Source: Bacteroidota bacterium (lineage in GTDB: Bacteria; Bacteroidota; Bacteroidia; Bacteroidales; CG2-30-32-10). From it: a DNA stretch of 44,585 nucleotides. Below are positions 1-44,585 of this stretch, piece after piece; the first letter of the stretch is position 1; each line of letters starts with the position of its first letter. Where the stretch lies: positions 1 to 44,585 of the forward strand of contig JAAXXA010000001.1 of NCBI GenBank assembly GCA_013334735.1, given 5' to 3'. The notes under the pieces were generated by a model, which made no database searches, was not told where the DNA came from, and was given only the letters and a program-made list of their open reading frames with translations. The position numbers and the translations under genes are program-made.

Positions 1-834
1 ATCTTGAAGAGTGTTGACTGTAGGATATGCCCATGCAGAAATAGTAAATGCGCTTGCCGCGTAATCAAAGGCAGTCCCTAAATCAATGTAACTAGGAACT
101 GTACGTGTAAACAGACCCCCTTGGTCTATTTTCCCATAAGTAGAGTTATAGGTAATTGTATGATCTGTTCCAGTATGACTATTGCCAGTAGCGTCATTAC
201 TGTTTCCTTCAAATTTCCAATAAGCAACTATGTTTGCAGCCAAATTTGCAGTAGTAACTGAAATAGTATTTGAATTACTACTTAAATTGCATGAGTTATT
301 AGCCCTTAAGCGATAGTAATAAGCCGTATTGCCGGAAAGACCGGTTACGATACAGGTGGTAACATTGCCTGCATTATTATTATTAAAGCCAGTTACTAAA
401 CTGCCAAAACCGCTACTTGTAGATACATCAAGATAATAAGATGTTGCTCCGTCAGATGCCGACCAGTTTGCTGTAAACTGGTTTTGGGTTGCACTTGTAC
501 CGGAAGTTGCCACAGGCGCTACTAATGATGTTTTTACGCTTATCCAGGATGAACCATTATAATATTGCAAATCATTGCAATCGGTATTGTAAATTATAAG
601 ACCCGTGGCGGGGGATGCAGGACGGTTTGCTGTTGTCAAGCGAGGTATAAGCAAACCCTGATTAGTACTACTTATATCGAGTGCTGCCGAGTTATCAGCT
701 TCGGCACCGGTAGTATTGATTGACACGCCCTGAGAAAAACAGAGAAAAGATAAAAAAAGGCATAAGGTAATAAAAAAGGCATAAGGCATCCGCCTATGGC
801 GGAGGCATAAGGCAAAAGGAGATTTTGTTTTCAT
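1..834 (-). CDS. Secreted modular surface protein, N-module family, C-terminus cut by the window edge (signal peptide + N-module + Fn3-like + start of LamG-like domain)
   Basis: Not in the ORF track because it runs off the window. Hand translation of the minus strand from the ATG (plus cat 832-834) gives MKTKSPFALCLRHRRMPYAFFITLCLFLSFLCFSQGVSINTTGAEADNSAALDISSTNQGLLIPRLTTANRPASPATGLIIYNTDCNDLQYYNGSSWI..QFTANWSASDGATSYYLDVS..AANIVAYWKFEGNSNDATGN. The frame is exactly 278 codons down to position 1. The leader is almost identical to that of 10719..13007. Confidence 0.85.
   Translation of the reverse strand, partial: MKTKSPFALCLRHRRMPYAFFITLCLFLSFLCFSQGVSINTTGAEADNSAALDISSTNQGLLIPRLTTANRPASPATGLIIYNTDCNDLQYYNGSSWISVKTSLVAPVATSGTSATQNQFTANWSASDGATSYYLDVSTSSGFGSLVTGFNNNNAGNVTTCIVTGLSGNTAYYYRLRANNSCNLSSNSNTISVTTANLAANIVAYWKFEGNSNDATGNSHTGTDHTITYNSTYGKIDQGGLFTRTVPSYIDLGTAFDYAASAFTISAWAYPTVNTLQD
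778..813. repeat. 15-nt palindrome TCCGCCTATGGCGGA flanked by direct repeats GGCATAAGGC, inside signal-peptide codons
   Basis: GGCATAAGGC (778-787), A, TCCGCCTATGGCGGA (789-803), GGCATAAGGC (804-813). On the minus strand it encodes ..ALCLRHRRMPYA... Confidence 0.7.
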
Positions 835-868
835 AATCTTTAATTTTAAATGAATTTTATAAAATAAA

Positions 869-2521
869 TCAATTGTCTTTAATGCAACGAACGCTAAACC
901 CGTATGTTTTTATATCGTCAAATCTGGTAACAACAGCATAATCGGAACTTATGGAGCGATGCCATGAATGAGTGGCATCTCCTTCTGTAGCTGTACGCCA
1001 GTAGCTGCCTATGCCACCATCGCCGAACGTACTGCTAATATCGCGATAGCCGGCCGGAAGAGCGTTGAACCCGCTACTATTATTAATTGCTTGATTGTTA
1101 CCCACATTACCTGATGTGCTATTAGCATTCCAACCTGAAGTTGCTGCCATTGATTTTGCAATGTTTAAAGAATATCCAAAATTAGTTCCAAGATAAGTAG
1201 TTAAACTTGTCCATTCAGCATCTGTGGGTACATGCCATCCCGTTGGACAAATACCCTGTACAGGTATGGCCGGTTGTAATGATACGGTGTTTGAACAGTT
1301 ATCTTTATATCCCATAACCTCAGCCCATTGGTATAGGCCTCCATAAGTTGTGCAATTTGCTTCATTATTACCGAAGCAGTATTTTTCTACACTGCCGTTA
1401 TTTGTTTGTTCTGAAGATGAATTTATATAAGATCCACTAGTGCTGTAATTCAGGTTTTTTGCCATCCAGCATTGTGTACCTATTAGAACTGTATTATAAG
1501 TTTTACTGTCTCTGCTGTCTGTAAAAATGTCACCGCATGCGAAGCAGGATGAAGTATTATAAGTTATAGTATTTGAATTGTTACTTGGTCCACATGTATT
1601 GTATGCTCTTACCCGATAATAATAGCTTGTAGCGCATGTTAGCCCTGTAACATTAAAGGTGGTTATATTTGATACATTTAAATTGTTATAACTTGTAAGA
1701 ATACCGGAAAAGGCATTATCGGTAGCAACGTCTAAATAATATCCAGTAGCGCCGGATGAAGTTGTCCAATTAGCTGTAATCTGTGTTTGAGTGGCTCCGC
1801 TGCCTGCCGTGGCAATAGGTGGAAATATTGATAAACTGTTATTAACATTCAACCAGTTTGTGCCATTGTAATATTGCAGATCATTACAATCGGTATTATA
1901 GATTATGAGACCTGTGGCAGGAGAGGCAGGTCTGTTAGCTGCAGTAATGCGGGGTAATAATATACCTTTATTGGTAAAATTAATATCCACTCCAGCTGAT
2001 GAAGACGGTGATACTGTTCCTATACCTATATTTGTTCCATTGTTATATAATAAACTGTTTGCAACCCAGTTAGAGCCGTCGTTTAGTAGGGTTTGTCCTA
2101 AAGTACCTGCAACCAAAGGACCTGTTGCTCCTGTTGCGCCTGTATTACCTGTAGCTCCATTGGTTCCATTAGTACCTGTAGCACCTGTCGGTCCTATTGC
2201 CTGCATCCATGCAGAACCATTGTAATAATAGTAACCGGTAGTGTTGTCGATTTGATAAATTAAGCATCCTGTAGCAGGCGCATGACCGGCGATACCATCG
2301 GAGCCAATTAACTGATTCCTCTGAGCCATTGTCATTCTTGGAATAAGTGCGCCTTGCGTTGTACTACTTATATCAAGGGCTGCCGAGTTATCGGCTTCAT
2401 TGCCGGTTGTATTGATGCTTACACCCTGAGCGAAACAATAAACAATTAATAATTGACAAATTACAATTAGCAAAGCATACATGACGTTTCTTGCGAATCG
2501 AAAGGTGTTTTTTGTTTCCAT
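869..2521 (-). CDS. Secreted N-module family protein: N-module x2, collagen-like GXY tract, Fn3-like, C-terminal TIGR02145-type (Fibrobacter succinogenes major paralogous) lectin-like domain
   Basis: Track ORF 869..2605 opens with a TTG (plus caa 2603-2605) and 28 non-signal residues. The in-frame ATG at 2521 gives METKNTFRFARNVMYALLIVICQLLIVYCFAQ/GVSINTTG and lies about 44 nt below a TAnnTTTG box. Motifs seen: GVSINTTGNEADNSAALDISSTTQGALIPRMT; GPTGATGTNGTNGATGNTGATGATGPL; QITANWTTSSGATGYYLDV..YYYRVRAYN; DSRDSKTYNTVLIGTQCWMAKNLNY..YGGLYQWAE..CPTGWHVPTDAEW..FSVRCIKDN. Confidence 0.85.
   Translation of the reverse strand: METKNTFRFARNVMYALLIVICQLLIVYCFAQGVSINTTGNEADNSAALDISSTTQGALIPRMTMAQRNQLIGSDGIAGHAPATGCLIYQIDNTTGYYYYNGSAWMQAIGPTGATGTNGTNGATGNTGATGATGPLVAGTLGQTLLNDGSNWVANSLLYNNGTNIGIGTVSPSSSAGVDINFTNKGILLPRITAANRPASPATGLIIYNTDCNDLQYYNGTNWLNVNNSLSIFPPIATAGSGATQTQITANWTTSSGATGYYLDVATDNAFSGILTSYNNLNVSNITTFNVTGLTCATSYYYRVRAYNTCGPSNNSNTITYNTSSCFACGDIFTDSRDSKTYNTVLIGTQCWMAKNLNYSTSGSYINSSSEQTNNGSVEKYCFGNNEANCTTYGGLYQWAEVMGYKDNCSNTVSLQPAIPVQGICPTGWHVPTDAEWTSLTTYLGTNFGYSLNIAKSMAATSGWNANSTSGNVGNNQAINNSSGFNALPAGYRDISSTFGDGGIGSYWRTATEGDATHSWHRSISSDYAVVTRFDDIKTYGFSVRCIKDN
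2114..2194 (-). repeat. Collagen-like GXY tract, 9 triplets
   Basis: Encodes GPT GAT GTN GTN GAT GNT GAT GAT GPL within 869..2521. Confidence 0.8.
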
Positions 2522-2564
2522 AATTTTTGTTTTTAATATTTGACCGAAAATAAGTGTGTAATTA

Positions 2565-2572
2565 CAAAAATA
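2565..2572 (-). promoter_or_regulatory. Candidate Bacteroidota -7 promoter box (TATTTTTG)
   Basis: Plus caaaaata reads TATTTTTG on the minus strand and matches TAnnTTTG. It lies about 44 nt upstream of the ATG at 2521. I found no clear -33 TTTG. Confidence 0.35.
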
Positions 2573-2710
2573 ATCTATTATATAATAAAATCCTATTTTA
2601 AACAATTAAAAATTAATGATTAAACAAAATGCTATTCGGAAACTTTAACTTTGGATATTGAAATTTTGATAATTGAAAAATAAATTAATAAATTAAAATG
2701 GATACTGTAT

Positions 2711-2759
2711 AACAATCAATAGTTAGCAATCAGCAGTCTGCAATCAGAAATCAACAAAG
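2711..2759. repeat. Degenerate heptanucleotide tandem array (7 units, consensus AGCAATC)
   Basis: Read in register from 2711: aacaatc aatagtt agcaatc agcagtc tgcaatc agaaatc aacaaag. The array is intergenic, 190-238 nt upstream of the ATG at 2521. Confidence 0.6.
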
Positions 2760-2826
2760 TGTGGTGAGAGATATGTTTCGTGTTTATTATTAACTAGATA
2801 CCAAACTTAATTGGGCATTGGCTATT

Positions 2827-3825
2827 TCATTTCAAGCAATCTAAAAGTGTTTTTTGCCTGAAGTCAAATCTGTCTGATTGGTCCTTTTTTTCAATTATAT
2901 ATCTGAATTTTAGTCCTTTATTACCAATGATAAATCGTTTCAAATATCCATGCTTATAATTGTATATTGTCCATTTTGAACCATGTCGTTTGTAAACCCA
3001 GCTAATACCGGACACTCTTTCATAATCTTCCTTATCGAAAATTATTTTGATAATACCATGAACAGAGTTTATTGTAAGTTCAACTGTATCAGTATTTATG
3101 AAAGAATAAATATTTAAAGCATTGTTTTTATATAAAACAGATTTCCTGAAATCAAACTGAAAATCTTTACATTCAATACCTCTGAATCCTTTATTTCCCG
3201 GTTTTTGTCCATGCAATTTTAATATATATGCATGCATTGATAGTTGTTTATTGTTGTCTAAAGTTACCACACTATATTTACTATTGCCATCCTTTACTAC
3301 TCTCCAAACACATTTGGAAATTTTTAAATAATCTGCTTTATCGAAAATAACAGAAAATGGATCGCTATTTCTACGGTAAATTTCCATTTTCATGGTATCC
3401 TTATCAATTATAGTATAAACATTTCCGGTTTCAGAATATTGGTTTCGCCTCAAATCCCATAAAGTTTTTCCTTTTACTTTTCCGCAAATACGAAAATCAT
3501 TATTGCCAATATATTGGCCGATTGTAGGCGATTTTTTACCTACGCTTGTGCATGGAGGACGCGTGCCTTTTGCTCCTCCCCAATGGTATTCTGAAACTTT
3601 TTCGTAATCGTCTTTTTCCAGAAGTATGGTATGTCCGGTTTTATTGCTTAGTTTATTAATAACTAATAACTTTACATAATGTTGATTTACCTTGTAAACA
3701 TTAGTGTATTTATATTTTTCGCTTTTGGATTTATCGGTATATCTATCTGGAATTATTGTTGTATAACTCATGTTTTTAAGATTTTTTAAGTTTTTTGTAC
3801 ATGTAAAGTCATTAATAGCAGTCAT
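2827..3825 (-). CDS. Hypothetical protein made of three tandem degenerate HNH_3/AP2-associated-like repeats (catalytic His/Asn positions not conserved)
   Basis: 332-aa ORF with an ATG start. It has three ~100-aa internal repeats, each with a hairpin motif (ILLEKDDYEKVSEYHW / VIFDKADYLKISKCVW / IIFDKEDYERVSGISW). Each is followed by a ..DxR+..L motif (KTLWDLRRNQY / FQFDFRKSVLY / DRFDFRQKTLL) where HNH_3 proteins carry vDH.ngn.LDNRr.NLR. The region is much more AT-rich than its neighbours. The start ATG overlaps the upstream stop (ATGA at 3822-3825). Confidence 0.7.
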   Translation of the reverse strand: MTAINDFTCTKNLKNLKNMSYTTIIPDRYTDKSKSEKYKYTNVYKVNQHYVKLLVINKLSNKTGHTILLEKDDYEKVSEYHWGGAKGTRPPCTSVGKKSPTIGQYIGNNDFRICGKVKGKTLWDLRRNQYSETGNVYTIIDKDTMKMEIYRRNSDPFSVIFDKADYLKISKCVWRVVKDGNSKYSVVTLDNNKQLSMHAYILKLHGQKPGNKGFRGIECKDFQFDFRKSVLYKNNALNIYSFINTDTVELTINSVHGIIKIIFDKEDYERVSGISWVYKRHGSKWTIYNYKHGYLKRFIIGNKGLKFRYIIEKKDQSDRFDFRQKTLLDCLK

Positions 3826-4004
3826 TTCCGTAATACATCTTCAATTTTTTCGATAACAGAACTAATTTGATGGCTTTTCCCGTAATAATATTGTAAAATA
3901 ATTCTATCATTTTCTTCGTCAAGTTTTTTTATCCCGCTTTTAATTAAATCAAATTCATTCCTTAATTCAGTAAGTAAAATTTTTAGTTTTTCTTCCATAA
4001 ACAT
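3822..4004 (-). CDS. Small (60 aa) charged, probably helical protein, translationally coupled to 2827..3825
   Basis: ATG at 4004 (a second ATG is at 3998). The sequence MFMEEKLKILLTELRNEFDLIKSGIKKLDEENDRIILQYYYGKSHQISSVIEKIEDVLRK has a heptad-like charge pattern. Its TGA overlaps the downstream ATG by 4 nt. I recognise no homology. Confidence 0.5.
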   Translation of the reverse strand: MFMEEKLKILLTELRNEFDLIKSGIKKLDEENDRIILQYYYGKSHQISSVIEKIEDVLRK

Positions 4005-4208
4005 CAGTTTTATATAATTTTACAAATACTATGATTGCGTAGAAAATTTGGTCTAAGTTGGTTAGTAATGCGAATCAAGGGTTAAATAAATTATTTTTGC
4101 TATTAAAAACACTAAAATGCAGTCAAGGTGACCTTAAAAGCGACTACTCTCAGTGCGATTTATAATAAAATACTTAGAATATTAAACTTCAACTCTTGAT
4201 TTGCATAT

Positions 4209-6026
4209 TTAATTAATATTTAATGATCTCCCTGTTTCTAAATAATTGACTCCGTCAAATACAAATTTAAAAATGTTAGTTTCATTTGGAGTAGTTGTTA
4301 ACGAGGGGGTTGTGATGCCAGACCACTTAATATTTGTAGGCCATGAAACTGCCTTTCCACCCGAGCCATTCTGTTTAATAATAAAAGTATAATTACCACC
4401 ATTCTTGCCATTTGTAAATATGAAAGAACGATTTGTTGCTAATGTAATTTCCTGCACATTGCTTTTATTCCAGTCAACTATGGCCGGGGTAGGAGTGGTA
4501 AAAGTTACCTCAATTCCATAACTTATACCAACTGAATTAACTGCATACGCCCTTACGTAATAGAGAGTACCCGCTGTTAAACCCGTTATTGAAGCTGTAA
4601 ATGCGCCGGTTGTACCGGCTGAAGTTGCTTTGTTATTCCCGGTTGTCGGAGCAGTAGAAGTATTCCAGCAAACGCCTCGCTCTGTTATTGTTGCTCCTCC
4701 ATCAGCGCTAACATTTCCATTCCCTATGGCAGTTGTTGCAGTAATACTTGTAACCGCTAGAGTTGTAATACTTGCAAGGTTGAGAGTAGTAAAAGTTACC
4801 TCATTTCCATAGCTTATACCAGCGGCATTAATAGCATACGCTCTAACGTAATATAAAGTGCCGACAGATAAACCTGTCATTGAAGCGGTAAATGCACCGG
4901 TGGTACCGGCTGAAGTTGCTTTGCTGTTGGCTGTTGTGGGAGTTGCAGAAGTATTCCAGCAAACACCACGCTCAGTTATTGATAATCCTCCATTTGCAGT
5001 TACATTTCCATTACCCGTAGCGGTTGTTGCTGCAATATTACTAACAGCCTGAGTAGTAACGCTTGGAATATTAAAAGTAGTAAAAGTTACCTCATTTCCA
5101 TAGCTTATACCAGCTGAATTAATTGCATAAGCTCTGACGTAATAAAGTGTATTGACAGATAAAGCAGTTATTGCAGAGGTAAATGCACCGGTAGTTCCGG
5201 AAGAAATAGCTTTGTTGTTTGCTGTTGTTGGAACTGTAGAAGTATTCCAGCATACACCACGTTCAGTTATTGTTGCTCCTCCATCTGCTGTAACATTTCC
5301 ATTACCTGTGGCAGTTGTTCCGGCAATATTTGTAACTGCTTGGGTTGTAAGGGTAGGATAAGTTGCCGGTGCCGGCTCAAGAACGAGAGTATATAAGAGT
5401 GGCCAATTCGATGAGCCAACCATGCCAAGACTAGCGCTACCGGCTGGAGTAATCGGACCTTTATCAATATTTTGTTGTGAACAAGTAGTCGCGGTTCTTG
5501 CTGTTTGACCAGATGGTTGAGTATATACAGCATTAGAAAAACTAGTCCCAACAAGCCACGCATTATTTGTAGTGGTTGTTACAGCGCAAGTTTGCGCCAC
5601 ACAAGCATTGTATTGAGGTGGCGTCTGCTGTTTTACCCCATTATATGAAGTAACAGTTGTGGTTTGGCTATCTATTGTTCTGTTAAGAGAAATTACAATA
5701 TCGTGAGTTCCTGTAGCCGGTCCAACAAGGTAATATAAAAAATCCTGTCGCTGCCGCGCATTAGTTAAAAGCCTTGTCATTGCAACTCCATTGTAAGTAA
5801 TACCCGTAACATCATCTGAGGCAGGATATCCAGTTTCGGTTGATACAATTAAAAAAGTATTTGTTCCTGAAACTGTATAAGAAAATGTTGAAGTCCAAAC
5901 CGGACCGGATGCATTATCAAAAGCTACCTGCGAAAAGAGGGAAATAGGAAGTAGAAATAATGACCAAGCAATTAGCGTATTAAATATTGTAAAATTTAAT
6001 TTTGTTTTTTCAAAGAATGTATTCAT
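4209..6026 (-). CDS. Secreted CTD-family protein: signal peptide + 'YNGV' domain + 3 Fn3-like modules (subtype 1) + shared C-terminal domain
   Basis: The track start at 6086 is a TTG (plus caa 6084-6086) that overlaps a TAAGTTTG -7 box. The ATG at 6026 gives MNTFFEKTKLNFTIFNTLIAWSLFLLPISLFSQ. There are three repeats of ..TTATGNGNVTADGGATITERGVCWNTS..TLYYVRAYAINSAGISYGNEVTFTT. The C-terminus is VDWNKSNVQEITLATNRSFIFTNGKNGGNYTFIIKQ..VSWPTNIKW..FKFVFDGVNYLE. Confidence 0.85.
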   Translation of the reverse strand: MNTFFEKTKLNFTIFNTLIAWSLFLLPISLFSQVAFDNASGPVWTSTFSYTVSGTNTFLIVSTETGYPASDDVTGITYNGVAMTRLLTNARQRQDFLYYLVGPATGTHDIVISLNRTIDSQTTTVTSYNGVKQQTPPQYNACVAQTCAVTTTTNNAWLVGTSFSNAVYTQPSGQTARTATTCSQQNIDKGPITPAGSASLGMVGSSNWPLLYTLVLEPAPATYPTLTTQAVTNIAGTTATGNGNVTADGGATITERGVCWNTSTVPTTANNKAISSGTTGAFTSAITALSVNTLYYVRAYAINSAGISYGNEVTFTTFNIPSVTTQAVSNIAATTATGNGNVTANGGLSITERGVCWNTSATPTTANSKATSAGTTGAFTASMTGLSVGTLYYVRAYAINAAGISYGNEVTFTTLNLASITTLAVTSITATTAIGNGNVSADGGATITERGVCWNTSTAPTTGNNKATSAGTTGAFTASITGLTAGTLYYVRAYAVNSVGISYGIEVTFTTPTPAIVDWNKSNVQEITLATNRSFIFTNGKNGGNYTFIIKQNGSGGKAVSWPTNIKWSGITTPSLTTTPNETNIFKFVFDGVNYLETGRSLNIN

Positions 6027-6083
6027 GTTTTTTTCTTTTTTACAGATAATGGTTTTTATTAAAATAATTATTGTGTAAAAATG

Positions 6084-6091
6084 CAAACTTA
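6084..6091 (-). promoter_or_regulatory. Candidate Bacteroidota -7 promoter box (TAAGTTTG)
   Basis: Plus caaactta reads TAAGTTTG on the minus strand. It lies about 58 nt upstream of the ATG at 6026 and overlaps the TTG that the ORF track used as a start. Confidence 0.4.
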
Positions 6092-6115
6092 ATATACAAA
6101 TAAATAATATTCTAT

Positions 6116-6165
6116 CTGGATTTTTTATGGATAGCCAAAAATTTTTATATGGATTTTTTATGGAC
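6116..6165 (-). promoter_or_regulatory. Phased ATGGAT hexamer array (4 sites in an 11-bp register) upstream of 4209..6026
   Basis: Hexamers start at 6116 (CTGGAT), 6127, 6149 (ATGGAT) and 6160 (ATGGAC). The spacings are 11, 22 and 11 nt. The array lies 25 nt upstream (minus sense) of the TAAGTTTG box. Confidence 0.6.
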
Positions 6166-6318
6166 TAAAAAAATAAAGCTCAGATAGTCAATTATTTAAA
6201 AAATACAAGAAAATGCAAGGGGATTTGAGTGGTTTAACACAAATTAAGCATTTTATTTTGTTGGTGATCCTTCACGGTGTAAACAAACAAGGGCACGATT
6301 GGTAATAGCAAAAATTTA

Positions 6319-8610
6319 TCAGGGAGCAGGCGCAAATGCAGCCATTATCCATAAAAAAGAACCGCCAGAACCTACATTAAAATTCATTGAGAAAGAACCG
6401 GCAGGAGTTATCGGACCATGATCATAAGTGTCAAAAGATTCCGCCCAATCCATTACACCACCTCCGGCAACATAAGTTGAATTAGTTCCTGGTGTAAGCC
6501 AAATAAATACTCCTGGAGCAGATGTTGCTAGCATAACAGAATAACAATTGTCAACTGTGGTTGTTACGGTTCCCGCTCCTGTTGTACCTGAACCTGTTCC
6601 TGTTGCCGAAACATTGAGTGGGGCGCTTTGATTTACACCTGTGTATGATTCTGCTATTCCTCCGAACCAATATCCCGAACCCGGTCCCCACATTTCTATA
6701 GTATTTGTTCCTGAGGCAGGATTGACTAAATACCAAATATTTGACTCGTCGCCAACATTACCGCCGTCAAGGTCTCCTTGAATTTGAGTAAGAGATACGC
6801 CATTATATTTTACAGCAGTTGCAGAGGAATGACCTTGACCTTCAGTCCATACAACAAGTAAACGGTTTGTTCCAGAACACGTATGTTGCCAAGTTGTATA
6901 TGTACAGTTGGGTCCTACGCTTGGGCGACTAGATGATGCGTCTCTTGCAATTAAAGTGGGATTAGTAGTTGTTCCGCTACCAATATTTGAATTTTCGCTT
7001 GCTCCGCAGGAATTATATCCTCTTACCCTGTAATAATAGGTTGTTCCGCTAGTTAAGCCTGTGATATTATAAGTTATCACATTACCCACATTCAAATTGT
7101 TATACGTTCCAACGAAAGTTGAAAAGTTTGTTGCAACAGAAACGTCTAACTGATAACTGGTTACGTTGGAAGATGCTGCCCAATTGGCTGTTATTTGTGA
7201 AGGTGTAGCTCCTGTAGCCGAGCTTGCAACCGATATTGCCGGTAAAGGATTAACCGTTACAGAATAATTTGAAGATATTGTTCCGTCTCCACAGGAATTA
7301 GTTCCCTTAACAGTTAAATTACCTGATGTAGCGCTTACGGAAAAATTAATTGTAACCGGGTTCGTTGATCCCGAAATTGTGGCTCCGGAACCTGAATAAG
7401 CCCAAGTGTAACTTGTTGCATCAGTTATAGATGGTACTGAATAAGAAACATTGTTTAGTCCCTGGCAAACTGTATTTGTTCCGGTAATTGTCGCTGCTGC
7501 AACAGGTAAGGGATTAACTGTTATCGGATAATTTGAAGATATTGTACCATCTCCGCAGGAATTAGTTCCTTTAACAGTTAAATTTCCAGATGTTGCGCTT
7601 GCTGAAAAATTAATTGTAACGGGATTTGCAGATCCTGAAATAGTGACTCCGGAACCTGAATAAGACCAAGTATAGCTTGTTGCGGCTGTTATAGCCGGTA
7701 TGGAAAAAGAAACATTATTTTGTCCAACGCAAACTGAATTTGTTCCTGTAATTGTTTCTGCTGCTGCCGGTAATGGATTCACTGTTACCGTGTAAGTGAA
7801 TTGATCGCCGTAACAACCGTTGGCATTAGGTGTAATCAGATATATTACATCTTTAGCTACTGCAGTGGTATTAATTAATGTTTCAGTTATTATATTGCCA
7901 GTTTGGCCAGATAATGCTGAATTGCTGATACCTGTTACTGATGCGCGCGACCAAGTATAAGTGGCGGTAACTGCGCTTGTTACAGTATAGTTCTGAGCTA
8001 CGCCACTGCATATTGAACCTGTTGCTCCGCTGCTAATTGCAGGTGTCGGATTTACCGTTAACAAAGTTGTATTTACTGCTGTTGCCGAACCGCAGGCATT
8101 ACTTGCAGTTAATGTATAGATACCGGTTCCCGCAGTTGTAATGTCCGAAATTACAGGGTTTTGTAATGTTGAAGTAAAACCATTCGGACCTGTCCAGCTC
8201 CAATTTGTTGCGCTTGTTGCATTACCAATTAGTAATAATGTATTTCCTGTACAAATTGTGGTTGAGGAAGGGGCAGCTGTAACAGCAGAAGGTGCGCTTG
8301 TGCAGCCACAAGCAATAGTCTGCCACACGCCGCTTTCATAAAATTCGAAACATCTTGTAGTTGTATTATAAATCTGAAGTCCTGTTGCAGGAGTGCATGA
8401 GCATTTAATTGCAATGCTGTCCCTTTGTAATGTTGTCATTCGAGTTATAAGGATTCCTTGGGCCTTACTGCTCACATCGAGCATAGCTGAATTATCGGCA
8501 GAAGCACCGGTGGAGTTGATCGCGGCGCCTCCAATCTGGGCGAAAGAAAGAAAAGTTGAAAAAAGGCATAAGGCAATAAGGTACAAGGCATAAGGTGTTT
8601 TTGTTTTCAT
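6319..8610 (-). CDS. Secreted N-module family protein: N-module + several Ig-like (PKD/HYR-like) modules + Fn3-like + C-terminal 'YNGV' domain
   Basis: The N-terminus MKTKTPYALYLIALCLFSTFLSFAQ is followed by INSTGASADNSAMLDVSSKAQGILITRMTTLQR. Two near-identical Ig-like repeats read ITGTNxVCxGxNNVSxSxPxITxATSYTWxYSGSGxTISGSxNPVTINFSxSATSGNLTVKGTNSCGDGTISSNY. An Fn3-like module (QITANWAASSNVTSYQLDV..TYYYRVRGYN) follows. The C-terminal ~210 aa resemble the N-terminal domains of 4209.., 25444.. and 34767... Confidence 0.9.
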   Translation of the reverse strand: MKTKTPYALYLIALCLFSTFLSFAQIGGAAINSTGASADNSAMLDVSSKAQGILITRMTTLQRDSIAIKCSCTPATGLQIYNTTTRCFEFYESGVWQTIACGCTSAPSAVTAAPSSTTICTGNTLLLIGNATSATNWSWTGPNGFTSTLQNPVISDITTAGTGIYTLTASNACGSATAVNTTLLTVNPTPAISSGATGSICSGVAQNYTVTSAVTATYTWSRASVTGISNSALSGQTGNIITETLINTTAVAKDVIYLITPNANGCYGDQFTYTVTVNPLPAAAETITGTNSVCVGQNNVSFSIPAITAATSYTWSYSGSGVTISGSANPVTINFSASATSGNLTVKGTNSCGDGTISSNYPITVNPLPVAAATITGTNTVCQGLNNVSYSVPSITDATSYTWAYSGSGATISGSTNPVTINFSVSATSGNLTVKGTNSCGDGTISSNYSVTVNPLPAISVASSATGATPSQITANWAASSNVTSYQLDVSVATNFSTFVGTYNNLNVGNVITYNITGLTSGTTYYYRVRGYNSCGASENSNIGSGTTTNPTLIARDASSSRPSVGPNCTYTTWQHTCSGTNRLLVVWTEGQGHSSATAVKYNGVSLTQIQGDLDGGNVGDESNIWYLVNPASGTNTIEMWGPGSGYWFGGIAESYTGVNQSAPLNVSATGTGSGTTGAGTVTTTVDNCYSVMLATSAPGVFIWLTPGTNSTYVAGGGVMDWAESFDTYDHGPITPAGSFSMNFNVGSGGSFLWIMAAFAPAP

Positions 8611-8652
8611 ATTTTTTGTTTTTAAACGTTTTTTAATCTTTGAAAAAATAAA

Positions 8653-10683
8653 TCAATTATCATTAACACAACGAACACTTAACCCACCGGTTTTGAAATT
8701 CATCCACCGATTTACTTCAGCTGACCCGGAACCTAACATGCGAAACCAAATGTAAGTAGCATCTGAGTATTCTGAAGCTGTTGCCCAGTAACCATTGGTG
8801 AGATAACTGTTTGTAGTACCATTTGGGTTACGGTTGCCACCGGGTAAAGCGCTGAAGCCACTAGTGTTTGTACCGGCACTTGGGCTTGACCATGTGCCTG
8901 AAGTTTTCATTTTATTTCCCACAGTAACTCCATGAAAGCCTTCGAAATTACAATCAATACCTGACTCAATGGCATTTTCCATAATACAAAATTCGGCATC
9001 TTTAGGTATGTGCCAGCCTGTTGGACAAATGCCCTGAATATTCCCCGTAGGTATTGGACTCCATGTAGCTGTATTGGTAGCTCCATTTATGTATTGAACC
9101 ATCTCTGCCCATTGGTATAAACCGCCGTAGGTATTGCAGTTGTTTACATCATTGCCATAGCAGTATTTTTCTACACTGCCGTTATTTGTTTGTTCTGAAG
9201 CTGAATTTATATAAGTTCCACTGGTGCTATAATTAATATTTTGTGCCATCCAGCACTGTGAACCTATCAGCACGGTATTATATGTTTTGCTGTCTCTGGA
9301 ATCGGTTAGGGTTGTGCCGCATACGAAACAAGCTAAGGTAGAATATGTTATTGTATTGGAATTGCCGCTCGTTCCACAAGTATTCTCTGCTCTTACCCGA
9401 TAGTAATAGGTTGTTCCGCATATTATTCCTGCTACATTATAGGTGGTTACAGTGCTTACATCCTTATTGTTGTACCCTGTTACGAAATTTGCAAAACTAC
9501 TGTTGGTGGATACATCAAGGTGGTAATGTGTTGCTCCTGAGGAAACATTCCAGTTAGTTGTTATTTGTGTTGTAGTAGCTTCGCTACCTGCTGAAGCTAC
9601 AAGAGCGGCAGGTGCGTTATTTACTGTAACTGTTGTACAATTTGCGACACCAGTTCCGCATTCGTTATAAGCCGAAACACATACGTTCCCTGTAGTATTT
9701 CCTAAAGTTACAATAATGTTATTTGTTCCTGTTCCTGATGTTATTACGGTTCCCAATGGATATGTCCAAATGTAAGATGTTGCTCCTGTAATGGGAGTAA
9801 TGGAGTAATTTATGCCTGTTGCATTTGCGCATACACTTGTTGAACCTGTTATTGAACCGGTGATGCCGGGTATTGCTCCATTGTTTGTGTTTAAAGGAAC
9901 CCAGTTAACTCCATCAAAATAATTGAAATTATTACAATCAATATTAAAAACCATTAATCCTGCAACTGGGGATGCAATTGCACTTCGTTGTGCAGTTGTC
10001 ATTCGTGGCATTAATGCTCCCTGAGTTGTTGAGCTTACCTCTAACGCTGCCGAAGAAGCTGGCGATGTTGTTCCGATTCCTACATTAGTTCCATTGTTAT
10101 ATAATAAACTGTTTGCAACCCAGCTTGAGCCATCGTTTCGTAAGGTTTGACCAGAAGTACCTGCAATTAAGGGACCTGTAGCTCCTGTAGCTCCCGTGGT
10201 ACCGTTAGTACCGGTTTCTCCATTAGCGCCTGTTGTTCCTGTAGCTCCTTGAGGACCAATAGCCTGTGCCCAAGCCGAACCATTGTAATAATAGTAGCCG
10301 GGAGTGTTGTCGGTTTGATAAATTAAGCATCCAGTAGCAGGAGCATGACCGGCGATACCATCGGATCCTATTAACTGATTTCGCTGTGCCATAGTCATTC
10401 TTGGAATAAGGGCGCCTTGCGTTGTACTGCTTATATCAAGGGCTGCGGAGTTATCAGCTTCATTGCCGGTGGTGTTGATAGATACACCTTGAGAAAAACA
10501 ATGAAAAGTTGAAAAAAAACATAAGGCAATAAAAAAGGCATAAGGCATCCGCCTATGGCGGAGGCATAAGGCAAAACGAGATTTCGTTTTACTCACGTTA
10601 TTACTTATTTTTATAAAGTGTTTCCCGAATCGAGTTCGGGACAAGCTGTGATCCGCCATTGGCGGACGCTTTGCTAAGTTCAT
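8653..10683 (-). CDS. Secreted N-module family protein with TIGR02145-type C-terminal domain; start uncertain because of a 90-nt insertion after the ATG
   Basis: The track ORF extends to an ATG at 10737, which would overlap the upstream gene's stop. The ATG at 10683 (MNLAKR..) is the counterpart of the MKTK.. start of the paralogs, with 30 inserted codons after it. Alternative starts downstream of the insert are GTG at 10596 and ATG at 10548 (MPYAFFIALCFF..CFSQ/GVSINTTG). Domains: N-module x2, 10 GXY triplets, Ig-like, Fn3-like, and DSRDSKTYNTVLIGSQCWMAQNINY..YGGLYQWAE..CPTGWHIPKDAEF..LSVRCVNDN. Confidence 0.8.
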   Translation of the reverse strand: MNLAKRPPMADHSLSRTRFGKHFIKISNNVSKTKSRFALCLRHRRMPYAFFIALCFFSTFHCFSQGVSINTTGNEADNSAALDISSTTQGALIPRMTMAQRNQLIGSDGIAGHAPATGCLIYQTDNTPGYYYYNGSAWAQAIGPQGATGTTGANGETGTNGTTGATGATGPLIAGTSGQTLRNDGSSWVANSLLYNNGTNVGIGTTSPASSAALEVSSTTQGALMPRMTTAQRSAIASPVAGLMVFNIDCNNFNYFDGVNWVPLNTNNGAIPGITGSITGSTSVCANATGINYSITPITGATSYIWTYPLGTVITSGTGTNNIIVTLGNTTGNVCVSAYNECGTGVANCTTVTVNNAPAALVASAGSEATTTQITTNWNVSSGATHYHLDVSTNSSFANFVTGYNNKDVSTVTTYNVAGIICGTTYYYRVRAENTCGTSGNSNTITYSTLACFVCGTTLTDSRDSKTYNTVLIGSQCWMAQNINYSTSGTYINSASEQTNNGSVEKYCYGNDVNNCNTYGGLYQWAEMVQYINGATNTATWSPIPTGNIQGICPTGWHIPKDAEFCIMENAIESGIDCNFEGFHGVTVGNKMKTSGTWSSPSAGTNTSGFSALPGGNRNPNGTTNSYLTNGYWATASEYSDATYIWFRMLGSGSAEVNRWMNFKTGGLSVRCVNDN
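10168..10257 (-). repeat. Collagen-like GXY tract, 10 triplets
   Basis: Encodes GPQ GAT GTT GAN GET GTN GTT GAT GAT GPL within 8653..10683. Confidence 0.8.
10537..10572. repeat. 15-nt palindrome TCCGCCTATGGCGGA flanked by direct repeats GGCATAAGGC, inside signal-peptide codons
   Basis: GGCATAAGGC (10537-10546), A, TCCGCCTATGGCGGA (10548-10562), GGCATAAGGC (10563-10572). Confidence 0.7.
10591..10680 (-). repeat. 90-nt two-hairpin element inserted in frame immediately after the start codon (copy 1)
   Basis: I aligned the minus strand against paralog 10719..13007: ..atatattATG[AACTTAGCAAAGCGTCCGCCAATGGCGGATCACAGCTTGTCCCGAACTCGATTCGGGAAACACTTTATAAAAATAAGTAATAACGTGAGT]AAAACGAAATCT.. versus ..atatattATGAAAACAAAATCT... 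The insert is exactly 90 nt. It contains the palindromes TCCGCCA-T-TGGCGGA (10652-10666) and TCCCGAA-tcgag-TTCGGGA (10623-10641). Confidence 0.75.
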
Positions 10684-10718
10684 AATATATAATTTAAAAA
10701 GATTTTTATAAAAATAAA

Positions 10719-13007
10719 TTAATTGTCCTTTAAACATCTGACACTTCCACCAAGGGCTTTTGGTAATGTGTTTGGGAATACATTGGAGTATGCGTAATGC
10801 AAGCCGAAATCACCTGCAGAAGTTGCATTGTTCTCCGTGGCTGTCCAACATTCGAAGCAGACGCCAACATCGGTGAACGAGCCACCGCTATTGAGATAAC
10901 CACCAGGAAGTGCGTTAAAACCGCTGCTATTGTTACTTGCCTGGTTACAACCTACATTACCGGACGTTCCACTAGAATTCCAACCCGACGTTGAAGCCAT
11001 TGATTTTGCCGAGTAAGTGCCTCCAAGATAAGTATATAGAGTTGCCCATTCAGCAGCACTTGGTATATGCCAACCTGTTGGGCAAATACCTTGAACAGGT
11101 GGAGCTGGTTGCTGCGATGTGGTGTTAGAACAACCATTTTTGTATGCCATCGCCTCAGACCATTGATATATACCTCCATAAGAAGTGCAATTGGCTTCAT
11201 TATCTCCATAACAATATTTTTCTATACTAGTATTATTATTATCAGTTCCGCTGGTTTGAGTAGCACTACCGGCAACTTTAATACCTACATTCATGTTTTG
11301 AGCCATCCAACATTGAGTACCTATGAGAACACTAGCATATTGTTTGCTATCTCGGGAATCTGTTATCGTACTGCCGCAGTTAAAACAAACTGAAGTAGCA
11401 TAAGTTATTGCTCCTGAATTACCGCTTGTGCTGCAAGTATTCTCCGCTCTTACCCTATAGTAATAGGTTGTTCCGCAAGTGAGACCTGTTATATTACATG
11501 TAATTACGGTACTTACATCCTTATTGCTAAAGCCTGTTACAAAATTTGCAAAACTGCCACTTGTAGATACATCAAGATGGTAATGTGTTGCACCCGTAGA
11601 GACATTCCAGTTAGCAGTTATTTGTGTTTCTGTAGCTCCACTACCAACAGCAGCCACAGGTGGAAATAATGATAAACTGTTCATGACACTTATCCATGTT
11701 GTGCCATTATAATATTGTAGTTCATTACAATCGGTATTGTAAATTATTAGACCTGTGGCAGGAGTGGTAGGTCTGTTAGCTATAGCAACACGGGGTATAA
11801 GTATTCCTTGCGTAGTTGAACTCAAATCAAGTAGTGCCGAAGAAGCCGGGCTTACTGTACCGATACCAACGTTAGTTCCATTGTTATATAATAAACTGTT
11901 TGCAGCCCAGCCCGAGCCATCGTTTCGTAAAGTTTGTCCTGAATTACCTGTAACCAAAGGACCTGTTGCTCCTGTAGCTCCCGTTGCTCCAACAACTGCA
12001 GTTAACCCGAATGAAGTAATTACATAAGAAACATGAGTAGAGCCTTCATATACAAAGCTTACGGTTTTATTGCCATTAGTGTTTTTAACATATATTTTAA
12101 CAATTATTCTATCGGATGAGTTCATTGCTACCGGACTTGTTTGAGTATAATTGGTAATTATTTCTGCTACAGAAGTATTTGTAATATTGGGGCTTGTAAC
12201 ATTAAATATTTCAGTTTCAGTATAGGGAGAATCGGAAATTCTTTTAAAAACTCTGAAAACTAAATTTCCGGTGTTAGCGTTAACAAAACCATAAGTATGG
12301 AATTGCCACAAACCAATTGGGAAGCTTGATAAACCGGGAACAGCGGGAAGTGTTGCGTATGCATCCACTAAATATTCAGTATTTGAATTAGTGCAAGGTA
12401 TTGCTTCAATTACTTCTGATCCCGCGTTTGGAATTCGTTTGAAACCTTCATATCCGGAAATATCTGAATCCGCGTGATGAAACCAATAAAGTTGACCAGA
12501 TGTTTGCCCATCAGAGCCTGTAGTGCCAGTTGTGCCTGTAATTCCTGTAACACCGGTGTTACCTGTTGTTCCATTACTTCCGTTGCTTCCCGCAGCGCCT
12601 GTTGGACCTGTTGCGCCTGTATTACCTGCCGCTCCATTGGTTCCATTAGTACCAGAAGCGCCTGTGGGACCTATAGCCTGCATCCAAGCAGAGCCATTGT
12701 AGTAATAATAGCCGGGAGTGTTGTCGGTTTGATAAATTAAGCAACCTGTGGCAGGGGCATGTCCCGAGATACCATCAGAGCCAATTAACTGATTTCGCTG
12801 CGCCATAGTCATTCTTGGAATAAGAGCGCCTTGCGTTGTGCTGCTTATATCAAGGGCTGCGGAGTTATCGGCTTCATTTCCTGTGGTATTGATGCTTACG
12901 CCCTGAGCGAAACAATTAAAAGTTAAAAAAAGACATAAGGCAATAAAAAAGGCATAAGGCATCCGCCTATGGCGGAGGCATAAGGCAAAAGGAGATTTTG
13001 TTTTCAT
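10719..13007 (-). CDS. Secreted N-module family protein: N-module, 19-triplet collagen-like tract, inserted ~170-aa beta-rich domain, second N-module, Fn3-like, TIGR02145-type domain
   Basis: Starts MKTKSPFALCLRHRRMPYAFFIALCLFLTFNCFAQ/GVSINTTGNEADNSAALDISSTTQGALIPRMT. Collagen-like tract: GPTGASGTNGTNGAAGNTGATGPTGAAGSNGSNGTTGNTGVTGITGTTGTTGSDGQT. C-terminal motifs: DSRDSKQYASVLIGTQCWMAQNMNV..YGGIYQWSE..CPTGWHIPSAAEW..GSVRCLKDN. Confidence 0.9.
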   Translation of the reverse strand: MKTKSPFALCLRHRRMPYAFFIALCLFLTFNCFAQGVSINTTGNEADNSAALDISSTTQGALIPRMTMAQRNQLIGSDGISGHAPATGCLIYQTDNTPGYYYYNGSAWMQAIGPTGASGTNGTNGAAGNTGATGPTGAAGSNGSNGTTGNTGVTGITGTTGTTGSDGQTSGQLYWFHHADSDISGYEGFKRIPNAGSEVIEAIPCTNSNTEYLVDAYATLPAVPGLSSFPIGLWQFHTYGFVNANTGNLVFRVFKRISDSPYTETEIFNVTSPNITNTSVAEIITNYTQTSPVAMNSSDRIIVKIYVKNTNGNKTVSFVYEGSTHVSYVITSFGLTAVVGATGATGATGPLVTGNSGQTLRNDGSGWAANSLLYNNGTNVGIGTVSPASSALLDLSSTTQGILIPRVAIANRPTTPATGLIIYNTDCNELQYYNGTTWISVMNSLSLFPPVAAVGSGATETQITANWNVSTGATHYHLDVSTSGSFANFVTGFSNKDVSTVITCNITGLTCGTTYYYRVRAENTCSTSGNSGAITYATSVCFNCGSTITDSRDSKQYASVLIGTQCWMAQNMNVGIKVAGSATQTSGTDNNNTSIEKYCYGDNEANCTSYGGIYQWSEAMAYKNGCSNTTSQQPAPPVQGICPTGWHIPSAAEWATLYTYLGGTYSAKSMASTSGWNSSGTSGNVGCNQASNNSSGFNALPGGYLNSGGSFTDVGVCFECWTATENNATSAGDFGLHYAYSNVFPNTLPKALGGSVRCLKDN
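12501..12671 (-). repeat. Collagen-like GXY tract, 19 triplets
   Basis: Encodes GPT GAS GTN GTN GAA GNT GAT GPT GAA GSN GSN GTT GNT GVT GIT GTT GTT GSD GQT within 10719..13007. Confidence 0.8.
12951..12986. repeat. 15-nt palindrome TCCGCCTATGGCGGA flanked by direct repeats GGCATAAGGC, inside signal-peptide codons
   Basis: GGCATAAGGC (12951-12960), A, TCCGCCTATGGCGGA (12962-12976), GGCATAAGGC (12977-12986). Degenerate versions are at 15140-15154 (tcagcctatggcgga) and 18944-18958 (tacgcctatggcgga). Confidence 0.7.
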
Positions 13008-13071
13008 AATATATATATTTTAATTTTAATATAGTTTTAGTATGCTTAATTCAAAGTAACCATTAAATTGA

Positions 13072-13079
13072 CAAATTTA
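13072..13079 (-). promoter_or_regulatory. Candidate Bacteroidota -7 promoter box (TAAATTTG)
   Basis: Plus caaattta reads TAAATTTG on the minus strand. It lies about 65 nt upstream of the ATG at 13007 and overlaps the 3' side of the hairpin at 13076..13113. Confidence 0.3.
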
Positions 13080-13113
13080 CCCCATTAGATAACTTCGTAT
13101 TTAACGGGGTAAA
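13076..13113 (-). terminator. Possible intrinsic terminator hairpin after 13122..15275
   Basis: An 8-bp stem TTTACCCC (13076-13083) pairs with GGGGTAAA (13106-13113) around a 22-nt loop. On the minus-strand RNA it begins 8 nt after the stop codon and is followed by UUUGUCAAUUUAAU. The long loop and only moderately U-rich tail make this weak. Confidence 0.3.
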
Positions 13114-13121
13114 TCAAATTG

Positions 13122-15275
13122 TCAGTCTTTTAAGCAACGGAGTGATGCACCAAAAGCTTTTTCGTAGCTGACCATGTGGCTCGGACCACCATCGAAAGTA
13201 ATTAACCAGCTATTACTAGCGCTATTCTGCGTACTGCCCCAATAGTAGCCCCAGTAACCACGATATTCCAGCACACCATTAATTCTGAGTGTACCTGCTC
13301 CATGGATTTTTAAAACAGAATTATAAATGTCGGTATAATTAGGCCAACCAGCCACAACATTCGTCCATTCCGTGAAACTAGGGATACGCCAACCTGAGCC
13401 AAGCTCTGAGGTGCAGGGGTCGTTAATTGGAAGCCAATCACTTGCTTCACTAATTGAAATAGTCCATGTAGGAGTTGAGCCAACTTTATATCCCTGCTTT
13501 CGGTTAAACTGCCAATACCAACCCGCAGAGGCATCAGTTAAATCTGTAGCAGCAGAAGTTGCCTGTTGATCGGCGCCAAGGTTTTGGGTTATCCAGCATT
13601 TACTTGCTCCTGAAAGACTTGTTGTTACTGTGCCATAGTTTACTGTCTTTGTTACAGGGGCTACTCCAATGCCGAGTGTATGGGTAATAGGTAAAGCGTT
13701 GCCACAAGAAAATGCAGGAGTAGGATTGTCTTTAATGCAACGTATGGAATTACCAATAGCCTTGATTTCATCGTGATATACACCACAATAAGCGCTGTAA
13801 GATCGCATTAGCCAGCCGTAGGTAGCATCGTACTGCGAGCTACTCCAATAGAAACCGTAGTTACCTCGAAGACTTAACGAACCATCGCCGCTTGTCAGGT
13901 AGCCTGCAGCATGAAGTTTTAACACTGAATTGTAAGTGTCGGTGTATGTACTCCAATTTTGTGGAGAGCCATCAGCAGCAGTCCATTCAGTTTGGGTAGG
14001 GATACGCCAACCGTTGCCAAGCTCAATTTTGCATGGATCATTGACAGGCAACCAGTCGCTGGTTTCGTTTATAGAAGTAATCCAGGTTGTACTTGGTGTA
14101 CGAGTACTTCCATCGTGTTTATATCCCTGCTTTCTGTTAAACTGCCAATACCAACCTGCGGAGGCTTCAGAGGCATCAGTTGCTGAAGATGCCTGATTAT
14201 TAGAACCTAAGTTTTGAGTAATCCAGCATTTACTAGCGCCCGAAAGACTTGTTGTTACAGTTCCATAGTTCACTGTTTTTGTTTCAGGCGATACTGTACC
14301 AATAGTGTGGGAAACAGCATAAATGTTATCACAAGTAAAAGCAGTAGTAGTAATAACCACATCGTCAGTAGAAGCTGTACAAGTTGAATTTGAAATCGTC
14401 CAACGCAGAGTTGCTACACCGGGTACTTCTAATCCTGTTACTCCGGAAGTTGGAGAATTTGGAGTAGTTATGGTGGCTGTGCCGGATACTACTGACCACA
14501 AGCCTGTACCAACTGTGGGTGTATTTCCCGCTAATGTGGCAATGCTAACACCACCGGCAGGATTTATATCAGTACCCGCAGCAGCTGATGTTGGAGCCGC
14601 ATTTATCGTAATTGTTAAAGTTTGAGGAGTACCATTGCCACAAGTATTGCTTGGCGTAACTGTTAGTGTGCCGGAAGTAGCGGTAATGAAATTTGCAGTA
14701 ATTGAGTTTGAAGGGTAGCCTAATGGATAATTAAAACCTGTACCAGAATATGTCCAAGTATAAGTAACTCCAGAAACATTTGTAACTGAATAAGATACAT
14801 TACTCTGACTTTGGCAAACAGAGTTTAAACCTGTAATTATACTTGGTTGTGTAGGAGGTGTACAAGCGGCAGGGCACGATACTGTATTCCAAGCTCCATT
14901 TACATAAGCTTCAAAACAGTTTGTCGTAATATTAAATATTATAAGACCAGCTGCTGGTGATGTTATCAGATCACGTTGTGTTGTAGTCATACGTGGTATC
15001 AGTACGCCCTGTGTTGTACTGCTTATATCAAGGGCTGCGGAGTTATCAGCTTCATTACCGGTTGTGTTGATGCTTATGCCCTGAGAAAAACAGTGAAAAG
15101 TTAAAAAAAGGTATAAGGCAATAAAAAAGGCATAAGGCATCAGCCTATGGCGGAGGCATAAGGCATAAGGTGTTTTTGTTTTACTCACGTTATTATTTAT
15201 TTTAATAAGGTGTTTCCCGAATCGAGTTCGGGAAAAGCTGTGATCCGCCATTGGCGGACGTTTTGCTAAGTTCAT
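13122..15275 (-). CDS. Secreted N-module family protein with two tandem TIGR02145-related lectin-like domains; carries the same 90-nt post-ATG insertion
   Basis: MNLAKRPPMADHSFSRTRFGKHLIKINNNVS precedes KTKTPYALCLRHRLMPYAFFIALYLFLTFHCFSQ/GISINTTG. Two copies of ..VNYGTVTTSLSGASKCWITQNLG..AGWYWQFNRKQGYK..WLP(V/I)NDPC..GWRIP..EWT..S(I/L)RC(I/L)KD are present. Between them and the N-module lie Ig-like modules (CQSQSNVSYSVTNVSGVTYTWTYSG; GTGLWSVVSGTATI..LRWTISNSTC). Confidence 0.85.
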   Translation of the reverse strand: MNLAKRPPMADHSFSRTRFGKHLIKINNNVSKTKTPYALCLRHRLMPYAFFIALYLFLTFHCFSQGISINTTGNEADNSAALDISSTTQGVLIPRMTTTQRDLITSPAAGLIIFNITTNCFEAYVNGAWNTVSCPAACTPPTQPSIITGLNSVCQSQSNVSYSVTNVSGVTYTWTYSGTGFNYPLGYPSNSITANFITATSGTLTVTPSNTCGNGTPQTLTITINAAPTSAAAGTDINPAGGVSIATLAGNTPTVGTGLWSVVSGTATITTPNSPTSGVTGLEVPGVATLRWTISNSTCTASTDDVVITTTAFTCDNIYAVSHTIGTVSPETKTVNYGTVTTSLSGASKCWITQNLGSNNQASSATDASEASAGWYWQFNRKQGYKHDGSTRTPSTTWITSINETSDWLPVNDPCKIELGNGWRIPTQTEWTAADGSPQNWSTYTDTYNSVLKLHAAGYLTSGDGSLSLRGNYGFYWSSSQYDATYGWLMRSYSAYCGVYHDEIKAIGNSIRCIKDNPTPAFSCGNALPITHTLGIGVAPVTKTVNYGTVTTSLSGASKCWITQNLGADQQATSAATDLTDASAGWYWQFNRKQGYKVGSTPTWTISISEASDWLPINDPCTSELGSGWRIPSFTEWTNVVAGWPNYTDIYNSVLKIHGAGTLRINGVLEYRGYWGYYWGSTQNSASNSWLITFDGGPSHMVSYEKAFGASLRCLKD
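15183..15272 (-). repeat. 90-nt two-hairpin element inserted in frame immediately after the start codon (copy 2)
   Basis: It has the same element and the same position relative to ATG/AAAAC as copy 1, with about 6 substitutions in 90 nt. Both palindromes are retained, and the second stem is extended to TTTCCCGAA/TTCGGGAAA. Confidence 0.75.
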
Positions 15276-15297
15276 AATTTTAATTTTTATTTATTCG

Positions 15298-17613
15298 TTA
15301 AGGACAACTGGTGCATTGAATATTTTTTTTGGTTATTTGCGAAGTTTCAGTAGCTCCTGAACCTGTTGTAAATGAGGTTAAACCAGTGGAAACAGCAGAT
15401 GAGCCAACAGTAGTATTGCTTGAGTATAACGAGGATAATGTTTCACTACAACCGCTTGCGCCTGTATTATCTGTAATAACTAAAAAGAAATCAGTTCCAC
15501 CTACGCCAAAGCTATTAGTATAACCCACCATCGCAAATCCGTTACTCATATTCTGAATAACACTTTCAGCAGTTGAGCTAGTATTACCATAGTTTTTTGC
15601 CCATGTTATTTCTCCTGACTGTGTATATTTGATTAATAATAAGCTCCCTGAATAACCGCCTGTAACCATGTATGATCCATCGGATGATTGAATTAACAAG
15701 TTCGCTTTTCTATCTAAATATCCGGCAGTACCATATTTACAAAATATCATTGTGCCGGCAATATTAATTTTAGTAAGAAACAAACCACTTGCATCACTTG
15801 AACCGGATATTACATAATCGCCATTGCTATCCTGAATAAGTCCGCCTCCATTGCTCCAGTTCCCCGGCAAATTATAAGAATTTGCCCATGTAACACTTCC
15901 AGCGTTGTTGGTTTTAATTAACAGTAACCCCATAAAAGGGGAAGAACTGTGACCTGAGAACAAATATCCACCATCATTGGTTTTAATAACATTTGAGCAT
16001 AAGTCGTTAGTTGCACCACCGCTTGCAAATTTATTTGCCCAAATCACAGAACCACTAACATCTATCTTAAAAAAAGCCCAGTCATAATGTTCATAATGTA
16101 CCCAGGTTGCATCGTAAATAAAAGTATTTGCAGCAACAACAAAACTGCCTCCATCCTCAATAATTTTCTGAGCGCCGGAGCCTGCTTCCATGTTAGAGCC
16201 TCCATCATAAGTTTTTGTCCAGACAATAGCGCCTGAATCATCAGTTTTAATAATATAAATAGCGTCTGAAGAACCAAAACTACTTGTACCTCCACCAATT
16301 ATAAATCCTCCGTCCGATGTTTGCAAAATACAATTAGCGTAGTCATTGGCCGCACCACCATAAGTTTTACTCCATTGCAAGTTACCGAAAGAGTCTGTTT
16401 TTACAACGTAAACATCATTGCCTCCAGCCCCGAAACTGTTAGTATATCCAGCCATTATATATCCACCATCGCTAGTTTGTTTAATATCCATTCCCACATC
16501 ATCGCCCGTTCCTCCATAAGCAAACTGACCTTTCTCAACTGTTGAATTAACAGTTATTGCCATCCTACAGGGAGCGCTTGCGCCACAGGCATTATTTGCA
16601 ATAACAGAAATATCGCCTGATGCAGAACCAAAAGCAGCGGTAACACTTAAGCTTGTTGTAGGACTTACAGGTGTTAATACTGTTCCACTTGGTCCACTCC
16701 ATGTATATGATGTTGCTCCTGTAATAGCATCAATTGAATAAGCAACACCTGTTTGCCCGCTGCAGACTGTTACCAAACCGCTTATAGTATTTGGTTCAGG
16801 CAAGGTATCCGTTTCCAATTCATACCATTTATAAGAACCGTTTTCGAAAGAATAATTTAAAGTATTGTCGGTTAAGTTGTAAATCATCAAACCTTGCTTT
16901 GGTAATATTAAATTCCTTTCATCGCAAGTCATTCTCGGTATTAGTAAGCCGCTATTATTGGAATTCACATCAAGCATTGCAGAAGGGACTGCTTCGTATC
17001 CGGTAGTATTTATGGATACTCCTAAAGATGATAGGCTTGCGCCGGTAGATGCCGCCGAAACATACGTTTCACAAATAGTTTTCCACGAACTACCATTAAA
17101 ATACTGAAATGAATTATTATAATAAATTATTAATCCTCTGACAGGAGATGAAGGAAGAGATGTTGTTCTAGGAATTAGCACCCTTCTAGAAGTTGAATAA
17201 ATATCCAATATTGCTGAACTATCAGCAAGAGCGCCTATTTCATTTATAGCTATACCACCACCAGTTTTATTAATACCTGTTGCAGCAGAAGACAAAAACC
17301 CGGATGATAACTCGTACCACCCTGCTGTGCCTGCGCTTTTAAAATAATTAAACCTTTCAGAAGAGGTATTGTAAATTAAAAGACTTTCAGCCGGAGAAGG
17401 AATTGCATTTCTTTGAGCTTCAGTCATGCGCGGAATCAAAATGCCTTGGGATATAGTGCTCAAATCAAGTATTGCTGAGTCATCTGCAGCTGCACCCGAG
17501 GTATTGACGGCTATGCCTTGAGAAAAACAATTTAAAATTGATAACTGACAAGTTATAATTAGTGAGGTAAACACGAAGACATTTAAGAGTTTAAAAACTT
17601 TTTTCGTTGTCAT
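15298..17613 (-). CDS. Secreted N-module family protein: three tandem N-modules + Ig-like module + 7-8 bladed beta-propeller-like repeat region (SBBP-like)
   Basis: Starts MTTKKVFKLLNVFVFTSLIITCQLSILNCFSQ/GIAVNTSGAAADDSAILDLSTISQGILIPRMTEAQR. Further copies are INEIGALADSSAILDIYSTSRRVLIPRTT and INTTGYEAVPSAMLDVNSNNSGLLIPRMTCDER. Repeats of the type TSDGGYIMAGYTNSFGAGGNDVYVVKTDSFGNLQWSKTYGG recur about 7-8 times. Confidence 0.9.
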   Translation of the reverse strand: MTTKKVFKLLNVFVFTSLIITCQLSILNCFSQGIAVNTSGAAADDSAILDLSTISQGILIPRMTEAQRNAIPSPAESLLIYNTSSERFNYFKSAGTAGWYELSSGFLSSAATGINKTGGGIAINEIGALADSSAILDIYSTSRRVLIPRTTSLPSSPVRGLIIYYNNSFQYFNGSSWKTICETYVSAASTGASLSSLGVSINTTGYEAVPSAMLDVNSNNSGLLIPRMTCDERNLILPKQGLMIYNLTDNTLNYSFENGSYKWYELETDTLPEPNTISGLVTVCSGQTGVAYSIDAITGATSYTWSGPSGTVLTPVSPTTSLSVTAAFGSASGDISVIANNACGASAPCRMAITVNSTVEKGQFAYGGTGDDVGMDIKQTSDGGYIMAGYTNSFGAGGNDVYVVKTDSFGNLQWSKTYGGAANDYANCILQTSDGGFIIGGGTSSFGSSDAIYIIKTDDSGAIVWTKTYDGGSNMEAGSGAQKIIEDGGSFVVAANTFIYDATWVHYEHYDWAFFKIDVSGSVIWANKFASGGATNDLCSNVIKTNDGGYLFSGHSSSPFMGLLLIKTNNAGSVTWANSYNLPGNWSNGGGLIQDSNGDYVISGSSDASGLFLTKINIAGTMIFCKYGTAGYLDRKANLLIQSSDGSYMVTGGYSGSLLLIKYTQSGEITWAKNYGNTSSTAESVIQNMSNGFAMVGYTNSFGVGGTDFFLVITDNTGASGCSETLSSLYSSNTTVGSSAVSTGLTSFTTGSGATETSQITKKNIQCTSCP

Positions 17614-17655
17614 AAAAATGCATTAAGTTTTGGAGAATATGTGAATAATGCAGGT

Positions 17656-17663
17656 CAAATATA
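17656..17663 (-). promoter_or_regulatory. Candidate Bacteroidota -7 promoter box (TATATTTG)
   Basis: Plus caaatata reads TATATTTG on the minus strand. It lies about 43 nt upstream of the ATG at 17613. Confidence 0.4.
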
Positions 17664-17677
17664 AACGCGCTTAATAA

Positions 17678-18982
17678 TTAAAATGGATATTGCAAACCAG
17701 CACCACTATTGTATAAATCAGAAACTTCATTTGTTGTTAAAGCTCTACTCCAAAGCCCCATTTCATCTAACGATCCTTTTAAGTAACGAATAAAAGTATT
17801 TGTAGACCATAAAGCGCCAATGTGGATATTGTAGTTATTTGTATAAATAGAAGTAATGTTATAACCAGTATTTGCAGGTGTAGTACAAACATTGTTTTTA
17901 TAAATTTTAAAAGTGTTTAATCCTACATCGTATGTAAGGACTAAATGTGTCCAAATTCCCTCATCTGCCGCGGTTATATAATTAGATTGAGTTTGAAAAG
18001 AAGAATAATGATTTGTATTGTATGTACCGTCATCAGAGAATATGCCGTCAATAGCACCATTATTCCAGTACTCCAATCTCCATAAAAAACGATCAGGATC
18101 CTGTTCTGCCCAACGATCAATAAAACCTGAAATTTGTGAAGTTCCACCGGAAGCAAAATTTACCCAAAAAGACACAGAGAATCCACTCGAAATAGTGTTT
18201 AAACTGGTAGAAGAAACCCCCTTAAGATATTGATTAGTCCCATTTAAAACTATATGGTTATTTATAAGAGGAGATGTTCCTGAAAACTGCGCAGAATTAT
18301 AGTTACCCATATCGTTTGCATTACCGGTAGCATCAACAGCCGACACAGATCCCGATTCATCAAGTTTCCAAAAAGCAACCAGATTATTTGTTAAACTTAC
18401 CGTAGTTGTTGTGATAGTATTTGAATTCGCCCCTATTCCACAACTACTAACTGCTTTTACACGATAATAATAGGTTGCACCTGCTGTTAGTCCTGTAATA
18501 TTATAAGTAAGAGCTGTTCCAACATTCAAACTATTGTAAGTTCCCATAAAAGAAGCAAAATTGCTCACAGTTGATACATCAAAATAATAAGATGATGCTC
18601 CCGCTGAGGCGCTCCAGTTGGCTGTAAATGATGAGGCTGTTCTATTTGAAGCAGCGTTAGCTGTAGGAACCAAAGGAGGATTACATGGGCAAAACCCCAT
18701 ATTCCATGCTCCATTTACGAATGCTTCAAAGCACTTTGTAGTGGTATTGTATATAAGCAAGCCTTCGGCAGGAGAACTGATTAAATCTCTGTTTGTAGTA
18801 GTCATGCGGGGTATTAGCATTCCCTGATTGGTGGCGCTTACATCCAGCATTGCCGAATTATCGGCAGCAGCGCCGGTGGTGTTGATGCTTACACCCTGAG
18901 AAAAACAGTGAAAAGTTAAAAAAAGGTATAAGGCAATAAGGCATACGCCTATGGCGGAGGCATAAGGTGTTTTTGTTTTCAT
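17678..18982 (-). CDS. Secreted N-module family protein: N-module + Fn3-like + C-terminal LamG-like (Laminin_G_3 type) domain
   Basis: Starts MKTKTPYASAIGVCLIALYLFLTFHCFSQ/GVSINTTGAAADNSAMLDVSATNQGMLIPRMTTTNR. Fn3-like module: FTANWSASAGASSYYFDV..TYYYRVKAVS. LamG-like motifs: LVAFWKLDESGSVSAVDATGNAN..FSVSFWV..LDEMGLWSRALTTNEVSDLYNSGAGLQYPF. Confidence 0.9.
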   Translation of the reverse strand: MKTKTPYASAIGVCLIALYLFLTFHCFSQGVSINTTGAAADNSAMLDVSATNQGMLIPRMTTTNRDLISSPAEGLLIYNTTTKCFEAFVNGAWNMGFCPCNPPLVPTANAASNRTASSFTANWSASAGASSYYFDVSTVSNFASFMGTYNSLNVGTALTYNITGLTAGATYYYRVKAVSSCGIGANSNTITTTTVSLTNNLVAFWKLDESGSVSAVDATGNANDMGNYNSAQFSGTSPLINNHIVLNGTNQYLKGVSSTSLNTISSGFSVSFWVNFASGGTSQISGFIDRWAEQDPDRFLWRLEYWNNGAIDGIFSDDGTYNTNHYSSFQTQSNYITAADEGIWTHLVLTYDVGLNTFKIYKNNVCTTPANTGYNITSIYTNNYNIHIGALWSTNTFIRYLKGSLDEMGLWSRALTTNEVSDLYNSGAGLQYPF

Positions 18983-19020
18983 AATAAATGTTTTTGTTTA
19001 TATTTTAATTTTAATTTTAA

Positions 19021-20823
19021 TTAAAAGGGGTACTGTAAACCCGCGCCACTATTATAAAGAGCGGATATTTCAGCTGTAGTTAAAACGCGAGACCAAACAC
19101 CGGCCTCATCAATATTTCCATCAAAAGTATTTAATGAAGCTGGGCATTGAATACCGATTGAACAGAAGGTAGAACCTATGTTCAGAGTATTCACAAAAGT
19201 TTGCTCTGTTCCAATATAAGAACCATTAGCATAAAAATTGACTTTTTTTGTAGAACCTTTTATTGTCATAGTGTACATTACCCAACTTCCAACAGCATAA
19301 GAATAATTAATATAAACATCATTACTGTAACTAATACAACACAAACCAGAAGCAGTAAAACCTAAACCGCATGATTGCGCAGTTGCAGCTGTACCGAACT
19401 CGACAGTACCTGCCAAACCAATTTGTGCAACTCTTGGTCTTGCCCAAACATTTATCGTTATGTCTGATAAACCTGAAAGTCCTGATGGGCTCGATTTTAT
19501 TAAGTATCTATCCCCTGAAGGATTAGTCAAAACACCATTATTTATTTTTCCTGCAGGATATGTAGCTGTATTAGTATTTGTAAGTGTATTTGAACCAACA
19601 GCATCTACAGCATTTCCCGAAGATTCGTCCAATTTCCAATATGAAACTAAATTAGCTGCTATATTAGCTGTAGTTACACTGATAGTATTTGAATTTCCAC
19701 TGCTTCCGCAACTGTTAACTGCCCTTACACGATAATAATAGCTTGTTCCGATAGTTAATCCTGTAATATCGTACGAAAGTATATTTCCTACATTAAGATT
19801 GTTATACCCTGTTACAAATGAAGAGAAACCTGTATTTAACGAAACATCAATACAATAAGATGTAGCATAAGTGGAAGAATTCCAGTTGGCTTTGAACAGG
19901 TGAGAGCCTATTCCTGTGGCTTCTAGTGTAGTAACAGAAGCGGGCAAGTTGTTAACTGTTAATGTAGCAATTCCGTCAGAGGTTGTATATGTACATGTGC
20001 CACTGACTATACAGCGGTATTTGTAAGTATTCATTTCAACTGAAGGATTAGTTATGGTTAAAGTTGCTGTAGTAGCCCCAGAATAAACACCTGCATTTGC
20101 TACATCATTCCAACTACTTATATACTCCTGCCATTGATAAGCTAATCCTGATCCTGTTGCTGTAAGTGTGAATGAAGGAGCTCCTATACCTCCACAAACA
20201 GCGGTAGGACTTACCGGTTGTATTGTAATACTTGGGGGTGTGGGATTCACAGCTATTCCATAGTTAGCCGAAATAACGCCATTGCCACAAGCATTTGCTC
20301 CAGTAACAGTAAGGTTGCCGGAAGAAGTAGTTTCTGAAAAATATACAATTACCGCATTTGTTGAACCGACGATAAAAGCCCCTGTTCCTGAATAAGACCA
20401 TATATAGCTAGTGGCTCCGGCAATAGCGGGAACTGAATATAAAACCGCACTTTGACCGGGACAAACATTAGTTGTTCCGCTAATGGTTCCTGCTGCTGAA
20501 GGAAGTGTACAAGTGGTGGGACATGATACAATGTTCCAAGCTCCATTTACATAAGCTTCAAAACAGTTTGTCGTAATATTAAAAATCATAAGACCGGTAG
20601 CAGGTGAAGTTATCAAATCCCGCTGTATTGTGGTCATGCGTGGCATCAGCACTCCTTGCGTTGTACTGCTTATATCAAGGGCTGCGGAGTTATCAGCTTC
20701 ATTGCCGGTGGTATTGATTGATACACCTTGAGAAAAACAATTAACAATTGATAATTGACTATTGATAATTAGCAGGGCATAAATAATGCATTTTGCAATT
20801 TTGAAAGTTTTTTTTATTTTCAT
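19021..20823 (-). CDS. Secreted N-module family protein: N-module + 2 Ig-like modules + Fn3-like + LamG-like domain
   Basis: The track start at 20862 is a TTG (plus caa 20860-20862). The ATG at 20823 gives MKIKKTFKIAKCIIYALLIINSQLSIVNCFSQ/GVSINTTGNEADNSAALDISSTTQGVLMPRMTTIQR. The protein ends LVSYWKLDESSGNAVDAVGSN..IDEAGVWSRVLTTAEISALYNSGAGLQYPF. Confidence 0.85.
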   Translation of the reverse strand: MKIKKTFKIAKCIIYALLIINSQLSIVNCFSQGVSINTTGNEADNSAALDISSTTQGVLMPRMTTIQRDLITSPATGLMIFNITTNCFEAYVNGAWNIVSCPTTCTLPSAAGTISGTTNVCPGQSAVLYSVPAIAGATSYIWSYSGTGAFIVGSTNAVIVYFSETTSSGNLTVTGANACGNGVISANYGIAVNPTPPSITIQPVSPTAVCGGIGAPSFTLTATGSGLAYQWQEYISSWNDVANAGVYSGATTATLTITNPSVEMNTYKYRCIVSGTCTYTTSDGIATLTVNNLPASVTTLEATGIGSHLFKANWNSSTYATSYCIDVSLNTGFSSFVTGYNNLNVGNILSYDITGLTIGTSYYYRVRAVNSCGSSGNSNTISVTTANIAANLVSYWKLDESSGNAVDAVGSNTLTNTNTATYPAGKINNGVLTNPSGDRYLIKSSPSGLSGLSDITINVWARPRVAQIGLAGTVEFGTAATAQSCGLGFTASGLCCISYSNDVYINYSYAVGSWVMYTMTIKGSTKKVNFYANGSYIGTEQTFVNTLNIGSTFCSIGIQCPASLNTFDGNIDEAGVWSRVLTTAEISALYNSGAGLQYPF

Positions 20824-20938
20824 AATTTTTTTTTGATTGTAATTTGTCCGATCTCTTGTCAATTAAATAATTGTTAGTAACATATTATAAATAGCGTGCG
20901 AAGTTACCTCGCAAATCAAGATATTAATAATAATCTAT

Positions 20939-20999
20939 ATGGATTTCTTATGGATAGGTTGTCTAATTTATATGGATTTCTTATGGATTTTTTATGGAC
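20939..20999 (-). promoter_or_regulatory. Phased ATGGAT hexamer array (5 sites in an 11-bp register) upstream of 19021..20823
   Basis: ATGGAT starts at 20939, 20950, 20972 and 20983, and ATGGAC at 20994. The spacings are 11, 22, 11 and 11 nt. Confidence 0.6.
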
Positions 21000-21113
21000 T
21001 TAATATGGGCTTAAATATTAAAGCGCACGAAATCAGGTAAATACAATTTATTAAAGAAAAAGGGAAATTTTATCAGGTCTAGGGTAATTTGTTTAATGCC
21101 AGCAGGAAAAGTT

Positions 21114-21176
21114 GCAGTAGGCAGTTTACAGTCAGCAGTCGGCAATAGGCAGTCGGCATTCGGCAATCAGTAACTT
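21114..21176. repeat. Degenerate heptanucleotide tandem array (8-9 units, consensus GCAGTCG/GCAATCA)
   Basis: Read in register from 21114: gcagtag gcagttt acagtca gcagtcg gcaatag gcagtcg gcattcg gcaatca gtaactt. It has the same RGCARTC core as 2711..2759. It is intergenic, between the stop at 21226 and the ATGGAT array at 20939..20999. Confidence 0.6.
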
Positions 21177-21225
21177 AATATAGTTGGTTTAAAAATGCGG
21201 GAATTTAACCTTTTTGTAAACATAA

Positions 21226-22833
21226 TCATTTAATGTCCAGAGTAATTCCGTTTCCGAGATAATAGGTTCCATTATAAATAAATTTTACAAGATCAGTAGC
21301 GTTAGGTGTGGCAGTAAATGTTGGGACTATACCGCCTGCCCACTTAACATCTGAGGGCCAGGAAATTGCCCATCCACCTGTAGCATTCTGGTTTATCATC
21401 AAATTATATATGCCTCCACTCTTACCGTTTGTAAAAATAAATGAACGAGAGGTAGTTAGTGTGATTTCCTGCACGTTGCTGTTATTCCAGTTAATAGTAG
21501 CCGGGGTAAAAAGAGTAGTAAAAGTTCCATCGGAGGAATATGCAGTACCCACGCTGTTTGTAGCATAACCCCTGTAATATATAACAGGGCTGGATGATAA
21601 ACCCGTTCGCGCCTGAGTAAATATTCCGGTTGCAGTGCCACCTTCGGCAACACAATTGGTAGTTGGGTTTGCTGAAGTTCCCCAGCAAGTACCTCTTGAT
21701 GTGATTGTTGCGCCTCCATTTGAAGTTATGTTAGCCCCCATTGTTGCAGAATTGCTTGTAATATAAGTTGCAGTTGGAGTAGTAATTGTAGGAATGTTCA
21801 GAGTAGTAAAAGTGTCATCGCTTGAATAGCCTGTTCCGGCTCCATTTGTCGCGTAACCTCTATAATATATAAGAGTACCGGCCGGCATCCCTGTTCTTGC
21901 ATGGGTAAACACTCCCGAGGTTGTGCTTCCTTCTGCTAAACAATTGGTGGTAGGATTAGCCGAAGTTCCCCAGCAAGTGCCTCTCGCTGTGATTGTAGCG
22001 CCACCATCAGAAGTAACATTAGCGCCCAAAGTAGCGCCTGTAGATGTAATGGAAGCTGAGGTGGGGGAGGTAACTGAAGGCGCACTTGCCAGACATGAAG
22101 CCATATCTGATACAAATGTTGCTGAATTTTCATTAGTAAGAGTATTTCCATTTCCTGATCCGTCAACAAGCGAATTGTTCAAGTGCCACGAAGCCTGAAG
22201 ATTTGACGCGGAATTGATTTCAACACATTTATTATCATTTATTTGCCCCCCTGATCTGGCAACATTCCATAATCGGACATCATCAATTTGGAAATCTCCA
22301 TAACTTTGGACTCCGTTTATGTATAAATTTGTAGAATTATCAATTAAAGTACAACCTCCACCCTGATTGCCGCCTAATCCATTGCCAACAGAAGTCCCGT
22401 TAAAAAAGAACTCCCATCTTGTTGCTGCAGGATTTGCAACTGTTTCTACTATAGCAATATGATACCATGTATTAGTTGTAATTGTTTGTACAATGAATGC
22501 AGATGTAAAAACATTTTCGGTATAAGAGAAATTGTAAATTCCAAATTGACATCCAGAATAAACCCAGTCAACACCATAATACAATAACCAACCTCCACCT
22601 CCATTACCGGCAGTTTTACCCATCACTGTAATTGGAGACCCCGGTTGAGTATTTATTTTAAACCAAAACTCCAAGGTATTGTTTCCGGTGTAAGAAAGAG
22701 AAGCATTGTCAGCCACTTTTAATCTTTGTGAACCAGCAGATGTTAGTTTTGCTGAATATAAATCTTGTGCATGGATATAATATGTTCCTGAATAGTAAAA
22801 TATTAGTAATAAAATTGAAAGAAATTTTTTCAT
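21226..22833 (-). CDS. Secreted CTD-family protein: signal peptide + LamG-like head + 2 Fn3-like modules (subtype 2) + shared C-terminal domain
   Basis: Starts MKKFLSILLLIFYYSGTYYIHAQ. LamG-like motifs: LSYTGNNTLEFWFKI..IDDVRLWNVARSGGQINDNKC. Two copies of ..LGANxTSxGGATITxRGTCWGTSANPTTNC.AEG..IYYRGYATN..GT.YSSD.TFTT are present. The protein ends INWNNSNVQEITLTTSRSFIFTNGKSGGIYNLMINQNATGGWAISWPSDVKWAGG..KFIYNGTYYLGNGITLDIK. Confidence 0.9.
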   Translation of the reverse strand: MKKFLSILLLIFYYSGTYYIHAQDLYSAKLTSAGSQRLKVADNASLSYTGNNTLEFWFKINTQPGSPITVMGKTAGNGGGGWLLYYGVDWVYSGCQFGIYNFSYTENVFTSAFIVQTITTNTWYHIAIVETVANPAATRWEFFFNGTSVGNGLGGNQGGGCTLIDNSTNLYINGVQSYGDFQIDDVRLWNVARSGGQINDNKCVEINSASNLQASWHLNNSLVDGSGNGNTLTNENSATFVSDMASCLASAPSVTSPTSASITSTGATLGANVTSDGGATITARGTCWGTSANPTTNCLAEGSTTSGVFTHARTGMPAGTLIYYRGYATNGAGTGYSSDDTFTTLNIPTITTPTATYITSNSATMGANITSNGGATITSRGTCWGTSANPTTNCVAEGGTATGIFTQARTGLSSSPVIYYRGYATNSVGTAYSSDGTFTTLFTPATINWNNSNVQEITLTTSRSFIFTNGKSGGIYNLMINQNATGGWAISWPSDVKWAGGIVPTFTATPNATDLVKFIYNGTYYLGNGITLDIK

Positions 22834-22877
22834 AGGGTTACATTTTTATTTTTTTAACAATAATTAATAATAAAGTA

Positions 22878-22885
22878 CAAAATTA
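22878..22885 (-). promoter_or_regulatory. Candidate Bacteroidota -7 promoter box (TAATTTTG)
   Basis: Plus caaaatta reads TAATTTTG on the minus strand. It lies about 45 nt upstream of the ATG at 22833. Confidence 0.4.
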
Positions 22886-22917
22886 TAATGTATATAAAAA
22901 AAATAAAAATAATCTAT

Positions 22918-22967
22918 ATGGATTTTTTATGGATAACCCTATTATTTTATATGGATTTTTTATGGAA
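22918..22967 (-). promoter_or_regulatory. Phased ATGGAT hexamer array (4 sites in an 11-bp register) upstream of 21226..22833
   Basis: ATGGAT starts at 22918, 22929 and 22951, and ATGGAA at 22962. The spacings are 11, 22 and 11 nt. The array lies 33 nt upstream (minus sense) of the TAATTTTG box. Confidence 0.6.
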
Positions 22968-22995
22968 AGTAAAAAAATAAAATGATGATAATAAG

Positions 22996-25266
22996 TTATT
23001 TAAAATCTAATGCAGGTGCATATCCTAAATAATAAGTCCCGTTATATACAAATTTCAGAAGATCAATGGAGTTTGCAGTTGTAGTAAATATTGGTGCTGT
23101 ACCACCCGCCCACTTGACATTTGCTGGCCAAGATACAGCCCAGCCACCAGTGTTATCCTGGTTTATCATCAAAGTATATATACCTCCGCTCTTGCCGTTT
23201 GTAAATGTAAAAGAACGAGTTGTTGTTAGTGTAATTTCCTGCACATTGCTGTTATTCCAGTTAACTGTGGCTGGGGTAGGAACAGGAAAGAGGTAACTGA
23301 CAATCACAATTCCTGAACCACCGGAATAAGAGTTGTCTGAAGTTGAGCCTTTTCCGCCACCACCTCCGCCGCCTGTATTAGCTGTTCCTGCTGAGCCTGC
23401 TGAAACATTGGGAGCGTGTGTTCCATTCCCACCACCTCCGGTTCCTCCAGTTCCGAAAGTAGTATATGCTGAACCGCCACCACCTCCGGCATAAGTTACC
23501 GAAGAACCGGAAATACTTGAAGTTCTTCCAACTCCACCATTACCACCTGTTCCCGGAGAAGCATTGGTGCCGGCTGATCCAGCGCCACCACCACCGCCGG
23601 AAGCGTAATTATTGCTGGTGTTAGCAAATCCTGTCCCTCCATTATATCCTTGAGAACCTATACCGCCAGCATTAGTGAACGTTGATTCAGCTGTTCCACC
23701 GCCACCACCAGCGCCTCCATTTTGTCCTTCTCCATTTGTTGTTGAGCCACTATAACTTCCGCCACCTCCTCCTCCGAAAGCAGTGATGGTTCCAAATACT
23801 GAATTTCCCCCATTACCACCGGGAGTTCCATCACTAATTGTGTTAATAACACCAGTGCCTCCGTTACCAACTGTTACAGTTATATTTCCGGAAACTGAAG
23901 TTGAAGTGGAAATAAAACCACCCGCGCCTCCGCCAGCTCCTGTATTGCCTCCACCCGCACCTCCGCCACCTACTATCAAAACATTTACAGTGCCTGTTTC
24001 TGTACAAACCAAAGTTCCATTACTTGTAAAAGTGTGAATTGTGTTTCCGCCTATATGTGTGATGCTACCACCAGTGCATGCATTTGAAAAATAGAGAGGA
24101 TTGTTAATAGCGAAACCATTCGTCAGGGTTCCAAACTGATTGTCAGGGTTCGTAACTATTATATTCCAGTTGCCAACAGCGGCTCCTGTAATTGGACAAG
24201 TACCGTTACTTAATGTTGAAGAATTGGCAAAGTTGAAACCTGTACAATTTATATCACTTTGACCACTCTTAGTGAGCGATACCGTGGCTCCTGACTGAAA
24301 GTTGCTGCCTGTTACAGAACTTATAAAAACAGATCCCGTATTAACACTATTGTTCGGATTTATAGCAGAAACAGTTGGAGCTTCTATTAAATATTCTGAA
24401 GTTGGAGGGGTAAAGTTTGCAGTCCATCTTGCTATTCCTTTTGAAATTCTTAATTCGTCCATCCATCCAGTGAAAAAGTGTGTTGTGTATGTCGGCCAAG
24501 TTCCAACATTCAATACGCCGGTGAGGTTTGCCGGTGTTCCCACGATTGTTCCGCTTGTTTCAACTAATGTTCCATCTAAGTATGCTTTGACAGTAGTTCC
24601 ATATCTAACCCAGGCGAAGTGATGCCATGTGTTTAACGATATTTCATTCATTACAGTTTGAGCGACAAAATGAGTAGTTCCACCTGTTTTTAACACACAT
24701 TCTAAAAATGTCTCTGTTGGACCACCCCATCTATATGCGGCATAGAAAAAATTATTTCCATCTTGACCGGCTGCTTGAGATTGCGAAACAATATTATAGT
24801 AATTTCCAGTAGCTGAGCCGGGTTGTTCTGTAAGGTAAACCCAAGTGTCAATAGTCCAATCTCCATCGCCAAAAGACCAATCGTCGCAATCTGGGGTTGT
24901 TAAGTAATCACCACTTCCATCAAAAAATCCGGAAGCTGTTCCAAATTTATGTTGTGCAGTACTTATTTGTGTATTTCCAACAGGAGTAAAAGTATGAGAA
25001 CTACCTCCTGCGTTGTCGGTGAAGGTGGTAGAGCCGTTTGTACCGTTCATGTGAAGGAGGGTTTTCGTATAGGCATCATTGCCCTGAGCAGAAGTTTCAA
25101 TGGAATTTATATTAAGAAAAGCGAATGTGCTCAGTATTACAAATGCAAGTGAAAAGTTGAACCTTCGACTCGTTCGACTGCGATCACCACAAGTACACTT
25201 AGGGGGACAAGTGTAAAAAGCATATATTATGCTTTTTGAGAATTGATATATATATTTTGTTGACAT
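22996..25266 (-). CDS. CTD-family protein: long N-terminal leader + LamG-like + IPT/TIG-like + glycine-rich (phage tail-fibre-like) domain + shared C-terminal domain
   Basis: ATG at 25266. About 35 residues (..YTCPPKCTCGDRSRTSRR) precede the hydrophobic stretch FNFSLAFVILSTFAFLNINSIETSAQ. LamG-like motifs: LLHMNGTNGSTTFTDNAGG..MDELRISKGIARW. IPT-like motif: PTVSAINPNN..SGATVSLTKSGQSDINC. Gly-rich domain: VNVLIVGGGGAGGGNTGAGGGAGG..ITVTVGNGGTG..SISGSSVTYAGGGGG..GGSGIVIVSY. The protein ends VNWNNSNVQEITLTTTRSFTFTNGKSGGIYTLMINQ... Confidence 0.85.
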   Translation of the reverse strand: MSTKYIYQFSKSIIYAFYTCPPKCTCGDRSRTSRRFNFSLAFVILSTFAFLNINSIETSAQGNDAYTKTLLHMNGTNGSTTFTDNAGGSSHTFTPVGNTQISTAQHKFGTASGFFDGSGDYLTTPDCDDWSFGDGDWTIDTWVYLTEQPGSATGNYYNIVSQSQAAGQDGNNFFYAAYRWGGPTETFLECVLKTGGTTHFVAQTVMNEISLNTWHHFAWVRYGTTVKAYLDGTLVETSGTIVGTPANLTGVLNVGTWPTYTTHFFTGWMDELRISKGIARWTANFTPPTSEYLIEAPTVSAINPNNSVNTGSVFISSVTGSNFQSGATVSLTKSGQSDINCTGFNFANSSTLSNGTCPITGAAVGNWNIIVTNPDNQFGTLTNGFAINNPLYFSNACTGGSITHIGGNTIHTFTSNGTLVCTETGTVNVLIVGGGGAGGGNTGAGGGAGGFISTSTSVSGNITVTVGNGGTGVINTISDGTPGGNGGNSVFGTITAFGGGGGGSYSGSTTNGEGQNGGAGGGGGTAESTFTNAGGIGSQGYNGGTGFANTSNNYASGGGGGAGSAGTNASPGTGGNGGVGRTSSISGSSVTYAGGGGGSAYTTFGTGGTGGGGNGTHAPNVSAGSAGTANTGGGGGGGKGSTSDNSYSGGSGIVIVSYLFPVPTPATVNWNNSNVQEITLTTTRSFTFTNGKSGGIYTLMINQDNTGGWAVSWPANVKWAGGTAPIFTTTANSIDLLKFVYNGTYYLGYAPALDFK

Positions 25267-25333
25267 TATTGTTTTTACTTTTATTGATCTATTAATATAA
25301 TTTATATAATGCTAAAAATTAGTTTGTAAATAT

Positions 25334-25416
25334 ATGGATTTTATATGGATAATAAATTAATTATATCTTGATTTATCATGGACAACCCCATTATTTTATA
25401 TGGATTTTTTATGGAT
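25334..25416 (-). promoter_or_regulatory. Phased ATGGAT hexamer array (5 sites in an 11-bp register) upstream of 22996..25266
   Basis: ATGGAT starts at 25334 and 25345, ATGGAC at 25378, and ATGGAT at 25400 and 25411. The spacings are 11, 33, 22 and 11 nt, all multiples of 11. Confidence 0.6.
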
Positions 25417-25443
25417 AGTAAAAAATAATATGCTCATAAAAAA

Positions 25444-28400
25444 TCATTTAATATCTAATGCCGGTGTATCTCCTAAAAAATTAGTTCCGTCATTCACAAA
25501 CTTAAACATGTCAACAGCATTAGCATTAGAGGTTAATGTTGGCGCTGTACCGCCAATCCATTTCACATTTGAAGGCCATGAAACTTTCCATCCGCCTGTT
25601 GCATTTTGCTTAATAATTAAAGTATAAATAGCTCCACTTTTTCCGTTAGTGAAAGTAAACAAACGATCGGTAGTCAAGGTTATTTCCTGTACATTGCTGT
25701 TATTCCAGTTTACTGCTGCAGGACTGTTAATACTGAAACCATTTGTTAAGGTTCCTGTTTGCGTATCAGGGTTTGTAACTACAACATTCCACTGTCCGGT
25801 AGCGGCTCCTGTGATTGGACAAGTTCCGGTAATTAATGTAGTGGAATTGGAAAAAGTGAAACCGGTACAATTTATATTACTTTGACCACTTTTAGTAAGT
25901 TTAACTGTGGCTCCTGATTGAAAATATGTGCCTGTTACAGAAGATATGGAAATAGAAGCTGTATTTGTAGCACTTGATGGAGAAATTGCCGTAACTGTAG
26001 GTGCAGGGTTCATTACAGTAAAATTTCCACCCGGATATAAGAATGTGTGAACCGTGTTTGCTCCATCAGTTGTTTCAGTGCCTCCGGTAATTGTATATGC
26101 AGTAAAATCAGCAGTTTTATATGAAATAATTACAATACCCGAACCACCTGCCTTACCACTTGTATTCCAACCTGCACCACCACCTCCTCCGGTATTTGGA
26201 GTCCCAGCAGTTGAATTATTACTACTACCATCCTCTCCCTTTCCACCACCTCCGGTACCACCAGCGCCTCCGGTTATTGTGCCTCCAGCTCCGCCGCCAC
26301 CGCCATAGGTTACTGATGAACCGGAAATTGAATATGTTACTCCATTTCCACCATTACCTCCTATGCTTGAAGTACCATTTCCACCAACTGCTCCTGCACC
26401 GCCACCACCACCGCCAGATGAGCTGTTTGTGGAATATCCATTTCCGCCATTGTAACCTTGCCCGGAAATACCGTATCCACCTGTCCACGGAGATTGGCTT
26501 CCACCACCACCACCAGATCCTCCTGAATATCCTGCAGTATTATAAGCTCCTTTACCACCGCCAATTGCAGACATATTATCAAAAACAGAATTTCCTCCTG
26601 TAGATTCTGTACTACCACCAGCTCCAACGGTAACGGTATATACTTGTGTTGTAATATTATGTATTGCTTCATAAAGAACTCCGCCGCCACCACCGCCACC
26701 GGTATTGCCACTATTACCACCACCCCCAGCTACAACCAATGCTTTTATAGTACCTATAGGAGCGCTCATTACAACGCTAAAAACCCCACTATTGTTAAAT
26801 GTGTGTACTGTATATGCCCCATTGGTAGTAATGGTACCCCCATTTATAGTGTAAGCAGACCAGTCCGCAGTTTTATAGCTGATGATAACAACACCTGAAC
26901 CACCTGATCCGGCAGTATTTGTTTCATAGCAACCACCGCCGCCACCACCTAATCCATTAGTTCCGGGAATTGCAGCGCTTGGACTGTTATTATAATTTGC
27001 CCCATTTCCTCCTCCTCCAAGCCCACCTGTTCCGTTTGAAACTACACTGGAAGAACCACCACCACCACCACCGGCATAATAAACACTTGATCCTGAGATT
27101 GAATATGGAAGACCGTCACCGCCATTCCCTGAAATACTCTGAGTTCCATTAGCTCCTGCTTTTCCTGCTCCACCACCACCTCCGGTAGAGTAACCGGGAA
27201 TGCCGGAAGCAGTTCCTCCATTGTTTCCTTGTCCTGATGTACCCAAACCCTGACCAAGAGCGCCATATCCATCTCCTCCACCTGAGCCTCCATCAGCGCC
27301 TGCTGGTGTTGCAGAGCCTCCATGTCCTCCGCCAAATGCTGTTATTGTATGAAAGATAGAATTTCCACCATTTGTGGCTCTTGTGTCATAATAAGTGTTG
27401 CCTGACAAACCACCGCCACCAACAGTAACAGTATATGCTTGAGCTGTAACAGTGTGTGATGCGTCATATAACAAACCACCGCCACCACCACCACCACCAT
27501 GCCATCCACCACCTCCACCGCCTCCAGCAACTACAAGTATTTCCATAGCATTTGATGCGGTAACAAGAGTATTAAAAGTTCCATCGGCAGAATATCCTGT
27601 ACCGGCGCTGTTTGTGGCATAACCTCTGTAATATATGAGTGTACCACTTGGAAATCCTGTTCGTGCATGGGTAAATATTCCGGTTGTTGTATTGCCTTCT
27701 GCAACACAGTTTGTGGCTGGGTTTGCCGAAGTACCCCAGCAAACACCTCTCGCGGTAATGGTAGCGCCTCCATCGGAGGTTATATTTGCGCCAAGCAAGG
27801 CAGTATTAGTTGTAATAGCAGTAGCAGTGGGTGAAGTAAGTATAGGCGCAGTTGCAGGCGCCGGTGCGATTGATATTTGTATCATTGCCCATGGAGTTGA
27901 TCCACTAAGACCTGCAGTTTGTGAATAAGACCCAACTGGAGTAATTGCAGCATTATTATCACCTAAGTAAGGAAATGAATTAGATGCCCTTGCAGTAACA
28001 TTTGTATATGTTGTTGGCTGTCCATTTGCTCCAAATCCTGCAATTACCCAACTATTATTTGTAACAGTGGTGATTGAACGTGTGATAGATGTGCCGCTAG
28101 TAGTTCCATAAGAAAGCGCTTCCGGTTGACCTGAAGTTTTTACTCCGGAATAAGTTGCAACCGATGATGCATTAAAGTTAGAACCTGTAATAACTAAGGT
28201 GTTCGCGCCTGTAGCAGGAGACATTAAAATTAGCATTTGAATCCAGTTAGATTGCGAACTCATTTGCTGAACTACCTGTGATGTGAGGCTAACACCATTA
28301 TAAGTTGCAGAAACGGGAGTTGCTGAGGTTAAACCAACAAGAAGCACCATGAAATTTCCACCGGTGTTAGTGAAAGAGTATGATCCAGCTCCACCGGCAT

Positions 28401-28491
28401 TATAAGATGAGTTATATGCTATAGCTGCATTAGCAGAGTTCGAAATACTAAAAAAAAGTATCGTAATTAAAATTAAGAGAAGTTTTTTCAT
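25444..28491 (-). CDS. Secreted CTD-family protein (1015 aa): 'YNGV' domain + Fn3-like (subtype 2) + two glycine-rich domains + IPT/TIG-like + shared C-terminal domain
   Basis: Starts MKKLLLILITILFFSISNSANA. 'YNGV' domain motif: AIAYNSSYNAGGAGSYSFTNTGGNFMVLLVG..VSATYNGVSLT. Gly-rich copy 1 runs MEILVVAGGGGGGGWHGGGGGGGG..YTVTVGGGG..GGSGVVIISY. Copy 2 runs IKALVVAGGGGNSGNTGGGGGGG..YTVTVGAGG..GGSGIVIISY. Each is followed by YTI.GGT.TT.GA.TVHTF. IPT-like motif: PTVTAISPSS..SGATVKLTKSGQSNINC. The protein ends VNWNNSNVQEITLTTDRLFTFTNGKSGAIYTLIIKQ... Confidence 0.9.
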   Translation of the reverse strand: MKKLLLILITILFFSISNSANAAIAYNSSYNAGGAGSYSFTNTGGNFMVLLVGLTSATPVSATYNGVSLTSQVVQQMSSQSNWIQMLILMSPATGANTLVITGSNFNASSVATYSGVKTSGQPEALSYGTTSGTSITRSITTVTNNSWVIAGFGANGQPTTYTNVTARASNSFPYLGDNNAAITPVGSYSQTAGLSGSTPWAMIQISIAPAPATAPILTSPTATAITTNTALLGANITSDGGATITARGVCWGTSANPATNCVAEGNTTTGIFTHARTGFPSGTLIYYRGYATNSAGTGYSADGTFNTLVTASNAMEILVVAGGGGGGGWHGGGGGGGGLLYDASHTVTAQAYTVTVGGGGLSGNTYYDTRATNGGNSIFHTITAFGGGHGGSATPAGADGGSGGGDGYGALGQGLGTSGQGNNGGTASGIPGYSTGGGGGAGKAGANGTQSISGNGGDGLPYSISGSSVYYAGGGGGGSSSVVSNGTGGLGGGGNGANYNNSPSAAIPGTNGLGGGGGGCYETNTAGSGGSGVVIISYKTADWSAYTINGGTITTNGAYTVHTFNNSGVFSVVMSAPIGTIKALVVAGGGGNSGNTGGGGGGGVLYEAIHNITTQVYTVTVGAGGSTESTGGNSVFDNMSAIGGGKGAYNTAGYSGGSGGGGGSQSPWTGGYGISGQGYNGGNGYSTNSSSGGGGGGAGAVGGNGTSSIGGNGGNGVTYSISGSSVTYGGGGGAGGTITGGAGGTGGGGKGEDGSSNNSTAGTPNTGGGGGAGWNTSGKAGGSGIVIISYKTADFTAYTITGGTETTDGANTVHTFLYPGGNFTVMNPAPTVTAISPSSATNTASISISSVTGTYFQSGATVKLTKSGQSNINCTGFTFSNSTTLITGTCPITGAATGQWNVVVTNPDTQTGTLTNGFSINSPAAVNWNNSNVQEITLTTDRLFTFTNGKSGAIYTLIIKQNATGGWKVSWPSNVKWIGGTAPTLTSNANAVDMFKFVNDGTNFLGDTPALDIK

Positions 28492-28520
28492 CAGGTAATA
28501 TTTTTATTTGTTTAACAAAA

Positions 28521-30284
28521 TTACTTAATATTTATGTTAGTTCCTATTTCTAAATAATTAGAGCCATCAAAAATAAATCTTGAAATGTCGACAGCATCAG
28601 GTAAAGTTGAAAATGTTGGCATTATTCCACCTGTCCACTTAACATTAGGCGGCCATGAAATAGTCCATCCGCCTATACTATTCTGTTTAATGATAAGGTT
28701 ATATATGCCACCACTCTTACCGTTGGTAAATGTGAAAGAACGATTTGCCGTCAAAGTAATTTCCTGCACGTTGCTGTTGTTCCAATTTACTGTAGCAAAT
28801 GTAACAGTAGTAAAAGTACCATCGGTGGAATACCCGGTACCCACGCTGTTTGTAGCATAACCTCTGTAATATATGAGTGTACCACTTGGAAATCCTGTTC
28901 GTGCATGGGTAAATACTCCTGTTGTTGTGCCGCCCTCAGAAACACAATTTGTGCTTGGGTTTGCCGAAGTTCCCCAGCATGTGCCTCTTGCTGTGATTGT
29001 AGCGCCACCATCCGAAGTTATATTGGCGCCAATAGTAGCGCTGTTGGTTGTAATAGATGTGGCAGTAGGAGTTGTAACAGTCGGGATATTAAGAGTAGTA
29101 AAAGTACCATCGGCAGAATATCCTGTGCCTACGCTGTTTGTTGCGTAACCTCTGTAATAAATGAGCGTACCTGCCGGTAATCCTGTTCTTGCCTGAGTGA
29201 ATATTCCCATTGAGGTTCCACCTTCGGCAACGGAGTTGGTGGTTGGACTAGCCGAAGTTCCCCAGCAGGTTCCCCTTGCAGTAATTGAAGCGCCTCCATT
29301 AGAAGTAATATTAGCGCCTAAAGTGGCGGTTGTAGATGTGATTGTAGTTGAAGTAGGAGAAGTTATAGTAGGGACGCTTGTTGCTTCTACTGTAGTAAAT
29401 GTTCCGCTTGAGGTAAAAGTATGAATAGTATATGAACCGTCTGTTGTGATGGTTCCACCGGTACACGTTCCAAAATCAGTAGTGAGATATCTGATAATTA
29501 CAACACCCGACCCACCTTTCCTAGAAGTTGCACCTGTACTTCCACCACCACCTCCTCCTGAATTTGCCAATCCTTCAGTTGGGTTTGGACCGCCTCCTGA
29601 ACCGCCACCACCTGCCCCTGCTGAACCACCTGTATCGCCCGCGCCGCCACCACCTCCACCACCATACGTTACAGAGGTGCCGGTAATAGAATTAGCAGTG
29701 CCTCCACCACCCGCGCCGCCAACACTAAAGCTAACTCCATTTGATCCAACAGCATTATCACCGCCACCTCCGCCGCCACCGCCATTTGAAGCCCCCCCCG
29801 CTTTTCCTGAACCGCTCGTACCACCTTTTGATGAACTGGCTGTTGCTCCTTTACCACTTATTGCTGTTATTGTGCTAAAAATGCTATTACTTCCATCAAT
29901 ACCAGGATAACCGCTAACTGTTTGTCCAGCTCCACCATCTCCAACAGTAACAGAATATGCTTGAATTGACAAAGCAAAAGATGCATTATACCTAACTTGA
30001 CCGCCGCCACCACCACTAGGATAGTCAACACTGGAAGTGGAACCACCACCACCGCCGCCACCGCCTACTACCAATACTTGTACATTTTGCGAAACTATAG
30101 TTGCCGGGGTAAAAATCGCCAGTATATTAATTATTAAAAAGTCAAAAGGACCCACAGACCTCCAAGCTTTCCCTACTTCGACTCTGTTTAGGGTAAATCG
30201 TGAGAGAATTGTACCACGATGTTGAATTTTTGCTTTGCAAGAAATCTCCTCGCTAAGTTCTGATAAATGATTTATTTTTTTCAT
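28521..30284 (-). CDS. CTD-family protein: extended MKKINxLSE leader with internal hydrophobic segment + glycine-rich domain + 2 Fn3-like (subtype 2) + shared C-terminal domain
   Basis: Starts MKKINHLSELSEEISCKAKIQHRGTILSRFTLNRVEVGKAWRSVGPFDFLIINILAIFTPATIVSQ/NVQVLVVGGGGGGGG..YSVTVGDGGAG..GGSGVVIIRY. Two ..ITARGTCWGTSA.P.TN..AEGGT..LIYYRGYATNSVGTGYS.DGTFTT modules follow. The protein ends VNWNNSNVQEITLTANRSFTFTNGKSGGIYNLIIKQ... Confidence 0.85.
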   Translation of the reverse strand: MKKINHLSELSEEISCKAKIQHRGTILSRFTLNRVEVGKAWRSVGPFDFLIINILAIFTPATIVSQNVQVLVVGGGGGGGGSTSSVDYPSGGGGGQVRYNASFALSIQAYSVTVGDGGAGQTVSGYPGIDGSNSIFSTITAISGKGATASSSKGGTSGSGKAGGASNGGGGGGGGDNAVGSNGVSFSVGGAGGGGTANSITGTSVTYGGGGGGGAGDTGGSAGAGGGGSGGGPNPTEGLANSGGGGGGSTGATSRKGGSGVVIIRYLTTDFGTCTGGTITTDGSYTIHTFTSSGTFTTVEATSVPTITSPTSTTITSTTATLGANITSNGGASITARGTCWGTSASPTTNSVAEGGTSMGIFTQARTGLPAGTLIYYRGYATNSVGTGYSADGTFTTLNIPTVTTPTATSITTNSATIGANITSDGGATITARGTCWGTSANPSTNCVSEGGTTTGVFTHARTGFPSGTLIYYRGYATNSVGTGYSTDGTFTTVTFATVNWNNSNVQEITLTANRSFTFTNGKSGGIYNLIIKQNSIGGWTISWPPNVKWTGGIMPTFSTLPDAVDISRFIFDGSNYLEIGTNINIK

Positions 30285-30317
30285 AAGTTTACAATTTATT
30301 TGTATAACAAATTGGTA

Positions 30318-32210
30318 TTATTTAATATCTAGAGTTATTCCATTTCCTAGAAAATTTGTTCCATCAAACACAAATCTTATTAGGTCAACTGCATTGGCTG
30401 TTGTACTAAGTATAGGAGTTATTCCTCCCGCCCACTTAATATTTGAAGACCAAGTAACTGTCCAGCCACCTGTGCCATCCTGTTTTATTATGAGCGTATA
30501 AAGACCTCCGCTCTTACCGTTGGTAAATGAAAAAGAACGATTGGCATCCAATGTAATTTCCTGCACATTGCTGTTATTCCAATTAACTGTAGCAGGGGTA
30601 ACAGTAGTAAAAGTACCATCGGCGGAATATCCGGTGCCCACATTATTTGTTGCATAACCTCTGTAATAAATGAGCGTGCCTGCGGGTAAACCGGTTCTTG
30701 GCTTGGTGAATACTCCCGTTGCAGTGCCGCCCTCAGCTATACAATTTGTGCTTGGGTTTGCCGAAGTTCCCCAGCAGGTGCCTCTTGCAGTGATGGCAGC
30801 GCCACCATCTGAAGTTATATTGGCGCCTAACGTGGCGCTGTTGGTAGTAATAGATATAGCAGTAGGAGTTGTAACAGTCGGAATATTAAGAGTAGTAAAA
30901 GTTACATCATTTCCATAACTTACACCAACTGAATTAATCGCATAAGCCCTGACATAATAAAGTGAGCCGATAGATAACCCTGTCATTGAAGCGGTAAATG
31001 CTCCGGTAGTTCCAGTGGAGGTTGCTTTGCTGTTAGCGGTAGTAGGAGTTGCAGATGTATTCCAACATACGCCACGCTCGGTTATTGTAGTTCCGCCATC
31101 TGCGCTTACATTTCCATTACCTGTGGCTGTTGTTGCTGCAATATTTGTAATTGCTTGTGTTGTAACTGTAGGAATATTAAGAGTAGTAAAAGTACCATCG
31201 GCAGAATAGCTCGTGCCTACGCTGTTTGTGGCATAACCTCTGTAATATATTATTGTACCTGCCTGTAATCCTGTTCTTGCCTGAGTGAATATTCCCGTTA
31301 CGGTACCACCTTCGGCAACGCAATTTGTAGTTGGGTTAGCCGAAGTTCCCCAGCAGGTTCCCCTTGCAGTAATAGAAGCGCCTCCATTAGAAGTAATATT
31401 AGCACCTAAAGTGGCACCGGTAGAAGTAATAGAAGTTGCAGTGGGTGAAGTTAAAATAGGGGCAGTGGCGCAAGGCGGTACACTGGTAGTGATGGTCGCC
31501 GAGTTTACATTAGTGAGAGTATTGTTGTTCCCTGAGGCATCAGTAAGACCGTTGTCTAAATGCCAAGAACCTCGAAGATTCGATGCGGAATTAATAATTA
31601 CACACTTGTTATCGTTAATTTCTGTTACAGTTCTGACCACACTCCAAGCTCTAATATCGTCTATTTCGCCGTCAAAAAAGTGGTCAAAGTAACCACTTAC
31701 AAAATAAGAACCGAAGTGCCATACCTCTACCGCATCAACAAGTGAAGTGGGAGATACTGTCTGGTCTGCTCCTTGCTGAACTCCATCAACATAGAATTTT
31801 ATTTTTCCAGCAGTGCTATAAGTAAATGCCACATGATACCAAGTTGAAACTATTGGTGTCCAATTAACTTCTACTGTTGATTGAACACTACCGGAGTTAA
31901 CATAAACTGATAATTTATTGACAGAAGATACTCTTTTCCATAAAAAAAACCAAGGTCCGTGGGAAGCTCCTGAAACATCTCCATCTCCAGCGAAAACTCT
32001 AGTTTCGTTTGCACCTGCGGGCACTGTCGCAAATTTAACCCACATTTCTACAGTTAAATCACCTGTAATTGATAAAGAAGCGCTATTAGCAGCAGTGAAA
32101 TATTGAGAACTCGCTCTGACTAATGTAGCTGAATGTGTATTTTGCGCATAAGCTGAATAGCAATCTATGAAAAAAAGTATAGTTATAAAAATTGAAAGAA
32201 TTTTTTTCAT
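30318..32210 (-). CDS. Secreted CTD-family protein: LamG-like head + 3 Fn3-like modules (subtype 2, 1, 2) + shared C-terminal domain
   Basis: Starts MKKILSIFITILFFIDCYSAYAQ. LamG-like motifs: LSITGDLTVEMWVKF..IDDIRAWSVVRTVTEINDNKC. Module order read directly: ARGTCWGTSANPTTNC.. / ERGVCWNTSATPTTANSK.. / ARGTCWGTSANPSTNC... The protein ends VNWNNSNVQEITLDANRSFSFTNGKSGGLYTLIIKQ... Confidence 0.9.
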   Translation of the reverse strand: MKKILSIFITILFFIDCYSAYAQNTHSATLVRASSQYFTAANSASLSITGDLTVEMWVKFATVPAGANETRVFAGDGDVSGASHGPWFFLWKRVSSVNKLSVYVNSGSVQSTVEVNWTPIVSTWYHVAFTYSTAGKIKFYVDGVQQGADQTVSPTSLVDAVEVWHFGSYFVSGYFDHFFDGEIDDIRAWSVVRTVTEINDNKCVIINSASNLRGSWHLDNGLTDASGNNNTLTNVNSATITTSVPPCATAPILTSPTATSITSTGATLGANITSNGGASITARGTCWGTSANPTTNCVAEGGTVTGIFTQARTGLQAGTIIYYRGYATNSVGTSYSADGTFTTLNIPTVTTQAITNIAATTATGNGNVSADGGTTITERGVCWNTSATPTTANSKATSTGTTGAFTASMTGLSIGSLYYVRAYAINSVGVSYGNDVTFTTLNIPTVTTPTAISITTNSATLGANITSDGGAAITARGTCWGTSANPSTNCIAEGGTATGVFTKPRTGLPAGTLIYYRGYATNNVGTGYSADGTFTTVTPATVNWNNSNVQEITLDANRSFSFTNGKSGGLYTLIIKQDGTGGWTVTWSSNIKWAGGITPILSTTANAVDLIRFVFDGTNFLGNGITLDIK

Positions 32211-32238
32211 CGGATTAAATTTTTATTTGTTTAACAAT

Positions 32239-34749
32239 TTATTTTATATCCAACCTAACACCATCATCAAGGAAATTGGTACCGTCATATACAAATTTTA
32301 CAGATCCAACTCCATAAGGTGCAGTGTTAAATACAGGCGCTATACCACCATCCCACTTTACATTTGAAGGCCATGAAACTGTCCATCCGCCTGTAGAATT
32401 CTGTTTTATAATGAGCGTATAAAGCCCCCCGCTCTTGCCATTGATAAATGTTAACGACCGATTGGCTGTTAAAGTTATCTCCTGCACATTGCTGTTATTC
32501 CAATTAACGGTAGCTGGAGCCGGAGTTGAAAAAGTTACCTGATTTCCATAGCTTATCCCTACCGAATTAATTGCATACGCCCTCACATAATAAAGAGTTC
32601 CAGCTGTTAAACCCGTCATTGAGGAGGCAAACGCTCCTGTTGTTCCTGCAGTTATTCCTTTACTGTTAGCAGTGGTAGGAGTTGTAGAAGTATTCCAGCA
32701 TACGCCACGCTCTGTTATTGTAGTTCCGCCATCGGCAGTTACATTTCCATTACCTGTTGCGGTTGTTGAAGTAATACTTGTTCCCGCCTGAGTTGTAACA
32801 GTTGGAACATTAAGAGTAGTAAAACTTACTTCATTTCCATAGCTTGTTCCTACCGAATTAATTGCATACGCCCTCACATAATAAAGAGTTCCAGCAGTTA
32901 AACCCGTTATTGAGGGGGTAAACGCTCCTGTTGTTCCCGCAGATGTTGCTTTATTGTTAGCGGTAGTCGGAGTTGCCGAAGTATTCCAACAAACACCTCG
33001 CTCGGTTATTGTAGCTCCACCATCGGCAGTTACATTTCCATTACCTGTTGAGGTTGTTCCTGTTACACTTGTAACAGCTTGAGTTGTAACAGTTGGCGCA
33101 ACATTAATAATTGTATATACAATAACAAGTTGAGGATCTTGCGAAGTACCTGTTTGTTCGGCAAAATAACAACTGAGGCTATGAGTAACATTATTATTTA
33201 TAGGTGTTGTGTTATCAAAGTCGCATCCTTCCCTTGCCATAAATTTTGTTATTCCAGTCTTTGAAATGGCTGCAAGTCCGCTTGAATTTAAAGTAAATGT
33301 TGTAGTACCTGTTATGTTTGATGAACGTGGCGCGAATTCCGTTTGCGAGTTGAGAGCTGTATAACAACTATAATCTGCTGTTGAAAGGTCCGTATTAGAA
33401 GCAGGATTGCATCCACCAAAAGAATAGGATACATTTTGTCCCGAAGAGTTTAAAACCGAAAGGGCAAATGTTGCAGAACTTATACTTGCATTAGAAGTAA
33501 GTGTAGATGTATTGAAAAGGAACACACCACGTTGGAGATAAAAAGTATTATCACGCGTTCCTATAAAATCAGTATTTATAACAGATGGATATGCATAATG
33601 CCCACTTACTGCGCTTCTATATCCGGATGCCCAAGTGCCGGAACCGGTATTATATTGAATACTACCGTCAACGGTATTTACTTCAACATCAGGATCAGGA
33701 TAAAAAGTTGAAGTAGCATCTGTAAACACAGGTAGGGTTGCAGTTTTGAAATAAGCTGCTTCAATGTGTTTAGTTAGAATAAACTCATTGGGATCTGTTG
33801 GAACATTTGTAGCTGATGCTAACATTGGTTTTTCAAAATCGAAGCGAATAGGTTCACGTTTTGCCCAACCTCCTTTTGAATCCCAGATATAGAAGTTAGC
33901 CCAACCATTGCCTCTTTTGCTTTCGGCATTTTTTAATTTTACGGTAACATTTTTACCATCGTTTACTGTTTCGACCTCATCTGAGTATATTACCTTAAAC
34001 TGGAAGTCGGTATTTTTAGCTAGTATTTGATTAAAACGGATAAATTTTCTCAAACGTGGAGCCTTACCTTGGTGTACCCAATATATCAAATCAGCCTGAA
34101 TATCAGGATAAGCGTTAGGATAAACCACATACTGGGCTTTCCCCCAACCTAAATTTCCTGTTTCTGTTTTACCAGCCACATGGGCTGTTCCTAGTGCCTG
34201 TATAGTTTGTTCCAAAGGCTTGTCATAAATAATTTCGTTGGTAAACACATCATAACGGTTATTGTTATTGAAAACTGCAGGTTCGTCTGCATAAAATGGA
34301 GCGAGTACTTGAAAAGGAGCTTCTTTCATTTCAAAGCCTTTTGCTGTTTTAACAAAATCAGGATTAATTTCTTTCCAAGTATTATTTTCATTCATATAGT
34401 TAATCCACTTGCCATGAAACTCAATTTGACGTTTGTTACTATCCAATATTGTGGTTTTAGAATTATATGAAAGTCTGAGTTCTTGAGGATCATTAATTTC
34501 CAAATCATTATCAGCGTCATGCAATCCTTCATTCTGTATAATGTTTTTTGAATTGTAAGAAAATTTAATATCCTTCGTATCAATAATCTTAAACACCTTA
34601 TCAACGGGAGGTATTTGGTTGCAGCTATTCATAATAATAAAAAGTATAACAAAATAGACCATCGAATATTTTAGTTTGATATGCTGGATAATTAACTGTT
34701 TTTTCATTGTTTTGTAAATATTATATGTATAATTGATTTTCTTTTTCAT
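32239..34749 (-). CDS. CTD-family protein with unique ~500-aa N-terminal head (possible lipoprotein) + 2 Fn3-like (subtype 1) + shared C-terminal domain
   Basis: ATG at 34749; alternative in-frame ATGs are at 34707 (MKKQLII..) and 34662 (MVYFVILFIIMNSC). The hydrophobic stretch ends in ..IIMNSC/NQ, a weak lipobox. I cannot assign the head. Its last ~200 aa (..FYLQRGVFLFNTSTLTSNASISSATFAL....SCYFAEQTGTSQDPQLVIVYT) are organised somewhat like DNRLRE-type accessory domains (low confidence). The protein ends VNWNNSNVQEITLTANRSLTFINGKSGGLYTLIIKQ... Confidence 0.8.
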   Translation of the reverse strand: MKKKINYTYNIYKTMKKQLIIQHIKLKYSMVYFVILFIIMNSCNQIPPVDKVFKIIDTKDIKFSYNSKNIIQNEGLHDADNDLEINDPQELRLSYNSKTTILDSNKRQIEFHGKWINYMNENNTWKEINPDFVKTAKGFEMKEAPFQVLAPFYADEPAVFNNNNRYDVFTNEIIYDKPLEQTIQALGTAHVAGKTETGNLGWGKAQYVVYPNAYPDIQADLIYWVHQGKAPRLRKFIRFNQILAKNTDFQFKVIYSDEVETVNDGKNVTVKLKNAESKRGNGWANFYIWDSKGGWAKREPIRFDFEKPMLASATNVPTDPNEFILTKHIEAAYFKTATLPVFTDATSTFYPDPDVEVNTVDGSIQYNTGSGTWASGYRSAVSGHYAYPSVINTDFIGTRDNTFYLQRGVFLFNTSTLTSNASISSATFALSVLNSSGQNVSYSFGGCNPASNTDLSTADYSCYTALNSQTEFAPRSSNITGTTTFTLNSSGLAAISKTGITKFMAREGCDFDNTTPINNNVTHSLSCYFAEQTGTSQDPQLVIVYTIINVAPTVTTQAVTSVTGTTSTGNGNVTADGGATITERGVCWNTSATPTTANNKATSAGTTGAFTPSITGLTAGTLYYVRAYAINSVGTSYGNEVSFTTLNVPTVTTQAGTSITSTTATGNGNVTADGGTTITERGVCWNTSTTPTTANSKGITAGTTGAFASSMTGLTAGTLYYVRAYAINSVGISYGNQVTFSTPAPATVNWNNSNVQEITLTANRSLTFINGKSGGLYTLIIKQNSTGGWTVSWPSNVKWDGGIAPVFNTAPYGVGSVKFVYDGTNFLDDGVRLDIK

Positions 34750-34766
34750 TGTTCGTATTAATTAAT

Positions 34767-37364
34767 TTATTTTGCATCCAAAGCTGTTAAATACCCTATA
34801 TAAATAGTGCCATCAAACGCAAATTTAACAAGGTCAACGGCATTTGCTGTTGTAGTGAATATTGGCATTATGCCTCCGGGCCACTTTACATTTGAAGGCC
34901 ATGAAACTGTCCATCCGCCTGTAGAATTCTGTTTTATTATGAGCGTGTAAAGACCTCCGCTCTTGCCATTGATAAATGATAACGACCGATTGGCTGCTAA
35001 TGTAATTTCCTGTACATTGCTATTGTTCCAGTTAACTGTAGCAGTTGCAGGAGTGGAAAAAGTTACCTGATTTCCATAGCTTATGCCAACTGAATTAATT
35101 GCATAAGCCCTTACGTAATAAAGAGTTCCAGAGGTTAAGCCAGTCATTGAAGAAGTAAACGATCCTGTTGTTCCAGAGGAAGTTGATTTGCTGTTCGCTG
35201 TTGTAGGAGTTGCAGAAGTATTCCAACAAACACCTCGCTCTGTTATTGTTGCTCCACCATCTGAAGTTACATTTCCATTTCCGATGGCAGTTGTTGAAGT
35301 AATACTTGTTACCGCCTGAGTAGTAATAGTAGGTGCAAAAGAAGGAGAAACAAATCCATAAACATAAAATGGCTGATCTCTGTTTGTTTGCGCAGCCCAT
35401 GCAGGCGTATTGATTTCATAATACATGCCATTACCTGAATGAGTAGGGGAAGAGTTGTCATATCCAACCATAGTATAGTCAGCACCACCTCCACTAATTT
35501 CAACAAGAATAACATAATGAGTATTTGGAATCATTGTGTATGTATTATCAAAATTAAATGAGATAAGTTGATAACTGGTCGTTAAAGCAGAGGCATTTTG
35601 CGAATTTGTGGATGTTGCCAGAACAGAGCCTCCAATTGAAGAAGTACCATAAGTACCCGAGTGCGAATATAATTTTGCTACAATAGTACCAGTGGGTGAA
35701 CCGGTACCTTTTTTAAGATAAAACAATGCATTGCTAAGTGTGTATGAAGTACCATTATTAGGAGTGGTAAATGACTGCCCCCAACGCGTAAAGATAGTTG
35801 AATTAAGACCTTGATCTTCGGATGTGTTTGTCTCTGAGTAGCTGTCAATAAGTATTGCTACAGCAGTAACAGTGTATGTTCCGCTACTTGTAAAAGTATG
35901 GATTGTGTTACCACCAGATGTTGTAATAGTTCCTCCAGTGGCTGAAAGGGTTCCTGTAGGATAGGAGATGATCACGATACCGGAACCACCATTACCACCT
36001 GTCCCGTAAGCAGTATTATAACCACCGCCGCCGCCTCCACCGCCTGTGTTTGTAGTACCATTTTGCCCATTTGAGGACGAATTACTTCCATTTCCGCCAC
36101 CAATATTACCCCCTGTTCCGGCGGTTCCCCCAAGACGTCCGTCTTTGCCTCCTCCTCCTCCTGCTCCATAATAAACAGAACTACCTGAAATAGTGTAAGC
36201 AATCCCATCTCCTCCAATTCCGGCCTGTCCATTATTATTTGAACTTGCATTTCCGCCTACAGCACCTGCTCCACCACCACCTCCTCCTCCAACATAACCG
36301 CCTGCGGCTGTTCCTCCATTATTTCCCTGCAAAGTTGTTCCATTTCCGCCAATCTGTCCCGGACTATTTGCTCCGCCACCTCCTGACCCGCCGTTATGCC
36401 CGACAGAAGGAGGATTGTCCGAAGCGCCGCCACCACCACCAATTGCTGTTATTGCTTCAAAAATGGAATTTCCTCCATCTTGACCATGATAGAGGGGAGA
36501 ACTTCTCTGTCCACCAAGACCACCGGAGCCAATCGTTATCGAATAAGAACCAAGGGGAATAGAGTAAGAATTTGAAAAGAAAACTCCTCCTCCTCCTCCT
36601 CCTCCTCCATTTCCAGAAAGGTTATTAAAACCACCTCCACCTCCACCACCAGCAACTACTAATACTTTCATAGGAGGTGACATCTGAGGGGGAACTCCTG
36701 AATTCAAAGCTATACCCATAGCATAACTATTACCTGATAATGCCGCGGTACCATTAAGTGTTGTAGCAGATGCAGGGCTTATTGCCGCATTATTGTCATA
36801 AAAGCCCACAAAATTGGAAGCAGTGCCTCTAAGTGTAGTACCTGCATCAGGGCTTATTGCCCCACAATAATTACTACGAAAAGCGGCTACCACCCACGAA
36901 TTATTTAAGGTCGGTGTAATTGTAATTGATTTTGCCGTGCCCGACTGAAAGTTACTTGTATATGCTTCATAGGCGCCAACTCCGCTATATGAAACAGCTT
37001 GTGTTGACCAGTCACCAGCGCCTGTGAAAGTAACCGAAAAATTATTTGTTCCGGTTGGAGCATAAAGTGTAATAAAAAGCCATGTTCTATCGGAACCTTG
37101 AGGATTCTCGGTAGCAACCTGAGTCATAGCAACACCGCCATAAGTAACAGCGCTAATAGTTTGACTTGTGCTACCTTGAATATAAAGCAAAACCGCGTTA
37201 CCCCCAACGTTATTAAAACTAATTGATTGAGGAGAACTTGGACCCACTACATAATTAAATACGTTACTGTTGTATGCTATGGATGCCGAAGCCTTTGAGA
37301 TCACCAAAATGCCTAATGCTGTTAAAATAATTGATGTTTTAATTAATACTAATAGTTTTTTCAT
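34767..37364 (-). CDS. Secreted CTD-family protein: 'YNGV' domain + glycine-rich domain + unassigned beta-rich domain + Fn3-like (subtype 1) + shared C-terminal domain
   Basis: Starts MKKLLVLIKTSIILTALGILVISKASA. 'YNGV' domain motif: SIAYNSNVFNYVVGPSSPQSISFNNVGGNAVLLYIQG..ISAVTYGGVAMT. Gly-rich domain: MKVLVVAGGGGGGGFNNLSGNGGGGGGGG..YSITIGSGGLGG..GGSGIVIISY. The protein ends VNWNNSNVQEITLAANRSLSFINGKSGGLYTLIIKQ... Confidence 0.9.
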   Translation of the reverse strand: MKKLLVLIKTSIILTALGILVISKASASIAYNSNVFNYVVGPSSPQSISFNNVGGNAVLLYIQGSTSQTISAVTYGGVAMTQVATENPQGSDRTWLFITLYAPTGTNNFSVTFTGAGDWSTQAVSYSGVGAYEAYTSNFQSGTAKSITITPTLNNSWVVAAFRSNYCGAISPDAGTTLRGTASNFVGFYDNNAAISPASATTLNGTAALSGNSYAMGIALNSGVPPQMSPPMKVLVVAGGGGGGGFNNLSGNGGGGGGGGVFFSNSYSIPLGSYSITIGSGGLGGQRSSPLYHGQDGGNSIFEAITAIGGGGGASDNPPSVGHNGGSGGGGANSPGQIGGNGTTLQGNNGGTAAGGYVGGGGGGGAGAVGGNASSNNNGQAGIGGDGIAYTISGSSVYYGAGGGGGKDGRLGGTAGTGGNIGGGNGSNSSSNGQNGTTNTGGGGGGGGYNTAYGTGGNGGSGIVIISYPTGTLSATGGTITTSGGNTIHTFTSSGTYTVTAVAILIDSYSETNTSEDQGLNSTIFTRWGQSFTTPNNGTSYTLSNALFYLKKGTGSPTGTIVAKLYSHSGTYGTSSIGGSVLATSTNSQNASALTTSYQLISFNFDNTYTMIPNTHYVILVEISGGGADYTMVGYDNSSPTHSGNGMYYEINTPAWAAQTNRDQPFYVYGFVSPSFAPTITTQAVTSITSTTAIGNGNVTSDGGATITERGVCWNTSATPTTANSKSTSSGTTGSFTSSMTGLTSGTLYYVRAYAINSVGISYGNQVTFSTPATATVNWNNSNVQEITLAANRSLSFINGKSGGLYTLIIKQNSTGGWTVSWPSNVKWPGGIMPIFTTTANAVDLVKFAFDGTIYIGYLTALDAK

Positions 37365-37393
37365 AATTTGTAGATAATTGTTATATAATTAAT

Positions 37394-39001
37394 TTAAAAT
37401 TGTTTGATTTCTGTTTCATAATAATAAGCACCGTCATATAAAAATTTTATGATTGCTACAGCATTGCTTGTTGATGTTAATATTGGCGCGATGCCGGTAT
37501 CGCTCCACTTAACATTTGCGGGCCATGAAACAGCCCATCCTCCTGTTACGTCTTGTTTTACAATAAGATGATAAATACCTCCACTCTTGCCATTTGTAAA
37601 TGTGAAAGAACGATTGGCAGTTAAAGTAATTTCTTGCACATTACTAATGTTCCAGTTAACTGTAGCAGTTGCGGGAGAGGAAAATGTTACCTGATTTCCA
37701 TAGCTTATTCCAACAGAATTAATTGTATAAGCCCTTACATAATATGAAGTGCCTGCTGTTAAACCTGTTATTGAAGCTGTGAAAGCTCCTGTGGTACCGG
37801 TAGAAGTTGCTTTACTGTTAGCAGTGGTAGGAGTTGTAGAGGTATTCCAACATACGCCACGCTCTGTTATTGTTGCTCCGCCATCTGAAGTTACATTCCC
37901 ATTTCCTGTGGCAGTTGTTGCTGCAATACTTGTTACCGCTTGAGTTGTAACGGTTGGGATATTAAGAGTTGTAAAAGTTACTTCGTTTCCATAGCTTATT
38001 CCTACTGAATTAATTGCATAAGCCCTAACGTAATAAAGAGTTCCTATAGCTAATCCGGTCATTGAGGAGGTAAACGTTCCCGTGGTACCGGCGGAAGTAG
38101 CTTTACTGTTAGCAGTTGTAGGAGTTGAAGAAGTATTCCAACAAATACCACGCTCTGTTATGGTTGCTCCACCATCTAATGTTACAGTTCCATTTCCTGT
38201 GGCTGTTGTTCCTCCAATACTGCTGACTGCCTGAGTCGAAAGAGTAGCGATAGAGGTAAATGGATAAGCAAAACCATTTCCGGAATTATAAAGATTAGTT
38301 ACTTCAGCATCACTAAGAACTCTTGTCCAAAGACCTAATTCATCAATCATCCCACTAAAGAAAAGTTCTTCTATTGATGTCTTTCGGTTTCCAAAACGAA
38401 TATTTGGGCTTCCATACGACTGCACAAAATTTGGTGTGATAGTATTCGGAGTGTTGTTGTTCACAGAAATAGACAAAGTTCCGCCGCTTGTAAACCGGCA
38501 AGCTACAAAATACCACGTTCCTGTAAAAAGAGAGGTAAGATCACCTACATTTGTATTATTACCTGTGGTTGCTATTCCAACTCTTAAGTCATTACCTGGT
38601 CCAATAAAAAAATATATCCCTTTAGCTGAAGAACTTTCATCATAGGCAGTAAAAATCCAATGATGTGCGGAATTTAAAAGTGCAGGTTTTACCCAACATG
38701 TAATAGTGAAATTTCCAGTAGGCTCAAATGCGCTTCCTGCGATTCCCGTAAAATATTTTGTGGAGTTTGGGCTTCCAAAATCCGCTCCATTGTTTATTTT
38801 CCCTGAAGCATAAGCTACAGATCCGACATTTGTAATCGTATTTCCTCCACCAGTAGCGTCATTACCGTTTCCATCGAATTTGTAATAAACGCTCAATCCT
38901 GTAATAAGCGGTGACTGAGCGAAACAGAATGCAAAAGGATATACAAAGTAGGATATAATAAATATTCCGGCGAATGCTTTGCTAATAATTTTAGTTTTCA
39001 T
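37394..39001 (-). CDS. Secreted CTD-family protein: LamG-like head + 2 Fn3-like (subtype 1) + shared C-terminal domain
   Basis: Starts MKTKIISKAFAGIFIISYFVYPFAFCFAQ. LamG-like motifs: LSVYYKFDGNGNDATGGGN..FTITCWVKP..IDELGLWTRVLSDAEVTNLYNSGNGFAYPF. The protein ends VNWNISNVQEITLTANRSFTFTNGKSGGIYHLIVKQ..VSWPANVKW..IKFLYDGAYYYE. Confidence 0.9.
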   Translation of the reverse strand: MKTKIISKAFAGIFIISYFVYPFAFCFAQSPLITGLSVYYKFDGNGNDATGGGNTITNVGSVAYASGKINNGADFGSPNSTKYFTGIAGSAFEPTGNFTITCWVKPALLNSAHHWIFTAYDESSSAKGIYFFIGPGNDLRVGIATTGNNTNVGDLTSLFTGTWYFVACRFTSGGTLSISVNNNTPNTITPNFVQSYGSPNIRFGNRKTSIEELFFSGMIDELGLWTRVLSDAEVTNLYNSGNGFAYPFTSIATLSTQAVSSIGGTTATGNGTVTLDGGATITERGICWNTSSTPTTANSKATSAGTTGTFTSSMTGLAIGTLYYVRAYAINSVGISYGNEVTFTTLNIPTVTTQAVTSIAATTATGNGNVTSDGGATITERGVCWNTSTTPTTANSKATSTGTTGAFTASITGLTAGTSYYVRAYTINSVGISYGNQVTFSSPATATVNWNISNVQEITLTANRSFTFTNGKSGGIYHLIVKQDVTGGWAVSWPANVKWSDTGIAPILTSTSNAVAIIKFLYDGAYYYETEIKQF

Positions 39002-39033
39002 TTTGTTTATTTTAATTTTAATGATATATGTAT

Positions 39034-40848
39034 TTAAAAATGAATATTTAATGATTTTCCATTTTCTAAATAATTAGTTCCATCAAATACAAATTTAATA
39101 ATGTCAATTGTATTAGGTGCGCTTGTTAATGTTGGCTCTACGGCATCTATCCACCCCACATTTGCCGGCCAGCTAACAGTCCATCCTCCAGTCGCATTCT
39201 GTTTAATAAGCAAAGTATATAGCCCTCCACTCTTGCCATTTGTAAATGTGAAAGAACGATTGGCAGATAATGTAATTTCCTGCACATTGCTGTTGTTCCA
39301 ATCTACTGTAGCAGGGATAAGAGTAAGCGTTGTGACAGTTGCGTCAGCATAAGATGAAGTACATGGTGAATTATTGATAGTCCATCGTAATACATAACTC
39401 CCTGCTCCTCCATTGGGTGTAAATATAGTATTATAAACTGATGTAGTTCCAAATTGGCTTGAAGATGTGCTCGGACCACTAACTACTGACCATGTGCCTG
39501 TACCAATAGAAGGACTATTTCCTGAAAGTGTTGCGCTACCTGTAGTGTATATGGTTTGAGTGGAACCATTCGTTGCTGTAGTAGGAGAAGCTTTTAAAGT
39601 TTGTGTAGCGCTTGCTGAAGTACTACCTGCTTTAATACTCGTGGTAGTCAGGTCTGTTGTTGTTATTGCATCAACGGCAATATTATGACCGTCAGTAACC
39701 GAGGAGGCAATATCTGTTGTTATCCAAAAATAATAGGTGTTGCTAATAGTTAGAGTAGGGCTTGTGAAAGAAGCAAGCGTATGTGATCCGGTTCCGAGTG
39801 ATGTTGTTAAATCAGTTCCAAGTTGTGTGGCGGTTGATAAACTATTTGTAGAGCTTCCCCACAACTGAAATTTTGTAATCTCTGAGGAAGTATATGTTCC
39901 GGTAGTTGTAAAACCTACGTCAGTGAGATTTCCATCACCATTAGTAACTGCTAAACTAAAACTTTGTATTGCAACTTTTGTAGTGCCGGCGCATTGATTC
40001 GCTGCTGAAGTTGCATTTGATCCTAAAGTAATGGTTGGGTAGCCATTATAAAGTTTCGAGACTTCGGTTGCTGTCAATGCCCGGTTGAAAAAAGCGACAT
40101 CGTCAATGAAACCCTTAAAAAAAGAGCCGGGAGTTAAACTTGAACCAATCCAGGTTTTCCCCGATCTTGTAGTTTCATCTCCTCCACTAGTAGAGGCCGC
40201 CCACGATCCTATGGGAGAACCATCAATATATCCTATAAAATTTGTTCCGTCAAAAGTAGCACATACGTGGTGCCACACTTCGGTTGAAAGTTCTCCCGAG
40301 GTGTTTCCTCCTGACCAACCACCTGATGCATGCCTCCAAAAATAAAACCTTTTTGTTGAACCATCATTGTAGTAGTTTATTTCATATAATACTCCTCCAT
40401 TGCCAGCTGCTTTTTTATTATCTAACCACAATATTTCAGCTCCATCTGCAGAGTTAGGAATAGGGTTAGCCGCTAAATATATCCATGTTGAAAAAGTAAA
40501 ATTGCTTGAAGAAACAAAACCATAATAGGAATCTATGTTAAGATATTTTGAAGAGTTAGTAGCTCCGTAATCAGCAGCATTTCCAAACTTTCCCGCGTTG
40601 AAAGCGATGGAATTATTGTTTGTTAAACTATATGAACCTTTGCTGTCGGTAGTATTCGAAAGACGATAATACGCAACAAGGTTTGCATCATTGAAAAGGG
40701 GTGTAGAGTATAGTTCTATAGTTTGGGCTTGGGTATTAAAACTAAGTAAATTAAAAACAAGCAATCCAAGAATATACACTAACAGATGGTGCATTGAAAT
40801 TTTAATCTGCTTTTTACATATTTTCGAAGTATTGGTCTGTTTTTTCAT
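39034..40848 (-). CDS. Secreted CTD-family protein: LamG-like head + two unassigned Ig-like/beta modules + shared C-terminal domain
   Basis: Starts MKKQTNTSKICKKQIKISMHHLLVYILGLLVFNLLSFNTQAQ. LamG-like motifs: LVAYYRLSNTTDSKGSYSLTNNN..FIDDVAFFNRALTATEVSKLYNG. The middle region (NQCAGTTKVAIQSFSLAVTNGDGNLT..YYFWITTDIASSVTDGHNIAV; GTGTWSVVSGPSTSSSQF..LRWTINNSPC) is shared with 40889..42829. The protein ends VDWNNSNVQEITLSANRSFTFTNGKSGGLYTLLIKQ... Confidence 0.9.
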   Translation of the reverse strand: MKKQTNTSKICKKQIKISMHHLLVYILGLLVFNLLSFNTQAQTIELYSTPLFNDANLVAYYRLSNTTDSKGSYSLTNNNSIAFNAGKFGNAADYGATNSSKYLNIDSYYGFVSSSNFTFSTWIYLAANPIPNSADGAEILWLDNKKAAGNGGVLYEINYYNDGSTKRFYFWRHASGGWSGGNTSGELSTEVWHHVCATFDGTNFIGYIDGSPIGSWAASTSGGDETTRSGKTWIGSSLTPGSFFKGFIDDVAFFNRALTATEVSKLYNGYPTITLGSNATSAANQCAGTTKVAIQSFSLAVTNGDGNLTDVGFTTTGTYTSSEITKFQLWGSSTNSLSTATQLGTDLTTSLGTGSHTLASFTSPTLTISNTYYFWITTDIASSVTDGHNIAVDAITTTDLTTTSIKAGSTSASATQTLKASPTTATNGSTQTIYTTGSATLSGNSPSIGTGTWSVVSGPSTSSSQFGTTSVYNTIFTPNGGAGSYVLRWTINNSPCTSSYADATVTTLTLIPATVDWNNSNVQEITLSANRSFTFTNGKSGGLYTLLIKQNATGGWTVSWPANVGWIDAVEPTLTSAPNTIDIIKFVFDGTNYLENGKSLNIHF

Positions 40849-40888
40849 GATTTTACAAATATTATATTTTAAAATAAATATACATTTC

Positions 40889-42829
40889 TTAATATTGATT
40901 TATTCCATTTTCAAAATAATTGGAACCGTCATAAGCAAATTTCATAAAAGCTACAGAATTTGGTGTGGTAATTAATGTTGGAGCTGTGCCACTAGTCCAC
41001 CTAATGTTTGCAGGCCAGATAATCATATAGCCACCCGTGTTATTCTGTTTTATAAACAGCGTATAAAGACCGCCACTCTTTCCATTTGTAAATAATAAAG
41101 AGCGATTGGCGGTCAATGTAATTTCTTGCACATTGCTGTTGTTCCAATCAACTGTGGCAGGGGTGGGAATAACTACTGAAATAGTTGCATCAGCATCAGA
41201 AGAGGTACAAGGAGAATTGCTAATTGACCAGCGTACTACATAGCTTCCTGCTCCACCGGCAGGAGTGAAAGTTGTATTATAAACAGATGTGCTTCCAAAC
41301 TGGCTTGATGATGTACTCGGACCGCTTACTACCGTCCATGCTCCTGAGCCAATAGAAGGAATATTTCCGGAAAGCGTTGCGCTGCCTGTAGTGCTTATAA
41401 TTTGAGCAGATCCGTTAGTAGCAGTAGTAGGAGTAGATTTTAAAGTTTGCGTATTACCTGCAGAGGCGCTGCCGGCTTTAGTGCTTGTAGATGTAAGGTC
41501 TCCGGTAGCTATTTCATTAACTGCAATAGTATGACCATTAGTAACAGAAGAAGCAATATCTGCTGTTATCCAAAAATAATATGTAACGCCACTAGTTAAT
41601 GTAGGACTTGTAAAAGCCGCGAATGAACGAGTTCCGGCGTTTCCTGACGAAGCTAAATCAACGCCCAATTGGGCAGTGCCGGCATCATTAATATTATTGA
41701 CAGTTCCTTTGTACAATTGATATTTTGTAATATCTGCCTGAGTATAAGATCCGGTAGTTGTAAACCCTATACCAGTAAGGTTTCCATTGCTGTTAGTAAC
41801 AGCCAAACTAAAACTTTGTATTACAACTTTTGTTGTTCCGGCGCACTGATTCGCCACAGAAGGAGCATTTGCACTTAAAGTGATTGTAGAAGATAGTGTG
41901 GGAGTCCATGTTCCGCTTGAAGTGAATGTCCAAATATCATTACCGCCAGATGTTGTATGAATTCCACCTGCTGATGCCGGATTAGAAATTAAACCAATTG
42001 TAGCGGAAATGATTACGATGCCAGAACCTCCTGAGCCTCCACTTCCACCGCTACTGCCATTCCAGTTTGCTCCACCACCACCACCACCGGTATTTGCAGT
42101 TCCGTTAGCACCGTTAGCTCCTCCTGCACCGCCACCACCAACTCCTCCTGCGCCTCCACTTCCTCCATTATTTATAGAGCCTCCGCCACCACCGCCGCCG
42201 GCATAAGTAACTGACGAGCCACTGATTGATGATACAGAACCTGCACCACCATGGTGAGTACCAGCTGCACTAGCGCCACCACCGCCACCGCCATCATTGG
42301 CAGCAGACCCGCTTCCATCTCCTCCATTATTACCTTGCCCTGCAGTACCTGGTCCATTCAAAGCTCCTCCAGAACCACCTGTTCCACCAGTAACATTCCA
42401 ATGTTTTCCAGCTCCGCCACCGATAGCACTTACAAGAGACCCGAATGAAGAAGCGTTTCCATTGCTACCATTAGATGCACCTATACCACCTGCTCCACCG
42501 GCACCAACTGTTATTGTGTATGCTTGAGGAGAAACAGAAGTACTTCCAGTTAGAAATCCACCGGCTCCTCCACCATTTCCCTGAAAAGTGTTACTTGCAC
42601 TTCCTCCGCTACCTCCACCTCCACCAGCCACAACAAGATAATTTACACTTACTTGCGAAAAAGCGAAATTTAATGTTAGCGCGTTGACAATTAAAAAGAC
42701 AAGAAGCACCGAAAAAGCAATGCAAATCCTATTATCGGCAACTGGTAGGTTGTTTTTTGCTTTTAAAGAAATTGAATTTCTGCTTAAATTCAGAAAACTA
42801 ATTTCTGATAATTGATTTATTTTTTTCAT
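40889..42829 (-). CDS. CTD-family protein: extended MKKINxLSE leader + glycine-rich domain + the same two middle modules as 39034..40848 + shared C-terminal domain
   Basis: Starts MKKINQLSEISFLNLSRNSISLKAKNNLPVADNRICIAFSVLLVFLIVNALTLNFAFSQ/VSVNYLVVAGGGGGSGG..YTITVGAGGAGG..SISGSSVTYAGGGGGG..GGSGIVIISA. The middle modules are paralogous to 39034..40848. The protein ends VDWNNSNVQEITLTANRSLLFTNGKSGGLYTLFIKQ..WPANIRW..KFAYDGSNYFENGINQY. Confidence 0.85.
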   Translation of the reverse strand: MKKINQLSEISFLNLSRNSISLKAKNNLPVADNRICIAFSVLLVFLIVNALTLNFAFSQVSVNYLVVAGGGGGSGGSASNTFQGNGGGAGGFLTGSTSVSPQAYTITVGAGGAGGIGASNGSNGNASSFGSLVSAIGGGAGKHWNVTGGTGGSGGALNGPGTAGQGNNGGDGSGSAANDGGGGGGASAAGTHHGGAGSVSSISGSSVTYAGGGGGGGSINNGGSGGAGGVGGGGAGGANGANGTANTGGGGGGANWNGSSGGSGGSGGSGIVIISATIGLISNPASAGGIHTTSGGNDIWTFTSSGTWTPTLSSTITLSANAPSVANQCAGTTKVVIQSFSLAVTNSNGNLTGIGFTTTGSYTQADITKYQLYKGTVNNINDAGTAQLGVDLASSGNAGTRSFAAFTSPTLTSGVTYYFWITADIASSVTNGHTIAVNEIATGDLTSTSTKAGSASAGNTQTLKSTPTTATNGSAQIISTTGSATLSGNIPSIGSGAWTVVSGPSTSSSQFGSTSVYNTTFTPAGGAGSYVVRWSISNSPCTSSDADATISVVIPTPATVDWNNSNVQEITLTANRSLLFTNGKSGGLYTLFIKQNNTGGYMIIWPANIRWTSGTAPTLITTPNSVAFMKFAYDGSNYFENGINQY

Positions 42830-42860
42830 TAGTTTAAATTTTAATTTGTTAAAAGTTTTC

Positions 42861-44585
42861 TTAATATTGGTTTACCCCGATTTCAAAATAATTAGAACCA
42901 TCGTAAGCAAATCGTATATTAGCTATAGAATTTGGTGTGGTAATTAATGTTGGGGCAGTACCACCGGTCCACCTTATGTCTGCAGGCCAGATAATCGAAA
43001 AGCCGCCCGTGTTATTTTGTTTAATAAAAAGCGTATAAAGCGCACCATTCCTTCCATTTGTAAAAGTAAAAGAGCGATTGGCAGTTAAAGTAATTTCCTG
43101 CACATTACTATTGTTCCAGTTTACTGTAGCAGGGGTAAAAGTAGTAAAAGTTCCATCGGCGGAATATCCCGTTCCCACGCTGTTTGTTGCATAACCCCTG
43201 TAATATATGAGTGTGCCTGCAGGTAAACCTGTTCTTGCCTGTGTGAATACGCCTGTTGCTGTATTGCCTTCGGCTATGCAATTGGCGGTAGGATTAGCCG
43301 AAGTTCCCCAACAAGTGCCTCTCGCCGTGATAGCAGCGCCTCCATCAGAAGTAATATTAGCGCCCAATGTAGCAGTATTTACTGTAATATTTGATGCCGT
43401 AGGAGAGGTAACAGTTGGAATAATGAGCGTTGTAAAAGTTACTTGATTTCCATAGCTTATACCTACCGAATTAATTGCATAAGCCCTAACGTAATAAAGA
43501 GTACCGTTAGTTAAACCCGACATTGACGCGGTAAACGCTCCGGTAGTTCCAGAAGAAGTTGCTTTGCTGTTAGCTGTAGTAGGAGTTGTAGAAGTATTCC
43601 AACAAACACCACGCTCTGTTATTGTTGCTCCTCCATCTGCTGATACATTTCCATTAGCTGTGGCTGTTGTAGAAGTAATACTTGTAACCGCTTGAGTTGT
43701 AACGCTTGGGGAATTAAGAGTAGTAAAAGTTACACCATCTCCGTAGCTTATGCCTACCGAATTAATTGCATAAGCTCTCACGTAATAAAGAGTTCCTATA
43801 GTTAATCCGGTCATTGAAGCGTTAAATGCTCCTGTAGTACCGGCGGAAGTAGCTTTACTGTTAGCAGTTGTAGGAGTTGAAGAAGTATTCCAACATAGGC
43901 CCCTTTCGATTATTGTCGCTCCGCCATCGGCTGTAACATTTCCATTTCCTGTGGCTGTTGTTGCTGTAATATTTGTAACTGCTTGAGTAGTAACTGTAGG
44001 AACAGTTGCAACAATAAATGGATACTGCCAGCCTGCGCCACTATTATAAAGAGATGTAACTTCAGCAGCAGTTAAGGCGCGTGACCAAAAACCAACTTCA
44101 TCAAAATATCCGGGTGTATTAGTATTGTCCATTCCAATAAAACCTCGGTTTGAAGCGGGATAAACACCCCAACCACTTCCACCATCACTTGGATTACATT
44201 GGGAAACAAGAGAACCATCAATATATAATTTAAGATTGCTTGTTCCATTACCGGCGTATGTCCATACCACATGATGCCAATTAGTTATACCCAAAGCTAT
44301 TTGGTATTCAGCAAAATATTCGTTATAACCATATTGATAAGCGCGAAGCCACTTGGTTCCTGCTGTATGCCCCCATAACTGTCCATCTCCGTAATCTAAT
44401 CCATAAGACATCGCGTTTCCGCCATTTATTTTTGTTGTCCAAACATTTATTCCATAACAGCCCGTGGGATAAGCAGCTGTTGGCGCTTCTGTTCTTAATT
44501 TTACCCACATTGAAATAGACCGAGCATTTGTAAGACTTGTTACACCGTATGTTTCTGATGTTTTACCAAAATATTTTGAACCGGC
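42861..44585 (-). CDS. CTD-family protein, N-terminus outside the window: LamG-like + 3 Fn3-like (subtype 1, 1, 2) + shared C-terminal domain
   Basis: The track starts it at the ATG at 44510. My translation upstream stays open to the window edge (..AGSKYFGKTSETYGVTSLTNARSIS-MWVKLRTE..), and this reads as the usual LamG ..SISxWVK strand. So the real start lies beyond 44585. Later motifs: FDEVGFWSRALTAAEVTSLYNSGAGWQYPF, then ERGLCWNTS.. / ERGVCWNTS.. / ARGTCWGTSANPTANC... The protein ends VNWNNSNVQEITLTANRSFTFTNGRNGALYTLFIKQ... Confidence 0.85.
   Translation of the reverse strand, partial: AGSKYFGKTSETYGVTSLTNARSISMWVKLRTEAPTAAYPTGCYGINVWTTKINGGNAMSYGLDYGDGQLWGHTAGTKWLRAYQYGYNEYFAEYQIALGITNWHHVVWTYAGNGTSNLKLYIDGSLVSQCNPSDGGSGWGVYPASNRGFIGMDNTNTPGYFDEVGFWSRALTAAEVTSLYNSGAGWQYPFIVATVPTVTTQAVTNITATTATGNGNVTADGGATIIERGLCWNTSSTPTTANSKATSAGTTGAFNASMTGLTIGTLYYVRAYAINSVGISYGDGVTFTTLNSPSVTTQAVTSITSTTATANGNVSADGGATITERGVCWNTSTTPTTANSKATSSGTTGAFTASMSGLTNGTLYYVRAYAINSVGISYGNQVTFTTLIIPTVTSPTASNITVNTATLGANITSDGGAAITARGTCWGTSANPTANCIAEGNTATGVFTQARTGLPAGTLIYYRGYATNSVGTGYSADGTFTTFTPATVNWNNSNVQEITLTANRSFTFTNGRNGALYTLFIKQNNTGGFSIIWPADIRWTGGTAPTLITTPNSIANIRFAYDGSNYFEIGVNQY

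Follow-up and report, generated by a model that had tools for sequence, protein, structure and literature searches.

A tandem family of exported-type, adhesin-like proteins sharing an N-terminal PTL_trimer module in an uncultured Bacteroidales-like bacterium

In this study, we analysed a 44,585-nucleotide stretch of a Bacteroidota genome (hereafter the window) and found that nine neighbouring genes form a real family of exported-type proteins, which have one N-terminal module in common and differ in their heads. These proteins are probably multivalent adhesins. The explanation that best accounts for the observations as a whole, to which we assign a probability of about 60%, is that they are Sec-exported mosaic adhesin-type proteins built on a phage-derived trimer hub, in an uncultured bacterium resembling Bacteroidales.

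The module belongs to PF26696 (PTL_trimer, a name taken from the annotation of a second tool), whose proteins form tens of thousands of sequence clusters in environmental Bacteroidota and for which no functional study was found. A phage-derived trimer hub, should the module be one, would explain how multivalent lectin-type adhesins are built and how their heads are reshuffled, and it would point to a route of display or release without a T9SS sorting domain. In addition, a trimerisation tag could be made from a compact unit of 66-77 amino acids (aa) that sets the register of collagen-like helices. The gain from this window is modest; it illustrates a catalogued family well but introduces no new principle.

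Results and discussion

Nine tandem genes with a common leader and module

All long open reading frames (ORFs) of the window, including the nine family genes (g1 to g9, Table 1), lie on the minus strand; thus, the low coordinates by which the initial annotation had designated the genes are their stop ends. We built a profile of the module from the nine N-terminal copies and searched it against the six-frame translation of the window. It recovered 14 copies, all on the minus strand and within positions 535-20730 (domain E-values from 2e-15 to 6e-41), and no copy in the region from 21 to 44 kb. The profile matches have the coordinates given for the modules in Table 1, except that they span 1844-2002, 9898-10056 and 11685-11843 for module 2 of g2, g4 and g5, 8314-8529 for g3, and 17074-17256 and 16819-17022 for the second and third modules of g7. 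The module directly follows the signal peptide in all nine genes. Its length is 66-68 aa, or 77 aa in g2, g4 and g5 as a result of a 10-aa insertion.

These data agree with what had been noticed by eye. The profile counts reproduce two modules each in g2 (869..), g4 (8653..) and g5 (10719..) and three in g7 (15298..), and the set of nine genes sharing a leader and an N-module with differing heads is confirmed. The estimate of approximately 90% nucleotide identity behind the leader was close as well: the first 210 nt past the leader are 87-91% identical among g2, g4 and g5.

Three gene starts deserve comment. Translation of g4 and g6 probably begins at GTG codons (at 10596 and 15188, respectively) that align with the ATG of their paralogs, whereas the automated ORFs run to 10737 and 15275. 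The start of g9 is the ATG at 20823, and the automated ORF extends to a TTG at 20862.

Table 1. Genes of the family and the motif cluster upstream of g9. Parts are listed from the N- to the C-terminus.
Feature	Coordinates	Strand	Layout	Database copy
g1	1..834	-	Signal peptide 733-834; module 535-732; fn3; start of LamG-type head (C-terminus cut by window end, N-terminus inside window)	P0350: PF26696, PF00041
g2	869..2521	-	Signal peptide; module 1 2198-2428; 9 GXY triplets; module 2 1844-2041; fn3; FISUMP head	P0394: PF09603, PF26696, PF00041
g3	6319..8610	-	Leader end SFA before Q; module 8314-8532; PKD_5; two PKD_6; fn3; unnamed 'YNGV' domain, common to the N-terminus of gene 4209-6086	
g4	8653..10596	-	Module 1 10261-10491; 10 GXY triplets; module 2 9898-10095; PKD_6; fn3; FISUMP head	
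g5	10719..13007	-	Module 1 12675-12905; 19 GXY triplets; unnamed globular domain of ~175 aa; 4 GXY triplets; module 2 11685-11882; fn3; FISUMP head	
g6	13122..15188	-	Module 14880-15083; PKD_6; linker domain; two divergent FISUMP-like heads	
g7	15298..17613	-	Three tandem modules 17308-17520, 17074-17259 (shortened) and 16819-17025; PKD_6; SBBP-like beta-propeller	
g8	17678..18982	-	Signal peptide; module 18698-18898; fn3; LamG head	P0297 (100% identical): PF26696, PF13385, PF00041
g9	19021..20823	-	Module 20527-20730; PKD_6; Ig-like domains; fn3; LamG head	P0319: PF19408, PF26696, PF13385
TCCATAA(A/G)AAATCCATA motif, three copies (repeat family D20)	20938..20998	-	Upstream of g9	

Variable heads and mosaic paralogs

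Pfam and NCBIfam scans identified Fib_succ_major/TIGR02145, Laminin_G_3, PKD_6 and fn3 domains together with a weak match to the SBBP propeller, in agreement with the TIGR02145-type, LamG-like and propeller heads proposed earlier; the 'YNGV' domain is also present, unnamed, at the C-terminus of g3. FISUMP-type heads are found in four of the nine proteins (g2, g4, g5 and g6) and other heads in the remaining five. The Fib_succ_major/DUF1566 motifs define a C-type-lectin-class group among the variable proteins of diversity-generating retroelements (DGRs) (PMC5758913). The heads would bind ligands, probably glycans. Six of the nine paralogs have fn3/PKD linkers only, which are typical of monomeric beads-on-a-string proteins. 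The linker domain of g6 also occurs in the genes 39034.. and 40889...

Identity between paralogs is unevenly distributed along their length. The leaders of g1, g4, g5 and g6 share 89-92% identity and the modules of g2, g4 and g5 87-91%. Between g6 and g9, identity reaches 86% in the second half of the module, and between g4 and g6 it is 87% in the upstream regions. The identity groupings thus change from segment to segment. As read from their sequences, the paralogs are recombination mosaics.

The module belongs to PF26696 and is related to phage tail fibres

The initial annotation knew of no named family for the N-module. This is not the case: PF26696 is assigned in a precomputed Pfam column to the window's own g1, g2, g8 and g9, and it is carried by all of the best 120 matches to the module profile. 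The annotation had also stated that a match to an existing characterised family would count against its proposal, and such a match was found by half: the family is catalogued and named, but literature searches on PF26696/PTL_trimer, including combinations with trimer, tail fibre and Bacteroidota, retrieved no paper that uses the name and none that characterises the family. PF26696 appears to be a catalogued, very large and uncharacterised family, apparently without experimental study. The module alone had no match in our local Pfam/NCBIfam model sets at E-values up to 10 because the PF26696 model is absent from that copy, and a PDB sequence search with the module profile gave no match at E-values up to 10.

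At E ≤ 1e-3, the module profile matches 57,634 representative clusters, mostly from uncultured Bacteroidota. A layout of approximately 420 aa that combines PF26696, fn3 and PF09603 is common in metagenomes. The nearest named relatives come from MAGs that bear the label 'Bacteroidetes bacterium' and HGB12 locus tags, and identity did not exceed 68% in a scan of species-representative genomes. Tandem paralog arrays were also observed in other Bacteroidales, with 14 genes in one locus (L042) and seven in another (L054).

Several lines of evidence support a relationship between the module and phage tail fibres. PHROG tail-fibre families are among its matches, tblastn found it in phages, with some of the matching proteins annotated as tail fibre protein (cyanophage), and local fold matches in BFVD had an rmsd of 1.8-2.9 Å at 26-42% identity. 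A relative of the module is encoded in 117 viral stretches. Within phage proteins, it often forms the extreme C-terminus, or else a leaderless N-terminus.

A putative trimer hub

The heads had been described as often standing behind a collagen-like stalk, in which 'often' is an overstatement: collagen-like GXY tracts are present in three of the nine proteins only (9 triplets in g2, 10 in g4, 19 plus 4 in g5) and absent from the other six. In these three, the tracts of 9, 10 and 19 triplets begin 2-3 residues past module 1 and are followed by module 2. The Pfam Collagen model exceeds its cutoff of 27.2 bits in g5 (31.6 bits) but not in g4 (20.8 bits). Among 73 module proteins of related loci, Peptidase_S74 was detected in five and Collagen in three; with such partners, a fibre-like trimer is a plausible form of assembly.

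The three-module region of g7 was predicted by AlphaFold2 as one body (pLDDT 92.2, pTM 0.89), and many homologues have the same three-module layout, with the modules spaced by approximately 82 and 85 aa. Foldseek searches against the PDB returned nothing meaningful for the g7 model and no match at E ≤ 0.001 for the single-module model (best E-value 0.08). The weak neighbours of the latter (E 0.08-2) are mostly trimerising parts of trimeric fibres, including the N-terminal domains of CBA120 TSP4 and TSP3, the trimerisation domains of collagen XVIII/XV, Mtd and HylP. The collagen and S74 context, the Pfam name, these non-significant fold matches and the three-module model are indirect support for a putative trimeric state of the module.

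Under the preferred explanation, signal peptidase I would cut past (C/S)F(S/A) to leave Gln as residue 1, and the mature protein would open with the PTL_trimer module, a compact beta-rich unit that may have originated in phage tail fibres. The hub would consist of three packed modules, contributed by a homotrimer in the single-copy paralogs and by three tandem copies of one chain in g7. In g2, g4 and g5, the hub would set the register of a collagen-like triple helix, the far end of which would be closed by the second module. Stalks of fn3/PKD or collagen type would carry the variable heads out from the hub with a valency of three, and these heads (FISUMP of the C-type-lectin class, LamG, the SBBP-like propeller or an unnamed domain) would probably have glycan ligands. 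The repertoire might diversify through recombination between paralogs at domain borders.

It is possible, albeit unlikely, that the N-module mainly docks the protein on the producer's own envelope, with oligomerisation being secondary or absent. Such a role would be consistent with the module being the first element of the mature protein, as seen in all nine genes and in about 80% of homologues (the first module begins by residue 40 in 209 of 262; median 24), and has been inferred for the constant N-domain of the mosaic adhesive trimer (MAT) fibres (PMC10769870). Moreover, there are proteins of 112 aa in which the signal peptide and the module are followed only by a short tail. The sorting domain PF18962 is found in none of approximately 85 PF26696 proteins versus five of approximately 33 fn3-only matches, in a separate list of 120 proteins, so PF26696 proteins would need other means of staying on the cell. 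However, the module is found in internal positions as well (up to 15 times in one protein of the representative clusters), between collagen tracts, and as the extreme C-terminus of phage tail-fibre proteins without signal peptides; these internal and phage C-terminal positions are not those of an envelope anchor.

We consider it improbable that the proteins are monomeric beads-on-a-string adhesins in which the module itself is a small lectin-type ligand-binding domain. A single module is confidently predicted as a monomer (pLDDT 92.8, pTM 0.74) and could therefore be a stable monomeric domain, Ig-like linkers are the only ones in six of the nine paralogs, and the phage module often forms the C-terminal fibre tip, the usual place of receptor binding. 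On the other hand, collagen tracts adjoin the module in three paralogs as well as in relatives, where it is also joined with Peptidase_S74, and the Pfam name itself says trimer. Furthermore, no part of the protein is as conserved as the module, while receptor-binding tips usually vary most.

Leader peptides and predicted export

The leader end initially given as CF(S/A)Q is found in eight of the nine genes, the exception being g3 with SFA before the Gln. A Gln at +1 is the mark of Sec/SPI signal peptides of the Bacteroidota Q-rule type. On inspection of the sequences, all nine leaders are of this type: each has 2-6 Lys/Arg upstream of its final 15 residues and a hydrophobic core, and positions -3 and -1 are occupied by small residues and +1 by Gln. 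A Gln is also present no more than three residues from the module start in 165 of the 216 homologues with an N-terminal module. These features predict export of the nine proteins as well as the cleavage site, and the proteins may be located on the surface or outside the cell.

It is very unlikely that these are structural tail-fibre genes of a prophage, a tailocin or an extracellular contractile injection system, and such an origin was rejected. The matches of both constant modules of the island to phage tail-fibre families and the presence of the module in viral contigs might suggest it, but all nine proteins have signal peptides, and the genes form tandem paralog arrays as in other Bacteroidales genomes. 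Virion genes were absent from the 22 long ORFs scanned (25444-28491, 34767-37364 and 42861-44510 lying outside the scan): these yielded only adhesin-type or repeat domains or no family, and none matched a family of capsid, tail, baseplate, sheath, integrase or lysis proteins.

There is also very little chance that the proteins follow most known surface proteins of Bacteroidota in being cargo of type IX secretion or surface lipoproteins. The phylum and the adhesin-type domains would suit such a fate, and FISUMP domains are used in lipoproteins elsewhere (PMC5758913), but Pfam/NCBIfam scans detected no T9SS sorting domain (TIGR04183, TIGR04131 or Por_Secre_tail/PF18962) in the nine proteins, and none was found in 73 relatives at E ≤ 1e-5. 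There is no lipobox either: the sole leader Cys lies three residues ahead of the Gln, with H, N, Y or L before it and F-(S/A)-Q behind it, and g3 has no Cys there. With neither a T9SS C-terminal domain nor a lipobox, no outer-membrane route is evident, and the nine proteins may be periplasmic.

Comparison with known systems

The closest described analogue of the family is the set of MAT fibres of Bdellovibrio bacteriovorus, which comprises 21 genes in S74 and non-S74 subgroups, with tips that include lectin folds (PMC10769870). Both are multigene families whose products begin with a signal peptide followed by a beta-rich conserved N-domain, a stalk and swappable C-terminal tips, and Peptidase_S74, which characterises one MAT subgroup, likewise appears in some relatives of the window proteins. 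The Pfam scan found neither Peptidase_S74 nor a recognised beta-helix in the nine proteins themselves. The MAT N-domain is approximately 130 aa long versus 66-77 aa for our module, and MAT stalks are of beta-helix/beta-prism type whereas those of the window are collagen-like or composed of fn3/PKD domains. In addition, the host of the window belongs to a non-predatory-looking Bacteroidales lineage.

The proposal that the proteins are organised like receptor-binding fibres holds as far as layout is concerned, in that a linker or stalk joins a constant N-terminus to variable heads of binding type, and the phage-fibre kinship of the module adds to it. Phage tail fibres and receptor-binding proteins follow the same logic of a constant attachment part and a variable distal part; they differ in that the window proteins have signal peptides and are encoded in a chromosomal paralog array without virion genes. 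Scl1/Scl2, Lcl, BclA and the collectins/ficolins resemble g2, g4 and g5 in that GXY tracts adjoin a non-collagen registration domain and the distal heads are of lectin type, although the window proteins lack LPXTG or another known anchor and their module is unrelated in sequence. One relative (P0346) joins PF26696 with a fibrinogen C domain. Finally, the heads of g2, g4, g5 and g6 belong to the FISUMP/TIGR02145 type known from Fibrobacter and Bacteroidota; that family is defined by the head only, whereas the constant feature of the window family is the N-module.

Genomic context of the family

The gene g9 is the first of a block extending from g9 to g3 and lies behind the three motif copies listed in Table 1. 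The window contains nine sites of this motif versus 0.04 expected, and it is also found upstream of three genes of a second family. The copies upstream of g9 are a candidate operator. The constant module of the second family also matches phage tail-fibre families, and it was detected in none of 79 related genome loci and 80 viral loci. Scans for tRNA genes and Rfam families were empty, and a repeat search of the window returned paralog-to-paralog repeats only. Two mechanisms of variation were considered and rejected for the window: phase variation by DNA inversion (no convincing inverted repeats and no recombinase gene) and DGR diversification (no reverse transcriptase Pfam match in the ORFs scanned and no template repeat).

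A more far-reaching but doubtful idea is that the 44-kb island is the equivalent, in Bacteroidota, of the MAT system of Bdellovibrio, with at least 21 exported proteins that are co-regulated and recombine. A pool of binding domains (LamG, 'YNGV', Gly-rich and Ig-like linkers) would then be presented on either an N-terminal PTL_trimer hub or a C-terminal Phage_phiTE_241_C tip, both being domesticated phage-fibre modules. The PTL hub would trimerise and also dock on the envelope without T9SS, and g7 would represent a single-chain hub.

A leader and module shared by nine genes

All 22 long ORFs of the window are located on the minus strand, and nine of them (g1-g9, listed in the table) open with a leader and a shared N-terminal module. 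We turned the nine N-terminal copies into a profile, searched the six-frame translation of the window with it and detected 14 module copies, all on the minus strand, with E-values from 2e-15 to 6e-41, and none in the 21-44 kb region. The profile search also confirmed what the initial annotation had read for individual proteins, namely two copies in each of g2, g4 and g5 and three in g7. The module is 66-68 aa long, or 77 aa in g2, g4 and g5 because of a 10-aa insertion, and its unchanging residues include G2, S15, A16, L28, R31, P41 and W63. Over the first 210 nt past the leader, g2, g4 and g5 show 87-91% nucleotide identity. The copy number, E-values and this identity together established that the family is real and far above chance.

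Features of the window
Feature	Position	Strand	Description
g1	1-834	-	leader + module; LamG head, probable; C-terminus truncated by window end
g2	869-2521	-	leader + module; FISUMP (Fib_succ_major/TIGR02145) head
g3	6319-8610	-	leader + module; unnamed head domain
g4	8653-10596	-	leader + module; FISUMP head
g5	10719-13007	-	leader + module; FISUMP head
g6	13122-15188	-	leader + module; two divergent FISUMP-like head domains
g7	15298-17613	-	leader + module; SBBP-like propeller head
g8	17678-18982	-	leader + module; LamG head
g9	19021-20823	-	leader + module; LamG head
Module copies	535-20730	-	range of the 14 copies
Second family	4209-6086, 21226-44510	-	twelve genes
Motif TCCATAAAAAATCCATA	6115-6164, 20938-20998, 22917-22966, 25333-25415	-	four intergenic regions
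Element GCCTCCGCCATAGGCGGATGCC	785-806, 10544-10565, 12958-12979, 15136-15157, 18940-18961	-	within signal-peptide coding region
332-aa ORF	2827-3825	-	low GC, internal repeats
Tandem copies in 4209-6086	4493-5365		three, Ig-like repeats
Tandem copies in g3	7241-7768		two, PKD_6 domains
Domain of g5	11960-12500		~175 aa, globular, unnamed

Between module and head, fn3 and PKD_6/PKD_5 domains are found. The PKD_6 domains of g3 are encoded by two in-frame tandem 264-nt copies (83% identity), and in g5 a globular domain (residues ~170-345) with no Pfam or PHROG match lies between two collagen tracts. The Fib_succ_major and DUF1566 motifs fall within a group of variable proteins of the C-type-lectin class that DGRs diversify, and one protein of this group is surface exposed (PMC5758913); this supports a ligand-binding role for the FISUMP-type heads. 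The family was rejected as a DGR target within the window, as the long ORFs scanned with Pfam matched no reverse transcriptase family and no template repeat was detected.

Family identity and distribution

The local copies of Pfam and NCBIfam gave no match for the module. Among precomputed Pfam labels of a large protein collection, PF26696, printed as PTL_trimer, was assigned to 120 of the 120 best hits of the module profile, and also to g8, g9, g1 and g2 of the window, beside Laminin_G_3, fn3, PKD_6 or Fib_succ_major. The nine-gene family is a direct member of PF26696, and because this family exists, the earlier statement that the module had no named family is out of date and its novelty fails. 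No paper using the accession PF26696 or the name PTL_trimer was found in the literature, and the family looks catalogued rather than characterised.

An exhaustive profile search over 1.84 billion representatives yielded 57,634 proteins at a cutoff of E<=1e-3, or 33,725 when this was tightened to E<=1e-10, with up to 15 module copies per protein and some proteins near 5,000 aa. Named hits were almost all from uncultured Bacteroidota (Bacteroidales, Chitinophagaceae, Saprospiraceae and others). The best identity to the window family in species-representative genomes was 68%, and the closest named relatives were proteins from MAGs that carry the label 'Bacteroidetes bacterium' and HGB12 locus tags. 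A common layout is PF26696 + fn3 + FISUMP (~420 aa); further partners include Collagen, Gly_rich_2, Kelch, fibrinogen C domain and DUF2341. Single-strand arrays recur in Bacteroidales, with 14 module genes in 23 kb of locus L042 (MAG JADJEQ010000038.1, 991-22617) and seven in 14 kb of locus L054 (9103-22747), both denser than the array of the window. A 112-aa protein conserved in Ferruginibacter/Chitinophagaceae (L001 8001-8339 (P0054), P0017, P0031, P0072 and P0102) has nothing beyond its signal peptide but a single PTL_trimer module and a brief tail, which ends in TDKQNTLIYTxKGF; therefore, the module can stand without any head.

Leaders and predicted export

In each of the nine proteins, 2-6 Lys/Arg residues ahead of the last 15 leader residues are followed by a hydrophobic stretch, and the leader ends in (C/S)-F-(S/A) with Gln next. 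Gln at +1 after a signal peptidase I site is the usual Bacteroidota pattern, and the leaders fit such cleavage. This leader end is no lipobox, and lipoproteins were rejected. For g4 and g6, whose mechanical ORFs begin further upstream, a GTG aligned with the ATG of the paralogs was taken as the start codon. For 262 homologues with an initial Met, the median start of the first module is residue 24, and 209 have it starting no later than residue 40. Of the 216 homologues whose module is N-terminal, 165 have a Gln no more than three residues from the module start. The early start and nearby Gln suggest that the mature protein typically begins with the module itself.

A T9SS sorting domain was found in none of the nine proteins and none of 73 relatives from related loci, and T9SS cargo was rejected on this absence. 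Among the 120 listed proteins, PF18962 was present in none of the ~85 PF26696 proteins and in five of the ~33 fn3-only hits.

In five of the nine genes, the element GCCTCCGCCATAGGCGGATGCC codes for leader residues ALCLRHRRMPYAFF and contains a hairpin (CCGCC-ATA-GGCGG) with GCCTTATGCC direct repeats at its flanks. It may be a mere trace of recent duplication or an RNA/DNA structure at the 5' end.

Possible trimerisation of the module

A GXY tract, 9 triplets long in g2, 10 in g4 and 19 in g5, begins 2-3 residues past module 1 and is followed by a short conserved segment and then module 2. A collagen helix needs three chains in register, and the tracts adjoining module 1 are indirect evidence for trimerisation. 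Two observations speak against it, the confident fold predicted for a module by itself (pLDDT 92.8) and the presence of fn3/PKD linkers alone in six of the nine paralogs. Further indirect evidence is that Peptidase_S74 (C-terminal) and Collagen accompany the module in five and three, respectively, of 73 module proteins of related loci, a sample skewed toward heads of the g6 type, as the loci had been retrieved with g6 as query. Peptidase_S74 is an intramolecular chaperone of trimeric fibres. The single-module model had no significant PDB neighbour (best E 0.08), but the top of this non-significant list is dominated by trimerising parts of trimeric proteins. Among these are the N-terminal domains of CBA120 tailspikes TSP4 and TSP3 and the collagen XVIII and XV trimerisation domains, along with Mtd, a streptococcal phage hyaluronidase fibre and GVE2 ORF18. 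Moreover, the three tandem copies of g7 were predicted as one confident body (pLDDT 92.2, pTM 0.89), with strands missing from the single-module model (e.g. residues 28-30). A three-copy layout is present in many homologues, with the copies spaced ~82 and ~85 aa apart and the middle one shortened. We read g7 on this model as a hub of three modules built from one chain, whose symmetry we infer. The initial annotation had read the anatomy of the nine proteins correctly, and its interpretation of them as fibres is plausible though unproven.

Comparison with phage fibres and MAT fibres

The module matched several PHROGs at weak to moderate level, one of them a tail-fibre family, and tblastn also placed it in cyanophages and a 735-kb uncultured phage, some of these hits being annotated as tail fibre protein. 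At least 117 stretches of viral contigs encode the module, either as the last ~65 aa of long proteins matching tail-fibre PHROGs or from ~residue 13 of leaderless ~212-aa proteins. These placements are seen in L094, L106, L122, L139, L156 and L144-L162; in L156 the module ends both of two adjacent genes. Foldseek against predicted viral structures aligned uncharacterised Caudovirales proteins locally, over the length of one module (64-74 columns, rmsd 1.8-2.9 A, 26-42% identity). The window family was judged not to be a prophage, as all nine proteins have leaders and the long ORFs scanned matched no virion family.

The mosaic adhesive trimer (MAT) fibres of Bdellovibrio bacteriovorus form a family of 21 paralogs in which a conserved beta-rich domain comes straight after the signal peptide, the stalks are trimeric and the tips can be swapped; some subgroups have S74 and others lack it (PMC10769870). 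This is the closest described analogue of the window family, which resembles it on paper and differs in its stalks. The most interesting aspects of the window family are the proposed trimer hub, its putative one-chain form with three modules, the predicted export with no recognised sorting signal and the adjoining rarer second family.

Diversification and the second family

Segment-wise nucleotide identity showed that paralog groupings change from segment to segment: g1, g4, g5 and g6 (89-92%), and g2 with g9 (75%), in the leader; g2, g4 and g5 in the module (87-91%); g6 with g9 in its second half (86%); and g4 with g6 in the upstream region (87%). Such groupings are the signature of recombination or gene conversion among paralogs, with putative breakpoints at domain borders. 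Searches of the window for invertible-promoter repeats, tRNA genes and Rfam matches were all negative.

The layout of the second family mirrors that of the first: the N-terminal parts vary (LamG, Gly_rich_2, 'YNGV' domain) and lead into Ig-like repeats, with the final ~95 aa constant; its members are probably exported. The C-terminal module is PF26209 (Phage_phiTE_241_C; consensus ATVNWNNSNVQEITLTANRSFTFTNGKSGGLYTLIIKQN..GGW.VSWP.NVKW) and matches the C-termini of PHROG tail-fibre families. A word-indexed search gave only 26 hits, with a MAG carrying HGB12 locus tags supplying the best one, and this family may be both rarer and more novel than the first. Domains are common to both families: the C-terminus of g3 resembles the N-terminus of 4209-6086, the linker of g6 resembles 39034.. 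and 40889.., and g8 and g9 have LamG domains similar to their counterparts in 37394.., 39034.. and 42861...

The motif TCCATAAAAAATCCATA has nine sites in the window versus 0.04 expected, in clusters of two or three mostly ~33 nt apart, upstream of g9 and of the second-family genes 4209-6086, 21226-22833 and 22996-25266. This suggests common regulation of both families, and the motif is a candidate common operator or promoter element.

The tandem copies in 4209-6086 are in-frame, 291 nt long and 78-79% identical. Between g2 and this gene, the 332-aa ORF (GC 0.32 vs ~0.40) lacks a signal peptide and matches nothing in Pfam, NCBIfam or PHROG; it contains three ~90-aa internal repeats (e.g. ...DK.DYE.VS...W...) and looks like a foreign insertion.

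Follow-up and report, generated by a model that had tools for sequence, protein, structure and literature searches.

What kind of sequence separates the initiator ATG from the second codon in some members of this paralogous surface-protein family, how could it have arrived there, and is it read as protein? Here, the window is the whole stretch of DNA that was analysed, 44,585 nt, with all genes on the minus strand. Alignment of paralogue 5' ends, in which g10719 (ATG at 13005-13007), g6319, g17678 and a truncated gene starting at 834 served as insert-free comparisons, reveals exactly 90 nt extra between ATG and AAAAC in two genes, g8653 (8653..10683) and g13122 (13122..15275), as a preliminary description of the locus had proposed. 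The bodies of these two window genes are 35-50% identical and the bearers are not sisters; most paralogues in the same genome are without the element.

The two window copies match at 85/90 positions (94.4%; blastn E = 4e-36). They differ at element nt 12, 39, 64, 69 and 77, making five differences where about six had been counted before, and none of the five falls in a stem. Three of the five changes are non-synonymous. In both copies the gene's own frame is free of stops, as first described, and it alone is, the other five frames being interrupted; the encoded 30 residues read NLAKRPPMADHS(L/F)SRTRFGKH(F/L)IKI(S/N)NNVS. Terminal inverted repeats are absent from the 90 nt (4/25 terminal bases complementary), and the junctions, TTATG|AACTT and GTGAGT|AAAAC, hold no target-site duplication beyond an ambiguous AA, in agreement with the first reading. 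A blastn search with the 90-mer, suggested at that stage, covered the 44.6-kb contig, plasmids and phages; it recovered the two window copies, with no others in further spacers or genes of the contig and nothing in plasmids or phages. An assembly artefact can be rejected as the source of the element, because the window copies are distinguishable at five positions and another contig carries a third copy.

This third copy emerged from a HMMER scan of 1.84 billion representative proteins with the encoded 30 residues. The scan returned one further protein carrying them, HGB12_02605 (NTW31511.1), which is another paralogue from the Bacteroidetes MAG, and none outside this MAG's paralogues. In HGB12_02605 the block lies directly after Met1, is read in frame, and is followed by an unrelated signal peptide: against the window copies, 24-25/30 residues match within the element, but 6-7/34 within the signal peptide next to it and 23-33 of about 63 across the N-domain. 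The contrast between 24-25/30 and 6-7/34 shows that the 90-nt element is a sharply bounded module; it is not a conserved protein domain, and it appears not to be the by-product of one gene duplication. The preliminary description had allowed for an N-terminal extension conserved at the protein level in many homologues; since no protein in the scan other than paralogues of this MAG has the 30 residues, they are not such an extension. Its other objection, a simple duplication of the bearer genes, is weakened, because the third copy precedes an unrelated signal peptide and each window copy has a near-identical paralogue with an empty site (Table 1).

Table 1. Positions in the window of the element copies, hairpins, related palindromes and empty sites
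Feature	Position	Strand	Remarks
Element copy 1	10591..10680	-	between ATG and AAAAC of g8653; paralogue alignment
Element copy 2	15183..15272	-	between ATG (15273-15275) and AAAAC of g13122; paralogue alignment
AT-rich tail, copy 1	10591..10622	-	in-frame GTG 10594-10596
ATG of g8653	10681..10683	-	start in database gene call, 676-aa product P0001
Hairpin 1, copy 1	10652..10666	-	TCCGCCAATGGCGGA; 6-bp GC-rich stem, triloop; encodes (R)PPMAD
Hairpin 2, copy 1	10623..10641	-	TCCCGAACTCGATTCGGGA; 7-bp stem, 5-nt loop; encodes SRTRFG(K)
Hairpin 1, copy 2	15244..15258	-	same sequence as copy 1
Hairpin 2, copy 2	15213..15235	-	9-bp stem, lengthened by G>T at element nt 39
Palindrome B, g8653	10548..10562	-	solo; flanking direct repeat GCCTTATGCC; other frame, read LRHRRM
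Palindrome B, g13122	15140..15154	-	one stem mismatch (GGCTGA)
Palindrome B, g10719	12962..12976	-	gene without 90-nt element
Palindrome B, truncated paralogue starting at 834	789..803	-	gene without 90-nt element
Degenerate palindrome B, g17678	18944..18958	-	GGCGTA; gene without 90-nt element
Empty site ATG|AAA, g10719	13002..13007	-	first 100 nt past junction 93% identical to g8653
Empty site ATG|AAA, g17678	18977..18982	-	first 100 nt past junction 98% identical to g13122
Empty site ATG|AAA, truncated paralogue	829..834	-	homologous to g8653 in upstream spacer and end of upstream gene

The spacer upstream of g8653 has its homologue in front of the empty-site gene that starts at 834, and the junction g869/spacer/g834 as a whole is homologous to g10719/spacer/g8653, forming an empty-site versus filled-site pair. 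A search for the empty-site twin of the third copy gave more distant paralogues only. On their 5' side, the flanks of the element copies share only ATTATG. The paralogues are pervasive mosaics, and gene conversion ending at heterology could therefore mimic empty and filled sites.

Within the element, two palindromes are present and identical in both window copies, as originally noted: on the plus strand, hairpin 1 corresponds to TCCGCCATTGGCGGA (10652-10666 and 15244-15258) and hairpin 2 to TCCCGAATCGAGTTCGGGA (10623-10641 and 15215-15233), with chance expectations from shuffles of 0.35 and 0.03, respectively. The stems are unlike each other, TCCGCC/GGCGGA in hairpin 1 and TCCCGAA/TTCGGGA in hairpin 2. 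Folding, a check recommended earlier, shows element RNA that is more stable than shuffles in both copies (z = -3.0 in copy 1, z = -4.9 in copy 2) and forms two separate short hairpins; 5' ends with an empty site are unstructured (MFE 0). The hairpins are the conserved part of the element, and across the three copies none of the six variable residues is found among the 13 hairpin-encoded residues (P about 0.02).

Several familiar roles for such hairpins can be set aside. A known RNA family is rejected, as Rfam 15 at gathering thresholds gives 0 matches in the whole window and ARAGORN finds no tRNA or tmRNA; a permissive Rfam scan of 10450-10800 gives chance-level matches only. A terminator role is rejected, there being no U-run after either hairpin on the gene strand; the sole terminator-like call, hairpin 1 in copy 2, falls on the strand that is not transcribed. 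A promoter role is likewise rejected, with no Bacteroidota-type TAnnTTTG box within the element.

The distribution of variable residues bears on a very unlikely alternative, in which the 30 residues would be functional as protein, lengthening the signal peptide under selection so as to retard or direct the export of particular large surface proteins, and the hairpins would be incidental. The extension is in frame and open in three genes, and its 30 residues are hydrophilic and strongly basic (net charge +5/+6), followed by a normal n-h-c signal peptide to give a predicted total leader of 65 residues in all three. Other secreted-protein families are known to have signal peptides extended at the N-terminus, the ESPR of autotransporters being one case. 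The likeness to the ESPR of autotransporters and two-partner secretion lies in an extra segment before a normal signal peptide, in large surface proteins, with leaders of at least 50 residues. However, the ESPR is a protein motif conserved across many species, whereas the 30-mer is confined to one MAG, has no match to PF13018, and is conserved along its DNA hairpins. The invariant residues are exactly the stem-encoded ones, which points to a nucleic-acid constraint. Also against a selected extension are its absence from any other protein among the 1.84e9 representatives and from most paralogues of the same genome, the non-synonymous character of 3/5 changes between the window copies, and the Pfam scan, in which the 30 residues have no match and the full 676-aa and 717-aa products show no N-terminal family.

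Whether the element is translated depends on the start codon. For the element's composition, a stop-free frame would arise by chance in about 20% of cases, and translation through the element is for this reason not proven; were the element untranslated, the joint chance that it keeps the frame and also lacks stops would be about 0.07. The two downstream alternatives named in the preliminary description both exist in g8653 as in-frame starts, a GTG at 10594-10596 and an ATG at 10546-10548. The GTG is located two codons before the junction, at the end of the AT-rich tail, with an A-rich stretch upstream. If used as the start in copy 1, it would give GTG AGT AAA ACG, or MSKT.., and the Val at this position is kept in 3/3 copies among variable neighbours.

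One possibility, which we consider doubtful, would be that the element is a family-specific 5' leader cassette and no independent repeat, a regulatory RNA or DNA module exchanged between paralogues by duplication and recombination, with translation beginning at the GTG in its tail. The product, M(S/N)K(T/Y).., would then carry a normal 36-residue signal peptide, and the hairpins would lie in an intercistronic leader, with the potential to stabilise the message upstream or to adjust how the cistron is translated. Consistent with this proposal, the AT-rich tail ends in an in-frame GTG whose Val is retained, and the three copies occupy one position in one family. The pervasive mosaicism of the paralogues also implies that exchange between them is frequent. 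The operon spacers are 17-40 nt and the hairpins begin 39-52 nt past the upstream stop codon; REPs are usually found in such a place, a short way downstream of one gene and between co-directional ones (PMC3733652, section 15). REPs within ORFs are in excess at predicted N-termini, and most of these are argued to be really non-coding (PMC3733652). Yet the in-frame ATTATG is conserved, the upstream context is unchanged and all 90 nt are open; for an untranslated insert, the chance of being in frame and free of stops would be about 0.07. Homologous recombination would also be a poor vehicle for such a cassette, given 5' flanks that share nothing beyond ATTATG and a third copy whose 3' flank is unrelated, and the lack of an Rfam match counts against it too. 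As a start codon GTG is uncommon, and within a frame that is being translated it initiates poorly, which again weighs against the leader cassette.

Taken together, the reading we favour, at a probability of about 0.5, is that the element is a non-coding-type, two-hairpin repeat similar to REPs and RPEs that has been copied to one site in at least three paralogous surface-protein genes. Two different short GC-rich stem-loops and a following AT-rich tail make up the block, which separates the initiator ATG from an AAA second codon. The repeat may have spread by copying that is independent of flanking homology, candidate routes being illegitimate recombination and REP- or IS200/IS605-type transposition, in which hairpins are recognised in single-stranded DNA. 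Initiation would still take place at the original ATG, since the sequence before it is unchanged and there is no hairpin until +18. Reading on through the element, ribosomes would then add 30 basic, hydrophilic residues to the n-region of the signal peptide, and the whole 65-residue leader would be cut at ..CFSQ|G. The insert would be tolerated at this site because the entire leader is removed and the mature protein is unaltered. Any function would be secondary and act at the nucleic-acid level; in these tightly packed operons the hairpins might, for example, make the upstream message more stable or reduce translation of the paralogue. Since the only effect would be to lengthen a leader that is then probably cut off, the element is probably closer to known small palindromic repeats than to a new kind of system. 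Self-driven movement of the element is unproven, and it counts against mobility that only three copies are known, every one of them at ATG^AAA in a single gene family.

Among known systems, RPEs are palindromic repeats without coding capacity of their own, which lie in frame in genes, contribute a tolerated hydrophilic peptide, and have no known transposase (PMC3733652; PMC10969869). The comparison with RPEs drawn in the preliminary description holds for the in-frame palindromic block, with bearer genes that stay open in three copies, but fails in that the copies known from the contig and the protein scan are not dispersed and the element's ends do not pair into one long stem-loop (4/25). RPEs also measure about 100-150 bp, form about ten families and are confined to Rickettsia, whereas the element is 90 nt in a Bacteroidota MAG. 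Finally, RPEs comprise dozens of insertions in unrelated genes and positions, in contrast to three known copies at ATG^AAA in one family.

Palindromes of the REP type are on record from several phyla, Bacteroidetes among them, and some lie within genes or at N-termini (PMC3733652); the earlier view that Bacteroidota hold no equivalent is too strong. The element resembles REPs and BIMEs in its short GC-rich stem-loops, which in these repeats are often grouped, and in having no dedicated transposase known. The REPs of the CGTC class have an unpaired tag, stems of 8-9 bp starting from A-T pairs, loops of 4-5 nt, a CCA tail, and 20 to thousands of copies (PMC3733652). Here, hairpin 1 follows CGTC, and a related palindrome downstream (palindrome B) follows CCTC, which is a listed tag variant, with the TC lying within the stem; TGTC precedes hairpin 2 in copy 1, and TTTC in copy 2, where the tag is lost. 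The 5-nt loop of hairpin 2 is of a length seen in this class. In contrast, the stems of the element are 6-7 bp, or 9 bp for hairpin 2 in copy 2, the loop of hairpin 1 is a triloop, and both the leading A-T pairs and the CCA tail are absent.

The element differs from MITEs in lacking terminal inverted repeats and a target-site duplication. Those absences, together with subterminal hairpins, give it a likeness to the PATEs and REPtrons of the IS200/IS605 group, as does the location of both window copies 3' of TTATG in one orientation, although this is a resemblance only. Such a PATE-like site preference is compatible rather than specific, because all paralogues share ATTATG. The left and right hairpins of these IS are alike, whereas the two hairpins of the element are not; hairpin 2 lies 32 nt from the right end, and the contig has no Y1 transposase. 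More broadly, no transposase was found among the contig proteins scanned, and none of its 22 large ORFs resembles one. We regard as unlikely an active, hairpin-guided, site-specific mobile element of Bacteroidota that targets the junction of start codon and AAA in genes for secreted proteins and adds an in-frame, cleavable, basic N-terminal extension. If this were nonetheless the case, the element would be selfish DNA using signal peptides as a safe harbour, or would have been co-opted to tune paralogues.

Palindrome B, TCCGCCATAGGCGGA, lies 104 nt downstream of hairpin 1, to which it is near-identical, in the signal-peptide coding part of five paralogues. It was overlooked in the preliminary description. 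The 15-mers of hairpin 1 and palindrome B differ in the loop only, and all hairpin-1-type units within the contig (7/7) are in paralogue 5' ends. The pair could in principle act as a switch, either as inverted repeats bounding a short piece of DNA that can invert or by forming a long-range RNA helix that masks the start region, an idea we find barely plausible. The minimum-energy fold of the 144-nt segment does pair the two, at -55.4 kcal/mol versus -46.0 kcal/mol for local hairpins in g8653 and at -38.3 versus -34.5 kcal/mol in g13122. However, local hairpins are favoured by co-transcriptional folding, and 104 bp is very short for inversion, for which the contig also contains no recombinase gene. 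Moreover, no frame of the signal peptide in the third copy holds a B-type sequence, and palindrome B stands alone in three paralogues and is decaying in two without compensating changes.

If the favoured reading as a REP/RPE-like repeat is correct, the cleaved signal peptide would be a neutral landing pad for small palindromic repeats that leaves the mature protein untouched, and the idea of selfish DNA in genes, developed for Rickettsia, would reach Bacteroidota. As a practical consequence, start-codon calls and signal-peptide predictions in such genes are uncertain, the leader being 65 or 36 residues; in addition, the element marks specific paralogues in large surface-protein arrays. The finding opens no long-standing question. 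In line with an insert being tolerated here, homologues in other MAGs contain unrelated in-frame inserts of some length that separate MKTK from the hydrophobic core and lack an internal Met. As hairpins these N-terminal inserts are rejected (L009, z = -0.5; L021, z = +1.3), and the general phenomenon is a tolerant n-region with no shared element.

A scan for the two-hairpin pattern in GTDB representatives and JGI metagenomes, neither of which includes the source genome, and in viral contigs gave unrelated hairpin clusters or nothing. The same hairpin words do recur among clustered hairpins in other FCB and PVC lineages, with the similar loops CTCGT and CTTGT. Were the element an active mobile one, these words in Ignavibacteriota, Planctomycetota and others could represent a widespread, uncharacterised REP-like superfamily with a shared mobilising enzyme. 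The stem word of hairpin 2 is common to Melioribacteraceae hairpins that fit a scheme of TGTC, AT, an 8-bp stem and a 5-nt loop, and at one Planctomycetota locus the hairpin words lie in frame inside a 1086-aa ORF.

Alignment of gene 5' ends against four element-free paralogues of the window (g10719, g6319, g17678 and the truncated gene starting at 834, gene-834) places exactly 90 extra nucleotides between ATTATG and AAAAC in two genes, g8653 (8653..10683, minus strand) and g13122 (13122..15275, minus strand). The two copies are 94.4% identical (blastn E = 4e-36). Their small divergence is as first described, with five differing positions rather than about six, none of them in a stem (0/5). 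The other features claimed in the preliminary description were also recovered in both copies: two palindromes, hairpin 1 (TCCGCCAATGGCGGA) and hairpin 2 (TCCCGAACTCGATTCGGGA, whose stem reaches 9 bp in copy 2); an open frame, the gene's own being the sole open one of six; and ends with neither terminal inverted repeats nor a target duplication. The 3' part is an AT-rich 32-nt tail with an in-frame GTG AGT at its end. As RNA, the element folds more strongly than shuffled sequence (z = -3.0 and -4.9), and the 5' ends of the empty-site genes are unstructured. No partial copies were found elsewhere in the 44,585-bp contig.

Known-RNA, tRNA, promoter and terminator explanations were considered using Rfam and tRNA scans and inspection for promoters and terminators, and none fits. 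Directly after the element in g8653 lies a perfect 7-bp hairpin (AAAACGA/TCGTTTT, 10573-10590). It arises from two substitutions specific to this gene as compared to g10719 and gene-834, A>G at 10585 and C>G at 10577, which form two adjacent G-C pairs and also turn a leader Pro into Arg.

Coordinates of the element, the solo palindrome and related features
Feature	Position	Strand	Gene or protein	Basis or remark
Element copy 1	10591-10680	-	g8653	5'-end alignment with empty-site genes
Element copy 2	15183-15272	-	g13122	5'-end alignment with empty-site genes
Solo palindrome TCCGCCATAGGCGGA	10548-10562		g8653	
Solo palindrome	12962-12976		g10719	
Solo palindrome	15140-15154		g13122	
Solo palindrome	789-803		gene-834	
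Solo palindrome	18944-18958		g17678	degenerate
n-region insert	L009 5062-5220		P0040	mutually unrelated inserts
n-region insert	L021 891-1020		P0016	mutually unrelated inserts
n-region insert			P0060, P0116, P0056, P0063	mutually unrelated inserts
Intergenic motif region	6027-6318			
Intergenic motif region	20824-21225			
Intergenic motif region	22834-22995			
Intergenic motif region	25267-25443			

The interpretation first proposed is borne out in part: the element is a discrete, in-frame palindromic insert that resembles REPs and RPEs (Rickettsia palindromic elements), and neither a conserved protein domain nor a simple duplication; its mobility is putative. The simple gene duplication weighed in the preliminary description is not what is found, the bearers being non-sister paralogues. 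Their bodies share 35-50% identity past ~200 nt and group apart, g8653 with g869 and g10719, and g13122 with g19021. Just 3' of the element, each bearer is nearest an empty gene (g8653 to g10719, 93%; g13122 to g17678, 98%), and identity between the bearers there is 89%. All that they share 5' of the ATG is ATTATG. The g869/spacer/gene-834 junction is homologous to g10719/spacer/g8653, giving a clean empty-versus-filled pair.

The window, an entire contig, is crowded with genes on the minus strand that encode large secreted surface proteins; these genes are probably co-transcribed in operons since intergenic spacers are mostly 17-40 nt. Nine genes between 1 and 20.9 kb have in common an N-terminal PF26696 domain (PTL_trimer, precomputed Pfam), followed by PKD-like, fibronectin-III, collagen-like and Fib_succ_major or Laminin_G_3 domains. 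These paralogues (1-20900) are mosaics with different nearest relatives for leader, N-domain and body; the leader of g13122, for example, is 98% identical to that of g17678 and its body resembles g19021. Such mosaicism, seen in the sequences, shows that recombination or gene conversion must have been frequent among these genes. Because gene conversion is rife, and every known copy sits at one site in one family, the main rival is a leader cassette specific to this family, which recombination would have spread and in which translation would start at the GTG; conversion tracts ending at heterology could mimic independent insertions. This alternative is possible but rather doubtful.

Nor is the peptide a protein-level extension conserved in many homologues, the other outcome raised earlier. 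Among 1.84 billion representative proteins (HMMER), a query with the first 33 residues matched only g13122 and one further protein, P0121 (NTW31511.1, "hypothetical protein HGB12_02605"), from an 11-kb contig of a Bacteroidetes MAG. The window proteins are NCBI entries whose best relatives are other HGB12 proteins, and so both contigs very probably belong to one MAG. In P0121 the 30 residues again directly follow Met1. They match the window copies at 24-25/30, against 6-7/34 in the adjacent, unrelated signal peptide and 23-33/~63 in the N-domain. High identity in the element and low identity in the leader mark it as a sharply bounded module common to genes with unrelated leaders; either it arose later than the flanking sequence or it is under much stronger constraint. 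Of the evidence against a merely duplicated gene end, this copy outside the window weighs most. Across the three copies, six residues vary (positions 13, 22, 23, 26, 28 and 30), none among the 13 stem-encoded residues (hypergeometric P about 0.02). This avoidance of the stems points to constraint on the hairpins rather than the peptide. An extended signal peptide maintained at the protein level is therefore improbable, less likely than the leader cassette: the peptide is confined to one MAG, three of five nucleotide changes are non-synonymous, and conservation tracks the stems.

The ATG upstream of the element has a context identical to that of the empty-site paralogues, and in the RNA fold the first 17 nt after it are unpaired, the first stem beginning at +18. 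From general knowledge of initiation, ribosomes would still start at this ATG and read through the element (probability roughly 0.6). In the product, a hydrophilic, basic stretch of 30 additional residues (net charge +5/+6) would precede an otherwise normal signal peptide, with a hydrophobic core at ~residues 45-58 and a 65-residue leader in all three bearer genes. Cleavage at ..CF(S/A)Q|G, before the G, would remove the entire leader and so leave the mature protein unaffected. Homologues in other Bacteroidota MAGs carry, after MKTK and before the hydrophobic core, long in-frame inserts that are unrelated and lack an internal Met, which supports insertion tolerance at the element's site; the family's n-region seems generally permissive. 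The two inserts with readable DNA (L009, L021) are unstructured, that of L021 consisting of AAGTATCAAGTCG-like units in tandem. A stop-free frame has a ~20% chance at this composition, ~7% jointly with being in frame, and the element's tail keeps an A-rich stretch and the GTG, from which a conventional 36-residue leader would start. Given these figures and the kept GTG, ATG-initiated translation through the element is predicted, not proven. The hairpins begin 39-52 nt past the upstream gene's stop codon, and REPs at such positions act on mRNA stability (PMC3733652). Any function of the element would be at the nucleic-acid level.

A second palindrome, the 15-mer TCCGCCATAGGCGGA, is near-identical to hairpin 1 and lies 104 nt downstream of it, within the signal-peptide coding part. 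It occurs in five paralogues and is absent from g6319. The direct repeat GCCTTATGCC flanks it, and its reading frame, which gives LRHRRM, differs from that of hairpin 1. Its associated indels are all multiples of three (30 nt versus g6319; 12 nt in g17678), and two solo units (g13122, g17678) are decaying, with no compensating changes. Hairpin-1-type units thus exist both solo and within the 90-nt composite. The minimum-energy fold suggests that hairpin 1 and the downstream palindrome might act together, as a switch; this is very improbable, as P0121 has no second palindrome and a recombinase gene is absent from the 44,585-bp contig.

Among known repeats, CGTC-tagged REPs usually lie just downstream of genes but are also intragenic and N-terminal, have no dedicated transposase, and occur in Bacteroidetes (PMC3733652); comparable repeats inside genes and at N-termini are thus already described for Bacteroidota, where the preliminary description was aware of no equivalent. 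The element fits the CGTC-tagged class only partly, with stems of 6-7 bp, a triloop in hairpin 1, a "tag" overlapping the stem and no CCA tail. It does not qualify as a MITE, and departs from RPEs in two respects: its known copies are not scattered among unrelated genes, and it does not form a palindrome as a whole.

Both stems in the element's order were sought in GTDB genomes and JGI metagenomes and found in about twelve independent lineages, including Melioribacteraceae, Ignavibacteria, Brocadiaceae, Nitrospirae, Planctomycetota, Roseivirgaceae, Prolixibacteraceae and a peat-metagenome family. Every match lies within a cluster of differing short GC-rich hairpins, with flanks unrelated to the 90-mer. 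The CGTC-tagged REP description (PMC3733652) applies to the hairpins next to the match in Melioribacteraceae (TGTC-AT-CCCGAA-CTTGT-TTCGGG-AT). The hairpin 2 loop is CTCGA in the element, CTCGT in Roseivirgaceae and CTTGT in Brocadiaceae and Melioribacteraceae. The pair is intergenic at most loci; in a Planctomycetota MAG (L002) it occupies a central, in-frame position in a 1086-aa ORF (2585-5845, minus strand; ..PPCPPEADSRPEGLRDSGQG..), where a GC-rich hairpin cluster at 5068-5105 holds both stem sequences and the ORF reads ..PVSRLAGQAGQPPCPPEADSRPEGLRDSGQG... This cross-phylum link is one of resemblance, and any homology behind it is conjectural, since two such sequences might co-occur by chance in hairpin-rich DNA.

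A Roseivirgaceae MAG (L007 1-440) has a 103-nt unit four times in tandem, each with a terminator-like hairpin and CCCCGAACTCGTTTCGGGG, which is hairpin 2 but for one loop base; the array end adjoins a TCCGCCTTTGGCGGA hairpin. Six peat/wetland contigs (L010, L011, L014, L015, L018, L020; 53-56% GC) have in common a repeated module, GATCCGCCA(A/T)TGGCGGATCG(G/C)GG(T/C)TCCCCGAA...TTCGGGGTTCGCCCC. The module has both stems of the element, arranged as in the element; the host organism is unrelated and high in GC.

Elsewhere in the window, a 332-aa ORF (2827-3825, minus strand) with internal repeats (..YKHGYLKRFIIG..) breaks the surface-protein array; no Pfam family matches it at E<=0.01. Twelve consecutive genes (21226-44510) have in common a ~100-residue C-terminal domain (..VNWNNSNVQEITL..FTNGKSGG.YTL.IKQ..GGW.VSWP.N.KW..) and ~97-residue internal repeats (families D1-D8), and long Gly-rich tracts in several of them create spurious antisense ORFs (e.g. 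29446-29910, plus strand). Each of the few long intergenic regions holds, upstream of operon-leading genes, two or three copies of a motif that resembles (A/G)TCCATAAAAAATCCATATA(A/G)A when read on the gene strand; it probably serves the surface-protein operons as a promoter module or binding site.

Follow-up and report, generated by a model that had tools for sequence, protein, structure and literature searches.

The 44,585-nt stretch of DNA analysed here (hereafter the window) comes from an uncultured member of the Bacteroidota and raises the question of what the short, evenly spaced repeats built around the hexamer ATGGAT are doing in front of four of its minus-strand genes. The locus is rich in recent paralogs and tandem duplications. 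Its large open reading frames (n = 21) all encode surface-type proteins, apart from one orphan that resembles homing endonucleases. No regulator gene was found among these 21 frames, and no replication, par, recombinase, transposase, SusC/SusD or HTCS genes were found in the window. The repeat arrays occupy four of the seven intergenic regions longer than 100 nt, while no array is present in the three others (2606-2826, 3826-4208 and 13008-13121). The gene below array 2 is the first in a series of family B genes that follow one another with short spacers.

Read along the gene strand, the arrays consist of an 11-nt unit, ATCCATA(A/T)AAA, two of which form a 22-nt dimer, with a step of 33 bp from dimer to dimer. 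Tandem Repeats Finder, run independently, reported periods of 11 and 33 within the arrays. Nineteen units were listed, arranged as head-to-tail direct repeats at 11-bp spacing and on one strand only; arrays 1-4 contain 4, 5, 4 and 6 of them, respectively. The core of the unit, TCCATA at positions 2-7, is near-invariant over the 19 copies, with 1.5-2.0 bits per position, and is followed by an A-rich tail whose positions 8-10 are A/T-rich and less conserved (0.9-1.2 bits). All hexamer coordinates given in the preliminary description of this DNA proved correct when the four regions were re-read. Its basic unit, two hexamers 11 bp apart, keeps its pairing and is refined here to a 22-nt dimer repeated at 33 bp, and its listing of array 4 keeps its coordinates and gains a degenerate dimer at 25367.

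The preliminary description had also proposed comparing the motif with its background, and within the window this comparison came out clearly in its favour. ATGGAT-N5-ATGGA pairs occur eight times in the 44,585 nt, compared with 0.03 expected, and none of 100 shuffled sequences reached eight. All eight pairs are on the plus strand and inside the four intergenic regions, and there are none elsewhere in the window. The plain ATGGAT hexamer is only mildly enriched (44 occurrences vs 26.9 expected), which means that the signal resides in the phased pairing and not in the hexamer. A weight matrix of the 11-nt unit found 18 sites in the approximately 270 bp of arrays, whereas the other 44 kb yielded 14 isolated sites, a number equal to chance (15.3 +/- 2.7 in simulated sequence). 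The positions of the arrays, of the genes below them and of the associated boxes are collected in Table 1.

Table 1. Arrays, downstream genes and promoter-like boxes in the window.
Feature	Position	Strand	Description
Array 1	6116..6165	-	Four units: 6116 (CTGGAT), 6127, 6149, 6160 (ATGGAC); two 22-nt dimers 33 bp apart
Box of array 1, perfect -7	6084..6091	-	TAAGTTTG; 24 nt downstream of the promoter-proximal hexamer
Box of array 1, in register	6076-6083	-	CATTTTTA
Gene below array 1	4209..6086	-	Family A surface protein; fn3-like repeats and shared C-terminal domain; likely true ATG at 6029
Array 2	20939..20999	-	Five units: 20939, 20950, 20972, 20983, 20994 (ATGGAC)
Box of array 2, in register, -7-like	20899..20906	-	TAACTTCG; 5/6 specified bases; within the hairpin of the next line
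Hairpin at array 2	20897-20913		TGCGAGGTAACTTCGCA
Box of array 2, alternative	20912-20919	-	TTGATTTG
Gene below array 2	19021..20862	-	Family B surface protein; shared N-terminal QGVSINTTG region, PKD-like, fn3 and LamG; likely true ATG at 20823
Array 3	22918..22967	-	Four units: 22918, 22929, 22951, 22962 (ATGGAA)
Box of array 3, perfect -7	22878..22885	-	TAATTTTG; 32 nt downstream of the proximal hexamer
Gene below array 3	21226..22833	-	Family A LamG-domain protein; NCBI NTW31029.1
Array 4	25334..25416	-	Three dimers at 33-bp steps: 25400/25411; degenerate 25367/25378 (25378 is ATGGAC); 25334/25345
Box of array 4, in register, -7-like	25327..25334	-	TATATTTA; 5/6; counted from the degenerate middle dimer
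Gene below array 4	22996..25266	-	Family A protein; LamG and Gly_rich_2 domains

The arrays are tied in position to the genes below them. Their orientation is fixed, and they keep a stable distance of 68-116 nt from the start codon downstream, in contrast to the upstream stop codon, from which they are separated by anything from 25 to 226 nt. Downstream of the arrays, TAnnTTTG-like boxes of the Bacteroidetes type occur in register at an offset of 32-39, and two of the boxes found there are perfect. The promoters are predicted from the sequence of these boxes, a sigma-70 promoter scan being uninformative for promoters of the Bacteroidetes type. From their positions, transcription would be predicted to begin some 5-10 nt beyond 6084, 20899, 22878 and 25327 on the minus strand. 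The two perfect boxes lie at different distances from their arrays (24 nt vs 32 nt), so that the helical register between array and promoter may not be fixed. At array 4, the extra dimer (25334-25350) takes up the region of the promoter spacer.

A comparison of the four copies revealed that their similarity is unevenly distributed. The 22-nt dimers are 0.82-0.92 identical between regions (pairwise mean 0.89), the inter-dimer spacers 0.60 and the 60 nt downstream of the arrays 0.57, whereas the 60 nt upstream reach 0.35, close to the background of 0.32. The adjacent paralogous genes are 0.66-0.76 identical over their best-conserved 300 nt, with 0.47-0.61 at third codon positions. Since the dimers are more alike than the spacers, the flanks and the neighbouring coding DNA, the arrays appear to be constrained. 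Additionally, distal and proximal dimers retain their own signatures across the regions (ATAAAA vs ATAGAT), which indicates that the whole module is homologous. Such common ancestry of the four modules means that their similarity could partly reflect history or gene conversion instead of selection.

With moderate confidence, we interpret the four arrays as one cis-regulatory operator present in four copies, each within a promoter module of about 110 bp that is homologous between the regions. According to this model, each 11-bp unit ATCCATA(A/T)AAA would accept one DNA-binding domain, and an adjacent pair of units would hold a head-to-tail dimer, while a second dimer (in places a third), placed 33 bp away and facing roughly the same side of the helix, would permit cooperative occupancy. 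The proximal dimer would end approximately 20-32 bp upstream of the TAnnTTTG-type -7 box; thus, a bound protein would occupy the -33 region or the DNA just upstream of it. Such a protein may activate or repress the RNA polymerase carrying the primary sigma factor, and a single signal could be conveyed to four transcription units, whose products are secreted or surface proteins from two families of paralogs. Points against this model are the lack of a regulator gene in the window, the three long intergenic regions that have no array, and the differing offsets of the two perfect boxes. The preliminary description had read the arrays as a shared operator acting on both surface-protein families, with a TAnnTTTG box near two of them. 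The genes downstream of the arrays indeed fall in both families, the two boxes are the perfect ones after arrays 1 and 3, and the layout, orientation, position, boxes and conservation fit such an operator in silico; from this fit we infer protein binding, the direction of regulation and co-regulation, the family of the binder being deduced from the architecture alone.

By analogy, the most likely binder would be a winged-helix response regulator of the OmpR/PhoB type, because the known sites of these proteins combine a 6-7-bp core with 4-5 A/T-rich bp in an 11-bp head-to-tail layout. In the PHO box, two direct-repeat units of 11 nt are bound in a head-to-tail fashion (PMC4415409), and PhoP of Mycobacterium tuberculosis binds 7-bp repeats with a 4-bp spacer (PMC4832192). 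The arrays share with operators of this family, represented by those of Escherichia coli PhoB and M. tuberculosis PhoP, the 11-bp direct repeats, the 6-7-bp core, the A/T-rich remainder and the head-to-tail pairs. Such operators often have several pairs per promoter, at or upstream of the -35 region, and the arrays may occupy a similar place relative to their predicted promoters. Unlike in PHO boxes, successive dimers of the arrays are set 33 bp apart instead of adjoining at 22 bp, and the predicted promoter is of the Bacteroidetes -33/-7 type. A literature search returned no match to the literal motif and no site matching the ATCCAT core, and we know of no site that matches this core.

Other regulatory systems offer partial parallels. 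ArcA sites are composed of ATGTTAAAAA repeats whose centres are 11 bp apart, and between one and three further repeats can follow in 11- or 22-bp steps (PMC4173790). Similar to the sites of E. coli ArcA, the array unit reads ATCCATAAAAA and is accompanied by extra units at 11, 22 or 33 bp; however, the core bases differ, and ArcA acts mostly as a repressor that overlaps promoter elements, whereas the arrays lie mostly upstream of the predicted -7 box. Intergenic repeats of the TAACTGA type are contiguous 7-nt direct repeats near the start codon (PMC4679880), and the arrays, with a period of 11/33 and a location 68-116 nt from the ATG, do not belong to this class. In Bacteroides, the predicted operators of HTCS (AraC-type) regulators and SusR are same-face direct repeats beside SusC/SusD loci, each made of two 12-16-bp sites at a spacing of about 21 bp for HTCS and 67/77 bp for SusR (PMC3878776). 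They resemble the arrays as one-face direct repeats upstream of clusters that encode surface or outer-membrane proteins, and both occur in the same phylum. In contrast, each array site is itself an 11-bp repeat, and this class was rejected on account of the 33-bp spacing and the lack of any Sus or HTCS gene in the window. Plasmid iterons and parC-type centromeres are also short, helically phased direct repeats bound cooperatively by proteins, and they form one cluster beside rep or par genes; the arrays, unlike them, form four clusters at gene heads on a contig without a rep or par gene.

Several explanations that dispense with such an operator have to be weighed against this evidence. A promoter cassette may have been duplicated along with the genes or copied from one gene to another, the arrays being no more than its conserved upstream part and needing no dedicated regulator; they could, for instance, bend DNA or contact RNA polymerase in the manner of an A-tract or UP-like element, or owe their similarity to gene conversion. 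We regard this as a serious possibility, although a fairly unlikely one. The homology of the module of about 110 bp extends through the 60 nt downstream, every unit contains an A5-6 tract, the units are phased, and recent paralogs and tandem duplications abound at the locus, all of which would suit a copied cassette. On the other hand, conservation peaks on the TCCAT cores and drops in the inter-dimer spacer and the upstream flank, a pattern unlike that of block gene conversion, and the curvature of the arrays, calculated with our own unvalidated Bolshoy-Trifonov wedge model, lies at the 39th-97th percentile of the window and is not consistently high. A more far-reaching reading, which does include a regulator, is tentative and distinctly unlikely: array and promoter would constitute a portable cassette of about 110 bp, set before unrelated surface-protein genes with a number of units that changes by steps of 11 or 33 bp, and read by one lineage-specific regulator whose recognition sequence would be new. 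If this were true, the lineage could rewire or tune which surface proteins of the 40-kb island respond to one regulator.

It is improbable that the repeats act in RNA, as UCCAU in a minus-strand 5' or 3' UTR or as AUGGA in a plus-strand small RNA, bound by a multimeric RNA-binding protein. Arrays 3 and 4 begin 25-28 nt past the upstream stop codon with no intrinsic terminator between, so that read-through RNA would include them, and a post-transcriptional role was proposed for intergenic short direct repeats in a few Bacteroidetes (PMC4679880). However, neither strand shows significant folding (z -1.6 to +1.3), the arrays have no Rfam match, and perfect -7 boxes stand downstream of arrays 1 and 3, with none within 200 nt upstream in non-coding DNA; the 11-nt spacing, moreover, fits the DNA helix and corresponds to no known RNA-protein register. 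A role in recombination or mobility, whether as transposase or recombinase repeats, as a MITE, or as cassette junctions that shuffle surface-protein genes, seems very improbable, even though one module precedes two unrelated gene families, the upstream flanks are unrelated, and a multi-copy gene of the homing-endonuclease type lies 2 kb from array 1. The four arrays are co-oriented, with no terminal inverted repeats or target duplications beyond low-complexity A/T matches, the window lacks a recombinase or transposase, and no arrays lie near the homologs of the endonuclease-like gene found in other contigs. This orphan (2827-3825), the model of which resembles viral HNH homing endonucleases, was also considered as the binder of the arrays and rejected; being multi-copy and having array-free homologs elsewhere, it is more likely a selfish gene. 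Finally, it is hardly credible that the arrays encode small plus-strand peptides (MDFLWI...) or represent replication iterons or clusters of DnaA boxes. The sequence ATG GAT TTT TTA TGG does open short plus-strand frames, and the 33-bp period preserves the frame, but array 1 starts with CTG, and the mini-ORFs (MDFLW...) were dismissed on the ground that a dimer's two hexamers do not share a reading frame, which leaves their identity unexplained by coding constraint. Similarly, TTATCCATA differs by one base from the DnaA box TTATCCACA, but no perfect DnaA box was found, and boxes with one mismatch are not enriched (12 vs 15.3 expected), only two of them being located in the arrays. Four separate loci and the absence of a replication gene also argue against the iterons that the preliminary description had mentioned as an alternative.

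The operator reading, then, would most likely make the arrays a real but fairly ordinary bacterial control element, the docking site of one putative regulator. If confirmed, it would provide a concrete cis-regulatory code for a large paralogous island of secreted and surface proteins (with LamG, PKD-like, fn3, glycine-rich and FISUMP domains) in an uncultured member of the Bacteroidota; to our knowledge, almost no transcription-factor sites have been described for such lineages. The array could serve as bait for finding the regulator and as a search pattern for its regulon in the full MAG. The cooperative binding of proteins to helically phased direct repeats upstream of a promoter is a well-established principle, and the gain would therefore be local and not conceptual.

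Beyond the window, the strict 19-mer TATATGGATTTYTTATGGA revealed no clustered locus when the JGI metagenome collection and 185,579 species genomes were scanned, and these collections, neither of which includes the host MAG (locus tags HGB12_, whose numbering implies at least about 2,200 genes), thus offer no comparative support from other lineages. Such a strict pattern would miss diverged versions of the motif, which call for a looser form, e.g. ATGGANNNNNNATGGAN(17)ATGGANNNNNNATGGA. Related loci reached through protein homologs (P0008, P0124, P0125, P0128, P0129 and P0134), all from different organisms, carry no arrays. The 19-mer matched 25 times in the genomes and 43 times in the metagenomes, always singly. 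Repeated matches from one metagenome correspond to the coding sequence of paralogous genes, and one further match (L065) belongs to an 11-bp satellite of DNA that seems not to be bacterial. Within the window itself, a separate run of heptamers is present elsewhere.

The ATGGAT hexamers of four intergenic regions (arrays 1-4) constitute a real, highly non-random and constrained feature, and all hexamer coordinates in the preliminary description proved correct on re-reading. The phased pair ATGGATN5ATGGA was found 8 times in the window, against 0.03 expected, and all 8 pairs lie on the plus strand and within the four regions. Since the lone hexamer is barely enriched (44 vs 26.9 expected), the signal is the 11-bp pairing. 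In the arrays, Tandem Repeats Finder called periods of 11 and 33. On the gene strand the 11-nt unit reads ATCCATA(A/T)AAA, with TCCATA nearly invariant across 19 units; two units form a 22-nt dimer, which recurs every 33 bp. A unit weight matrix identified 18 sites in the ~270 bp of array sequence, whereas the 14 isolated sites across the remaining 44 kb are at the chance level (15.3 +/- 2.7). Given this and the pair excess, the outcome named beforehand as refuting, background frequency with no 11-bp register, did not occur. Three other long intergenic regions of the window lack arrays.

Features of the contig (forward-strand coordinates; distances are those between the proximal hexamer and the downstream gene's likely ATG)
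Feature	Position	Strand	Sequence or content	Context
Array 1	6116-6165		4 units	87 nt; gene 4209, family A
Array 2	20939-20999		5 units	116 nt; gene 19021, family B
Array 3	22918-22967		4 units	85 nt; gene 21226, family A
Array 4	25334-25416		6 units, of which the dimer at 25367 is degenerate	68 nt; gene 22996, family A
Perfect Bacteroidetes-type box	6084-6091	-	TAnnTTTG	downstream of array 1
Perfect Bacteroidetes-type box	22878-22885	-	TAnnTTTG	downstream of array 3
Heptamer run	21095-21170	-	CTGATTG CCGAATG CCGACTG CCTATTG CCGACTG CTGACTG TAAACTG CCTACTG	upstream of array 2
Heptamer run	2713-2754	-	TTGATTT CTGATTG CAGACTG CTGATTG CTAACTA TTGATTG	
Insert	~776-800, 10535-10560, 12949-12975, 15127-15166	-	CCTTATGCCTTATGCCTCCGCCATAGGCGGATGCCTTATGCC	5' ends of family B genes
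fn3-like tandem repeats	4493-5357, 32523-33096, 37675-38248, 43427-44000 and others			

The window is an entire 44,585-bp contig of a Bacteroidota metagenome-assembled genome (MAG). It is 95% coding DNA, with only seven intergenic regions longer than 100 nt, and the minus strand carries all 21 large ORFs (locus tags of the MAG begin HGB12_; NTW31029.1 is the protein of gene 21226-22833). They include two paralog families, A, with a common C-terminal domain of ~100 aa (VNWNNSNVQEITL...), and B, with a common N-terminal region (QGVSINTTGNEADNSA...). Both contain LamG, PKD-like, fn3, Gly_rich_2 and FISUMP domains and signal-peptide-like N-termini. This is a surface-protein locus evolving through domain and gene duplication. 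An fn3-like domain (~97 aa), common to many family A genes, is encoded by 288-291-nt tandem repeats, 76-87% identical. The contig ends truncate surface-protein genes of family B (1-834, minus strand) and family A (42861-44585, minus strand), and the nine-gene family A run at 25444-44510 has its head, and any array before it, outside the contig.

The distance to the likely ATG is 68-116 nt, whereas the stop codon on the other side lies 25 to 226 nt away, which assigns the arrays to the downstream genes. As had been proposed, these genes are drawn from both families, and gene 19021 heads a family B run with short spacers. The TAnnTTTG boxes reported after two arrays are perfect boxes, and a similar box lies 32-39 nt past the proximal hexamer in 4/4 regions in ungapped register (CATTTTTA, TAACTTCG, TAATTTTG, TATATTTA). 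The non-coding DNA upstream of the arrays contains no perfect TAnnTTTG box.

Identity between the four regions is 0.82-0.92 for the dimers (mean pairwise 0.89 over 22 nt), 0.60 for the 16-nt inter-dimer spacer, 0.57 for the 60 nt downstream and 0.35 for the 60 nt upstream, with 0.32 for random intergenic 20-mers as background. The last 300 nt of the adjacent paralogous genes show 0.66-0.76, and their third codon positions 0.47-0.61. Identity is maximal on the cores and drops in the spacers, a pattern that speaks for the repeats themselves being constrained and against block gene conversion. Independent local duplications are contradicted by the dimer tails, ATAAAA (distal) and ATAGAT (proximal), which are kept distinct in all four regions; the two-dimer module and its predicted promoter thus form one homologous cassette of ~110 bp.

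On balance, and with slightly better than even confidence, the arrays are predicted to be an operator for a direct-repeat-binding protein at four homologous putative promoters of surface-protein genes, all of which one such protein would occupy. The layout matches that of operators of OmpR/PhoB-type response regulators, by analogy the most likely candidate binder. The PHO box consists of two direct-repeat units of 11 nt, bound head to tail (PMC4415409), the M. tuberculosis PhoP target of 7-bp repeats spaced by 4 bp (PMC4832192), and ArcA sites of ATGTTAAAAA repeats whose centres are 11 bp apart, supplemented by further repeats at 11 or 22 bp (PMC4173790). HTCS and SusR operators in Bacteroides are likewise predicted as same-face direct repeats, but their site sizes and spacings differ (PMC3878776). 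The literal motif was not found in the literature searched, and in genome and metagenome contig collections (host MAG not among them) the matches to a strict 19-mer were all single, at chance level or coding; as these scans used an exact pattern, diverged relatives may exist unseen. One match, in ~700 bp of 11-bp satellite (GGAATTTATAT-like) at 9400-10110 of metagenome contig Ga0126342_10002227, occurs by chance and is unrelated; long ORFs are scarce in the DNA around it, which does not look bacterial.

Other readings of the arrays fare worse. For an RNA element, there is no Rfam match, and on neither strand is folding stronger than for shuffled sequence. As for a mobile element, the arrays are all co-oriented and lack terminal inverted repeats, and no transposase or recombinase gene occurs in the window. 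Iterons, also suggested initially, are disfavoured by the four loci, the missing rep gene and DnaA boxes not above expectation (0 perfect; 12 one-mismatch vs 15.3 expected). Plus-strand mini-ORFs (MDFLWI...) are present, but since the two identical hexamers of a dimer are read in different frames, the repeat cannot be explained by coding. Intrinsic curvature is inconsistent, from the 39th to the 97th percentile of the window (wedge model, our own unvalidated implementation).

The orphan gene HGB12_00015 (2827-3825, minus strand; annotated 314 aa), accompanied by a 60-aa ORF (3822-4004, minus strand), has no sequence match in Pfam, NCBIfam or PDB. The MAG encodes two further paralogs, 74-78% identical. 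On one 186-kb metagenome contig, two identical copies of a homolog are separated by 22 kb. The gene of a 480-aa relative overlaps that of an N6/N4 DNA methyltransferase. In the AlphaFold model of the orphan (pLDDT 66.8), beta-beta-beta-alpha units recur, and Foldseek matched it to viral HNH homing endonucleases, with E-values as low as 6e-6 and low TM-scores. The orphan is probably a selfish endonuclease-like gene of the free-standing type. As array binder it was rejected, being multi-copy and HNH-endonuclease-like, with no arrays near its homologs in other contigs.

Long intergenic regions also contain two degenerate tandem repeats of 7 nt; within the longer, Tandem Repeats Finder called GCAGTCG x7.4 at 21114-21165. 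They resemble the intergenic TAACTGA heptamer repeats known from Beggiatoaceae, Cyanobacteria and five Bacteroidetes (PMC4679880), but sit 190-280 nt from the next start codon. Five family B genes have the insert CCTTATGCCTTATGCCTCCGCCATAGGCGGATGCCTTATGCC in their signal-peptide coding region, whereas the other paralogs do without it. It consists of ATGCCTT twice on either side of a CCGCC-ATA-GGCGG palindrome and encodes ALCLRHRRMPYAFF. Every copy checked is in frame, so nothing points to phase variation.

Downstream of array 2, before gene 19021-20823 begins, a G+C-rich hairpin with 7 pairs (TGCGAGGTAACTTCGCA; 20897-20913, minus strand) overlaps the in-register -7-like box; it might serve as a stem-loop at the 5' end, as an attenuator or as a second operator. 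Another (13072-13113, minus strand; TTTACCCC, 22-nt loop, GGGGTAAA) lies in an array-less 114-nt intergenic region; the 3' arm and a perfect TAAATTTG box overlap, suggesting that transcription has a boundary of its own within the family B run.

Follow-up and report, generated by a model that had tools for sequence, protein, structure and literature searches.

The 12 co-oriented genes examined here lie on the minus strand of a 44.6-kb contig (the window, that is, the whole stretch of 44,585 nucleotides that was analysed) and encode proteins with a common C-terminal domain of about 92 amino acids. This tail is a member of an already catalogued family, Pfam PF26209 (Phage_phiTE_241_C). The domain itself is ordinary, but the extent to which it has multiplied in a cellular genome is unusual: about 38 tail genes are present in the MAG 'Bacteroidetes bacterium HGB12', 12 of them on this contig and the others scattered over many contigs, and they constitute a mosaic, tandemly amplified family with the tail as its constant end-module. 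By analogy with the tips of phage fibres, the tail might be the binding end-piece of this secreted family, a reading to which we give about an even chance.

A six-frame scan of the contig with a broad tail profile returned exactly 12 copies, one per protein (E about 1e-36 to 1e-42), all of which terminate zero to four codons upstream of the stop. The initial annotation, which had described 12 co-oriented proteins sharing one C-terminal domain, was therefore confirmed, and its approximate tail segments agree with the profile coordinates for all 12 copies. Genes and tail copies are listed below under common numbers; all tails are PF26209-type, and E-values are those of the broad profile.

Gene 1, 4209..6026 (-): 605 aa as deposited (P0045); signal peptide, head of about 240 aa, three Fn3-like stalk repeats, tail at 4215..4490 (-), E 3.6e-36.
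Gene 2, 21226..22833 (-): 535 aa (NTW31029, P0031); signal peptide, Laminin_G_3, two stalk repeats, tail at 21232..21507 (-), E 7e-38; precomputed PF26209 and PF13385.
Gene 3, 22996..25266 (-): 756 aa; Laminin_G_3 and Gly_rich_2 without stalk repeat, tail at 23005..23277 (-), E 2e-41.
Gene 4, 25444..28491 (-): 1015 aa (NTW31031); signal peptide, head, one internal stalk repeat, Gly_rich_2, tail at 25456..25725 (-), E 2e-40.
Gene 5, 28521..30284 (-): 587 aa (HGB12_00080); long N-terminal extension with hydrophobic segment, Gly_rich_2, two stalk repeats, tail at 28530..28802 (-), E 2e-37.
Gene 6, 30318..32210 (-): 630 aa (P0178); signal peptide, Laminin_G_3, three stalk repeats, tail at 30324..30602 (-), found with the broad profile and the sequence modelled (AlphaFold model m9455ff592fb4, pLDDT 85); precomputed PF26209 and PF13385.
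Gene 7, 32239..34749 (-): 836 aa (NTW31034, HGB12_00090); lipoprotein-like signal (..IIMNSC), unique head of about 500 aa, two stalk repeats, tail at 32251..32520 (-), E 1.4e-38.
Gene 8, 34767..37364 (-): 865 aa; signal peptide, head, Gly_rich_2, one stalk repeat, tail at 34779..35051 (-), E 2e-40.
Gene 9, 37394..39001 (-): 535 aa (P0038); signal peptide, Laminin_G_3, two stalk repeats, tail at 37409..37675 (-), found with the broad profile, a WNISNVQ variant.
Gene 10, 39034..40848 (-): 604 aa; signal peptide, Laminin_G_3, a different spacer in common with gene 11 (69% over 328 aa), tail at 39043..39315 (-), E 3e-40.
Gene 11, 40889..42829 (-): 646 aa (P0034); long N-terminal extension with hydrophobic segment, Gly_rich_2, spacer in common with gene 10, tail at 40898..41164 (-), E 1.3e-37.
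Gene 12, 42861..44585 (-): partial, running off the contig end, 574 aa as deposited (P0040); LamG-type head, three stalk repeats, tail at 42873..43136 (-), E 2.6e-36.

The plan of the family is a Sec or lipoprotein signal, followed by a variable head (LamG, Gly_rich_2, Ig, DNRLRE or unique), zero to three Fn3-like spacers and the tail. Sec-like signal peptides were recognised by eye on 10 or 11 of the 12 N-termini; on inspection gene 7 starts with its lipoprotein-like signal, while the N-terminus of gene 12 is missing at the contig end. It had been stated that the heads are unrelated to each other, but several LamG heads are homologous (48% over 457 aa between genes 2 and 6, 53% over 589 aa between genes 6 and 12). 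Moreover, the common C-terminal block extends beyond the tail in nine of the 12 proteins, where one to three Fn3-like repeats of about 94 aa precede it. These stalk repeats are optional, as the orthologue of gene 7, P0050, has none.

The 12 tails are 52-79% identical in pairwise comparison and share 25 invariant columns, including WN.SNVQEITL; they end in ..G..LDIK, ..LNIN, ..INQY or ..IKQF. The initial annotation had also pointed to a DNA core conserved in every copy. This 29-nt core was found with at most three mismatches in 11 copies, against 0 expected by chance, but the twelfth (37626-37654, in the tail of gene 9) has five mismatches. Since the core encodes ten invariant residues with mostly low-degeneracy codons, and its synonymous sites vary like those at other invariant positions, it needs no explanation at the DNA level, and we rejected an element such as a recombination site. 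A search of the genome contig collection, which does not include the HGB12 assembly, with the degenerate core gave 0 matches.

The assignment to PF26209 is supported indirectly by precomputed PF26209.2 tags on two of the window proteins, P0031 and P0178, and on the HGB12 paralogues P0001-P0004, P0041 and P0264, with the window proteins P0030 and P0040 carrying no such tag. Local Pfam-A and NCBIfam scans of the full proteins and of the isolated tails gave no match on the tail even at E<=10; the Pfam copy used predates PF26209, and since PF26209-tagged proteins also remained without a match there, the blank result is an artefact of the library date. Each of the 12 tails also has matches among the PHROG tail-fibre families (9017, 7760, 22179, 3904 and 4549), at the C-terminal ends of these families and confined to the last ~90 aa of the window proteins. 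With tblastn, the domain was found in 48 phage records annotated as 'tail fiber' or 'minor tail protein', from phages of very different hosts, Actinobacteria to haloarchaea, and with a strongly conserved motif. Kithara gp30, S2B gp010 and phiTE_241 (sequence from JQ015307) all have it at their extreme C-terminus. A broad profile of 221 domains matches residues 734-782 of the 793 of phiTE_241 with 16.7 bits and E 2.7e-7 in a single-sequence search, and the shallow profile of the 12 paralogues aligned with the same motif block at an hhalign E of 0.014, so that the homology to phiTE_241 is distant but consistent. In the cryo-EM study of phiTE the fibres were modelled in their N-terminal parts only, and gp241 is not named (PMC11972413). 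We found no relevant literature on PF26209 or on HGB12.

The predicted structure points in the same direction. According to the AlphaFold model of the gene 6 tail (pLDDT 85), the domain is a self-contained, seven-stranded, nearly all-beta domain, probably a beta-sandwich, which superposes on phage fibre proteins with a TM of about 0.85. At E<=0.001 the model had matches to 133 phage proteins of BFVD, the best of them with a TM of 0.85 and 40-49% identity. Foldseek comparison with the PDB returned nothing below E 0.09, and the weak top matches were pieces of phage tailspikes, baseplates or spikes; PDB sequence searches with tail profiles of 12 and 50 sequences gave only spurious matches. By sequence and predicted fold the tail is thus the same domain as that of the phage fibre families (PF26209; PHROG 9017, 7760, 22179, 3904, 4549 and 19976; e.g., Pectobacterium phage phiTE gp241, Curtobacterium phage Kithara gp30 and Caulobacter phage S2B gp010), with the same length of ~90 aa, the same extreme C-terminal position and the common motif Y.L...Q(D/N).TGG....WP....W.GG..P.L......D...F..DG..Y. 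In view of the PF26209 tags, the PHROG tail-fibre matches and the phage fold matches, the claim that the domain is new could not be upheld, and 'unassigned' applies only to older libraries.

This homology to phage fibre ends, together with the occurrence of Gly_rich_2 and Fn3/Ig modules in phage fibres too, might suggest true tail-fibre genes of a phage or prophage, or the locus of a phage-tail-like particle. We consider this highly improbable, because nearly all members carry signal peptides, the ~38 copies are scattered over many contigs and the neighbours of the tail genes are FISUMP/PKD/LamG secreted proteins. In addition, no family-scan match to a terminase, capsid, sheath, tube or baseplate was obtained for the 21 large ORFs of the 44.6 kb, and together with the signal peptides this effectively refutes a prophage or tailocin locus, which we therefore rejected. 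PADLOC gave no defence-system match. Unlike in virion fibres, the tail is found here on cellular proteins that bear Sec or lipoprotein signals and LamG or Gly_rich_2 heads, in about 38 paralogues within one genome, and the usual phage fibre pattern is reversed, with the tail constant and the remainder variable.

The family is large (20,860 clusters) and, outside HGB12, less uniform in its arrangement. It occurs in archaeal tailed viruses, in MAGs labelled Acidobacteriota, Planctomycetota and Chlorobiota, and in many cellular secreted proteins, where it is often internal or repeated. A profile scan of the genome contig collection detected only two loci, both prophage-like; L003 and L004 are prophage tail regions. 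The domain is non-terminal in 65 of 177 relatives and present in two to nine copies in 32 of the 177; N-proximal single copies have a median of 218 residues still to follow, and in P0088 it precedes Gly_rich_2. Phage fibre proteins are assembled in the cytoplasm. We count these non-terminal and repeated copies, along with the phage fibres, as the internal or cytoplasmic occurrence that speaks against a dedicated tag on secreted proteins, just as the significant match to a named family speaks against novelty. Because of both findings, the export or sorting part of the shared function proposed in the initial annotation has no positive support, and an export-tag role of the tail is unsupported. 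Attachment or docking is plausible, as ordinary ligand binding by a domain analogous to phage fibre tips.

The comparison with known C-terminal modules led to a similar picture. The tail resembles T9SS CTDs in its organisation, a constant beta-rich module of ~90 aa at the C-terminus of dozens of diverse secreted Bacteroidota proteins, and it takes the place held by PF18962 in proteins with the same stalk repeats. However, the tail has no HMM, BLAST or Foldseek similarity to T9SS CTDs, and its family is widespread in phages and non-Bacteroidota, often internal or repeated. Models of CTD type A (TIGR04183/PF18962) gave no match to the full proteins at E<=0.1 or to the isolated tails at E<=10, and those of type B (TIGR04131/PF13585) none to either; the broad tail profile scored negative on the genuine PF18962 tails of P0181 and P0292, and no T9SS cargo CTD was named among 39 Foldseek PDB matches at E<=10. 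Neither was any hydrophobic stretch of the sortase or exosortase type seen at the ends of the 12 tails. On these points, neither type of T9SS CTD and no such hydrophobic end, the earlier reading was correct. The FISUMP domain (Fib_succ_major, PF09603/TIGR02145) likewise forms the constant C-terminal end of proteins with the same Fn3-like stalks, in paralogue families that are large in Bacteroidota, and FISUMP-ending genes directly adjoin the tail genes on the contig, but it is an unrelated domain of ~187 aa without homology to the tail. The logic is also like that of dockerin and cohesin, where a small constant terminal module provides a common docking site for varied catalytic or binding heads; however, the isolated tails had no match to the dockerin model (PF00404) at E<=10, they lack duplicated calcium-binding segments, and no cohesin-bearing scaffold was identified.

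It is nevertheless conceivable that the phage-derived domain has been co-opted in this lineage as a C-terminal signal for an outer-membrane export or attachment machine, a third, non-canonical type of CTD. All ~38 HGB12 proteins, with their diverse heads, carry the tail strictly at the C-terminus, a canonical T9SS tail is found on 0 of the 20 large secreted proteins of the contig, and in other Bacteroidota the same stalk repeats precede PF18962 T9SS tails or FISUMP; moreover, outer-membrane export of the non-lipoprotein members is otherwise unexplained. Still, we regard such a signal as improbable, given the dissimilarity to T9SS tails in sequence and structure, the frequent internal or repeated copies, the abundance of the family in phage fibres, which are cytoplasmic products, in tailed viruses of archaea and in the MAGs named above, and the lack of candidate machinery within the window. 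Similarly unlikely is the broader proposal that a phage fibre tip domain was domesticated as a general C-terminal 'address label', by which a secretome of ~38 proteins, roughly 1% of the genes, would be attached to the cell surface or a common scaffold, or which an outer-membrane export or attachment machine would read. If this were true, a domain of viral origin would here have the function that T9SS CTDs or dockerins have elsewhere.

In the binding reading that we favour, the tail would play the same part as the tip of a phage fibre. Among the paralogues the loops NWNNSNVQE, TNGKSGG and QN.TGGW are invariant, and they may recognise one and the same putative ligand, for which a glycan of the cell surface or a shared surface partner is most plausible. 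The tail, without being an export signal itself, would in this way bring all the different heads to one address or keep them there. We agree here with the initial annotation that a constant module on varied heads suggests a common 'address'. Binding is inferred from the position of the domain in phage fibres. The outer-membrane crossing of Sec-exported, non-lipoprotein members is not accounted for by binding. That the motif is conserved in phages whose hosts are unrelated is easier to understand if the domain has a structural role, as a cap or in assembly, than if it recognises specific receptors. The fibres of phages are trimeric, and in many of them folding starts from a C-terminal nucleus. 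The tail could accordingly be an oligomerisation or folding cap, which would nucleate or cap assembly (e.g., trimerisation) and bind no external ligand. In the PHROG families and in cultured phages the fibre always terminates in this domain, and neighbouring genes encode collagen triple-helix repeats and a module that carries the tag PF26696 'PTL_trimer' in an orthologue. An obligate terminal nucleus is, however, difficult to reconcile with arrays of up to nine copies and with N-proximal copies followed by long stretches of protein; the monomer model folds confidently alone, and modules of the LamG and Fn3 types generally occur as monomeric beads. We therefore consider a cap possible, though rather doubtful.

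Since Pfam and the PHROGs already include the family, the tail is of no importance as a domain discovery. Any function assigned to PF26209, with its more than 20,000 clusters, would however carry over to a very large number of phage fibres and of surface proteins of cells. HGB12, an uncultured member of the Bacteroidota, clearly exemplifies the reuse of a virion end-module in cells, where it provides the constant part of a variable repertoire of surface or secreted proteins, and the ligand of the tail, once worked out, would show how this repertoire is addressed.

Twelve of the 21 large co-oriented ORFs on the minus strand of the window end in a C-terminal sequence of the same type, about 92 aa long (the tail). 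When all six frames were scanned with a broad profile, exactly 12 copies were found in the window, one per protein and each stopping 0-4 codons ahead of the stop codon, in agreement with the number, orientation and positions given in the initial annotation. The aligned tails are 52-79% identical in pairs and share 25 invariant columns, among them WN.SNVQEITL. A 29-nt DNA core, previously described as conserved in every copy, is present with at most 3 mismatches in 11 copies (0 expected by chance), but the twelfth has 5. Since this core encodes ten consecutive invariant residues, mostly by low-degeneracy codons, a DNA-level function is unnecessary and was rejected: synonymous sites vary (Asn AAT in 6 and AAC in 6 copies, three codons each for Thr and Leu), and codon dominance equals that at other invariant positions.

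In the local libraries, the Pfam-A and NCBIfam matches of the 12 proteins were confined to the heads (Laminin_G_3, Gly_rich_2) and Fn3-like stretches, and neither these proteins nor the isolated tails gave a match to the tail, even at E<=10; the local Pfam copy predates PF26209 and lacks its model. The precomputed tag PF26209 (Phage_phiTE_241_C according to a context look-up) is borne by the closest database relatives, and two window proteins, P0031 (ORF 21226-22833) and P0178 (ORF 30318-32210), carry the precomputed tags PF26209 and PF13385. All 12 tails are matched by the C-terminal ends of several PHROG "tail fiber protein" families (phrog_9017 at 1e-10, 7760, 22179, 3904 and 4549). The protein phiTE_241, a 793-aa "putative tail fiber protein" of Pectobacterium phage phiTE, matches a profile built on 221 diverse copies of the domain at residues 734-782 (E 2.7e-7, single-sequence search), as do Kithara gp30 (516-607 of 612) and S2B gp010 (205-293 of 298); a shallow paralogue profile alone aligned the same phiTE_241 motif block weakly. 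The tail thus belongs to PF26209 and to the C-terminal tail-fibre families of PHROG, and what had been taken for an unassigned domain is a known one with new members in the window.

Modelled with AlphaFold (pLDDT 85), the tail is nearly all-beta, with seven strands. At E<=0.001 the model is matched by 133 predicted phage protein structures (best TM 0.85, 40-49% identity), including proteins named tail fiber, fiber protein and "phage tail fibre C-terminal domain-containing". Solved structures gave no match to the tail by sequence or by fold (best E 0.09); in the cryo-EM study of phiTE only the N-terminal parts of the fibres were modelled (PMC11972413).

An exhaustive profile search returned 20,860 clusters with the domain at E<=0.001 and 4,916 at E<=1e-10. 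By tblastn, it was found in 48 phage records named "tail fiber" or "minor tail protein", with hosts including Curtobacterium, Arthrobacter, Rhodococcus, Caulobacter, Bradyrhizobium, Erwinia, Salmonella, cyanobacteria, Leptospira and the archaeon Halorubrum; where individual phages were inspected, it stands at the extreme C-terminus of the gene. Both matches in GTDB genomes (n=2) adjoin terminase, lytic tail and virion structural genes. In 112 of the 177 closest relatives the domain is C-terminal, in 65 it is followed by a median of 218 residues, and in 32 it occurs in 2-9 copies. Signal-peptide-like N-termini are more frequent in the non-terminal than in the terminal class (40 vs 25), and in one relative the order is reversed, with the domain upstream of Gly_rich_2. 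Such internal, repeated and reversed copies show that the domain is a self-contained module, not an inherently terminal tag. The novelty claimed for it as a sorting, anchoring or docking tag is therefore refuted, as the domain belongs to a named family and also lies frequently at internal positions and in cytoplasmically assembled (phage) proteins.

The 12 tail-bearing proteins consist of a signal peptide (one lipoprotein-like), a head, 0-3 Fn3-like spacers and the tail. That they are encoded by genuine phage genes is highly improbable and was rejected in view of these signal peptides and of family scans of the 21 large ORFs, which gave no phage structural match. Contrary to the earlier view that the heads are unrelated to each other, many pairs are related, the LamG heads being 48-53% identical over 457-589 aa, and in nine of the 12 proteins the tail is directly preceded by a shared Fn3-like repeat of ~94 aa, present in 1-3 copies. 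This makes the family a mosaic and not one tag on unrelated proteins. An orthologue of ORF 32239-34749 at L009:10001-11869, a locus of GCA_016307145.1 (~500-aa head 48% identical, tail 62%), has its head fused straight to the tail, which implies that the spacers are optional and that the two repeats were gained or lost together as one cassette. P0049 and P0053 of HGB12, seemingly without signal peptides, likewise open with part of this head. At window 30150-30284 and 42690-42829 the hydrophobic segment is preceded by an N-terminal extension of unusual length, MKKIN(H/Q)LSE(L/I)S... (~35-45 aa); it is common to the Gly_rich_2 ORFs 28521-30284 and 40889-42829 and to HGB12_11205 on another contig, and either an extended signal peptide of atypical kind or a wrongly called start could account for it.

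The window represents the entire 44,585-bp contig of the MAG "Bacteroidetes bacterium HGB12", whose other contigs encode about 26 more domain proteins (about 38 genes in total), among them an array of at least 6 on a 15.4-kb contig, with LamG, immunoglobulin and DNRLRE heads. As locus tags reach HGB12_17955, this would be roughly 1% of the genes if the tag step is the usual 5. A similar island is present in GCA_016307145.1. Array gaps of only 17-40 bp from 25444 onward suggest co-transcription. Within ORF 25444-28491 (minus), GC rises to 47% with a skew of -0.22 at the Gly_rich_2 coding region (window 26001-28000).

The remaining contig genes encode secreted PKD/Fn3/collagen proteins with FISUMP or LamG ends, and elsewhere in the Bacteroidota the stalk repeats seen here precede either FISUMP or the T9SS tail PF18962, so that the C-terminal module is exchangeable. 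In organisation the tail is like T9SS CTDs, FISUMP modules and dockerins, but tests of the tail against these families gave no match. A lineage-specific export or attachment signal, which gene numbers and strict terminal position resembling T9SS cargo, and a contig on which no canonical T9SS tail was found, might indicate, is unlikely: the tail shows no similarity to real T9SS tails, of type A or type B as initially judged, and the family is abundant where such machinery does not exist.

Seven upstream genes share a different constant module, N-terminal and just after the signal peptide, QGVSINTTG..ADNSA.LD.SS..QG.LIPRMT, and terminate in FISUMP or LamG:

869-2605, minus strand, QGVSINTTG-module gene
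6319-8610, minus strand, QGVSINTTG-module gene
10719-13007, minus strand, QGVSINTTG-module gene
13122-15275, minus strand, QGVSINTTG-module gene
15298-17613, minus strand, QGVSINTTG-module gene
17678-18982, minus strand, QGVSINTTG-module gene
19021-20862, minus strand, QGVSINTTG-module gene

ORF 17678-18982 has 39% full-length identity to a GCA_016307145.1 protein tagged PF26696 "PTL_trimer", fn3 and Laminin_G_3, and collagen triple-helix repeats occur in two neighbouring genes; the contig has the look of an island encoding fibre-like proteins of the cell surface. ORFs 8653-10737 and 13122-15275 (minus) have a common ~40-aa start, MNLAKRPPMADHS(L/F)SRTRFGKH(F/L)IKI(S/N)NNVSKTK, probably a duplicated upstream leader/promoter region read through as ORF:

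10600-10737, minus strand, common ~40-aa stretch ahead of the usual start KTK.P.ALCL
15150-15275, minus strand, common ~40-aa stretch ahead of the usual start KTK.P.ALCL

As listed, the consecutive ORFs 8653-10737 and 10719-13007 overlap by 19 nt. Every large gene of the contig encodes a modular secreted protein except ORF 2827-3825 (minus, 332 aa), which lies in a markedly AT-rich segment (31.6% GC vs about 40%), lacks a signal peptide and has no match in Pfam, NCBIfam or PADLOC.

The collagen and PTL_trimer modules of these neighbours, the trimeric nature of phage fibres and a motif conserved across phages of unrelated hosts would fit a tail acting as oligomerisation or folding cap, which the tandem and N-proximal arrangements of the domain nevertheless make somewhat doubtful. 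We favour, at about an even chance, a binding end-piece with one common ligand or partner for all heads. The domain sits at the distal end of phage fibres and is used by cells on exported proteins, and three of its loop segments are invariant among the HGB12 paralogues, which would give all heads that single ligand or partner.

In this MAG the domain is strongly amplified and used strictly at the C-terminus; across its relatives it is an autonomous module. The finding is mildly interesting, since a phage fibre tip serves, in a cellular expansion of ~38 genes, as the unvarying module in a variable repertoire of secreted proteins, and the function of the domain is of interest because its family is very large.
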